Shown: piece by piece, positions 1 through 64,000 of the stretch
Numbering within the stretch: position 1 is the first letter of the stretch
How the letters are laid out: each line of letters opens with the position of its first letter
NCBI GenBank assembly: GCA_051362555.1
Contig: CM120648.1
Coordinates: 907,721-971,720 of the forward strand
Source of the DNA: Lingula anatina
Lineage: Eukaryota; Animalia; Brachiopoda
DNA: 64,000 nt
Direction of reading: 5' to 3'
Translations under genes and position numbers: made by a program
The notes under the pieces: model-generated
What the model was told of the DNA's origin: nothing
Database searches by the model: none
Seen by the model: the letters and a program-made list of their open reading frames with translations, nothing else

Positions 1-3000
1 GACATGGAGACGACCCTAGCAGCCAAGAGACGAAGAAGGGGGTTTCCAGAATACACAGACGTGAAATTCGAGGAAGAGATGTCTTGGTTCAAGAAAAAGG
101 GCCTCCTGACCAAGAAACTTCTCCAGGGCATCCTGGCGGCGGATTTCCAAGGTGTCGACCTCGATACAATGTTTTCCCTCCTCCAGCATTTTGACTTGTG
201 CTACGAGGTCCAGTGCAAGGAACAGCCGACTCTTTATTTCCCATGGTTCCTGTTTCAAAGTCTCCCTGATGACGTCCAGCAACTATGGCCTAAGACTATG
301 GAATCAGGCGTGCTGCAGCTTACCGTTGAGTTCCACTTCATCACGGTTGTCCCGCCGAGCCTCTTCGAGAGGATTCAGGTGATTCGAAAAGTTGTTAGTC
401 CTTGATATTTAAGCATGTGTCATAGATATGTTATGCCTGTTAATTGTCATTGTGACATGTACATGTTCATCATTTGATGCTCAAGCTTTAACATTTTTGA
501 AACTTACACGAGGTTTCTTTATATTTGAAACTTTTAAATACAGCATTTTATATATAACCTCTACTTATAAATATGTGTTTTTAATTGAAAGGTACGTCCC
601 TTTCAAAAGTTAGCCTTATCAAGATATTTTGAAAGATTTTTGTATTTTTAATTTTGAGATATGTTCACTTTATAATTAGTGATACTTTTAAGTTACAATT
701 CTCTAAATTAAATGGTGAAAAAATATAATTCTAGGTCCTCACACATTCCAAGGGACCGTACAAGCAGTTACCAAGACGAGACTGGAGCGAAGGTTTTTAC
801 ATGAGCCTTGGCGATATTAAGGTATATATGCAGAATCATAAGTCAACAAATGTTTAGCTCAAAGCGACCTCTGACGGAAGGGTGCGGTACTGCACACCTA
901 AGTTTAATCCAGCAGATTTGTGGATAATATTTTCCCATGAAACCGTAACTGATTTATTTTTTTTATTCTGTTTTTTAAATATTATTGAAAGTGCATCAAT
1001 GTTTTATTCACTTAGCAAAAATATGGGGAAAATCCATTGAAATGTGTAACGAGCATCAAGCTATTCATTTTTACCTTTTTAACGTTTATTTACCATCACC
1101 ATTCTATTTCCATGTAATGTATCATCATTGAAGAGCACATTATGTGATATTAATATTTACATTGAATTTGTATCACATTTCAACAGTTAAATACCTTTCC
1201 TCATTGGCCATCACAGGTGTTCGTGGAACGGTTTCAGTACCACAACGACGGCGTCCTCCAGGTCTCCGTGAGAGGCAAAGATTTGGGAAAACTCTGGGAG
1301 GAACTCAAGACCATGGTGACCACGATGCAGGGGTTGCTTGACCAGTGTCCGGGGGAGGCGTGTAACATCTACTACATCTGTCCCGGGTGTATCAGGTCTC
1401 AGATCGAGGGCTCTCGGGCCAAGAAGGAGGAGTGGAGCTGGGTGTGCACTAGCAGACCTGTAAGTTTTGGTTCGCGAAGTCGACGGTTCGCGGGTATCCG
1501 GTGTGACAGGAATGGTAATCCGCTAGGTTCAGTTGTCCGTTGTCATCACTCTGTACAGGTGACATTCGTCCCATATACTAACCTCGATACAAAGACTAAG
1601 CCTCAAGTGGGACCCCGGACTTCCATCTCTAGGACTACCATTCCTGTCACACCGATCTCCAGCAGGCAATTTTATCATTTGTGTTATGTACACGAATATA
1701 CTATAAAAATTGTCAATTTTTCCAAAACTTGTCTATTTTTCCAATCATAGGCGGCGCTCGAAAACAGGAGTTAAAAATTTAGGAAAGGACTTAATAAAAT
1801 ATGTTACGCCCTCAAAGTTACAAATAAGTTCCTCCAACAAAAAAAAACTTAACTTGGAGCTATTACCACTCCAATACTTAAGAGTCTAATAAGACGCCTT
1901 TATTACAAAGAAGCTACAGGTAGTATAAAGTGCGCTGCAGTGTATTAAATGATAGGGCCAGTTTTTCTCGTTTACAGTCAATTACAAATTTCCCTTATTT
2001 TGATAAAAAAACTGTTTGTGCCCACGAAACATCGATATGGGCGAAATGAGCTCTGATGTCTTTGAAGATAAAACAGAGAGAGAGATAGAGAGAGAGAGGG
2101 GTTAGTTCTTGTCTATACCTAACATCATCTGACGTCTTCCTAACAGGATGATGACGTTGCTGTGTCGGGACGCCTTGTTGCTGGGGCGACATCAGTGCCC
2201 TCTATCCCCTGTTACGATAACGCTCCAGTGGATGAGATGATTCCAGCGTGTCTTCAGTACCCGGAGATGTATAATGAAGGTAATGACGCACGTGCACGCA
2301 CAAGCATATTTACATGCGTTCTAGTTAAATTTTTAAAATGTGAATTAAAACATATCAGCATGTTTTTTTGTGTCTTTGGTGTTTTCCAACGAAATTATGT
2401 GCAAGTTACTTAGTTAATTTTTTGGGTATTGTAAATTTAGACTTTTTTTATTCATTATGCAAGTTGTATCAATCACAACTTTCTTTTTTAAGTGAAAAAT
2501 ACTTTGCAATTCATTATCTGTATTTATTTATCGGAATATTTCATGCTGTACTTAGCGTGTATCTATATTAAAATAACTTAATAAATAACTATAAAGCTTC
2601 GGTCTGCTTCTCCGCCCCCTTTTACTGCAATTTGTTACTGTGAAATGGAAATTGGACAGGGAAATATTGTATTATCGTGATGCCTGACTTTTTTTTTATT
2701 ATTAATTCCGATTTCTACTCTTTTTACTTCTAGATATGTACGAGCTTGTACGCGAGTACTTGTCTAGCCCGCAGATAAAACAAGAGTCCTCTGGTGGTGA
2801 GTATTGACAAATTAGAATTAAAAGAATACTGTACATGTATATTGTACAAATATATATTATATAAAAATTCACTTTCATCATGTAACATATTACGGATGTT
2901 TTCGTCTTTTCACATTCTCAACAGGGCTGATACCTGTACATGTATCATGTAAATTTATTTAAAATATTAGTATTCATTCATTTGATGAGTAAGTACAAAT

Positions 3001-3329
3001 GTAGTTGGCGTATGATAGAACCATCAACGTGAACCAAAATGAATTTATTCACCGCAAAAAATCAAGCGAATTTTGACATTGTTACAGAGTGTACAAATCA
3101 AGAAGCAGCAAACGACCAGGGATCTTCACTGGATCCATCAAGTCACCACCATCACCATTACCATCACTATCATAACCACTATAATACAACATACTGCACG
3201 CACAACAACATTAACAACTGTCAGTATGTACAGGTGGGGAATGAGAACATCATGGAGAGAGTTCCCGAGTACCTGTCTGAGCCACCGAGTGATGTTGAAC
3301 ACTGGGACCTCGATACCGACCTTAGGTGA
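1..3329 (+). CDS. ROCO (MFHAS1-like Roc-COR family) gene 1, 3' part: COR domain, CxxC region, His-rich linker, C-terminal RHIM; 5' end lies outside the window
   Basis: Exons <1-378, 735-821, 1217-1459, 2147-2279, 2734-2796, 3088-3329, all GT-AG and in phase. COR-type motifs LLQHFDLCY, LYFPWFL, VEFHFITVVPPSLFERIQ, RRDWSEG, LWEEL, QCPGE and YICPGC align motif by motif with the complete ROCO gene at 52.9-58.7 kb. The last exon encodes HHHHHYHHYHNHY...INNCQYVQVGNENIM. Confidence 0.85.
3210..3254 (+). other. RHIM (RIP homotypic interaction motif) coding segment, INNCQYVQVGNENIM
   Basis: Contains the core (I/V)Q(I/V/L)G plus the upstream I and downstream N-x-M positions. It closely resembles the human RIPK3 RHIM as recalled (NIYNCSGVQVGDNNYL). 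In frame in the terminal exon of ROCO gene 1. Confidence 0.8.
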
Positions 3330-6252
3330 CGAATTTGAAAAGAAAAATAGGGGTAAAATGAAGAATAACTTGGGTTGAAACTGCATTGATGCTGATGAAG
3401 AAGAGTAGAAATTACGGACAAAATCTGATGTCTCAGATTATCAACTGCCATAGTTATTGACCAGTCTGCAATATTTGAAATCTCTAGTTCATCGCGTTAT
3501 TGATGATTTCGTAACAAGTATGTTCAGGCCTTATACTCATTGTGTGTCTTTGATATTTATTAAAGGTGAATTAAATGTTCACAGTCCTCCACGTACGGTC
3601 TTTAATAGCAAGGTGGTGGAAAGGGTCGAGACAATATATTAGAATATAAATTAGGTTTAGACGACCCATCTACAAACTCGTCTCAGTTTTTAATGTAAGG
3701 TTTATAAATGTACCCTGTAATGGTGCTATTTCATCTCATCCACCCACCCTCAAACACACTGTCAAAAATTGTACAAGTATCTCAGGTGTGGAGATAGACC
3801 ATGTGACATTACGAAGAAAGCTCAGTTTTAAGGTAATCCAATGTGTAACTCAATCCCAGGAGTTGTACATAAATGTATATCCCCTTTGCTCAGCCAAAAG
3901 TAACTCATGGCAGTCGCTCTGGCTGTCACAGGTTAGGGTTAGGGTCATTGGCGTCCGCAGAAAATTTTCCAGGGGGGTCAAAGTCATTGAAGGGAGAATA
4001 ATGATTGTCTGGGTACCCGCTTTAAAATGCAGTTACAAAATTCCAGGGGGGGGGGTCAAGTGCGGAAATGCTGCAGTAGGGTAAATATTTATTTTTTCAG
4101 AATAATTCATATACAAGTATGTTAGCTGACGAAGAAGGGTGAAAATTCATTTAACTTAATTGCTTACAGATATGTATCATTATGTATTTAAAGCTGGTAG
4201 GCTTCTACTTTAAAATTATTTAAATAGCACATGACATTTGATTGTGGAGTTCCTCTGAAGAATTTTTCTAAAGAATTGTTATTTTTGTCAGTTATGTTTT
4301 TGCTTTAACCAAAGGTAAAAAGCCGTATGTATGTGTCTGTGTGTGCATTCTAATAAACAAATCGGCATTGTTGATGCGTCCACATTTACCGACTGACATA
4401 AAAGAATACTGCTATTTATATTTATCAGTTTTATTTATCACAATATTGTTGTTACTTATATATGATGAATGATATTATTTTGATTTTATAATATTGTTAT
4501 ATCCGAGACTTTAGTCACAAAATTTAGTCCTCAAAAAAGGAAGAACTTTCTCTAAAATGTTTATCAATGGCCTCACAATTTCATTTCGAAACTTATTTTC
4601 GTATAAAAAATAGAAGGGGATGAGATGACATTCGAGTGAACTCACATTTACCTGAAACAAGATCGAAATAGGTTTGAATGTTACATTATTCTGCATCAAA
4701 TAGAATATTTCGCACTTGAACCAGTTGTCAAAAGAATAAAGCATTTCTATTTTTGAAAGCTCCATTTATAAGAATAATCACTCAAGTACAAACGTTTGCC
4801 TCCCTTTTTCTTGTTACAGACATCTACTTCTCCATGGAAAATACACATTGTTCCATTTTAATTCCTGCTCCACTCAATTACCACAGAGATACATGCACGT
4901 GCTACACGTAATAAGTAGTACTGCGTCACTAGCAGCCTGGATAGACCGGACTCACAGTCAATACATCATAGTGTTATTTCACCTTTTTAAATGCATTAAG
5001 TAAGTATATGCTAGGGTTTTAACTTAAACAATCTTTTCTATGATAACCGGACAAATAAATGCGTTGTCGTTGTCTGCGCCTTGAAATATTGGCAGGAATC
5101 CAATTTACCGTTTCCCACAGCCAAGGTTGTACAATGTTTTTTTTCCCCATGTGTACAAGTAACTTTTTTGCCGGCCAGTCGGGTTTAATAGCTGCTCATG
5201 ACGTCACGCTTCAAACTCATATACATGTGACATTCGTAATAAAATAAACACTGTATTACCCACTGGGGTGTGTTGGTGGTTTCCAGTTTGATGTATGTTC
5301 TGACGAGTCAAGGGTTTCTTATTCAATGGGCTTTTATTTTTTCTATCACACTTGTAATGTTACTTCTTCTGATTGAAGCACAAACATGTAAACGAATTGC
5401 AGTAAAAATACATATACACCAACAACAGCACTCCAACATAAAACAAAGACCTCCGCCAAGGAAAATACATGTACAATAATTTACAGGGTTAACTGAATCA
5501 AAAATTACTATAAAGCATATAAGTTTTGAATATCGCACGAATTTGGTCCCAAGCCAATCAACGGTCGAAGCAAGTAGGCCCACTATACCCAAAGGTCGAT
5601 CAAAGGTAGGCCTATATACCTTATACGCATACGAAGTTACCCTAACACGTCGCGGGTTTTATAGTAGTTTATGGGTCTACTATACTCAGGGAAACACAAA
5701 TGCTGCTCAGAGTTTCACACGACAGAACTGGGAGTTACCCAGGGCTGACTGAGAAAAACACTACGAGCCTTTTTTCATGCCCACGTAACTATGGCACATG
5801 TAAAACACCTAAGCTACTCAAATTTGGCGTCGCCGAAACCGTGAAACCATCCAGTTGGCATCGTGCAATAAAAAAGGTGGTTAAACGATGTCATTAAGTT
5901 GTAGTGTTGCATTATTAGATATTCGGTCAACTTTTTGTCTCTTTATCGTCTTCTTGGGGCGAAAAATTATCAGAAGGCACTGATTACCACTCTAAAAAAA
6001 GATTACAATATTTGACAAGATGCCTTCACGATGGCCATGTGATGGGAAAAAATTGACTCACCGATCAAATACGAAAATTAACCCTCACAATTCTGTCATT
6101 GTGAAGTTGTTGCAGAAAGCCGAGGAACTCCACCGGCGTTGATGCGAGGTCTTACAACACCATTATGAATGACCCGATGTTTTTGCGGTCAGAGCCAAAT
6201 TTGACTTTTCCGTTCTACTAGTCGTGTTTCCATCTGATATCAACTTCACTAC

Positions 6253-6466
6253 AGCATGACACATACATTACACCAGCAAACAAAAAACGACGGATGCAGT
6301 AGAAAGGGGGGTATAAGAAGCAAATCATTGTATATACACTGTTTATAATGTTTGCATGACACATGCATAACACAAGCAAACTAAAACGGCAACCCTTTCA
6401 TTGACGGATGCAGTAGAAAGGGGGGTATAAGTAGCAAACCATGGTATATACACTGTTAATAATGTT
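6253..6466. repeat. Tandem direct duplication of about 100-115 bp
   Basis: GCATGACACAT...GACGGATGCAGTAGAAAGGGGGGTATAAG...TATATACACTGTT...ATAATGTTT occurs twice. Confidence 0.8.
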
Positions 6467-6899
6467 TCTTTTTTGGCACTTTCATATTACTGGCTACTTC
6501 GTGCAAACTAAAATCTTCTGTAGCGATTTCAGGTTGCGTTATCACATGGTATTGAAAGGTATTTTACAAATGCACTTTGTGATCACCCTTGCTAGAATAA
6601 GTGCTTACTACGGTTTCAAAACTCTAAGGTGATTTTAAAATGATGAAAATTATATATACATCTTTCACACCCACTATGATCAGAATGGCAACTTGCTGCC
6701 ACGCCTTTTATATGTATCCTATGAACAAACTTTTTTCGAGTTTCAGTCACAAATTGAAGATTCACTCAGCAGCTGTTTCCCTTCACATTGAAAATACCAA
6801 CTGACCAATACTGGAGCCAGGGTTTTTTGTCCTCTTACCCTCAGTCAGATCGTTTTTCTTTCTTTTCTAACTACAACGTGACAGTACCTAGGTCATTGT

Positions 6900-9800
6900 C
6901 TACGAAACGGGACAGAAATTCAGCGCTGAGCCCTGGGCCCCTATTCCTTTTGAAAATACCCAAACAGTTTATAATACTTACAATACTTTACAATATTACA
7001 ATATTTTAGTTGTAGATACTTTTTAAAGTTATGAAACATCATTCAAATAAAACATATTTGATCAATTGAAATAATGTAGGTAACCATTATTGTATATTGA
7101 AAATAAGAAAGGGTAATTTCCATATTAAACCCAATTGACCCCTTACGTTATATTACTTAAATGTATCAAATATAGAGGTGTTTCACGTGTATCATTGGTA
7201 TAGAGTCAAACAAGGTGTTTAAGTATGATGAAACCTCAAAGAAGATTAATTTTTGTTGAACAGGTAAACACACAATGTAGGCTATGTCTTTACAATTCAA
7301 CACCTCATTATACTTATTCTGCATATTGAACATAACATCCCAAAACACAGTATCTTTACAAACGTGTGTACTTACCCCCATTAAGCTCACACGAACATCC
7401 ATTAAGTTTCCTCTTTTTCCCTCCTCGTTTTATCCCCTGGTCTGAAAGTAATTATTCACTCTTTATTTATTTTCTTATTAATTGATTTATTTTTCAATTC
7501 ATGTTATCCTTCATTTGTCATGATCATTGTTTTCTTTTTCTGCAAAAGATTTCAGATGCACTTTTGACATTTTTACGCAGGCTGGAAACTCTAAATTGAG
7601 GCGGAGAAAATGCAAAATGTCCCAAATTACACAAAATTATAATACATGACAAAAATTACATCACCGTGATAATATGCATTTATCCATTACATGCATGTTC
7701 TTAAATGTTAATGATAGGAAGGAGCAGAGAGAGATACCTGTGGAGTTAGAGAGAACGCAAACGGCACCAGTACACGTGTCAACCTACCGTCACTGCCCTC
7801 AAAAAGTAGAACCTTGGCACCAGGAAAAATTTTCCCTGCGAGCAAGCGCTTCCATTTGGTTTTCAGGTCGGGGCGCTGGGTCACGTTAAGAATGAACAGC
7901 GTTTCCTTGGGTACATCTGGCATGCTGGCCAAGATCTCCTGCACCGTCTGCCCTCGCTTCATTGCATGGCTTCTAATGTAATCAAATTAAAGTTGACGAC
8001 AATTATTCACATTCATTTACCGAAATTAATATTAAAATTTTGGTCGTGGAGACACAATACTATGCGTATACAGCTGGGTTTCGCCAAATACAAAACATCG
8101 GAGGATAAAACAGAATCTTGACATATATGGCATCTTTCATAGTTTGTATCTAAATGAGAGTAGCAATATTATATATTGGCCAGTGAATATGCCAAGTGAA
8201 TAATGTTTATAAATATACCATAAATATACAAATTATTTCTAAATAATGCAAGTACTAGCTGAACTCAATTCAAAACTTTATCATTAAAAGTCACAGACAA
8301 CTTTACCCTAAAATCTCTTCCACTGTTTCTATGTCTATGACTGCCTTGTAACCTCCCCATTCCCTCTGTCCAGATTCAGCACCGGAGTTTACCCACTGCC
8401 CACAGATAGTGGACTTCAAAAAGCTGCCATGCCTGGATTCAGTGACCTTCCAGGGGACCACACGATCCTCTGTTGTATTACGTGTGGCAGTTGCTGGCTG
8501 TGAAATGATGGATGGAGGATCTCTCTCCCAGGATATTGTAATGGGTTCTTTTCTGATGCTGATATCGTGTATTAGTTCACGTTGATCGTATCTGTATCTG
8601 GATAGAAGCTCCCATTCCAACACGGGCCAACTGACTGGAATATTAGAAAACTCATCTCAAATGAGTGTTGATAGATAACTGAATGTGGTATTTACAGGAA
8701 AAATATATAACACATAATATATAGCACTTAATGCATGCGATCATATCAGTTCTGCCGCATCACTTTGAACATCGTCTTGTGTAATTCTAAGAATTGAACT
8801 CCTCAGTTGATGCAATAAGCTAGGAGAGATAAGTGAAGACCAGTGGCTAAATTGGAATTTAAACCATAGGTATTACATGTATATAAGTTTTTTCGTCTAA
8901 ATGACTAGACACCATTATCTAAATTAAGGTTCCTCTTCATACGTCAAATTCGCAGCATATGCTAGGTGTGCAAATCTTTCCTGGTTTAATAATATTATAA
9001 TAGCTGACTCTCATATGTCATACAATAAACATATCAATACAACTGAATATATTTACGCATGAAGCACCATAGTTAACTTACTTAACATGCCATAGTTAAC
9101 TTACTTAACATGCCGTCTGCCAGGTCATCCTGCTCTACAAGTAGCAAAGCATCATACAGATACCAGCTAATTCCCTCCCTGTCCCCTGAAAGTAGAGTGT
9201 CCAGCATCTCCTGGACTTTCTCCACTCTGGATGGTTGCTGAAGTATGGTGGTTCTTTCATCCTCACTGACCATGCGTTTGCTGACAAGATGATCAAGTAC
9301 AAGATGAAGGTCTGGTTCAGATAGGTTTTCAGTTATCTCTAAGTATGCACTTAGTATTTTCCTCATACCCCTAGGTATCCAAACATCACGGCCTGCTCCT
9401 CTTTCCCATGAGTACTGTGTGGTCAGTATATTAAATGCCAACTCCTCTTGACCTGCACGCAGTAGTGCACAAGCCAAGACCCTCATTGCTCTTAGACCCT
9501 TGTTTCTTTTATTCATGACAATGTTCATCAGTTCCTGTGCTGCTTTATGACCAGATGTTCCTATTCGGTGCTGATCGTCTAGGATTTTGTGACGTTTGAG
9601 AGTTTTGGTTACATCAGCAAGTGTTGAAACTTTTTGTAGTGCTGTGCAGCTTTTCTCGTAATGCTCTTTTAAAGCCTTGACATGGTCAGGATCTCCGTCA
9701 AATACCACAGGGGGACATAACGCTTCAAAGGAAGATATAATTATAAATAAAATAATGTTGACTATAATGATAACAAATAAATAAAGGATTATTTGTTGCT

Positions 9801-10150
9801 CATACGTCTAACGACTACAAGTAACAAAATACTATCAATCAGACTTCTTAAAATGCTTCATATAGAACTTCCGGATATTTTAACTTTTCATATAACCTAG
9901 AATGAGAGTAGAGAGGGGCAATGTCGGGGCGAATATTCTGGAAAATGATAATCAACATAAAAAAGCTTTATTTTATTTATTTATTATTTATTTTTGCTTT
10001 TTATTCCTTTCAATTTGAATCACACATGTTGCCCTCTTCAGCACATTTCTCTTACAACAAATACACGCACTTGACTTGGAACAAAGTTTACAGATAACAA
10101 AACTGTGTGATGAATGAACATACTATAGGTTTTTGTGGGTATATACGTAT

Positions 10151-10184
<34 letters not shown>

Positions 10185-10597
10185 TGAAAGTTTTAAATCA
10201 ATGAACAGTTCACGACGTGAATGTTATATAACACTAACCTCTTTCATATAATTTCCTGATATCATCCTCCGCTTTCTCAACATTTTCTACAAGCCTCGCA
10301 ACGCCAGATATTTTCAACAGTTTCTTGAGCAACTCATATTGTCCCACTCTGATGTGACCTCCATCTTCCAAGGCATTCAACAGTTTATATGTATTGTAAT
10401 CCTCCATAGTACGCGCCCCACAAAAAAACTCCCCTTGAAAGTTGTTTCATAGCCTCTAACGCTTCCTTGGTAATATTTATGTTCAAATGAACAAACAGTT
10501 CATTTTGTCGTAGTCTACATTTCCTTTCTAACTCACGATTAGCCGAGTCTTGCGATGACGTAACCGGAGGTTGCAAGAGATCCTGGTACTCGTGCAT
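6900..10597 (-). pseudogene. Paralog A: DED-CARD-CARD-degenerate NACHT-like module; frameshifted in the DED exon (pseudogene or homopolymer sequencing error)
   Basis: Exons 10597-10239 (DED; ATG of MHEYQ; frameshift at the T7 run, plus-strand A7 at 10422-10428), 9722-9105 (618 nt, two CARD-like folds), 8634-8307, 7972-7788, 7441-7376; tentative last exon 6946-6900. The CARD exon (618 nt) and the second NACHT-like exon (185 nt) have the same lengths as in paralogs B and C. Confidence 0.7.
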
Positions 10598-13463
10598 CTT
10601 AGGCGACTTGAATGGCAGTAAAGAGGGGAAATAAGATGCACCCAAGAATCATTCAAGGTTGTTGAAACGAGCTGTCTGACAGTCAATCTGAAACGACATG
10701 AACATTATTGCTAAATGAGTTTTTTTTATTCTAATGGGGATGCTCCACAGTGATGGAGCCAAGGAAATTGAACAGCCTGGGTTCAGAGGTGGATGGAAAC
10801 GTACCTCCTTATAAATACATATTGCATATGCTGGTACATATAGCGACATTAAAACACAAGCAACAGCATGGCCGATGAAAATTAAACCCAACTGGAAGTA
10901 CAATTGTAATGAATAAGATAGGCATCTGTGAATCATGCCAAAAAACTCATCTGTGGACCTGGTAGAGGGCACTGATTCTCGGAGTGTGGATCTAGGTGCA
11001 TTGGATGAAATCATGCTGCTTACAGCATCCTAAAATAATATTTTTAAAAGAAATAGGGACGATGATCAATTGGATTTTTAAAATCGTGGAATCAATTTTC
11101 AGTTGGTAGGCAACTGAGACACTACTTCGACATTGCAACCTGCAGGCAATTCGTGGAACAACCAACACTCTTGAGAGTTAAAAAATTGATCACAACGCGC
11201 GGCGGTCTTGGTCAGCTTTGAAGCTGGTGTTTTCATTGCATTAACAAGCTCGTCACAATCTCTTGCGTATTCAGGTGACAGGTGCACGCAGACTCGAATG
11301 AAAGGATAAAAGGGTGGCCTTAAGAATTCAGCCCTTCAAAGTTAAAATTCAGTTTAAAGAAGCAGTATCTACCGAAACCTACCCTTTCTCTTCAAATTGT
11401 GCATCGCAATCTGATATATGAGCAACGGATTTCTTAAAATATTAAAAATGAAATAAATAAAATAAAATAAAATGTGCATCTCCACACGTGGAAACCAATT
11501 AAGTACCTCGGGTTCGTCTATGATTAAATTAATCTGTCCATTTTATCAATCTGTTTGGGAGTGGATGGATCCCGAAAGAATGGGACAGATGCCTTATTCG
11601 TTACTAGCCGCATTATCTATTCATATCATTAAACGTTGAACTTGACGTGAAAAAATTCCCCAGTATCTTGGGCTCTATAAACTTCAGTACGAATTTTGTG
11701 CTGCGACTGGTGTTGAGGAGAGAGGTGAAGGCTGTTTTTTTTTTCTTCAAGAGAACTGAAATTGTCAAGGATAGCTGTTTTTGTTTATATTCCAATATTT
11801 TTTAAAAACATAACGATACTTCACCTGTTCCAACTTTTCGGTTCAAATAGTTTGTAATCAACTTCTGTCGTGAACAATAAAGCCTTTGAACGTTTGTTTT
11901 ATCTTATCAAGAATACTTATTGATTTTGATACAAAAGAAACCCCTCCTTTTCTTCGAGAAATATGTACCCCCCCCCCCCCCCCCCCAGAAAAATCATATT
12001 CTATTAAAGAATCGTTCAGAATTTCACTTGAAAACAGTAGAGAAAAAATGCATTGGGGTACACGCCACAACCCTGAACCCTGCCTCCACCCGGAAATATA
12101 CATGTATATGACTACAGTTGTGTAGCATTATCATCCCATCATTATAATAAGATTAAATATGTCATGTTCTGTACTTACAGGATGTTCTTCTAATTTGATG
12201 AACGACTGTACTTCACTTGATATTAACCAATGATATTCAATCCAAACACCAAGTGGGCGTTAAGCTCTTGGAGTCGCTTCCTAATTGTCATTGGATTTAC
12301 AGAAAATGTGGCTGACAGCCATAAAAATATTTAATAATAATTTTGACACTCGCTCCTCCCACTATACGGTGATAGACAAATCAGAATTCACAACTGCTGG
12401 GCCACGTGACCTACTGAGTACTCCGTGCGCAATCGGCAATCCTCGGCTCATTCCGCAAGCTCCATACTGTCGAGTGCGGAGACATCCGAGTAGTTCCGAG
12501 TGCTCCGTGCGTAAACACAACTGCGGATAGTCATTTCATGGGAAAGAATATACATTTAAAGAATCGGATATGTATAATCGTGAAATCTGGATAAATATTC
12601 CGGCGTTTAATGATATGGCATACATATATCAAAGAACGTTAAGGGAAATACACAGTCTACAATAATTATTTTACTATAGAACAGAGAAAAATCTTCGGCA
12701 GAACTTCTCGAGAAAGTTTGTGGCTATAGTTACATGTATGACATTTTCGGTATATCTTTACACTGTACCTGACCTCATTACATAAGTTTAAAGAAATTTG
12801 GACCTAAAGGCAGCGGTATTGATATATATATACATGTACAGCGTACCTGACCCGATGACATACATGTAAGGTCGCGGATTGGTTACTAGCCGCGTCATCT
12901 ATTTATAGCGTGGTACATTGATCTTGACGTGGAAAAAACCCCCACTCACTGTGGACTTGAGTGTTAGCTTTGTAGTGTAAATAGTACTGGGGAGGGGGAA
13001 ATTACTGTTGATGTGAAGTAGAATAACGGTTTCTGTAACTGTTTCAGCTAATTCTAAAAAAATAACGATATTTTCCTTTTCAAATCTTTCGGTACAAATA
13101 TCAGTTTAGAATTAAATTGTGGTTAGTACTTGAAGGTGAATATTTGTTTTATCTTCTGAAACATATTTACAAAATTTGATGACAAAAGTCTCCTTTTCTC
13201 TGAGAAATATTCACCCATGGGTGCCAGTAGGAGTACACAAGGAAGCATTCTGCTTCCACCCCACCACCAGGAAAAAATATGTAAGCCTCTCTCAGAAATT
13301 CATGTGAAGCCGAGTATAGAATGGCACATAGACTACACTGTAAATCGATCATCAGCCTCTGTATTCTCTCTGTAAAGGTAGAAGAACACATACAACACGG
13401 ACTGACACTGCATGAAAAGGAATACATGTATACGGGTACAGAACGGACATCACACATGGCATA

Positions 13464-13732
13464 CAGTGGCGGATTTAAAGTAGGGGGGAGGGGGGTCCTG
13501 AACCCCCCCCCCCCCCCCCCCCTTCGATTTCTGGAAAAAAATCACACCGATGTTCCCCTCTTGCAATTAGAATTTTGCCTAGCTGAATCATACTTCTAAA
13601 CAGTACATGTACCGAATGGCACCATTCGTCCTCTAAAATACCAAAAAAAAATTCGGGTCTTTTAGCGGGACCTAGGCCCCATGCCAAAGGGGGACCCCCT
13701 CCCCCCTTCAAATAATCCTGGATCCGCCCATG
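13464..13732. mobile_element. CAG(G/T)GGCGGAT...ATCCGCC(A/C)CTG MITE family with 5-bp TSDs; further copies at 19591-19775, 35478-35645, 40331-40574 and a partial copy ending at 59474
   Basis: Short TIRs with 5-bp direct repeats: GCATA (13464), AATTT (19591 and 40331) and CTTTT (35478). CAG termini plus 5-bp TSDs suggest a hAT5-like origin (inference). Confidence 0.75.
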
Positions 13733-16700
13733 GCATATATAACCTAGACCTCAGTTTGAATCCTTATTAAATTTAAAACACATTAAATCAGGTACTGTGC
13801 TCACAAATTAGAAAGTTTGCAGGTGCCCCAGTTACCAGTATATTTCTCTTACAGTTTGCCTTGTAGGCCTATCAGATATGTAAATGTGTTCTGATGAAAG
13901 TGGTTACCAACTTGTGTCATCTTAACGCATATGAATTCCCTTTTATGTTAGAATTCTTAAATGAATAATCATCATTCTCGTGCAATAAGATTAAAATGAT
14001 ATGATTTGCACTTACCGGATTTTCTTTTTGCTCTTATTTGTTGAAGTATTTCAGCTGATGCCAGGTTGGTTGTCGCTTGGACCTTCGTCGCAAACTGTGA
14101 TGTGTATTTGTTGAACAGCTGAATGCAAAATGATAAAAACCTTGTAGTATTGATTTAAAATACAACATCTCGTTTTGGAGGCACCCCCTGTGTTTACCTA
14201 AGTGACTTTATCATGTCCATGGCTAGTCATTCCCAAAGCTCGAGGTTCTAACTAGATAGTGTTATCAATATTTACTCGAAAACAGCACGTCTGCTGTGGA
14301 ATTTGACGAAGAAAAAGTCCCCTACGCTTTGACTGTATCATAAATGAAACTGGAACACTTAATTTTGGAGGAAAATGTTTCATTTTGATAAAGAAAAGGG
14401 TTAACATATGTGTCTTTGTAGGGTGGGGTAAAGGGGGAGAGGAACAATAAAAGGAGGGGATACTTAAAGGAGTTTTCCCGCCACGTGGCAACGTGGCTTT
14501 AGCAAGTAAATGCAGTTCACCCATTTGCAATCTCATTCCTGTGACCCGTTTGTGTGCTGATGCCAAAATACACCTCTATCAAAGTTTTTCTTCGCATTTT
14601 TTGAAATGCACCAAATGACCATGAGCAGAAGCCTCAAGTTAATATGTCGAGCTCAGTGAAGTGTCACACGACAATCACCCTGTGTGTCAGTGTTCCGCGG
14701 AAACTCAAACCTGTCCTTCCTGTACATTGTCTACACGCGTCTGCCGTTTTCCAGTATGGTTACTGATGGGTAATGACCGTTTAAGGTAATCCAATTTGAT
14801 AATCAGCAAAGAGTCACATTAAGGTTAACGTTGCCGTTGTGTGCACATGAACACTGAGTTTCAGAGGCCAGTGAAATCTTGCCTCTTTTTGTCGACATGG
14901 CGTTGATCTTTTTGATGGAGGCAAAATGACGATTTACAGACAGACTTCTAGTAACCCCTGTACGATGTAATTCAGGGTGAAGAATATTGACTTTGTCTGG
15001 GTGTGTTAGCTATATCAGATGACCGCGGCTTACGACATGTACTTTCTTGAGTGCAGTTTGTAATATGAGGTGTCTGGAGGCCGTGTTCGCTGTCCCCCGG
15101 GGATACAGGAGATGGGAAGATGGGAAAGGCGTTAGGGCGTCACTGGGGGCGATTCATTCCTATTTCTTACAAGACAAAACAATGGCTTACAAATTAATAA
15201 TTGATGTGATAGGTAGAATGCATTATGGAATGTATTAGTTACGTAACGTCACTGCCTTCTCGATTGCGTTTGTTTTGTTTTCGAATTTTGTTCAGAAATG
15301 CTTTTCGTCCGACGTGCCACTGAATGCGTTTGTGGTGTGTAGTATGTAGTATGTAGCATCTTCTTTGCCTTCATCATGTTTCTTTCGTCCAGATTAATTA
15401 ATTTATTAATTATAAAACCGACAATAACTTATCCACAACGATTCGTTTGTTTCGTAAAATTATTTCAGGAGTAATGACATGCTCAACTTCAGGAGGAAGT
15501 TTTTAAAGTATTTCATTTTCCTTTACAAACCTCAAGTGACGTTGCGAAGATACTTGTATGTTTTACATACTGCATCTGTACATCTGTCTCTGTTTCATGA
15601 ATGTTTATGTGTGCTGATGGCCTCTTTCCGGCAATTTTTACAAAACTAAATTGCTGATGAAATTGTCCATTACCATTCAACATTATTAATGAAAATAGGT
15701 TGTGAAGTTTATATCATGATACCAGCCTTTTTTATATTAATTTTCAAATAAAATAAATGTAAAAGAAAAACAGATCGCTGCTTCATTTTACTTGCAGTGT
15801 AGACGTAAAGGCGAAGCCGATGATTTTTTGCGTACCTCATAAAATAGGTTTCATGATTAAAATATCATGTGAATTGATTGTGCCACTGTTTTGGGTACTT
15901 AATTGTGCGATCTTTTTATTTACAGAAAACGTAATGTGAAATGAAAAACTACGACAACAATCCCAAGAGAAAATGATGAATTTTGTCACAAAAATTTACA
16001 GTCACATTCCAAAGCCATTTAGAAACAGTTCCCAACTATAAATGAACGAGAAGAGTTGAGATGAAATCAAAAGACCATGAGAAACAATTAAAGTAAGTTC
16101 TAAATTATTGCAGAATTATTCTGCATTATTGAACACATTTATTGTCTTCAAAGGTTTTGTCAAAAGAAAGAACAAACTTATTTTTTGTTTTTTCAAAGCT
16201 TCATTTATTAGAAACAAGTACTCAAGCACATGCACAGGTATAAATGCCAAAAGTCAAACGCATCCCTTTTTCTTTTCACATTAATCTACTTTATATGTAG
16301 TAATACATGTCATTTCATCTTAAATCCCGCTATGAAGGACATATACAATTGTACATGTAACTAATAAAGATGTATAATAATGTTGCGTATGGGTCACTAG
16401 CAGCTTTGATTGGCAGTGCTTGCAGTTCATACACAATAACCGAACAGTGGATGAGACCGTGTTTTTAAACAAGTTATTTCACTCTTTTTAAATGTATTAG
16501 AAATTCTACTTGAGTTAGAATATATACATAAAGTATCTGTTCCATGATAGACGAATACGTTGTCGATGTCTGAGCTATAAAAATTTTCAATAATTCAAAC
16601 CCAATATTTCCCATGGGATTGTATTCCTTTATGACAACTGGGGTCTTTTTGTCGGATAAACAGGACGCTCATGACGTCACACGCAACCTTTATTATCCTC

Positions 16701-16964
16701 TATTACGAAAGGCATATATCAACAATATTGGAATGTTTTGTCATTTTGCAGTTAGATGCGATAATTGTTCTAGTAAATAATTTTTTTTTTTTTTTTGTTA
16801 CTGTTATCACATTTTCACATAATTCATACTAGTTATTGTCATTTACAACCCAAAGAAATCTACTTTAAGAAAGAAAATATTTACATTAGTTTTTATACTT
16901 GATTAATATATAAAAAAGGTACCAGGTGTTAAGGTACAGGTTTTGCTCCTAGGGCTTTCTTATA

Positions 16965-17381
16965 TCAGATGAAAAGTACTGGGGTCATAAATGACCTTAC
17001 ATATTTTTCATAATTTAACCATATATTATAGTCAAGCAATATAATGAGAAATCCATGCACTTCAACCAACTATCATGAGATTCGTTACAAATAATCTTAC
17101 TTAGTTAATATACAAATACAACATAAGCATTTGTCAAAGAGTTATCTAGAGTAACCGATTCCCTCAAGTAAGGAACCGTCAAATATTCAATATCCTTCGC
17201 CTTCCCTATCAATTAAGATAGAACGGCCTAACATTTTCATTATCACACATGTTAAGAATAATATATATATACTCGCACAGGAAAAACACTTTTACTTTAT
17301 ATATATGTGGTTAAAATAATAAGCCCTACTTTTTTTTTTTTTTTTTTTTTTTGTTTGTTTGTTTGTTTGATTTGTTAATTG

Positions 17382-17437
<56 letters not shown>

Positions 17438-18956
17438 CCGTGTCTTTTTTTCTTCTTATTCCTTTCCTTGACCCAAGATGGTAAGATCTTTTATTCTCTA
17501 TGATATGGTGCATTGCTTACCCTTTGACGGGTCGACCCCAGTTGCTTCTGAAAATCACAAGAACAACTAGATAAAAATTTTATACGCGTATGTAACTGAC
17601 ACAACCTCTGCTAATTTACCTGATGCAGATGGCTGAATGTTCTGGTTATATAATGTTTATTCTTTTACTCTCAAGCAAATCGTTTTATTTCCTTTTTAAC
17701 CAACATGCTCACACACCTGTCTGTGTCCCTAATGTGGTGTTTCGTTGCTTCTTTGCACTGCAGTCTTCTGTTGATTCTGAAAATTACAAAAAGAATTGCA
17801 TTCGTATATAACCTTTTCCCAATCAACTGTTGAAAAACGGACGTTTATTTATTTTATTTTTTTTTAGAAACTTTCTTTTAAGATCACTAAGTAGTAAGGC
17901 AATATCGTTTCACATTCTGTAAAACGGGATTAAATTAAGGAAGTAAGTTAGGTTCGTTTTGTTAAAAGAAACCCTTGAACACCAACTATAGTCGATGGTT
18001 TTGCATACTTACCCCCACTAGTTTCAGTGGAATCCTGTTTTCTCTTCATTCCACCATGAGACATTCCTTTGCCTGGAAGTAAAAGGCACCTTATCATTTA
18101 TTTGATACGATATTATTCAGGTACGCCTGATACATGTATAGGTCATAGGCGGATACACCCATTCTCCTTTACAAAAACTAAATAAACAATGATGACACAA
18201 ACCAAACGAAAAAAAAACAATGCAAAGCCAAAACAATTGTTTTAAAATTTAAAAATTTTCTGAACACCACCTTTTGAATGCCTCACAAAACTATATATAA
18301 GTCAAATTAGGAAGACAATATTTATTAAGTAAATCATGGATCCTGAGAGAGAGAGAGAAAAAGAGTCAGTCCCCACGTCTTTAAGAAAAGCACACGTGTC
18401 TACCTACCGTCACTTTCCACAATAAGTAGAACCTTGGCGTCGTGAAAAAGTTTGCCAGACAGCAGTGGACTCCACTTGGTTCTCAGATCCGGCCGTTTCA
18501 TCGTGTTGAGGATGAATAACGTTTCATCTGGTATGACATCCAAGACTTTAAGTACCGTCTCCTTTGACTCCCTTAAAATGGAAAATAATCTTTATATCAA
18601 ACCTCCATTTCCTGTTATTCATTATCTTAATTAATCAATCCGATATTATGCACCCGTATGATAACATATTGAATTGCAAATATCAAAATAGTCTTAGTCA
18701 TGTTTTGCTGATTGTTTTGTAATCTCTCCTATTAAGTTGTATCATTTATTAAAATCCACATGTTTATTGATGCACATATTCATAGAGCTAGATAGTTAAA
18801 AAGAAAAAAAATATATTTAGAAATCCAATATATATATGCTAAAAATATTTTTATTCATATCAACACTAGAAATAATTGTTATGTTATTTCCTTTTCATCT
18901 ATCCAGTGCGATAAAGTGTTGTATTAGTTATATAACATATTGTAAAATCCAACTAA

Positions 18957-19000
<44 letters not shown>

Positions 19001-22000
19001 ACATTTTAGCACACTGACACCTGATTAATTACAAAATATTAACAAAACTCACTATTCTTAAGTTACTTCCATGAAAAGTTTGAGCCTTTACCCTGAAATG
19101 TCATCCAATATTTCCAAGTCGATGACTGCCTTGTGGCCTCCCCATTCCCTCTGTCCAGGTTTATTGCTGGAGTTAGCCCACTGCCAACAGATCACGATCT
19201 TCACCAGTTCACCATGTTCAAAATCAATTGCCGGCCAGGGGACTACGCGTTCGTCAGGGGTCATGTGGGGCAGAGTTGTGGTCTGTGATCTGTTTCTTGA
19301 CAGCAGATCTGCGAGTCTATCGCTGATGCTGAGATTGCTCACTTTGTCTCTGTAACACTCACTAAGTACTTTTTCCAGTAGAGACCACCGCAATTTCGCT
19401 ATCAGAATAATGAAAATCATCTTATTTAAAAGTAACTCAAAGACAAATTGTGGTATTTACAAAGAAGTCCTGTCACGTCGCATCTTTCGAAACTACATAT
19501 ACATCGATCGCATTCCACATTAAGTAATTGGTCGACGAGATCGTAGGTGCCTTTTATTTATTTTTCATAGAACTACAGTATAAACAATTTCAGGGGTGGA
19601 TCCAGGATTATCTGAAGGAGGTCCGCGGATGCAAAGCCGTACCCCCCCCCACACACACACACACACACACGCAGACACTTGGCATGGGGTTTGGGGTATG
19701 ATTCAACTTGTCAAAATTCTAATTTAAGAGGGGACCAAAAATCGAGGGTCCTGACCCCCACTAAATCAACCACTGAATTTCCACAAGTTTTATCACTTCC
19801 AAAAGCATTTTTAAAAAACGATCTATAAAACCCTCTCAGACATTGAGTTCCAAGTTTGTTCCTTTATTTTTTTAACAAATTTGGTTTTAATCTAAATCTT
19901 AGTGATAACAAATTTTTGGAATAAAAATTGGCTTTTTGCTATATATTTATATGTCTAACGCTCATGGTTTGCCTTTCATTTGAATGTATTAATATTCATT
20001 AATGTTTTTATTATACGGCTATAAAGTATACCACGTCACCTTCGAAGCCGCTTTGAATGACAGATGAGCAGCCACAATTATTCATACAAAACACACCTTT
20101 TAATGGTCATACAAACAAACAAACTATACTTCATAATTCATAATTCTCACTATTCAAATTTTAATTCTCTGATTCCATGATACGCACACAAACGCCTTCT
20201 ACGTTTCAGGGCATTGAGTATGAATAAGCTGTTCTCATGTTTCAGTGTAGAACTATAGTTTTTGCATATACTTACCCAAATTATAAGCCTGTTCAACATT
20301 TCTTTTTACTGCATCCTGTGGTGAAGCTTTCCCTGAAAGTAAAAAAAAAACATTTCAATATTTTGAAGGGTGTGTGGCAGGTTTAAGAGGAAGTACTGTG
20401 TTCTTTTCAAAATCCTGCTTTATACAATACTGTACATGTCCTTCAGTTAGATATCTTCCCCTTTAAAGCAAAATGAACATTTCAATTCATAAAAAATGGG
20501 AAAAAAGACACATCTCAGGCTCGGAAAATACTCCAAAACATTGCACCAGTTAATATCTGTTATGAACATTCAACATTGCAATATCACAGACCACTCGTTT
20601 GAGGCATCAATAAATGATTGACTTTAAAGAAGAACAGACAGCAAGAAAGAACACGAGTGCACGCCTGACAGAAGGTCACGTGTGTCAACCTACCGTCACT
20701 GCCTTCAATTAGTAGAACTTTAGCACCCAGAAAACATTCGCCAGATAGCAAACGCCCCCACTTGGTTTTCAGATCAGGACGTTTCATGGCATTGAGTATG
20801 AATAAGCTGCTTTCTGGAACATCTGGTATGCTGGCCAAGGTCTCCAGCACCGTCTGCTTTCTCTTCCTAGAGTGCTCTCTAATTAAAGAAAGTAGAACGT
20901 CTATTACAAATATCTAGTTCACCATCTGCAATCTACAACCTTCAAATTTGTTTTGAATAGTCAAATCATTTCAAACCTCACAAATCTAACGCTATAGGTA
21001 CTAACACTAACACCTTCAACCGATTTGATTTTGCTTAAATTGTTTTGTACTCTTCCTCAAAGATGTTAAATGGATCAGAATCGAAGTCAAAATATGCACT
21101 GACTGCCAGTGTAAATAGCAAATCAAGCAACATAATATAAATTTTCACAAATATACGCATATGAATTGTTGCCACATTGAATATCTGAAAATAATAACTA
21201 GACTAACACCCCATTCTCATAGATTAGATCGACCTACATTGGATCGACCTAACTCCCTGGGGGTTCACGCTAAATAGCTGTCAGCCGGGCGGACACGAAA
21301 GTTAATTACCCCTTAAAGCTTGTAGTAGGCGGGGACGGACACTTAAGGGGGATTATCTGACAGTAATCTAGTGAGACTCCCCGCGGTGATAGATCGATCT
21401 AAAAGTTGTGAGAACAGAGCCTAAGCAATCTACATCCCTATCATAAAAAATCAAAATATATACAGCTTACCCTAAAATCTCTTCCACAGTTTCCACATCT
21501 ATGACTGCCTTGTGGCCTCGCCATTCCCTCTGTCCAGGTTTATCACTGGAGAGAGCCCACTGCCCACAGACTGCTGTCTTCAGAAGTTCACCATGTTCGG
21601 AGTCACTCGCTTTCCAGGATGTTACACGCTCATTATCTGACACACGTGGCAGTGGTTGTTCTCTCCTCACATCCAGGCCAGTGTCCCTATATATATATGT
21701 GAAGGGCCATTTTTTCTTGTAACCAATAGAAATGTGTATACCCAGCAACCTCCAACTCAACTGACAATCTAAAATTTGAAAGCATTTATACATTTTTTTT
21801 TAGAAATAAAGAAATGTGTTATTTTTTGGAAAAAATCTAAAACGCACACAACATTCAATGTTTGTCTTCATAACAGTTATGTTGCCTCACTACTTGGCCA
21901 TCTTTCATTCAATAAAATTAATTCGGTCAATATGATTTTCTTAAGCTCATGCGAAGAGAGAAATGTGGAATCATATGCCTAACTTGAAACGTAATAATTG

Positions 22001-23361
22001 CTGTAACTTTCAGTAGCTTATAATACTTTGATGGTGGTTATACTATTTGATTGACTATAGTCACCATTACATAAGAAAGTCTGCCATCAGTTAAATACGT
22101 AAAATATGTTAGGTACAAAATCTTGCTTTTCCCAAGTTTTCTAGTTAAATAATGCAACCCCCACCCCCACCCCCAACGTGAGTATAATGCATTTGAGATG
22201 TAAACACAACTGAATATAACGAAACACCATAGTTAACTTACATGGCAATCTGTGTGTCAGGTCAACCTGCCCTGCATGTATCAAAGCATTCGCAAGAGCC
22301 CGCCCAGCTCCCTCCCTGTTCCCTGAGAGTAGAGTATCCAGCATCTCCTGGACTTTCTCCACTCTGGATGGCTGCTGAAGTATGGTGGCTCTTTCATCCT
22401 CACTGACTTTGCCTTTGCTGACAAGATGATCAAGTACACGATGAAGTTCTGGTTCAGGGAGCTTTTCGGTTATGTCTAAGTATGAACTTAGTATTCCCTT
22501 CATACTGCTAGGTATCCAAACATCACGGCCTGCTCTCCTCCCCCGTGAGTAACGTGTAGTCAGTATATTATGTCCCAACTTCTCATGACCTGCATCACAT
22601 AGTGCAAGAGCCAACACCCTCATTGCTCTTAGACCCTTGTTTCTTTTATTCAAGACAGTGTACAGCAGTTCCCGTGCTGCCAGCAGAGTAGGGGGTCTTA
22701 TTGGCTGCTGTTCGTCTAGGATTTTGTTGCGTTTTAGTATATCTGTGACATTAGCAAGTGATGAACCCTCCTGGAGTGCAGTACAGATGTCAACGTAATG
22801 CTCTTTTAAAGCTTTGACGTAGCCAGGATCATCGTCATATACTTCACGGGGACGCAGTGCTAAAATGAAGAAATGACCATAAACAAAATAATAATGATAA
22901 CATTGATGATAAATAAGATATTATATGTTGCTCATACGTCCTACACTACACGCACAAGTGATAAATATATATTAAGCTAGATACATTAAAAATAAATAAC
23001 TAGATGAAGCAGACTTGAATCCAAGTTTTTTTACACATACCTTTAATTGATAACATGTTAACACTTTTTTTCATTCAAAGAAAGACGTGCAGAGAGATTG
23101 GAGTCATTTATTTTAAGGGGTATTTTAAACATAACAAAAATATTTTCACGAATATGTAAACTTGATAAATTTCTTTTTATTTTGAGATGCTGTGAGAAAC
23201 CACTCCCGCTCGCACTTTTAAAGCATTTAAAAGAAAGGAATGTCATGTCAAACGCGCCTAACTTAATTTAAACTTCAATAAGTTACTGCTGTAACTTTAC
23301 GCAGATAATTAAGCTTTGATTGTGTTTATGCAATGTAATGGCTTTAGGCACCATTATTTAA

Positions 23362-23412
<51 letters not shown>

Positions 23413-23972
23413 CAAATAAAGGTATGTATGTGTTATATTTTGGAAAAAAAATCTAAAACGCACACAACATTCAATGTGTGTCTTCATAGCAGTTATGTTG
23501 CCTCACTACTTGGCCATCTTTCATTCAATAAAATTAATTCGGTCAATATGGTTTTCTTAAGCTCATGCGAAGAGAGAAATGTCGTATCATATGTCTAACT
23601 TGAAACTTAATAATTGCTGTAAGTTTTAGTAGCTTATTATGCTTTGCTGGTGGTTATGCTATTTGATTGACTATAGTCACCATTACATAACAAAGTCTGC
23701 CATCAGTTAAATACGTATGTTAAGATACTTCATGGTATATTACCACTTCATAGGATAAGAATTACTACTTCATGATAGAAGGCGACTTCATTGGTTAAAA
23801 AATAAGGACCCTTAGGAGACTTCGTAATATATTACCACTTCATGGTACATTGTTTCCAAACATGTTTCAGTTCTGGTTGGATGTGGAAATTAGGCGTAAA
23901 GGTCGATATGAAGTTTCATTCTAGACCATGATTTCCAGAGTGACGCGTGTATTTGAAACGGGGTGTGTGTGT

Positions 23973-24003
<31 letters not shown>

Positions 24004-25736
24004 GGGGGAAGGAGTAACATTACTCAAGATAGTGCGTATTTTATCTCGTTGGAGAAGCTGTTATTTTCAGATGTTCTCGTAGATACCCGTGAGATTAACT
24101 TCTATAAATAATGTACTTAATTTCAAGAGCTCCGGTCCAGTGACGGAAAGCATAAAGCTAGTTTTTTTGTTTTACCCATTTAGTTTTGAGATATTTCAGA
24201 TTTCAGGACGAGTGAAAACTGACAATATTTGGACGTTGAATCATGGCAGGTCTAAGGCACCAGATGTATGAGACAAACGAAGTGTATAAGTAAACACATT
24301 GCCTGCCTTTTAACTAGGGCATAAAACTGACCATGTGTGGTTTGATTGACGTACGGCGCAGGTTTATAGATATGGCTAGTACACAGCAGCAAGATTTCAC
24401 ATTGTTACTTCCTAAACCATCATAGTTAGGAACTTGATACGTCGGGGATTAATAAACCTATCATTAAAGGAATTTGCAAAGGCTCTTCGGAATTCAATTG
24501 TGACTTGGGGTGTTGTCGACCCTGGGGGTGGTCTATTCTAATTTTTACATCGTATTTTATGCTAGGAACATGAAACATGGCTACATACTATTTTGAATGT
24601 GGAATGTCACTTCGGATTTATTTATTTATTTATTTATTTTTTGGGGGGGGGGGCTGGGGGCGGTTGAGTCTAATTGACATTGTTATTCCTGCTATATTTA
24701 TCCTTAAGACCAATAAAGCTGGGAACGTAAGGCTATGGGGATTGAAAAATCTGCCTTAGGGGATGTGTATGGGTCCTTCTGGGTTTTTGTGACATTGGGT
24801 GTGGCCGTCCCTGGGGAGGTTGATTTTAAATTTTACATCGTTATTCGTGCTTCTACCCTTACGCCATTACAGTTGGGAACATGAAACCTTCCGGGCTGAT
24901 AAGCTTACCATTGAGGATATGCATATAGGTTTCCGGGAATGTTAGTATGATATTTCAGGTGTGGCTATCCCGGGGGGTGGTTGATTCTATTTTTTACAAC
25001 TTTATTTCTGCCATCTATACACTTAAATTTTAAGGAACATGAAACGGAGATTGATGAACCAGTCATTTTAATGAATGTGCATGGGTCCTTGAGAAATGTA
25101 GAGAACAGCAGAAGCACATACAGAACTAAATGGAATGCATAAATATAGGTCAGGGAATCCAATTAAAAACTAATTCAAGGCCCCACACACTCGATCAGGA
25201 ATCCTAGCGTTTAACTGCTGTTGTGTCTTAACACAAAACAAAAATGTTTATTTCCCAAGAGCAGTAATTAACATGTGTATTTTATGTTAAAGAACAATGG
25301 GACTTGGACCCTACTAGGCTAGGATTCCTGAGAGTATGGGGTCTTGAATGGGTTTTAATTAACTTGACCTATATTCAAGAATACGACTGAAGGTCTGTCA
25401 TTTAGTACTGTCTGCTGCTTTCTCTACATTTCCCCTTCCTTCCTTACTCGAAGACCGCCATCAGATTCACACATACGATGTAGTACTAGCTGGGTCGGTC
25501 CATCTCTGCAAGGAATCTTAAGTGCAATCTATGGAATCAGCTTCATTGCCTGACAAACCACTAATCACTCCACCGCCTAGGGACGGCCACACCCCAAGTC
25601 ACACTAATGTAGCCCACCCATGCACCAAAGACTCATGTTCTTAATTCGAATGGTCTAGGGGGAGATGAAATAAATTACGGTAATATATATGTGTACCATC
25701 CCCAGGGACAGCCACACCCCAGGTTACAAAAAAATA

Positions 25737-25782
<46 letters not shown>

Positions 25783-28700
25783 ACCTGCCTATGCACACCC
25801 CGACATTTTAGTTTCCTCAACCTAAAGACCTATGGGTATATAGCAGAAAATACAATTGAAAGATAATAATCAACCACCCCTAGGTCACCAAAGTCACCAA
25901 AAATCCGAAGGACACGTGCACATCCCTAATGGCAAGTTTAAATATCCCCAACGTCTCATGTTCCTCACTTTAATGGATAGAGGATACCAGTAACAACGAT
26001 ATAAAAAATATATACCCCCCCAAAGGACTGCAAAGTCCCCCTACTAAAGGTCTACGGGTAGATAGAAGAAATTACGATGTAAAAATTACAATCAACCACA
26101 ATAACAATTAACCACAATTCTGAATAAATATCAATCTACAAGCCTGTTGATCTCGCAGACCAACTACGTTAGTTAGGCTGCTAAACAACGAGTAGACCTA
26201 CCCCACCCCCCCCCCTCCGAACGCCTTATTAACAGTTTCAAAATGCAGACTGTGTCGCAGATAATACTTTCGGGTCAAATGAGAGCCAGCCAAGGGCACA
26301 TTTCGGGGACACCATTGATCACATCATGATGGACATTCACAGGTGTAGGACCAGAACAGAGCATCTCGGAAACCAAGGGACAGACGTAAATCATTACACT
26401 TGCGCGTGTCTTTCCTCATGGAAAAATTAGTCTTATAATCCAGTAACCTACGCGTAAATTATGTTTTCATAGCCTGGTTTACCTGATCTATTAGTTTTAT
26501 GCATCAAGCGGATCTGGGAAGGGAGGGCCCAGGGGGTCTGGACCCCCTTTTCTTCAACGCTGACCATAATGTCCCATAATGTACTGATTTTTAGAAATAC
26601 TGAATCCTCACCTACATACGCCTGTGTATTATAAAATTACTCAAAACATGCATTTAATACCACTAAAGAAACCCTATTCAGTCATACAAGTGAATTAAAA
26701 CGTACAGTTTACCTATTTTGGATAATGTTTACAGTACAAAAACAATATATTTCAAAAACGTTCTCTCTCATAGCGTTGGGCAAACAGGTACTATTTCACC
26801 ATTATCCCATGAAGTCGCAGGCAATATCTTATGTGGAGATGAAGTCGCAAAATATCCTATGAAGTCGATTTGACAGTAAAATCAGAGCATTTATCCTATG
26901 AAGTGGTAATATACCACGAAGTATCTTAACATACGTAACATATGTTAGGTACAAAATCTTGCTTTTCCCAAGTGTTTTGGTTAAATAATGCGAACCCCCA
27001 CCCCAAACGTGAGTAATGCAGTTGAGATGTAAACACAACTGAATATAACGAAACACCATAGTTAACTTACGTGCCATACTGCATGCCAGGAAACCCTGCC
27101 CTGCATGTCTCAAAGCATCCATAAGAGTCCACCAAACTTCCTCCCTGTCCCCTGAGAGTAGAGTGTCTAGCATCTCCTGGACTTTCTCCACTCTGGATGG
27201 CTGCTGAAGTATGGTGGCTCTTTCATCCTCACTGACTTTGCCTTTGTTGACAAGATGATCAAGTACACGATGAAGGCCTGGTTCTATGAGCTTTTCGGTT
27301 ATGTCTAAGTATGAACTTAGTATTCCCATCATACTGCTCGGTATCCAAACATCACGGCCTGCTCTCCTCCCCCGTGAGTAATGTGTAGTCAGTATATTAT
27401 GTCCCAACTTCTCATGACCTGCATCACATAGTGCAAGAGCCAACACCCTCATTGCTCTTAGACCCTTGTTTCTTTTATTCAAGACAGTGTACAGCAGTTC
27501 CCGTGCTGCCAGCAGAGTAGGGGGTCTTATTGGCTGCTGTTCGTCTAGGATTTTGTGGCGTTTTAGTATATCTGTGACATTAGCAAGTGTTGAACCATCC
27601 AGGAGTGCAGTACAGATGTCAACGTAATGCTCTTTTAAAGCTTTGACGTAGCCAGGATCATCGTCATATACTTCACGGGGACGCAGTGCTAAAATGAAGA
27701 AATGACCATAAACAAAATAATAATGATAACATTGATGATAAATAAGATATTATATGTTGCTCATACGTCCTACACTACACGCACAAGTGATAAATATATA
27801 TTAAGCTAGATACATTAAAAATAAATAACTAGATGAAGCAGACTTGAATCCAAGTTTTTTTACACATACCTTTAATTGATAACATGTTAACACTTTTTTT
27901 CATTCAAAGAAAGACGTGCAGAGAGATTGGAGTCATTTATTTTAAGGGGTATTTTAAACATAACAAAAATATTTTCACGAATATGTAAACTTGATAAATT
28001 TCTTTTTATTTTGAGATGCTGTGAGAAACCACTCCCGCTCGCACTTTTAAAGCATTTAAAAGAAAGGAATGTCATGTCAAACGCGCCTAACTTAATTTAA
28101 ACTTCAATAAGTTACTCCTGTAACTTTACGCAGATAATTAAGCTTTGATTGTGTTTATGCAATGTAATGGTTTTAGGCACCATTATTTAAAACAATCAGT
28201 CATAGCTATTCCCTCAAAGAGCCAAATTAGACTTGAGAAAATACATCGTCACTGTGCGTACAACACAAATATGGAATAGCCTACCCGATCAAGTTGTCAG
28301 GACAAAAGGCCTCAACTCTTTTAAGAACAGACTAGACAAGTAGTGGAATGACCAGGAACTCAAATATGACAATTACAGGTCCGAAATTAACATCACCGGA
28401 AGTCACAGTTAGCTTTGGAGGAAGAGTCCGATAACGAGGATACAGTAGGAACCTGAATCGGAAATCAACGCTAGTCTAATCTAAGTCAAAATTTATTTTT
28501 CATTTCGAGACGCCGTGAGAAATACTTGTTTAGTTTATCCGTCAGTTTTTTTTAAAGCCGTAGAATTTTTTTAACTAGCATTACTTAGTTTAGCCTATAT
28601 ACACCTGATAATCGTAATGCATTTACAACATTGGTCAAAAAGGTTGTCCCACCTTCAGTATCATGTACTTTTATTTATATATGATCACACCACAGGAGAA

Positions 28701-29582
28701 GATTGTTAGAAATAGTGATTTTCATTCCAGATACCATAACTAACATTGTTAGGATGACCAGGAACTCAAATGCAACCTAGCTGTGAAGATATCAAAATTT
28801 AATACCACTTATTCACATTTATTACATGTACCCCCTCAAATCCGACGTTTCACTGTGATTTTCACAGAGGTAAAGAAATGTCCATTAAATTGAAATGACA
28901 CCACCAAATGTCACCAAATGTTCACACATTTAGCATTAAGGCGTACTCGTTAAAGGCGCCATCAACAGGAGATAATTACAGTACACAGTAAACACACACG
29001 CTAATAGACACGTGACCTTTACGCATTTATAATATGACCCGACACGAGAACAATATTGATTTATCAAAACATGGACTTGGAACAACATCATGAACAACAT
29101 CATGGCGGCGGAAATAAAATGTGACTGATTGTTGTCAGGTGCAATATTTTTAGAGTGGCAAAAGTTAAATTGGAAAATACTGTCAACACTGAACCAGTTA
29201 TTCCAATTTACATGACACAAAAAGTTTCATTGCACTAACCTCTTCTGGATATCTCCTCTATGTCATGTTCAGCTTTCTCAACATATTTCACAATTTTTTT
29301 AACGCCAGCATCTTCCAATAGTTCCTTGAGTTTCTCGTAGTGTCCCACTGTTATAACACTACGATTATCCAAGGCTTTCAGGATGTCACTCATCGTATTA
29401 CAACGCTCCAATTCTCCATCTTCTAAATAAACTCCACTTACAAGTTGTTTTATGTCCTGTAACGTGGAAGTCGTAATTGTTTTGTTCAAATGAATAAACA
29501 GTTGATTTTGTCGCCGCCGGCTCGCTTTTTCTTCCCGAGACAAGCCTTCCAATCCTCTATATCGATTGTCAGGGTGCGCCAT
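16965..29582 (-). CDS. Paralog B: DED-(CARD-CARD)x2-(degenerate NACHT-like)x2-basic tail, about 916 aa if all exons are used
   Basis: Exons 29582-29240 (DED), 27688-27071 and 22859-22242 (two 618-nt CARD-CARD exons), 21768-21471 + 20878-20694 (module 1), 20332-20276 (linker), 19398-19092 + 18571-18408 (module 2), 18072-18013, 17776-17717, 17547-17521, tentative terminal exon 16978-16965. All junctions are GT-AG with compatible phases and the frame is open throughout. Confidence 0.8.
17383..17435. repeat. (AT)n microsatellite; other microsatellites at about 10153-10181 (GT), 18955-18999 and 39530-39575 (AAT), 23365-23410, 38023-38079 and 42334-42396 (AT), 25745-25783 (AAAT), 63790-63827 (CA)
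   Basis: Directly visible simple repeats. Confidence 0.95.
21209..21422. mobile_element. Short hairpin MITE; a second copy of the family lies inverted at about 55250-55470
   Basis: GACCTAACTCCCTGGGGGTTCACGCTAAAT and CTGACAGTAATCTAGTGAGACTCCCC recur as reverse complements at about 55400-55430 and 55293-55318. The element is absent from the paralog C intron. Confidence 0.7.
23718..26931. mobile_element. 3.2-kb non-autonomous TIR DNA transposon with TGT...ACA termini in an intron of paralog B
   Basis: About 41-bp near-perfect TIR (TGTTAAGATACTTC[A/G]TGGTATATTACCACTTCATAGGATAA) flanked on both sides by TACGTA. The paralogous intron at about 22095 shows the empty site with a single TACGTA. No transposase ORF is present. 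Confidence 0.85.
24480..26100. repeat. Foldback structure with internally repetitive arms and a nested hairpin (about 25092-25432) inside the 3.2-kb element
   Basis: GGGTGTGGCCGTCCCTGGGG at about 24797 is matched in inverted orientation by GGGACGGCCACACCCC (about 25580) and CCCCAGGGACAGCCACACCCC (about 25700). TTTTACATCG is matched by CGATGTAAAA. The inner arms AATTAAAAACTAATTCAAGGCCCCA...CAGGAATCCTAGC and GCTAGGATTCCTG...TGGGGTCTTGAATGGGTTTTAATT pair. Confidence 0.65.
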
Positions 29583-32500
29583 CTCAGTCAAGAGAAACGC
29601 TGCAGATGAGGTAAATTTAGATGCCCATCAGTGTCACTTCAGGTTGCAGAAACAATGGCATGCCCCGCCGTGCCTGACACTCTTTCTGAAACAACACATA
29701 AAAAAGTATGAAAAATATCATATAAATATCAAACTCCTAGTCCAAAATATTTTAATAGAACGTAAAATAGAGCACTACCATAATAAGCATTTTTCTTACC
29801 CAGTTGGATTCCGAGAAAGTCTGTTTTTGGTACATGTTAAAAGAACCTACTGCCATTTTACCAACGCACACCGATTATGAGCTCAGTATTCACAAAAGTT
29901 ACAAACCCTAAACATTAATCGTGATAACTTACATATTTGTGTTGTTTAACTAAGATAAGACATACTGAGTGCGTTGGTTATAATCCCATGCCCATTTTAT
30001 CGGGTCACGTTGAATGACAAAAAATTGCCCCAGCCTCATATACATGAAAGATTATACAAATCAACAAGATCGATGTCTTTTATCTTGGGAACAAGTTTAA
30101 TTTAGTATAAAGTTAGTGTGCACTATTTCCAAATTAATAAAAAAATTCCTTCTAATTTATTTACTCTATTTCCCCAATTTGTAACCCTTAGTCTCTCTTA
30201 CGTAGTCTCGTTCGTCATTTTTTTTTTCTAAATGCCTTCTCTCTCACTACTGGCAAGGTAAATTAATTAGATATTAGCAGTTCATAGGTTCTATCAGCTA
30301 TTTACTTGATTGCCCAATCAGAATCATTCGGGAGCATACGAAGAATAATTTTAAGTTCATCGGTTTTGATATTCATGATCTCCTGACACAGTACACAAGG
30401 CACGGATTCCTTAATAGCTGCATTATCTATTCGTTAAACATTGACGTTGACTTAACGTGAAAAAATCCCCGGTATTTTGGGCAGTATAGACGTATGTATT
30501 TCCTCTGTGATATGAATAGCCCTCTGGAGAGGAAGTTGTTGTTGCCAAATAAGCAAAAAAAAAAAAAAACGGGGATTGTTTCTGTTTCAAAAATTTGTAA
30601 GGCGAACCGAAATTTCACCTTTTCAAAAAAAAAATCTCACATTTAGCTTTTTAACAAGCATGTTACGATAAAATGTAAAGACCCAAATACGTGACCTAAA
30701 CAACCTCCCCCCCCTCCCCCAAAAAAAGAAAAAAATTATAAAAGATAAAATTTTAATTTCTTTCGTACCTTCTTTCAAAATAATGGGTTTGGGTACGTCG
30801 TGTCAGGACGAGGAATCCTGCCTCCACAGACACAGCACGAAATGTACATCCAGAATTATCGTTGCAAACTATAATTACTTTTATAACCAAGTACTTGCTG
30901 GCTATATCACTGGGAGTCTCCCTTCTGAACTTAATCTAACATCTGGACACCAGACTTCATGGCTGCACTGGCACACATCAAAGGGTGAGCATTACATCAC
31001 ACTGTCCAATGGCAGGTCACTACTGGTCCACAAGGGTTAAGTAACCACAACTTTTACTGTCTTACAAACAGACAGCCTCTGCCACTCAGTAGGACAGCAC
31101 GATAAGAAGACTAGTAAGGACTATACAACAAACCTGCTTAAGGCCGGTGATAGGGTTAAATACGCTTAAAATCATGTTTTTGAGTTTTTTGTGTGTTTAT
31201 ATTAATCAAAAAAGTATCTAACGTTGGGTGTAATAATTTTTATGAATTTGCATCGCAAAATGTGTCTTTTGATGAGTTTTTCAACCGGCACGCGCCCCAG
31301 TCAGGCTGACAACTAAGCCACGCCTCTGTTACTAAGGGCCGTTGCCATGAGGGGGTCGGAGCACAGTTAATGAGTTATAAGCCGATTACGTGTGCGGTAG
31401 TAGGTCATAAGTCTTACATCAGCTTAGCAGTGAAGAAGTCTAGCTAGTACACTATGGGGAAGAATAAAGTTCGTGTTAAAAGTCCATTTCCTGAGGAAAG
31501 AAAGAAAATCTTGGACCTATGCGTGGCAGTTGGGGAAAACCGGTCCTATTTGTTTAGACGGATGACTGATTTCTGAATACCTAATAAATGGGCAAAAGAG
31601 TTAATCGAATCGTCTTAATTAATTAACAAATGAAAGAAAAATCGATAATAAAAAAACGCTAAAAAGGATACTTTTAGCCTAGCTAATTTTTGCAACCGGA
31701 AATGATTGTTGGTCGCCGTTTGCAAAAGGTAAATCTAATGTTGACAAAATAAAATTTTATTCTCCAAGATATGATATCATGGAGCTTGAGAGACACGCGA
31801 AAAATTGTGATGTGAATGGCCAAACAAGAGAAATCCAAGCAAGGTTTGACAGCATGATTAAAACAAATTAAATAAAAACGCATGTTAGCGGCTTTGCATT
31901 TTGCGATGTTTGTAGAAAAACATTAGGAGCTTAGACACAAGACCTCCAAAAACAAGGTAAGACATTCCTTCACTTTTTTTATTTCCCACCTCCCAACCCA
32001 AGCAGCATATCAAAAGCCCCACCTTTAATAATTATGTGTTACGTCATTCTAACTAATTTTACTTAATTTCATTCATCAATTCCCAACCTACGTTCAATAG
32101 GGTGACTCCCGTTTTCGTCCACGTCCTCACACATAATTATAAAACTTAGCAAATAATTTTATTCCAAAAGTCTTGGTTATAAATGTATATATACGGGCAG
32201 CATGGGGGCACCGTGTGGACTTTCTATAACAAGCATAACTTGTGGGTGGCCATGTTCCCAGTAACTTTGCCTTGTATCAAGCATCACAGCATGTGTCATC
32301 TTTTAAACTAGAATTCCAATAAGCATTGTCATCCCATCGTACAATAAGATTAAATATTATATGTTCTGTACTTACGGGATGTTCTTCTAATTTGATGACC
32401 TACTGTACTTCACTCGATATTAACCAATAATATTCAATCCAAACACCAAATGGGCGTTAAGCTCTTGGAGTCGCCTAATGAATTGTCATTGAACTCACAA

Positions 32501-34204
32501 AAAATGTGGCTGCAGCCATGACAGCCATAATATATATACGTGATAATCTTGACACTCGCTCCTCCCACTATACGGCAATTGACTAATCAGAATTTACAAC
32601 TGCTGACCCATGTGACCTACTGAGTGCTCCGTGCGTGAACACAACTGCAGATAGCTGTTTCAATTAAAAAAAAATATATCTGAAGGAGCATATATAAATA
32701 CACACACATATGTATAGCCGTAAAGTCTTGTGGAAAATTAACAAAGAGATCAGTATTCTTAAAACCCTGCGCACCTAAACTTTACTTTAAATGTTTTCTA
32801 ATGGTTTACAAAGATAAGGTGTACGTTATTATATATGTCTCCTGCCATCTTATCATGTCACGTTGAATGACACACAGAATATTCCCCAACCTCATACTTA
32901 TACGTACATTGGGCAAATCACGTAGACCGACGCCTTTCACTTTGGTTACAAGTTCCAGTTAGTTTTCTGGTGTACAGAATTCAATAACCCTTTCCTGAAT
33001 TTTTTATTATTTACTATCGCCTCTACATGTATAAAATAACCAAAAATAAATTAAGTTAATAATTTCAACTTAGGCTTTATTTGTAGTTTGGAGTCACTTG
33101 GACTCCGATTTTATTCTCAGTGTAGGTTTTTATTTGTCGTGCGATGTCGGGACGGCGCCCGTATGTTGCCAGCTTGTACTGTACACTTGAAAGTTTGTGG
33201 CTAATGAAAATAGCAAATAAATTGTTCTTCGACCCAATACAACGAGATCAGTATTGATAAAGCTCTGCGCCCCTAAATTTTAACTTAAATATTTTCTGAT
33301 GTTTAAGATATATAAGGTGTATATGTTATATATGTCTCCTGGCCAATCTTATCATATCACGTTGAATGACACAATTTTCCCCAATTTACATGTTATATAC
33401 ATTGGACAAACCAAGTAGATCGGCGACTTTCACTTTGGTTACAAGTTCCAGTTAATTTTCTGGTGTACAGAGGTCAAGTAACTTTTCCGATATACATAAT
33501 GGGAATTCATTACCGTCTCTATCTATCGAATTGGCGGCCAGTAGTGCCTCTCTGCACCCACCCCACTCCCGATAAAAAATTATGTTACCCCTCTCGGCAA
33601 TTGACTGAAAAAGGTAGAGCTTAATTTGGGCTTTGGGACGCGCCAGGACGCTGAATACTGCCTCCACGCGGACCGTGCAAAAAGGAAAACATGTTTTCCG
33701 GGCAACAAACGAGCAACGTATGGACATCACAAGACTTCAGTTTGAATCCTTGGTAAATTAAAACACATTTATTCAGGTACTGTGCTCACAACACTCGAAA
33801 GGTTGAAGGTGCCCCAGTTACCAGTATATATCTCTTACAGTTTGTCTTGTATCAAACATGCAAATGTGTTCTGATGAATGTAATTGCCAACTTGTGTCAA
33901 CTTTAAGCGTATTAATTACCTCTTATACTAATATTCTTATAAGAATCACCATGCTATAAGATTAAGAATAATACGGTTTCTACTCACCGAATGTTCATCT
34001 GGTTGTTATTTGATGAACTATTTCAATGCCTGTCTGCTTGTTTGTCGTTTGGACCTTCGTCACAAGTTATGATCAGTCTTTGTCGAAAAACTGCGTACAA
34101 AATGAACTGAACCTTGCGTCACTGCTATAAAAATACAACGACGCCCCTTGTGTTTACCTATGTGTCCTTATCACAGTCCCTGGCTCCAAAGCTCAAGGCT
34201 CTTA

Positions 34205-34516
34205 GGAACCATTCAGATCGAGAAGAGCCGAGTGCTAGTAAAACTGCGAACTAAATGTGGCGGACCTACATGAAAGGAAGACCGCTAATCCTGTAAAGGT
34301 CTCTCCGCCTCTCACACCCCTCCCCACGCGTCGTCCCTCGACCGGTTGAATTGAGCGGTTGAGATTAAATTACTGTGCCCCTGCTGGGACGACGCGTGGG
34401 GAGTGTGAGAGGCGGAGAGACCATTACATGATTAGCTTTCTTCCTTTCATGTAGGTCTGCCATATTTAGGTCGCGGCCTTACTAATACTCGGCTCTTCTC
34501 AATCTGAATGGTCCCT
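34205..34516. mobile_element. Foldback MITE with about 135-bp inverted arms
   Basis: GGAACCATTCAGATCGAGAAGAGCCGAGT...CCCCACGCGTCGTCCC pairs with GGGACGACGCGTGGGG...ACTCGGCTCTTCTCAATCTGAATGGTCCC. It is flanked by TTA/TAA and is absent from the paralogous site upstream of A (about 14240-14255). Confidence 0.85.
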
Positions 34517-37394
34517 AAGTAAGTAATGGTTTTCAGTAAATATCCGAAAACAATGGATTTAGATAGTAAGTGACCCCAAAGTTCAAAATAACCCGTAGTA
34601 CTTGCTTAAAAACAAAGTACACACCCATTGTGGAATTTTTAAATTTGATGCTAAAAAGTCCCCTACATGTAACTTTGATAAAATATAGATTAAAATTTAA
34701 CCCATAACTTTGGAGTTTTAATATTTAACATATTAAGTTTTGTTATATAAAAAGGTTATCATACGTGTTTTCGTACATGTACGTGTCTTTGTTGAGGAAG
34801 CAGTGGTGAAGTGGGAGAGGAGGATAAGGGGGAACAAAGGAGTTTTCTAGCACGTAACCACACATGGGAGATTTAAAAATGTAGGTGAAATTGACCGATT
34901 TCAAACTGCATTTCGTAAGTGTGGTGGTGCTAGAACTTGGAACTGAAGGTCAGAGGTCCGTGTACACTCAGCTCTACCCTGTATTTTGTCAACGTACATC
35001 TATGCTTTCAGTATCGATATCGAGAAGCGATGACCGTATAAGGTGATCCAATTTGATAATCGACAAAGTGTCACATGATGGAGTAAGTACGTTACCCCGA
35101 GGTTCAGAGGCCAGTCGAAGATAATCTTTATTTTGTCAACATGCCGCTGATGTTTCCATTAACCCAAGTGAAAGTGTAATTAAAGGACAAGGTCTTCAGA
35201 CACCCTTGTTACCAACTGCACTCAAGAAAGTAGTAAACCAAATATAGCTAATTCGGACAAAGTCAACTTTCTACACCATGTTTAACAGAGGTTACTCGGA
35301 ATTTTCCTCTAATTCATCAACATGTGCTATAAATTTACGTATTTTTAAATTATGCTACATTATCTATCATTATCTACAATAACTTAACATTATTCTTTTA
35401 CTAGAGGGACCTTTCAATAAAAGTCAACGGCCAAATTTCGAACACCATATTTGTTTTTGTCCTTTATTTATACTTTTCAGGGGCGGATTGAGGCCGTCTT
35501 CTGGGTCTTCCGGAAGACGGTCAGATTTTCAAGTTTACATTGACGGGTATCTAATTTTTTCTGTCGGAAGACGGTCAAAAATGGAGGATGGATCAACAAA
35601 GATAATTTGGAAGACTGTCAGAAAATATCTCTGGATCCGTCCCTGCTTTTGCTTGGGTTAATAAGATGTGGAAGGTTGCAAACCCATGAGGCAAGCCGCT
35701 GTCACAGGATGTGATTACTTCCTATTTCTTACAAAGTGATAGCTAACAAAGTAATGACTGATTTGGCAGATTAGAGAATAGCTGAATGCAGTTGTTATGT
35801 TGTTGTGTGCCGTCACTGCTGTCTAAGTTGCATGCGTTTTGTGTGCGTATTTTGATCGTCTTAGACCAAAATAATTTTTGACGGAAGCGCAACTGAGTGC
35901 GTTAGTGGTGAGTAGTATCTGGCATCTTGTTTGCATGCATCATGTTCGGGTTACGTATGTTTATGTCCATATTCATTCATTTATTATCTATTTATTTATT
36001 TATTTAATGTAAAACCGGCGAGCACTTGGCACGTATTCACAATGATTAGTTTGTTTCGTAAAATTATTTCGGGAGTAATGACATGATCGACTACAGGAGA
36101 AACTTTTTAAAGGGTTTTATTTTTCTTTACAAACCTTAAGTGACGTTGCGAAGATACTTGTATGTTTTACGTACTGCATCTGTGTATCTGTCTATCTCTG
36201 TTTCATGAATGACTATGTGTGCTGATGGCCTCTTTCCGGTAAATTTTACAAAATTAAATTGCTGATAAAATCGCCCAATACCATTCAACATTATTCATGA
36301 AAGTAGGTTTTGAAGTTTATATCATGATATCAGCCTTTTTTCCATAATAATTTTCTAATAAAATGAATGAAAAAGAAAAACAGATCGCTGCTTCATTTTA
36401 CTTATAGTGTAGACGTAAAGGCGAAGCCGATTATTTTTTGCGTACCTCATACCATGGGTTTCATGATTAAAATATCATGTGAATTGATTGTGCCACTGTT
36501 TTGGGTACTTAATTGTGCGATCTTTTTATTTACAGAAAACGTAATGTGAAATGAAAAACTACGACAACAATCCCAAGAGAACATGATGAATTTTGTCACA
36601 AAAATTAACAATAACATTGCAAAGCCATTCGAAACAGTTCCCAACTATAAATGAACGAGAAGAGTTGAGATGAAATCAAAAGACCATGAGAAACAATTAA
36701 AGTAAGTTCTAAATTATTGCAGAATTATTCTGCATTATTGAACACATTTATTGTCTTCAAAGGTTTTGTCAAAAGAAAGAACAAACTTATTTTTTGTTTT
36801 TTCAAAGCTTCATTTATTAGAAACAAGTACTCAAGCACATGCACAGGTATAAATGCCAAAAGTCAAACGCATCCCTTTTTCTTTTCACATTAATCTACTT
36901 TATATGTAGTAATACATGTCATTTCATCTTAAATCCCGCTATGAAGGACATATACAATTGTACATGTAACTAATAAAGATGTATAATAAGGTTGCGTATG
37001 GGTCACTAGCAGCTTTGATTGGCAGTGCTTGCAGTTCATACACAATAGCCGAACAGTGGATGAGACCGTGTTTTTAAACAAGTTATTTCACTCTTTTTAA
37101 ATGTATTAGAAATTCTACTTGAGTTAGAATATATACATAAAGTATCTGTTCCATGAAAGACGAATACGTTGTCGATGTCTGAGCTATAAAAATTTTCAAT
37201 AATTCAAACCCAATATTTCCCATGGGATTGTATTCCTTTATGACAACTGGGGTCTTTTTGTCGGATAAACAGGACGCTCATGACGTCACACGCAACCTTT
37301 ATTATCCTCTATTACGAAAGGCATATATCAACAATATTGGAATGTTTTGTCATTTTGCAGTTAGATGCGATAATTGTTCTAGTAAATAATTTCT

Positions 37395-37430
<36 letters not shown>

Positions 37431-37592
37431 GTTATCACATTTTCACATAATTCATACTGGTTATTGTCATTTACAACCCAAAGAAATCTACTTTAAGAAA
37501 TGAGATATTTACATTAGTTTTTATACTTGATTAATATATAAAAAAGGTACCAGGTGTTAAGGTACAGGTTTTGCTCCTAGGGCTTTCTTATA

Positions 37593-37958
37593 TCAGGTGA
37601 AAAGTACTGGGGTCATAAATGACCTTACATATTTTTCATAATTTAACCATATATTATAGTCGAGCAATATAGTGAGAAATCCATGCACTTCAACCAACTA
37701 TCATGAGATTCGTTACAAATAATCTTACTTAGTTAATATATAAATACAACATAAGCATTTGTCAAAAAGTTATCTAGAGTAACCGATTCCCTCAAGTAAG
37801 GAACCGTCAAATATTCAATATCCTTCGCCTTCCCTATCAATTAAGATAGAACGGCCTAACATTTTCATTATCACACATGTTAAGAATAATATATATATAC
37901 TCGTACAGGAAAAACACTTTTACTTTATATATATGTGGTTAAAATAATAAGCCCTACT

Positions 37959-37993
<35 letters not shown>

Positions 37994-38021
37994 TTTGTTT
38001 GTTTGTTTGATTTGTTAATTG

Positions 38022-38081
<60 letters not shown>

Positions 38082-39529
38082 CCGTGTCTTTTTTCTTCTT
38101 ATTCCTTTCCTTGACCCAAGATGGTAAGATCTTTTATTCTCTATGATATGGTGCATTGCTTACCCTTTGACGGGTCGACCCCAGTTGCTTCTGAAAATCA
38201 CAAGAACAACTAGATAAAAATTTTATACGCGTATGTAACTGACACAACCTCTGCTAATTTACCTGATGCAGATGACTGAATGTTCTGGTTATATAATGTT
38301 TATTCTTTTACTCTCAAGCAAATCGTTTTATTTCCTTTTTAACCAACATGCTCACACACCTGTCTGCGTCCCTAATGTGGTGTTTCGTTGCTTCTTTGCA
38401 CTGCAGTCTTCTGTTGATTCTGAAAATTACAAAAAGAATTGCATTCGTATATAACCTTTTCCCAATTAACTGTTGAAAAACGGACGTTTATTATTTTTTT
38501 TTTTTTTAGAAACTTTCTTTTAAGATCACTAAGTAGTAAGGCAATATCGTTTCACATTCTGTAAAACGGAAGTAAGTTAGGTTCGTTTTGTTAAAAGAAA
38601 CCCTTGAACACCAACTATAGTCGATGGTTTTGCATACTTACCCCCACTAGTTTCAGTGGAATCCTGTTTTCTCTTCATTCCACCATGAGACATTCCTTTG
38701 CCTGGAAGTAAAAGGCACCTTATCATTTATTTGATACGATATTATTCAGGTACGCCTGATACATGTATAGGTCATAGGCGGATACACCCATTCTCCTTTA
38801 CAAAAACTAAATAAACAATGATGACACAAACCAAACGAAAAAAACAATGCAAAGTCAAAGCAATTGTTAAATTTTTTGAACACCATATTTTGAATGCCCC
38901 GCAAAAATATTTCTACGTCAAATTAGGAAGGCAATATTTATTAAGTTAATCATGAATCCAGAGAGAGAGAAAGAGAGAGAGAGTCAGTCCACATGTCTTT
39001 AATAAAGTGTGCACCTACCGTCACTTTCCTCAATAAGTAAAACCTTTGCCTCAGGAAGAATTTTGCCCGACAGCAGTGGACTCCAATTGGTTTTCAGATC
39101 CGGCCGTTTCATCGTGTTTAGGATGAATAACGTTTCATTAGGTATGACATCCAAGACTTTAAGTACCGTCTCCTTTGACTCGCTTAAAAGAGAAAATAAT
39201 TTTTATGTCAAACCATCATTTCTTGTTATTCATTATCTTAATTAATCAATCCGATGTTAGGCACTCGCATCATAACATGTTGAATTGCAAATATCAAAAT
39301 AGTCTAAGTTGTATCATTTATTAAAATCCACATGTTTATTTATTTACATTGCACATATTCATAGAGCTAGATAGTTAAAAAGAAAAAAATATTTAGAAAA
39401 CCAATATATATGCTAAAAAATATTTTTATTCATATCAACACTAGAAGTAATTGTTATGTTATTTCCTTTTCATCTATCCAGTGCAATAAAGTGTTGTATT
39501 AGTTATATAACATATTGTAAAATTCCAAC

Positions 39530-39576
<47 letters not shown>

Positions 39577-42328
39577 ACATTTTAGCACACTGACACCTAA
39601 TAAATTACAAAATATTAACAAAACTCACTATTCTAAAGTTACTTTCATAAAAAGTTTGAGCCTTTACCCTGAAATATCATCCAATATTTCCAAGTCGATG
39701 ACTGCCTTGTGACCTCCCCATTCCCTCTGTCCAGGTTCGTTGCTGGAGTTAGCCCACTGTAAACAGATCACGAACTTCACCAGTTCACCATGTTCGGAAT
39801 CAATTGCCTGCCAGGGTACCACACGTTCGTCAGGGCGCATGTGGGGCAGAGTTGTTGGCAGTGATCTGTTTCTTGACAGCAGATCTGCGAGTCTATCGCT
39901 GATGCTGAGATTGCGCAGTTTGTCTCTGTAACACTCACTTAGTATCTTTTCCAGTAGAGACCACCACCACATCGCTATCAGAATAATGAAAAGCATATTA
40001 TTTAAAAGTAACTCAAAAACAAAGTGTGGTTACACAGGCCCGTTGCCAGCAAATTCAAAAGGGGGAGTCTTTTCTGGAAAAGTGGACATTTACAATGAAA
40101 CTTATGTGTACCTAGATTTATTTTTACCTAAAATGGACCTTTTCCTGACAAAAGGGGCGTTCTTTGGAATCCTCCGACCCCCCTCCCCCCCCCCCCCACC
40201 CCCACCCGGCTACGGGCCTGTGGTATTTACAAAGAAGCTACATGTACATCGATCGCATTCGACATTAAGAAATCGCTCGTCGGGATCGTCAGTGCCTTTT
40301 ATTTATTTTTCATAGAACTTTAAACAATTTCAGGGGCGGATCCAGGATTTTTTGAAAGGGGAACCACCGATCCGAAGCCAACCCTTCCTCCCCCCCCCCC
40401 CCCCCCCCTTGACATGGGGTTCTGTGCCCGTTGCCCGAAATATGTTGGTATTTAAGAGGGCGAACAGTGCCATTTGGCACGGTTTAGAACTATGATTCAG
40501 CTAGTCAAAATTCTAATTTAATAGTGGACCAGAAATCGAAGGGGGGTCAGGACCCCCCTTTAAATCCGCCACTGAATTTCCTCAAGTTTTATCACATCCA
40601 AAATCATTAAAAAAACTATCTACAACCCCCCCTTCAGACCTTGAGTTCCAAGTTTGTATCTTACTTTTTTCAACAAATTTGGTTATAATCTAAATCTTAG
40701 TGATTAAAAAATTGTCGAAGTAAAATTGACTTGTTGTTATATAATTGTCTTACGCTCATAGTTTACCTTTCATTTGAAAGTATTGATATTCATTAATGTT
40801 TTCATCGTACGGCTATAAAGTATACCACGTCACCTACGAAGCTGCTTTCCGAATGACAGATGAGCGTGCACAATTATTCATAAAAAACACATCTTTTAAT
40901 GGTCAAACAAACTTCATAATTCATAATTCTCACTATTCGAATTTTAATTATCTGATCTAATGATAAGCACACAAACGCCTTCTACGTTTCAGGGCATTGA
41001 GTATGAATAAGCTGTTCTCATGTTTCAGTGTAGAACTATAGTTTTTGCATATACTTACCCAAATTATAAGCCTGTTCAACATTTCTTTTTACTGCATCCT
41101 GTGATACAGCTTTCCCTGAAAGTAAAAAACACATCAATATTTTGAGAGTGTGTGGCAGGTTTAAGAGGTAGCAGTATGTTCTTTTCAAAATCCTACTTCA
41201 CACATGCCCTTTGGTTAGATATCTTTCCTTTTAAAGCAAAATGAACATTTTAATTTACAAAAATAAAAAAGGAAAAAAAAAGACACATCTCAGGCTCGGA
41301 AAATACTCCAAAACATTGCACCAGTAAATATCTATTATGAACATTCAACACTGCAATATCACAGACCGCTTGTTTGAGGCATCTATAAATGGTTCACTTT
41401 AAAGAAGAACAGACAGCAAGAAAGAACACGCCTGACAGAAGGGCACGTGTGTCAACCTACCGTCACTGCCTTCAATTAGTAGAACCTTAGCGCCCGGAAA
41501 ACATTCGCCAGACAGCAAAGGTTCCCACTTAGTTTTCAGATCAGGACGTTTCATGGCATTGAGTATGAATAGGGTGCTCCGTGGTAAATCTGGTATGCTG
41601 GCCAAGGTCTCCTGCACCGTCTGCTTTCTTTTCCTAGCATGGTCTCTAATTAAAGAAAGAAGAAAACTCTATTACCAATGCCTAGTTCACGATCCCGATC
41701 CGCAAAAAATAATCTTCAAATTTGTACCAAATAGATAACAATCTTTCCAACCTCACAAAACTTCGTCGAATCTAAATCTTTGAACTAACACCTTCAATGG
41801 ATTTTACGTTACTATTGTGTTTTGTACTCTTCCTTAAACATTTTGTAAGTCAAAATGTCCACTAACCGCCAGTGTAAAAAAAATCAAGCAATATTAATAA
41901 TATAAAGATACACAGTGTGTATAAATTGTCACTTTGACTTTCTGAAAAAATAACTAAACTCGGCAATCCGAACCCTTATCATATAAAGTCAAAATATTTC
42001 CAGTTTTACCCTAAAACCTCTTCCACAGTTTCCACGTCTATGACTGCCTTGTAACCTCTCCATTTCCTCTGTCCAGATTCATCACTGGAGAAGGCCCACT
42101 GCCCACAGACTACAGTCTTCATAAGTTCACCATGTTCGGAGTTACTCGCCTCCCAGAATGTTACACGCTCATCAGCTGACACACGTGGCAGTTGTTGTCC
42201 TCTCTTTTCATCCAGGCCAGTGTATCTATTATGCATGCCAGTATGCATACTATATTTTATAGTGTAATAATGATTAAGTACCAAACTCAGCGGCTTCCAC
42301 CCTAAATCAATATCTGAAATTTGAAAAC

Positions 42329-42402
<74 letters not shown>

Positions 42403-45400
42403 GTATGTGTTATTTTTTGGAAAAAATCTAAAACGCACACAACATTCAATATGTATCTTCATAGCAGTTATGTTGCCTCACTAACTGGCCATCTTTCATT
42501 CAATAAAATTAATTCGGTCAATATGATTTTCTTAAGCTCATGCGAAGAGAGAAATTGTCGAATCATATGCCTAACTTGAAACGTAATAATTGCTGTAACT
42601 TTTAGTAGCTTATTATGCTTTGATGGTGGTTTTACTATTTGAATGACAATAGTCACCAGTATATAAAACAGTCTGCCATCAGTTAGATATGTAACATATG
42701 TTAGGTACAAAATCTTGCTTTTCCCAAGTTTTCTGGTTAAATAATGCGACCCCCCCCCCCCCCCCCCCCCAACGTGAGTGATGCCATTGAGATGTAAACA
42801 CAACTGAATATAACGAAACACCATAGTTAACTTACGTCTCATACAGATTGCCAGGTCAACCTGCCCTGCATGTGCCAAAGCCTCATTAAGAGCCCCCACA
42901 GCTCCCTCCCTGTCCCCTGAGAGTAGAGTGTCCAGCATCTCCTGGACTTTCTCCACTCTGGATGGCTGCTGAAGTATGGTGGCTCTTTCATCCTCACTGA
43001 CCTTGCCTTTGCTGACGAGATGATAAAGTACAAGATGAAGGTCTGGTTCAGGGAGGTCATCAGTTATCTGAAGGTATGCACTTAGTATTTGCCTCTTACT
43101 GTCAGGTATCTGAACATAACGGCCTGTTCCCCTCTCCCGTGAGTACTGTGTGGTCAGTATATTACATGCCAACTCTTCATGACCTGCATCCCATAGTGCA
43201 CAAGCCAACACCCTCATCGCTCTTGGACCCTTGTTTCTTTTATTCATGACAGTGTACAACAGTACCCGTGCTGTCAGCAGAGTAGGGGGTCTTATTGGCT
43301 GCTGTTCGTCTAGGATTTTGTGGCGTTTTAGTATATCTGTGACATTAGCAAGTGTTGAAACCTCCTGAAGTGCAGTACAGGTGTCATCGTAATGCTCTTT
43401 TAAAGCTTTGACGTAGCCAGGATCATCGTCATATACTTCAGGGGGACGCAGTGCTAAAAGGAAGAAATGACCATAAACAAAAAAATAATGATAACATTGA
43501 TGATAAATAAATAAGATATTATATGTTGCTCATACGTCCTACACTACACGCACAAGTGATAAATATATATTAAGCTAGATACATTAAAAATAAATAACTA
43601 GATGAAGCAGACTTGAATCCAAGTTTTTTTACACATACCTTTAATTGATAACATGTTAATACTTTTTTTCATTCAAAGACGTGCAGAGAGATTGGAGTCA
43701 TTTATTTTAAGGGGTATTTTAAACATAACAAAAATATTTTCACGAATATGTAAACTTGATAAATTTCTTTTTATTTTGAGATGCTGTGAGAAACCACTCC
43801 CGCTCGCACTTTTAAAGCATTTAAAAGAAAGGAATGTCATGTCAAACGCGCCTAACTTAATTTAAACTTCAATAAGTTACTGCTGTAACTTTACGCAGAT
43901 AATTAAGCTTTGATTGTGTTTATGCAATGTAATGGCTTTAGGCACCATTATTTAAAACAATCAGTCATAGCTATTCCCTCAAAGAGCCAAATTAGACTTG
44001 AGAAAATACATCGTCACTGTGCGTACAACACAAATATGGAATAGCCTACCCGATCAAGTTGTCAGGACAAAAGGCCTCAACTCTTTTAAGAACAGACTAG
44101 ACAAGTAGTGGAATGACCAGGAACTCAAATATGACAATTACAGGTCCGAAATTAACATCACCGGAAGTCACAGTTAGCTTTGGAGGAAGAGTCCGATAAC
44201 GGGGATACAGTAGGAACCTGAATCGGAAATCAACGCTAGTCTAATCTAAGTCAAAATTTATTTTTCATTTCGAGACGCCATGAGAAATACTTGTTTAGTT
44301 TGTCCTTCAGTTGTTTGTAAAGCCGTAGAATTTTTTAAACTAGCATTACTTAGTTTAGCCTATATACACCTGATAATCGTAATGCATTTACAACATTGGT
44401 CAAAAAGGTTGTCCCACCTTCAGTATCATGCACTTTTATTTATATATGATCACACCACAGGAGAAGATTGTTATAAATAGTGATTTTCATTCCAGATACC
44501 ATAACTAACATGATTAGTGATACGGAAAATGCAAACTAGCTGTGAATATATCAAAATTTAATACCATTTTTATTACATGTACCCTCTCAAATCCGACGTT
44601 TCACTGTGGTTTTCACAGAGGTAAAGAAATGTCCATTAAATTGAAATGACACCACCAAATCTCACCATATTCTCACACATTTAGTATTAGGGCGTGCTCG
44701 TTAAAGGCGCCATCAACAGGAGATAATTACAGTACATGGTAAACACACACGCTAATAGACACGTGACCTTTAACGAGCACACCCTAATGCTAAATATGTG
44801 TAAATTTGGTGACATTTGGTGGTTTCATTTCAATTTAATGGGCATTTCTTTACCTCTGTGGAAATGACAGAGGAACATCAGATTTGAGGGGCACATGTAA
44901 TACATGTAAATAAATGGTATTAAATATGGGTATCTTAACCGCTAGATTGTATTTTCTGTACCACTGATGTGATCATTCATAAATAAAAGCACATGAAAAC
45001 GGGAGTGGGACAACCTTTTTGACCAATGTTGTATATGCATTTACAGGTATAATCTGACCCGACACGAGAACAATATACATGGACTTGGAACAACATCATG
45101 AACAACATCATGGCGGCGGAAATAAAATGTGACTGATTGTTGTCAGGTGCAATATTTTTAGAGTGGGAAAAGTTAAATTGGAAAATACTGTCAACACTGC
45201 ATGAACCAGTTATTCCAATTTATATGACACAAAAAGTTTTATTGCACTTACCTCTTCTGGATATCTCCTCTATGTCATATTCAGCTTTCTCAACATCTTC
45301 CACAAGTTTTTTTACACCTGCATCTTTCAAAAGTTCCTTGAGCTTCTCATAACGTCCAACTGTTATAACACACCGGTTATGCAAGGCATTCAGAATGTCG

Positions 45401-45594
45401 TAAGGAGTTTCACAACTTTCCAATTCTCGGTCTCCTAAATGGATTCCAGTTAGAAGTTGTTTTATGTTCTGTAGCACAGGTGTCGTAATATTGTTGTTCA
45501 AATAAACAAACAGTTGATTTTGTCGCAACCGTCTCGACATTTCTTCCTCATTCAAGCCTTCCAATCCCCTACATTGTTTGGTAAGGTACTCCAT
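37593..45594 (-). CDS. Paralog C: DED-CARD-CARD-(degenerate NACHT-like)x2-basic tail, about 712 aa
   Basis: Exons 45594-45252 (DED), 43453-42836 (CARD-CARD), 42313-42010 + 41645-41461, 41115-41059, 39974-39668 + 39182-39019, 38701-38642, 38419-38360, 38190-38164, tentative terminal exon 37606-37593. Exon sizes match paralog B except the first module-1 exon (304 vs 298 nt). Confidence 0.82.
44365..45051. mobile_element. Foldback MITE of about 690 bp in the DED-CARD intron of paralog C; paralog B keeps the left arm only (about 28600-29020)
   Basis: TGCATTTACAACATTGGTCAAAAAGGTTGTCCCAC pairs with GTGGGACAACCTTTTTGACCAATGTTGTATATGCA; TTAGGGCGTGCTCGTTAAAGG pairs with CCTTTAACGAGCACACCCTAA; the intervening arms also pair. 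Confidence 0.8.
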
Positions 45595-45829
45595 CTCAGT
45601 GAAAGAAACGCTGCAGATGAGGAGAGGTTAGATGTGCACTGATTAATGTCACTAAAGGTTGCAGAAACAATGGCATGCACCACCGTGTCTGACGCTCAAT
45701 CTGAAACAACATACCGTAAATTAATAAAAGATGAATGCATGCGTTTTTAGTACCTAAAGTGATTCTCAGATTTGGAAACCCTGAGGTTTATGACAGAATG
45801 TACACTCACCCTTCTATTTGTTGTTATTT

Positions 45830-45860
<31 letters not shown>

Positions 45861-46249
45861 TTGTTGTCCAAAGACGGTTCAGCAAAGATAATTTGGAAGA
45901 CTGTCAGAAATTGTTTCTGGACCCGCCCCTGAATTCTGAAGTGCCCATGCAATCAAAGATGTTTCAAATTATTTGTCCTAATTCTAATGGTCAAGGAGAT
46001 AGTAGACATTATATATAATGTGAAAAAAATCAGTATCAACCAATCCACAGGAACAGCCTAGCCTCCAGGTGCACTGAAAATCCTACTACTAAGTGCCCAT
46101 GCACAACCTTGATCAAAGGTATATCAATCATCAAAGTTTCATCATTTTAATTCTTATGGTCTAGGAGGAAAAAACAAAAAATTAATAAGAGAAAAAAAAA
46201 AGGAATCTGCAACAACTCCTAAACCCGCCAATGCGCTGGACTCGTGGCT

Positions 46250-49200
46250 ACTTTCATACAGCTGGTTTATCGACAGAATGAATTATCTTACGAACTTACT
46301 TAAAATTCGTCTCAGTGATATCTTCAAAAAGAAGTATGACATCGATAGCGTCAAGCGCTGCACTTTTTTTCACGATGGTGCTCGGGTTAAAGCAGATTAC
46401 GGCGCGTATTGATTTCTCGAGCTTTAAATACACAACTGGAGATATCCCATCTTTTCTTACATGCAATTAGCTCCAAGGCGACACTTTTGTTTTATTTTTT
46501 GTAATCGCTATATTTTATTAAAAATTCCACGATAGCCTACCAGTGCATCAGCTAGGTTGTCCGGCTGTTACTTCACGAAAACAATGCGATACTGAATAAT
46601 TTTTACGTCATCGCTATAAATAAACACTTGTACTTTCCATTTTTGAACAACCACTTTGTGTATTTTTTCTTTGCAAAAAATCTTCCAGTGCCTCTAAATA
46701 ACAATGGTAGGCCTACACCTGGAAATCATTTCTATCCTACATGTTACTCTCTCATCGACCGTTGCATGGTCTTCAAATGGTCTTCACAACGACGACTAGA
46801 CTTTGTGGATTATTTTTTTAATCGTAGCTCCTGTTCTTGAAATAAATAAAAGAAATAGAATTGATGTACGCCCTGCTTCATTTGACCGCTTTTCACTAGT
46901 CTCAGAGATGCATCCTTATTACTGATAAACTGACAAAATCAATTATTATACGAACTTACTTGTGGTATCTTCCTAGAGATTTACGCCTATGGGACCCTTT
47001 TCACGAAGGTGCACGGCCAACATGTCGCGTATTGATTTTTACCAGCCTTAAATAACAATGGGTAATAACCTGTTTCTGTTCAATTGTTTGTTCAAACAGC
47101 TGTTTTTACATGTACTAGTGCATGAACGGTCACGTCTTTGCAAACTTATAAATGTTTACGCTTAAAGACAACCGACTGTGCATAGGCCTCTCACAATTTT
47201 AGCCAAACCTCTTAACTTATCGTATTACAGAATTATATCTTTTCTTGTCTGTCCAGTTGTCGACACAGGTGAAAAGCGCCATAAAAATTCCCCCTTATAA
47301 TAGTCTATAAATGAACATTGGAAATACCCAGCTGCGCACAACTCTTTTGTGCATCTTTTTCTTGACTTGCAATCAGCTCTTTTGCCACATTGTTCATTTC
47401 TTTAAACTTAGCCTACTAATTACATTTTTTTGTATTCTTTTTTCTTTTAAAAAGTCAATGATAGCCTACCAGTACTGTTAGTTGTTTGGCTGTCACTGCA
47501 CGTAAGCAATGCGATACCACGTGTATTAAAATTTCCTCGTCATCGCTATTAATAAACGTGTGTCCTCGCCATTGTTTGAACAATCACTTTGTTCCCTTTG
47601 CAAAATATCTTTTGGTGCTTTTATTTAGTATCGATAAACCCTTAAGTCATCCTTTAGGTTATTTTTCCTGCCTGCATGGTCTTAATTCACAACGCCGACC
47701 AGTTTTGCGGCTTATATTTTTAATCATGCCTACGCTGTAGCTCACATTCGTTAAATGGATTATAAGAATTGAACTGGTATATGATCTACTTTATTTTAGT
47801 ACTTTTCACTGCATCAGAGGTACCCGGGTACTTCCCTATCACTAGTACATTGACAAAATCAAGTATTTAACGAACTTACTTGAAATCAGTCTGAGTGGTA
47901 TCTGCATAGAGATTTGTGACATTCAACGTTAGGCGTCGACACCTTTTTTTCACGGAGGTGCACGGCCATTATGGCGCGGATTGATTTTTTGCAAGTTTTT
48001 TAATGGGAAATAATCAAGTGTTTGTTTGAACAGCTGTTTTTACAGGTTCATGAGCGCTCGCGTTTTTCCAAACCTATACATGTTTGACTTCCTGAAACAA
48101 AAATGCACACTTAAAGACGCCCAATGGGAAATCGCAACTACATAACATGCTATACTACTCACAATGTTCATTATAAAAATCTTACAAAAATAGTTTCATT
48201 TCTTGTCGGTGTTCAACTAAGGAAATATTAGTACTGTGCAAATTACTTTCCATTTCGTCGCAGTGACGACCTCACTAATCTTTTTCAACTCACCAGTATA
48301 TATATATATGCTTGCGGTGTTTTTTCTAAAAATGTCGCTTACTTAGCAAGAGATCTTTTCGTGCCCAGGTACATGTAAGCTGCGCAATAAAATGTCCCTT
48401 TAGGTAGAGCAATAAATAAACATTGGAAATAACCTGCGCACACATCTTATGAGCATATTTCCTGGAATAGGTATGCCTCTAGTTTACTCTTATGTGACAA
48501 GGTTAACTATTTCCTAAACTCACTAATGAAGTTTTTGTATATTAATTTTATTTCAAAAAAGCCAAATTTATTAGTCCTGTGCCTTGTTGTCTGGCTGTCG
48601 CCGAAAGAACAGTGCTATACAATTTAAATTTCCACGTCATTGCTATAATTAAACGTGTGTCATCGCCATTGTTTGAACGACCACTATATTCCTTTTGCAA
48701 AATATCTTTTAGTGCTTTTATTTAATATTAATAACCAATATGTAATCCTTTATGTTATTTTTTCCTGATCCTGCGTGGTCTTCACAACGCCGACCAGTTT
48801 TGCGGATTATTTTTTAATCCTGTCTACGCAGTAGTTCACGTTCTTTAAGTGGATAATAGAATATTGAAATGTGTATGATCTACTTTATTAGAGTACCACC
48901 TTATTACTGGTATATTGACAAAATCGAGTATTTAACGAACTTACTTGAAATCTGAGCGGTCTTCATAAAATACAGATTAACGGCCTTACAGCGTCAAGAG
49001 TCGGCGCCTTTTTTCATAGAGGTGCACGGCCAACGATGGCGTATTGATTTTTGTCGGATTTGAATAACAGTGGAAAATAGCCCCTTTCGGTTTATTTGTT
49101 TGTTCAACAATCAGCTGTTTTTACAGGTACTAGTAGCTGTGCACGAACGCTCGCGTTTTTTTTAATATACACCGTACATGTCTTAATTCCTTAACCAAAC

Positions 49201-49340
49201 TTGCACGCTTATAGATAACCAACTGTGCATAGGCCTCTCACAATAATCTCTTATCGAATAACAGAGTAATTTACCAAGTATCTTTCCCTTTTCGATATGA
49301 TAATCAGCAGTAATAAATATCGTGTACAGGTAAATGCGTC
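46250..49340. repeat. Four diverged tandem units of about 0.65-1.05 kb upstream of paralog C
   Basis: CGAACTTACT recurs at about 46291, 46951, 47871 and 48936, each followed by TTTTCACG..GGTGC(A)CGG and ATTGATTT. Other shared blocks include CGTCATCGCTAT, TTTGAACAACCACT and CACAACG..GAC. Confidence 0.8.
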
Positions 49341-51942
49341 TCAATCAATGGATACATACGTACTGCGAATCTTTTTTTTTTGGTAGGGGTGGGGGGCGTC
49401 TCGATAGTCCGAAGGGTCATCGGTCCGAAAAGTGGTAATATTGCTCACAATTCTTCCAAAAACTGCAGATAATATTTTTTTGCAAGTACCTTTGTTGTAA
49501 GTAATCAATAAAAAAAAAAAAAACAAGTGATGCAATTTATGTTTATTTTTATTGTTTATTCTGAATATTTTCGTGACTTCATTTTACACTTCATTTTACA
49601 CCCATGAGTCAAGGGAGACGGCAACATAAACTGTAGAGAAAAACTGCATGAATAATGTCAGGTTTCTGAACAGAAGTCACAGGAGTTTCTTGACTAGCAT
49701 AGGCCATGTGAACACACGTCAGCTAAGGCAATACCCTTTACATTGACTTGAATATGACACATTTGACTGCATTTGACTATATAATATTATCACAATGTAT
49801 AAATACCCGGTACACTAATATACTTAAAGGGATAATAACTCTTCATATGAAATCTGTATTTCACAATAAAAACATTGTGAGTAACTCATAAAAATATAAT
49901 ATATTCTGTTTTCCCACAAAAACGGCTGTTATAGCTATTATTCTGATATCTGAGCTTGTCTTTAGACCACGTGACCTCCATTGATGGCTATACTCTGTTA
50001 AGATCTCTTAAGAGATTTTAACAAAAAAACAAACTTTTTAGAAAAAAACCAGGGACTAACTTTGAATGTAAAAATGGATTCATTAACCATTGGTAAGTAT
50101 GGGAAAATTGTTGTTTACTCCAGGAAAATTCATTTTTTGGCCGAAACGAAGAGTTATTATCACTTTAAACTATGGAAATTATATGACACGACTTTACCTT
50201 ATTGAATTACCCCTGATATAAACTGAGTTTTGAAAGAAAAGGGAAATATTTAAGATTAAGGTCTTGCAAATGAATCACACCAACAGAAAAATATTTAACA
50301 CAACACAGTATTTTTCCATCATAAAAAAATAAATGTAAAAAAAAAACTTATACAATAAATGGAAAACTGTCTATCTTATGAAAATGTGTTGCATATTTGC
50401 TGATGTTTTGGAGTCAAATCATCACTTAATGCCCACTTTTAACTGCACCCTTTTTATTCATCTTTAAGCAAATAAAATTTCATACTTAAATAAGTATCTG
50501 TGTATAATTTTTTTTAAATTCACCTCATGCAAAACAAATCAGGAACCTTTTGCCATCTCACTACGTACGTCATGAACCTCAAAGAATTATTCCTATTTTT
50601 CTTTTCCTGATAAAATTTTTCCTTGCATTCAAAGTACAAATCATATGAGGCTTATGAAGTACAATTATAGTAAGACCAGTCATTATTTAAGTCAGGAAGG
50701 GGTGGTGAAGGAGAAAATGCCTGTGGTTAAAAAAATTCAATACCCACCTGAAAGCATTCAAATTTTGGGGATCCCCCTTCTGCATTGATAGAAAAATTCA
50801 GGCCCCTCTCAATAAAAAATATGCAAGCATAAAAACATATCAAAAACACTCCACTCATGTACATGTACTTCAATTTCATGTATAAATTGAATGGTTTTAC
50901 AAAAGCCAGGATTTTGAACACATTCTAAGAGCATGAACAGCTTCTTGTTGAACTCACCTGAGGACAATTAAAAATTGGAAACAAAAATAGATGGCCTTAT
51001 TATCTCAAAAAGTAAACATATTCACTGTCACTTATTCAAACTCAAGCGCAGGCTTGATTTTTTGCTTTTTTTTCATAATTATAGCACAGTGTCAGAAAAG
51101 TAAAATTAAAGGCTGGTTAGACAGGGGAAGATGCTCTTTACCCCTTCAAAATTTGTTAAATTAGGTAAAATCCTAGCTAGTGTCCTTTTAATATCAAGCA
51201 TGATGAGAAGGTGTAAAAAACATTTCATTATTATGGTTAATTTTAGCAAAAATTTAAGGGAAATGACATTAAAGATGAAAAAACTTGAATTCATATAAAA
51301 AGCCAAGGTCACTTTTCTCAAGACCCCCTTTAAATGTCATTTTCAAATTTCAAAACTCCCTAATTTTTACTTTAAAAAATTCAGCCCTCCCCCTTTTTCT
51401 CCTCCCTCCCCCCCCCCCCCCCCACCTCCCCTCTGACTTAAAAAATGACTGGTCCCTTACTCCTTCTTTTCAAACAATAAATTACTTCAATTTCTTAATT
51501 AAAGCTATCAATAAAAATGAAATAAAATAATAAATAATAATAAAAAAACAATACTATATCTGTGCCATGCATTTAAACTATATCCTATATTGCTACATAA
51601 ACATGTAGTTCTCAGTTTGTTGAAGGGAGATGATTCCCTAAAAATCCGCATAAAAATACATACGCCCAATACCAGTACACAGCACTGGGTGCAACATACA
51701 AATAAAAATTAAAAATTTAACATTTCTGATTCTATTGATTGATTGATAGATAACATCATATCATAACAAGTTTAAAAACTGTTAATGAGGCATAGCAGCC
51801 TTTAAAAAAACCCATTATTCCATAGAGCTGAGTTAATAAATGAAACATGTTAATCCACACTCATAATTATCAGTAACCATTGCTCTATACCTTAGACCTC
51901 TATATACAGAAAATTATATAATTTAGTCTTTTATAAAACTTT

Positions 51943-52231
51943 GGGTGTATTCAGAGTAGATGAACTGTGGATTCACTGATCCATGGAGTAAATATGGCAA
52001 ACCCACTTAAAAGCAAGCTGCCTAATCCTCTGGTGGTGTCCCCGCTTCCACTTCCGCAATTAAACAGATTAAATCTCGACTCCAAGGCTTAATTGCTGGA
52101 CCCCTGCAGGGATGGAGAGTGTAAATGCGGGGAGACCATCAGGGGATTAGTCGGCATGGCTTTTAAGTGGTTTGGTCATACTTGATCCCTGGTTCTGTTA
52201 GTCCGCAGATCAACTTGTTCTGGATGAGCTC
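51943..52231. mobile_element. Degenerate hairpin MITE
   Basis: CCACTTAAAAGC...CTAATCCTCTGGTGGTGTCCCCGC pairs with GCGGGGAGACCATCAGGGGATTAG...GCTTTTAAGTGG, with imperfect outer arms. Confidence 0.65.
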
Positions 52232-52915
52232 TTTGTAACAGCTAGACTGCTAGTGTTCACTGGCCTTCTGCAATGTTCATGTGCCTTAAGAACTATGTAT
52301 TAAAGTTCAACACACAGAAGAACACAACCCTAAAATCATTGATGAAGACTTGCAAGTCTTAAGATGATGATTCAATAACAATTTTTAATGATACTTATAC
52401 TTGAGCATTAAATGTGTATACATATAGACTTTCCAAAATACTTTTTATACACGTCTTCTATAAGCGTCCTACAAAAATAGCTATTGACTAAGACCACACA
52501 CAAACACACACACACACACACTCAAGGACCATAACATGGTTAAACAAGTCATATTTTCAACATATACGATATAGGTCAAATATGTGCTACCACCAAAAAC
52601 TGAGCTGTACTTAGAAGTCTTCTAGCTGTCACTTTGTCAGTTATGTTCCTCTCATACATGTACATACCCTGTACCTCCTCATGTACAGTAACAGGAAGGA
52701 ATGCTACAGTAATAGTTAGTAATGTCCACAAAGTCATCATACAGTACTGAAAACAGTGCATATACTCGCACATATACTTGGGTATACACTGTGCATATTG
52801 ACTTACTAAAATTGGGCAAAATATGACAATAAAAATTTAAAATGTCATAACATTAAAATGAAATAATAATAAAAAAATCATTGTGCATGTTAATAAAGGT
52901 GCGCATCTACTAGTA

Positions 52916-55900
52916 TTAACTTGTGGTCACTTGTGATGGCTGAACATTGGTAATGTTTGTATCACCAATATGAACTCCATTGCTACCAGAAATGTTGATG
53001 GTTTCATTATGCTGATGATGGTGTTCTTCCTTCAAATTCACCACTGTAGCCTTCTTCCCTCTTTTTGAATTCTTTTTCCTGACAGAGCCTTTCTTAACCT
53101 GGTCTGGAAATTTAAAAGACCACAAAAATAATTATTAGGATGAATGACAGTATTATCTTTTCATGACTTGCAAGTGGACCAACTTCAAATATTATACAGT
53201 GAGTCAATGACATATAAAGCATGGATGCTGTTTTATTTTATTATGTGTGCCTTAAGTGTTATTATCATTATTTTTTTGTTTGTTTTTATCTCTACACTTT
53301 GTTTTAAAAAATTAAAAAAGGCATATACAATGATACATATAAATACATATACACAAAGAAAATATATTTCCAGTTGGAAAAAACATTAAAATATTTGTAA
53401 AACTTTTCCCATTCAAAGAAACTTGCTGAAAAAAATCTACATTTTAATTTTAAACTTAAATTGTGATTGTCATCTTAACCTGTATAAAAGCTATCAAATA
53501 TATTTAATTTAATCAGTTTTAATAAATATGCTAATCTATCACTCAAAAACTTTCCTTACTATCCCTACACCGCACACAGTCATCCATTTTCACATAGCAC
53601 TTCAAAATAAACCATGTTATCAGTACTTTTTTTAGTAGACCTTAACCATTGAGAGATTCCATATAGTTTTTCTAAAGGGGTGATGGATGAATTACTCTTT
53701 GGCTTTGTCTTGTTTCACTCAATTTTTTGGGGGGGAGGGGGGAGAGAAAGGTATACAACCCAGGCCTGTAGCCAGCAATTTCAGACATGGGGGGGATATA
53801 GTCTTTTTCTGAAAAAGCAGAGCTTTTACTCTAAAACCTTCACTAGATCAAATTTTACCCAGAGGGAACCTTTTCCCAGCAAAAAGGGCAGTCCTTTCTA
53901 ACCCCCTGAAACCCCCCCCCCCCCCCCCGGTTATGGGCCTGCAACCAAAACCGGGGGAAGAGGAGGGGCCATATGCCCAATGTGCCTCCTGGATCTGTCT
54001 TCAAAACATTTGACCTAAATATTACCTTTTTGAACACATTTCTTCCTACAAATCTTCTCATAGTCTCTCAGTTGTTTACAGCAGCCTGAAAAGAGATATT
54101 TGTTAACTTTTTCTTTTTGACATATGCAGGAAATGAGAAAATGGTCAATAAAAAGACATTGAGGAATTATAGCTATTTAAAAACATGAATACACATTCCA
54201 AACATAATTAATTATAATAGTGAAATAATACCGATGTGTGCATCTGATTTAAGTGACCTCTTCCTAAAATTCAATGTTTTCCATCCCTTTAAATTAAAAA
54301 GGCCTAGGGTGCAAGTGGGGATATAAAGCAAAGCATGAATTTACAACAGTAAAAACAATTAATAATGTAATTTCCTTAAAACTATGTTTTAAATTCATTT
54401 TTAATATTTTCAGATGATTCAAATGGGCATTTTTTTAGTATATCTGAATGAATCCTAACCATCAACAACTGATAAAGTACAATTATACCTTTTGAACTAA
54501 GCATAGGGTAGTGAAAAACAGCAGGGATTTGGGGTGCATTCGGCTGTCCATGGCACGCAACTGTGTTACTGATGATACAATGGCGAAAGCTGGCAAAGGC
54601 TGGTAGGGTTGTGACTGTATCCCAGGGTAGTTTTAAAGGCTTCTTGGACCCCTCCTTTGTGCAGGCTGGACACAGGTAGATGACATCTGATGTCTCCCCT
54701 GGATATTCTGTCAACAGGTCCTGAAAGAAGACATTATTTTGTGTTGTAAAGAAAAGTGTGAAGAAAAGGCTCGGTCAGGTACGTGTCACTCAATCACCTG
54801 CATTTCTCAAGTAGTCAGGTGGCTACGTCCCAAATATTTCCAAAATTGTGCAAAATTTGAATACAGCATGCAATTTTCCATGATGAATGACCAATGGATG
54901 TTTGTCAATTCTGGATAGGTTGGCAACTCCAAAATTTATTAGAAGCTGGATGAGCAGGTTTGTTAAAATATGCTTCCTCTGTACACATATTTTTATACAC
55001 ACCCAGATCTCACTAAAACAAAAGCTAAATTTGTTAATTTTTCTGTATGTAATCGCCAGCTTTTCAGCAGGAAGAATCATGTTTTATGTGTCAATCTAGC
55101 TGACAGCATTCAGGAAGAGTCTACGCAGAGTTGGGTCAATCAACACTTTATGATCATTTCTTTGGGATGAGCCTCATGGTAATTTTTGTCTTAACATTTA
55201 TAATACTGTGTGTCAGTTTGGAATTTGAGTTTATTAAGGTGACTAGGACCACATTCCCAATGCCATACATATTTAGATAAATCTATCCCCCTGGGGAGTC
55301 TCACTAGATTGTTGTCAGCTTAACAGGCTTAAATGTCTGTCCCTCCTACTAAAAGCTGCAAGGGGGTAAGTAACTATGGTGCGTGCTCGACTGATAGCAA
55401 TTTAGCGTGAACCCCCAGGGAGTTAGGTCAATCCGGATGGATTGATCTAAATCTCTGGGAATGCACTCTAAGGCTGTGCACTGATCAATCTGGCAAAACT
55501 GTAAGCTAAAGAGAGAAAGAGAGAGAGAGAGAGAGGGAGGGAGGGAGGGGGAATTCTTGTCACTAACCTGCATTTCTGTATGTATCCAGCAAAGAATCTT
55601 CCACAGTTCTTCAAACTCCACAATCTTGCCCCTCACTGCAACCTCGATCTTGGCTTCATTTTGTTCCTGAACTCGTCTGATCAAAATTCTAGAGCTGCCA
55701 TACCGGGTGAACATTCCATTGCACCAGTCTCTTCGCTGGGAGTCCTCAAATGAACAAACACTGCAGTGGAGTCGGCCCTGAAGCTGGTATAGAAAATTAT
55801 TTTATTCATGAGGTGTCCAATTACACTGAGACAGAGTATGACAGCAAGGTCATTCTATGTGCTTGGCTTCCTTCTGCATCACCTTCAAGAAAAGACTGAT

Positions 55901-58695
55901 ATGGTTTGAATCATAGGCCCCATTCATAATAGGGGACTAACTTGTCTGAGGGTCAAATGTGGCTCACCCGCTTGAATTCTTCCCCGCAGGATATCTATTC
56001 AGTGTCTATTAGCGGATTAAATGGCAAGCTTTGTAGTGGGTTGCCATATTTGACCCTCAGACTAGTTAGTCCCCTATTCTGAATGGGGCCTATGATAGAG
56101 TGTTAAGTAAGTAAAAAATCTCACCATGTCCTAGCTATTTGGAGCCCAAGCTTCTTATAACATCAATATATTGGATTAATACATAAGTAGTCCTGCAGCT
56201 TCAAGACAAGAATGAAACAGACGAAGATCAACAAGATCCACATGTGCCTTAAAATATTTCAAAACTTTATCAAAATGGAAGTTTACCTTTTCAAAATAAC
56301 TTATGGGGACCACAATGAGGAAATGGAACTCCACTTGGAGTTGAATCTGGTCATCTTCTAGAACACTGGGCCAGACATGTGGCAGGTCTTCAGGTTCTTC
56401 TTGCTTGAAAAGGTACCATGGAAAATACAGCCCTTGAGTGCCCTTGCCAAAGTGAACTTGGTAGCAAAGGTCGAACTCCTGCAGGAGTGAGAACAAAAAG
56501 TCCTGTTCATTATCTTCAAAATCAGCAAGAATGTTGGCCATCAGTCTTGGAATCAGAACACCTTTCTTAAGCAGATGCATTTCTCTGTCAAACCGTGTCT
56601 TTGTGCAGGTGTACAATCCCCTGGCCTTCTCTTCTTTCAGGGTTTCAAAAAGTTTGTAATCGAACACCCTTTTTAGGAAATCTATCATTCGGCCAGTGTC
56701 ATGGATAACTGAGTCACAAAGTCTGGAGTTTTGTCTATGCCACAATATACAACCCCATTTGTGAAGAAAATCCAACTGGGTCTCAAAGGCCTTTTTCTTA
56801 CTGTGCGTTTTTATGAATTTAGAGACAGTGTCAAAAGCATCTTTTAAGGGTTGAAACCAGGTGCGTTGGGTTGTTCTGTATCCATTACAATGTTCCCATA
56901 TTCTGTAGGCATCTCCAACAGACATGTGCAGCGACTGGGGTTTTAAATTCCCTTCTGTCTGTGCTTTGGTCTTGTGCTTCATGACCTCATCTGCAAACTC
57001 TACCCAATTGGGTGGCAGCAGCAGGGCATTTTCATTAGCTATGCCTTGGAGTTCCTTTCTGATTTCAAGAATCCCATGGTACTTCAAAGAGCTTATGGTA
57101 AAAAATTTCTTATTAATGCAAAGCATGTTGTCTAGTTTATTCTCCAGACTCTTCCTTTTCATTTCAAGCTTTTGGCGCTCTTCTCTTTTCCAAATGCGTT
57201 TGCTTTTAAGTTGAGTTTCAACTTCCTTCAGTTTGCGACCAATGTTCTTTTTGTACACTTGTTCCTGGTAGTGATTCACCCTCTCTGTGACATGCTGAAT
57301 CCTACTTTTGATCTCTTCCTTGGTGAGTAAATCAGATTTTGAACCTACAATCATAACCTTCACACCTGGGATTCGAGACTGCAATTTGAGGATCCAAAAG
57401 CCAATGCTGTTAAGATAGGCATTCGTGGTACATGTACAATCATACTTCGAGAGGTCAAACATCAAAATCACCACTGCATTTTGTCTAAGAAGCAACGGGC
57501 ATATAACTTTATACATTTCATGGCCACCAAAGTCCCAAAAATTAAACACTGTGTTTCCATCACTAATAAAGGATTCATTTACAACTGTAGTGTAGTCTCC
57601 CCTTTCAGTAACAAAAGCGTGACAAAGTCTCAGACTTTCACAAAAACTGGTTTTCCCAAATTCAGACTCTCCAACCACAAATACTACCTGCCTCCTGCCA
57701 TACCTTGCCCCTATACGATCATAAAGTTTCATATCATGTTGGTACTGCAAAATGGCTTCCACACCAAGCTCACAAACCTCAAGAGGAGGTTCTTGAAGTG
57801 GGTTTTTAACAAAATCAAACTTCTTCAGCTGCACAAGCTTTTGCAACGATGGCAAATGTGTAATTTGGTTGTGACGGATATCAAAAATCTTCAACTTGGT
57901 CAAATTATCCACAATGAAGACAGGAATTGCTGTAAGTTGGTTGTTTGAGACATTCAGTTCTGTGAGATTTGATAAACGTCCAACAGCATCAGGAATGGTT
58001 TCCAACATATTTTTGTGGATGCGAAGTGATTCAAGAAATTGCAGGCTTGCAATTTGTTCTGGAATTTCAGTAAGCCTGTTGTTATTTATGTCTAACCATT
58101 TCAGATTTTGGAGCTTTAAGACACCTCTAGGAAAGTGTGTGATTGCATTGTGACTTACATCTAGAACTTCTAGATTTCCAAGATTCCCAATTTCATCAGG
58201 TACTTTCTCTATACCACAACTCCAAACAAAAAACTGTTGGAGATTTGTCAATCTTTTAATACGCTTGGGAATTTTCTTGATTGGGTTATTGGCAACATGA
58301 AGCCATGTCAATTTCTCTAGTTTTGTAACAGAGACAGGCAACTTAGAGAGTCTGTTCCATCCCAAGTGAAGTGTTTCCAATAGTGGTGGAAGTGTTTTAG
58401 GAAAACATGTTCTTTTGTTTCTTGACACATCAAGAACCCTAATGCTGTTAAAATTCTCCAAACACTTCAAATTGTTTATGGTACCAAGCTCTGTTCCACT
58501 CCAGTCAACCTTATTCCTATCATCATTTCCAAGTTTTCTGATATTTCTTTTATAATTATGATTGTCTGGACGTAAATTGATAAAATAAAGTACTGGTAAT
58601 AGTAGTAGTAGTAGTAGTAGTGCACCACCAAACACAATGCCATCCCCACTGTTACTTAAAACTTCATATGCATTCTGTGCATGTTGCAGTATCAT
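52916..58695 (-). CDS. ROCO gene 2 (MFHAS1-like): N-terminal hydrophobic anchor, LRR array, Roc GTPase, COR, CxxC, basic/His linker, RHIM-like C-terminus; about 1034 aa
   Basis: Exons 58695-56287, 55783-55568, 54720-54489, 54085-54026, 53103-52916 (3105 nt, in frame). About 10 LxxLxLxxN repeats; P-loop GESEFGKTS; G3 WDFGGH; G4-like VGSKSD; COR motifs LHKWGCILW, LLQEFDLCY, LYFPWYL, RRDWCNG, EYPGE, YLCPAC. The last exon encodes EEHHHQHNETINISGSNGVHIGDTNITNV. Confidence 0.92.
52955..52999 (-). other. RHIM-like motif INISGSNGVHIGDTN (Q-to-H variant core)
   Basis: Same spacing as RIPK1/RIPK3 RHIMs (I-x5-V-[Q/H]-I-G-x-x-N). It sits at the same terminal position after a His-rich tract as the canonical RHIM of ROCO gene 1. 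Confidence 0.65.
55916..56090. mobile_element. Hairpin MITE flanked by TA in an intron of ROCO gene 2
   Basis: GGCCCCATTCATAATAGGGGACTAACTTGTCTGAGGGTCAAAT pairs with ATTTGACCCTCAGACTAGTTAGTCCCCTATTCTGAATGGGGCC; TA on both sides. Confidence 0.85.
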
Positions 58696-59766
58696 AATTG
58701 CACGAGTGCTTATTTTCTTCTTCTAAATATCTTTTTTCCCCTTTTTTCTTTTCTTTTGTACCAACTAATGTTCTCTTGATCTCTATGAGTTTAAAATTTT
58801 TGCTATTGTGTTTTTTCTTCTTTTCTGTCATTTTTTACATTGGGGCAAAATTACTTCAGGGATGTCAACTTTTTCACAGTAAAAACTGTATCAGATTTCA
58901 GAACACTGTTGTTAACTGATTCTACTGTTCATCAAGTACAGGTGTGCTTATATCAGTATATAAATGGGGAACTGTTGCTTGTTTATCTCTTATGGCACAA
59001 TGGTTATTATTGTGCACCTGTTCTTGTTTTCCATGTATCAATCCTTCTTTTAGAGTCCAATAAATGCTTCAGAAAATAGCGTAGATTGTCTTCTGGGTTT
59101 ACTGTCCTGCTGATGGATTTTGGTCAATAGTTTGCTGCAAAGACAAAAAACTGAGTATACGATCACCTGCATCATAAACTGGCTATGTTGCTTGGTAAAA
59201 ATAAAACATGTACATGTGCAACTACTAGTAGATAGTGTTGATGGGTATAACCATCCTTCGATGATCTGCCCTTTGATTTCCGAAAAAAAAAAAATCCCAC
59301 CATTGGTGCCCTCTTCAAATTACAATTTTGACTAGCTGAATCATAGTTCTTAACCCCACCAAAAGGCACCATTAATTTGCCCTCTAAAATACCAAAAGAG
59401 CTAGGGAGGGGGTCAGTTTCGCATCCCCGGACCCCCCCCCCCCCCCACTTCAAATAATCCTGAATCCAACCCTGCTAAGTGTACTATACTTAAGAAAATA
59501 CTAGCTGTCATTTTAAAATAAAAGGAACAACTTGACTGACCTCAATTGTAGCTGAATTAATATAAATGAGATGCACCAGTAATTGAAATAATGTGCTTTT
59601 AAATACAGTACTGGTGTACCGTGTACATATGTAGCACGACAGAGAGTCCCCCATGACAGAGAGTCTGCTTTCCATTCATCTGAACCACTTACGTCACGCT
59701 AACCCTAACCGTTATAAGTGAATGGAGGGCGGACATTATGTTACACAGACCCTCAGTTTCGTTACA

Positions 59767-60303
59767 CCGGTGTGGCGTGTACCGCCGGGAGCGTGAACCA
59801 TCCGTTCTGCTCATGCGCACTAAGCGCATGCAAATCTGTGGGACTTCCGGCGTGTACAGTCCGTCTCTATAGAGTCGTAAATACATTCTTAGCCCTTAAT
59901 AAACACGCGCTGTTGAGAACATACTGCAAATTTAAACATAATCTTTAGAAGTTTTCATATCTTATAGACGTCCACCTCTACTGCTATTTCTCTCAGGTGG
60001 CCATATCAACACACTAGCCTAGTAAAATAAATACTAAAATAGTAGCCCGAAGCTAAAAAACGACGGCCCGTCCACGGTAGGTTACTCCATGCGTCGATTC
60101 TCCATGACGCTGATTCTCTAACACATGAATTTTATCCCCATCATAGTTAATGTATAATGGGGTAGGAAATGAACTAGCCGAATATAACAGTACAGGTGAA
60201 TAACAACGGATCATTCACAGAACGGCTCATACACGCTGCTGCTGCGTGTACAATCGGTCAGGACGGATGGTTCACGCAGAACGGACCGTACACGTGACAC
60301 CGG
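59767..60303. repeat. Imperfect inverted repeats flanking about 540 bp at the 5' end of ROCO gene 2
   Basis: CCGGTGTGGCGTGTAC...GCGTGAACCATCCGT (59767-59805) pairs with ACGGATGGTTCACGC...GTACACGTGACACCGG (60263-60303). Confidence 0.6.
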
Positions 60304-60491
60304 CACACTGTACTTACTCATTACTGCTGTTACACACAGGCACAGATCAAGGACAGGGGATAGTGGGGCACTGCAGACAGACAAAATTTGATTTAAAACT
60401 TACATGACGTATAACCTAGATGAGACAACACGATTTAGCGGTATATTAAAAAGCGATGACTGATGTTAATACAACATCCGGTGAGGTTTCC

Positions 60492-60512
60492 GAAAACGAA
60501 AGGGGATTTCCC
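60492..60512 (+). promoter_or_regulatory. Adjacent IRF-element (GAAAACGAAA) and NF-kB site (GGGGATTTCC)
   Basis: GAAANNGAAA at 60492-60501 directly abuts GGGRNWYYCC at 60502-60511, about 0.8 kb upstream of the probable first-exon donor of ROCO gene 2 (plus-strand CTTAC at 59688-59692). Confidence 0.45.
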
Positions 60513-61839
60513 GAGCTATGAAAATGACAAATATTCTCAAAATCAAACGTTAATATTAACCTTACAAGGTCTACATACGTTAACAAATATTACTTACAAA
60601 AATACGAATGAAGTCTTGCCTGCAAAGAAGTCACAAAAACGGCAACTAAGTGGGAAAATTGGAGGTTTTTTGCCACCACTAGGAACAGAAACTCCGATGT
60701 ATTTCTGGTTGAGGTTGGTCACTGGGTGGCGCTGCTATATCAAGAGAGCACAGTTCAAATCTAATATAGTTGAATAATTTTGCAGCACGAGACCCTAACT
60801 GATAACCCCTGGTAAATTCAATGTTTTTCGCGCGTCTGACTGCAGAAGAATAGCCAGAGATCTAAAAAGAGAAATTTAGCTCATCTTGACAGAATCAAGA
60901 ACTACATATAGGGACCTCTGTAGGAAAGATTGACAAGCTACAAGTAACATTTGTCTCAATGGAAAAATTTCATAAAAAAGAACAATTTTTTCATAAAAAC
61001 ATTCATATTTGGGAAAATCACCATTTACTAATGTATTTCTGTCTAGGGGCATCTATGGTAAATAACTTAAGTTTGATTACTTGAAGTAGTTTCTAAAGTA
61101 AAATATGTGAAAAAGTCGAAAAATGCATGATACACATTTATATGCCTGTCCAAATAACTGATTATCATATTTTGTTTCAATTTAAATTTGCCAGGTAGCA
61201 TTGATTAATGAAAATGTTTATTTACTTATTTAATTAATATTTATTTATTGACAAACAGCATGATCAGATTATATCTAAGTTCAAAGTTAATTATTGGTTG
61301 ATTTTTTTTTTTTTAAATCTATAATTGCTATTCTGTATTCTTTTACCTCAGATCTGCACTGCATTCCATAGTAGCATACATGTACTACGTTGAAGGTAGA
61401 AATGGTTGAAGTCCTGGATCAATTATTAAACTGTGAAATTGGGGCTGTCTCGATAGTCTGAAGGTTCACTGGTCAAAAAAAAAAAAAAATGGTACCATTT
61501 CCATGTTTTTTTTTATTTATTTTTTTATTATTATTTTTTTTTTTTTTAGTGAATTGACATTCAAAGATAGTCAATTTTTTTTAACTGTAATAATCTTTAC
61601 ATTGTCAGATGGCAAGCAGAGATTTCAGAATACTTGTGTCAACTGCAGTTTTGGTGGTGAAATGGAATTTAATACATGTATATTATCATGTGTTGTTCTT
61701 TAATTTATTTATACAAGACTACAGCAACATGTACAACTTATCATAGAATTAACAATGGTCTTATAAATTATAAGATCATATAGTTATATATGAGGCCATT
61801 ATTATTTGTACAGTATATTACAGTATTTTATTTTATTTT

Positions 61840-61871
<32 letters not shown>

Positions 61872-61889
61872 TACAGTTTGAACTAAGTT

Positions 61890-62065
61890 CAGGCCCGTAG
61901 CCAGGGGGTGGGGGTGGGGGGGGGAGGGTCGAAAGAACCACCCCTTTTGCTGGGAAAAGGTCCATTTAGGGTAAAATTTGATCTAGGTAAATGAAGTTTT
62001 TATGGGAAAAGGACCACTTTTTCAAAGAAAGAACCCCCCTTTTGAAATTGCTGGTTACGGGCCTG
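61890..62065. mobile_element. CAGGCCCGTAGCC...GG(C/T)TACGGGCCTG MITE family with 5-bp TSDs; further copies at 53761-53941 and 40035-40220
   Basis: About 13-bp TIRs with TSDs AAGTT (61890) and CAACC (53761). The 40035 copy is absent from the paralogous B intron at about 19450. Confidence 0.8.
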
Positions 62066-62214
62066 AAGTTGTTAATCGAACTGCAGAAGTTTTCTACTCT
62101 CTCCGTCGCTAGAAACTAAAATTTCGGTTGTTAGTTTATAGCTGTCTGGCCGATTAACAGCTATGGGACGGGAACTCTACTGTTCTATGTACCTCTTGTG
62201 TTTGTTTACATCAG

Positions 62215-62280
62215 CACGTGGCCTCGAGGTTATTAGGTCACCCGGAAGTTGACGTGAACTGAAATGGACACAAGATGGCG
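62215..62280 (+). promoter_or_regulatory. Housekeeping-type core promoter motifs: E-box CACGTG, ETS CCGGAAGT, CRE half-site TGACGT, YY1 CAAGATGGCG
   Basis: CACGTG 62215-62220, CCGGAAGT 62242-62249, TGACGT 62250-62255, CAAGATGGCG 62271-62280, clustered about 90-150 bp upstream of the ORF at 62368. Confidence 0.6.
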
Positions 62281-62367
62281 TCGTGCAAAAGCAACGCTGG
62301 AGACGGGGGTGGAATGTCTTTTAATTTCCCCTGAATCATCTTTAATAAAATCGTGAAATAAGTCATA

Positions 62368-62643
62368 ATGTATTTGATGAAATCGAAGAAAGCTATAGAA
62401 GAAGAGGACTGGAAGGAACTGATGGAGAAGAGGGGGAAATACATGGAGAGGAAACGTTTATCCGGAGAGAGGTCGTCCAACGTCGTCGGTGGTCCAAGTT
62501 CATCGGGCCAACAAAACACCAAAAATACAAACGCTGGTTTTCAACCTGATGAACTTCCGGATGGCCATGGGTTTCAACCAGTCACAAAGAGTATTCCACA
62601 GCCGGGAGAGGATGTGCTCCATACTTCTTACAGGGACGCACAG
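62368..62643 (+). CDS. Probable first coding exon of an unidentified gene, divergent from ROCO gene 2
   Basis: GC-richer ORF MYLMKSKKAIEEEDWKELMEKRGK...SYRDAQ ending at a plausible donor (CAG|GTGTGT at 62643/62644), directly downstream of promoter-like motifs. No family recognised. Confidence 0.5.
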
Positions 62644-63786
62644 GTGTGTATACTTTGGGACAACTACTGACTACTGTGATTTCAAAACAAAAGTTTCAAC
62701 ATCAACATTAGCCACCAACAAGTTTCTACTTGTTGAATGACATTATGACCGATAAATACATAACCATTCCGTTGTAGACATTAAAGGCCCTGCAAATAAA
62801 GTCGTCTATATCTGCACAAAGAAATGCAACATTGTTTTAAAAACTCACTGTGATATTTAAAGAGGTAAATATTTTAACAACGTGGTAGCCTACTTCAGTG
62901 TTCATTTTCATTGATCAATAAACATGCTTTGTCCATTCTTAGTTATACTTGTGTGAGATAAACTTTGTCACCAAACAAATGTTTTACTTGCAGAGTTAGA
63001 CCAAGTAAAAGGGGGAGGGGGGGGGGGTTGGAGAAATAGCTTTTTAGGTCCAAAAAGATTCAGTTGAAAGAGAAAATAAGTGTTAAGCAGTAAAGTTTGT
63101 TGACGTTGACATTGTTGATTTCCATGGAAAGTTAGCCTTTGCAAGAGATAACAGCTTTCACAATTTTTTATTTAAAATTTTGAAAATAACAATTTTGCCA
63201 AGTGTGCAGGTATGTATATAGACCTTCGAAGAATACAATTCAGTATTTTGCTCTCTGGTCAAATTTATTGGGTAAAGTAATCTTTTTCGGTATATGTGAC
63301 CCATGATTGAGGTAGTAACATAGGGTGCCTTTTCACAGTACTAGTCCATCTTGTACGCCTTTGGGCAATAAATAAACTTAGTTTACTAATAATAGCAGTA
63401 GAAGGTTCTTAGACATATTGTGTTGATTGATTGAATAACAGTATATTAATAATATTTATTTTGATCTTTATTTGCTTCAAGGGTCTATAAAATTTGTTTA
63501 GATTTGTTAAAAATTAAATGCTACAAGTAAGTTTTTAAGGCCAACTTCTCACTTGCAAAGTAACTGCTGCCAACTCAAACTTATACTATACCTATATATC
63601 AGATAAATCCATATAACAGTCATGAATGTTAACTTCTAAAAGTATTTAATCCCAACAAAAAAGAAAGGATAATTACAATGCAAATGTGAATTTCGTGAAA
63701 TAGTGCTACTGAATTGGACAAATAAGAAAAGTGCCATCCCCCTATTCCCCCCTTCTCTTCAACACGAACGCACACATGCACGCACA

Positions 63787-63828
<42 letters not shown>

Positions 63829-64000
63829 AGCTAGGGCATGCATCCTCATAAATTCAAAAAGCAAGTACATTTTTTTTTTACTTTCCACATTTTCTTATGC
63901 TCCAGTTTGGCAATACATTTTAGTTTGAACATCATTTCAAAATTTTCTGTCATTCTGCATGTAGTAGTCAATGCCATTCCTGCCTGTCACCCCCCGAATC

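Follow-up and report, generated by a model that had tools for sequence, protein, structure and literature searches.

ROCO GTPase genes with RHIM-like tails flank an array of DED-CARD genes in the brachiopod Lingula anatina

The window analysed, a stretch of 64,000 nucleotides from Lingula anatina (GCA_051362555.1, contig CM120648.1, positions 907,721 to 971,720), contains five identified genes within 58.7 kb, complete or near-complete and each with death-fold or RHIM modules. Two MFHAS1-like LRR-Roc-COR genes (ROCO1 and ROCO2) flank three DED-CARD genes (A, B and C). A first-pass annotation of this DNA had assigned death-fold or amyloid modules to all five genes, which is upheld by Pfam matches and gene models, and its view of a cluster in active duplication also stands. 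A Pfam scan of eight intergenic frames of the window gave no credible match. Raw RNA reads labelled as this species were aligned to the window, with low depth (about 0-13).

The 3' part of ROCO1 (1..3329, forward strand) comprises the end of COR-A, COR-B, a linker and the RHIM-like tail, in six exons (1-378, 735-821, 1217-1459, 2147-2279, 2734-2796, 3088-3329) with GT-AG introns and an open frame. The exon-3 donor at 1459 was preferred to one at 1558, which was dropped; P0155, which the gene matches at 94.3% over 381 aa, agrees with 1459. The LRR-Roc portion precedes the window and can be seen in the database model P0006. ROCO2 (52916..58695, reverse strand; 1034 aa), about 33% identical to ROCO1, has the order anchor-LRR-Roc-COR-RHIM, in five exons (58695-56287, 55783-55568, 54720-54489, 54085-54026, 53103-52916), again with GT-AG introns and an open frame. 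Its first exon matches the Pfam profiles LRR_8 (E 7.6e-31), Roc (E 1.9e-11) and COR-A (E 4.5e-8), and its 97% identical RefSeq counterpart P0005 matches Roc (E 2.8e-12), COR-A (8.4e-8) and COR-B (3.8e-7). The Roc-then-COR order that marks ROCO GTPases is thus found in the window exon and P0005, and in P0006 for ROCO1. The Roc domain of ROCO2 keeps the GxxxxGK(S/T) P-loop, G3 and G4; the ROCO1 models P0006 and P0155 have the P-loop and G4, G3 being unmatched by the pattern used. GTP binding, hydrolysis and a dimer switch, the biochemical marks of ROCO GTPases, are predicted. Residues 21-39 of ROCO2 (58579..58635, reverse strand; Kyte-Doolittle 2.67) form a hydrophobic segment predicted to be a membrane anchor, such N-terminal anchors occurring in 3 of 151 relatives. 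A similar segment is present in P0006, so that both ROCOs open with one, an addition to the first-pass annotation. ROCO2 alone is CpG-depleted (observed/expected 0.22, vs 0.61-0.82 in the other four genes), which suggests regulation differing from theirs.

Four of the five ROCO1 introns are joined in RNA reads, including the one leading into the RHIM exon (4 reads from 2 runs), most ROCO1 reads being only 90-95% alike and possibly derived from alleles or paralogues. The earlier expectation that the RHIM exons are spliced into ROCO transcripts therefore holds for ROCO1; for ROCO2 it found no such backing, as no intron joint occurs among the 15 matches listed of 367, in an alignment swamped by poly-G and repeat reads that would hide ROCO2 joints.

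All three array genes lie on the reverse strand. Gene A (6871..10597) has the order DED-CARD-CARD-one degenerate NTPase-like module; its model (exons 10597-10239, 9722-9105, 8634-8307, 7972-7788, 7441-7376 and a last one of about 6950-6871) is 94.8% identical to P0002. In this assembly the gene has an altered last-exon junction and, near 10422, a frameshift of one base, absent from P0002 and from 17 of 31 reads. Gene B (17105..29582; 945 aa, 12 exons, GT-AG introns, open frame) is modelled as DED-(CARD-CARD)x2-two degenerate modules-tail, and gene C (37733..45594; 741 aa, 11 exons), a gene model 69% identical to P0001, is DED-CARD-CARD-two degenerate modules-tail. A 618-nt exon encodes two CARDs, and gene B holds this exon twice. 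Of the DED-CARD-pseudoNACHT layout proposed at first, the CARD is present and the DED probable, but there are two CARDs per gene (four in B) and two modules in B and C. RNA reads show two of the five gene A introns and cover the CARD exon of gene C, with no joint among the matches listed; among the aligned reads, none was seen to span a DED-CARD or a CARD-module joint.

The death folds of the array differ in how well they are recognised. The DED matches its Pfam profile over positions 3-80 of 82 in genes C (E 1.7e-7) and B (E 9.5e-7) at 29-32 bits, under the cut-off of 35.9, and its structure model has a pLDDT under 55. The second CARD (CARD2) exceeds the Pfam cut-off in all four exons (E 2.6e-9 to 3.5e-6), and its predicted model aligns 89 residues to the Apaf-1 CARD (Z 14.2, rmsd 1.7). 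The first (CARD1) has no Pfam match above cut-off; its four copies are all matched by the CARD2 profile (E 0.0002-0.002), and its models (pLDDT 80-88) resemble CARDs of the NOD2, CARD14, RIPK2 and CARD8 clusters (TM 0.62-0.67), the best match being a NOD2 cluster CARD (TM 0.65). The six-helix CARD fold is found in both. One end of CARD2 is hypervariable (27072..27161, reverse strand, in the first copy of gene B; matching patches at 22243-22332 and 42837-42926): the two gene B copies differ there by 19 replacement and 0 silent changes, and the intron upstream of the patch shows 0 differences in 412 positions between copies.

The degenerate STAND-like NTPase module occurs at 7788..8634 (reverse strand) in gene A, with further copies at 20694-21768, 18408-19398, 41461-42313 and 39019-39974. 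In the alignment, Walker A GK(S/T) and an acidic Walker B are absent from all five window copies. Helical domains and C-terminal LRRs are likewise absent, the gene models ending in a short tail, as do P0001 and P0002. A dN/dS of 0.21-0.43 in ten of ten pairs indicates purifying selection on the degenerate module. Its predicted alpha/beta model (pLDDT 43-69) overlays the NBDs of Apaf-1 (2-268) and CED-4 (3-276) with a poor rmsd of 13.7-15.5, and fold searches with array models were dominated by CARD2. No match to the module was found in Pfam, PDB-sequence profiles, PADLOC or Atlas, nor with its profile among 159 ROCO proteins; a homologue search returned P0001 and P0002 only, and a metagenome motif scan gave four matches, none of them NACHT. 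The module may bear a likeness to NACHT motifs; the NACHT label is unproven, and the model offers a hint of a STAND-like fold.

The RHIM core consensus is (V/I)Q(V/I/L/C)G (PMC9444067). The ROCO1 motif (3204..3254, forward strand; core VQVG at 3228-3239) satisfies it, has flanks that by eye resemble RIPK3 in the alignment of PMC4262963, and matches Pfam PF12721 (RHIM) with E 0.0068 and 16.4 bits, below the curated 20-bit cut-off. The ROCO2 motif (52949..53002, reverse strand; core VHIG at 52975-52964), seen also in the tails of P0003 and P0005, has H in place of Q and so fails the consensus, and is called RHIM-like for that reason; in Pfam it matches HET-S only (E 0.068), with no RHIM match. 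The database models P0155, P0003 and P0005 have these tails at their ends too. A RHIM-like pattern, tuned after inspection of both ROCO tails, occurs in the six frames of the window at two places, both ROCO C-termini; 100 shuffled windows gave 0.02 matches each on average. Judged by these motifs, both tails are likely amyloid seeds.

In ROCO relatives the slot after COR, here filled by the RHIM-like motif, holds CARD, Death, TIR, GT4 or SAM. Of the 60 relatives in which COR-B is complete and followed by a tail, 15 end in Death, 2 in Death plus GT4, 5 in GT4, 13 in CARD, 5 in a RHIM-like motif and 20 in other tails. A loose pattern, written after inspection of the tails, identifies 6 of 149 relatives as ending in a RHIM-like motif (controls: 0 of 149 reversed, 2 of 1480 random windows), including amphioxus and a hemichordate; a profile seeded with both window tails finds 2 of 149 only. 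The ROCO tree implies at least four gains or losses of the RHIM; it contains no known vertebrate MFHAS1, that name being an automatic RefSeq label. Lingula has at least seven CARD-tailed ROCO paralogues outside this locus. The first-pass idea of the ROCOs as GTP-switched receptors gains support from this shared slot, which fits a sensor-switch-effector reading.

Several known systems share parts of this architecture. MFHAS1/MASL1-like ROCOs, after which the RefSeq counterparts are automatically named, have the same LRR-Roc-COR order, to which the Lingula pair adds the C-terminal RHIM-like tail and N-terminal hydrophobic anchor; human MASL1 binds GTP, and its complexes and toxicity are under GTP control (PMC3995007). 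In LRR-AP-GTPase-COR counter-invader proteins the C-terminal effector varies (Kaur et al. 2021, PMC8195603), and Trichoplax and Aplysia ROCOs bear CARD, Death or TIR (PMC11378527, PMC9334734). They have in common with the Lingula ROCOs a repeat sensor, a GTPase switch and an exchangeable effector slot, whereas the Lingula effector is an amyloid motif; RHIM is absent from the main text of PMC8195603 and PMC9334734. RHIM proteins in the compared literature are kinases, a TIR adaptor, a nucleic-acid sensor, peptidoglycan receptors and NACHT proteins. RIPK1, RIPK3, ZBP1, TRIF and the amphioxus proteins have the RHIM at a usual death-fold site, as Kajava et al. (2014, PMC4262963) describe for amphioxus, and ROCO1 has the VQVG core with RIPK3-like flanks, in a spiralian host. 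The text of that paper has no 'Roc', 'GTPase' or 'LRR', and the 'other domains' of its Figure 1B may include such a protein. The first-pass annotation knew of no described system with this combination; a literature search likewise found no LRR-Roc-COR-RHIM architecture, and Gerdol et al. (2018, PMID 29278680), on Lingula immunity, may describe these families.

For the array, NOD2-type CARD-CARD-NACHT-LRR receptors also place an NBD-like alpha/beta module after CARDs in tandem; the array differs in its N-terminal DED, eroded Walker motifs, tandem-duplicated module, up to four CARDs, and lack of helical domains and LRRs. FADD/ASC-type adaptors and CARD-only inhibitors are further points of comparison, the former combining two death-fold kinds without an enzyme, as the array does. 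Bacterial iSTAND and iSTAND2 resemble the array in keeping eroded NTP-binding motifs in immune proteins beside death-like domains (PMC8195603); well-studied eukaryotic STAND systems offer no functional precedent for inactive versions, according to the same paper.

The ROCOs are likely membrane-anchored, GTP-switched RHIM sensors, and the array is probably a distinct family, young and fast-evolving, of non-enzymatic death-fold adaptors that neighbours the flanking genes but would not work with them; the two parts together are held slightly more firmly than an even chance. A cue at the ROCO LRRs would shift the nucleotide and dimer state of Roc-COR, the unstructured tails would gather at the membrane and nucleate a RHIM amyloid, and this could recruit a RIPK/IMD-like or CARD-RHIM adaptor encoded elsewhere, leading to NF-kB activation or death. 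Array proteins may link or cap assemblies of CARD proteins (NLRs, CARD caspases, the CARD-tailed Lingula ROCOs) and DED caspases; the nucleotide-blind module would then be a scaffold or a bait, and variation in the CARD2 patch would retune partner choice or evade antagonists. Counting against the RHIM-sensor part are the sub-threshold Pfam scores of both tails, the H for Q in ROCO2, and a report that found neither RHIM-bearing PGRPs nor Imd in brachiopods (PMC9835746).

It is possible, if doubtful, that the array proteins descend from a CARD-CARD-NACHT-LRR receptor and act as dominant-negative decoys, which would enter NLR or apoptosome rings and either block these or soak up inhibitors made by pathogens. 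The loss of Walker motifs from a module under purifying selection, its overlay on Apaf-1 and CED-4, the NOD2 cluster match of CARD1, the diversifying CARD2 and the presence of CARD-NACHT-LRR receptors in Lingula (PMC11508797) all point this way; however, NACHT ancestry lacks profile support, the overlay and its model are poor, and an activating bridge fits the DED and CARDs just as well. The decoy reading concerns the sign of the array's action and is compatible with RHIM sensors beside a separate array.

Whether the five genes form one system, as first proposed, bears on the next reading, in which ROCO-RHIM sensors act through a bridging RHIM-CARD or RHIM-Death adaptor on DED-CARD proteins that relay or damp caspase activation. 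Their shared modules within 58.7 kb, reads for ROCO1 and A-like genes in the same three runs, the CARD-RHIM proteins of bivalves (PMC12452177), and the first rank of a Lingula ROCO CARD (P0009, E 0.0015) when 159 proteins are searched with the array CARD2 profile favour it. It is nonetheless unlikely: ROCO1 and ROCO2 have no CARD or DED, and the array has no RHIM core in the six-frame pattern search, as the first-pass annotation had also noted; the CpG content of ROCO2 differs from that of the array; array and ROCO CARDs are just 22-32% identical over longer alignments; and array relatives outside Lingula were not found in database searches (array proteins of at least 358 aa), whereas RHIM-like ROCO tails reach deuterostomes. 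In RefSeq, a fragmented assembly in which array proteins of at least 358 aa were compared, both ROCO counterparts have a scaffold length of 517,517 and the closest array proteins lie on scaffolds of 370,637 and 407,816 bases. The RHIM-less array, the CpG contrast and these scaffolds speak against a single system, and the CARD-tailed Lingula ROCO paralogues would be more natural CARD partners for the array than the RHIM-tailed pair. A fuller version, a single undescribed death pathway with GTP-gated amyloid nucleation by membrane-anchored ROCOs, a RHIM-death-fold bridge and neighbouring DED-(CARD)2-4 proteins with a conserved nucleotide-blind STAND bait and a positively selected CARD surface as specificity code, is decidedly improbable; if true, no RHIM signalosome switched by a GTPase would have come before it, and an animal would be using an inactive STAND domain. 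Very unlikely is that the tails are low-complexity RHIM lookalikes and the array recent, decaying duplicates, as the scores under cut-off, the broken gene A and the low read depth might suggest, since the motif is confined in the window to two ROCO C-termini, is present in both despite their divergence and turns up again where distant ROCOs end, genes B and C are intact, and module dN/dS is below 1 in every pair.

On the preferred reading of RHIM sensors beside a separate adaptor family, a Roc-COR switch wired to a RHIM would offer a minimal system in which amyloid nucleation reports the output of the ROCO GTPase cycle, a matter still in question for LRRK2, DAPK1 and MASL1. It would also extend RHIM-like motifs to a brachiopod, a member of a phylum reported to lack RHIM-bearing PGRPs and Imd. 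The array would exemplify, in an animal, an eroded NTPase-like module under selection together with a CARD surface changing by replacement alone; both the purifying selection on the module and the excess of amino-acid change at the CARD2 end are new relative to the first-pass annotation.

The genes and motifs at this locus are real. ROCO2 (58695-52916, minus strand) comprises a 1034-aa frame in five exons with GT-AG introns, and encodes in order a hydrophobic segment (residues 21-39), LRRs, a Roc domain whose P-loop is intact, COR-A and COR-B; a basic linker then leads to the VHIG motif at the C-terminus. ROCO1 (1-3329, plus strand) is present in the window only as its 3' 381 codons, which match the database model P0155 at 94.3% through the last residue, VQVG motif included. 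The LRR-Roc part of ROCO1 is supplied by a second model, P0006, whose N-terminus is also a hydrophobic segment, a feature of only 3 of the 151 proteins examined. At window position 378, P0006 continues into the first intron and then stops, without the COR-B and RHIM tail seen in reads and in P0155. The two ROCO proteins are ~33% identical in their overlap, yet the RHIM-like motif is terminal in both. Protein searches found P0003, from RefSeq Lingula anatina, as a close relative of ROCO2 and no close relative outside that set; the close relatives of the array's CARD exon (618 nt, coding CARD1 and CARD2) are the RefSeq L. anatina proteins P0001 and P0002 only. Since identity is 94.8% between array gene A and P0002, and 97% between ROCO2 and its counterpart P0005, the window represents a Lingula haplotype other than that of these records.

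The ROCO1 tail scores 16.4 bits against Pfam RHIM, under the cut-off of 20, and the sole match of the ROCO2 tail is HET-S (E 0.068). The ROCO1 core conforms to the RHIM core consensus of PMC9444067, and its flanks, compared by eye, resemble RIPK3 in the supplementary alignment of PMC4262963; the ROCO2 core has H in place of Q. A RHIM-like pattern, set post hoc once the tails were known, occurs in six frames of the window at the two ROCO tail sites only, against 0.02 expected. Raw reads from four runs, mapped for splice joints, join ROCO1 introns 378-735 (n = 7), 821-1217 (n = 7) and 2279-2734 (n = 8), and four reads cross intron 2796-3088 into the RHIM exon. The splicing of a RHIM exon into a ROCO transcript, proposed in the first-pass annotation, is thus borne out for ROCO1. 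The joint 1459-2147 is not among the read joints listed; within this third intron lies a palindromic repeat (1544-1651) whose two arms are joined on opposite strands by many reads. In read set X7, 466 of 535 reads are only 90-95% alike, many of them on a repeat, and therefore alleles or paralogues may contribute to the ROCO1 read support. Read depth over ROCO2 exon 1 is about 0-3, and no ROCO2 joint is among the 15 of 367 joints listed.

ROCO-RHIM is a new version of the known LRR-Roc-COR-effector type, and is found again in other marine animals. No description of Roc-COR-RHIM proteins was found in the literature searched, and the source-data files of PMC8195603 may list such architectures; term look-ups in PMC6321704 and PMC7075850 matched references only. 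A Roc-COR-A search of 1.84 billion representatives gave 678 matches, of which the best 150 were examined. Among the 149 left after setting aside P0003, 60 combine a full COR-B with at least 25 residues of tail. Purpose-built profiles seeded with Pfam-confirmed examples class these 60 tails (from the best 150 of 678) as 15 Death, 2 Death plus GT4, 5 GT4, 13 CARD, 5 RHIM-like and 20 other; a domain search found TIR and trypsin tails among the relatives too. CARD-tailed L. anatina ROCO clusters number at least seven (Pfam-confirmed for P0008 only). A profile for which the window's two tails served as seeds matches 2 of the 149 C-termini (P0007 and Branchiostoma floridae P0135, with VQVG). A looser pattern, composed post hoc with the tails in view, matches 6 of 149 (controls: 0/149 reversed, 2/1480 random windows), adding a Glandiceps, two more Branchiostoma and a Callorhinchus protein. 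The last, P0136, has a weak RHIM-like C-terminal stretch seen with the loose pattern only; if this tail is real, the architecture extends to vertebrates. In one B. floridae ROCO cluster (P0039, P0156, P0157) the models terminate in a RHIM-like tail or a SAM domain, possibly as alternative last exons. A quick LG+G4 tree was built from 45 Roc-COR cores, namely those classed proteins whose P-loop was usable and four further rows. In it ROCO1, ROCO2 and P0007 group together (SH-aLRT 100), placed weakly (69) next to a nine-member clade of CARD-tailed proteins, mostly named Lingula. The RHIM label requires five changes on this tree, four of them forced by starred branches, subject to long-branch warnings.

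The array genes form a family of Lingula whose pattern of selection is unusual. All three genes lie on the minus strand: gene C (45594-37733) encodes a 741-aa DED-CARD-CARD-module-module-tail protein, gene B (29582-17105) carries the CARD-CARD exon in two copies (945 aa), and gene A (10597-6871) has a single degenerate module. P0001 shares the layout of gene C and P0002 that of gene A; no description of DED-CARD-CARD-degenerate NTPase proteins was found in the literature searched. CARD2 lies above the Pfam cut-off and overlays the Apaf-1 CARD (Z 14.2, rmsd 1.7), while CARD1 is supported by Atlas structure matches (TM 0.62-0.67), pLDDT of 80-88 and similarity to CARD2. All domain-bounding introns, and likewise those before both RHIM exons, are phase 1, which suits exon shuffling. 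RefSeq isoform P0004, compared with P0001, skips the 57-nt exon that links the two modules (41059-41115, 20276-20332). Reads join two of the five gene A introns (16 and 13 reads); its DED-CARD and CARD-module joints were not seen among the reads. Near 10422, gene A has an extra base that is missing from P0002 and from 17 of 31 reads; its last junction is also altered. These defects reflect either a null allele or an assembly error. Its CARD exon (9105-9722) differs from those of B and C by a dS of about 0.25, and its module (7788-8634) from the others by 0.71-0.88, a contrast that suggests exon replacement or conversion.

The degenerate module, with its putative likeness to NACHT motifs, was named by none of the sequence methods used (Pfam, PDB profiles, PADLOC, Atlas, homologue search). 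AlphaFold, run on a 17-row alignment, predicts strand-helix-strand-helix-helix-strand-helix-strand (pLDDT 43-69), and the top Foldseek matches, spanning about 300-415 columns, are the CARD plus P-loop proteins RIG-I, Apaf-1, CED-4 and Dark. Of 50 VIA rows, three carry model residues 235-497 onto Apaf-1 2-268 or CED-4 3-276 (rmsd 13.7-15.5). The predicted structure hints at a STAND nucleotide-binding subdomain, with NACHT and NB-ARC not separated by the overlay; the NACHT of the earlier pseudoNACHT label is thereby a candidate reading. Walker A and Walker B are eroded in all five copies; despite this the module is maintained, as dN/dS lies at 0.21-0.43 in every one of 10 pairs (upper bounds ≤0.80).

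The CARD exons of B and C have dN/dS of 1.7-2.2 (Fisher p 0.047-0.068 when no transition bias is assumed, 0.017-0.027 under a bias of 2). In the last 30 codons of CARD2, a window selected post hoc and compared in non-independent pairs, replacement/silent changes number 19/0 between the B copies and 19/0 and 17/1 between these and C. Among 2000 random placements, clustering this strong arose 0, 0 and 10 times. An unseen paralogue may have supplied the patch by conversion, but that should introduce silent changes. Between the B copies, the compared introns differ at 0 of 412 positions upstream and 6 of 123 downstream.

The first-pass annotation had tentatively joined ROCOs and array in one immune or cell-death system. 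A shared pathway is possible but unsupported. Arguing for it, the genes are close together, ROCO1 and A-like genes have reads in the same runs, CARD-RHIM proteins exist in bivalves (PMC12452177), and the best match of the array CARD2 profile is a Lingula ROCO CARD, a match that implicates ROCO paralogues other than ROCO1 and ROCO2. However, the array is without RHIM cores, and CpG o/e is 0.22 in ROCO2 against 0.61-0.82 in the other genes. Gene-body methylation in invertebrates relates CpG o/e to germline expression, and the contrast suggests that germline expression is steadier for ROCO2 but not for the other genes. P0005 and P0006 lie on RefSeq scaffolds of the same length (517,517), and P0002 and P0001 on scaffolds of 370,637 and 407,816, a weak comparison given the fragmented assembly and an array-protein search that covered proteins of at least 358 aa. 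On these three counts the single system is not borne out. At 62362-62667 (plus strand), an open frame with no Pfam match resembles coding exon sequence from a sixth gene that extends beyond the window. Between gene C and ROCO2 (46246-49244 and 49611-50170) lie diverged tandem repeats, together with a repeat at which read depth is very high.
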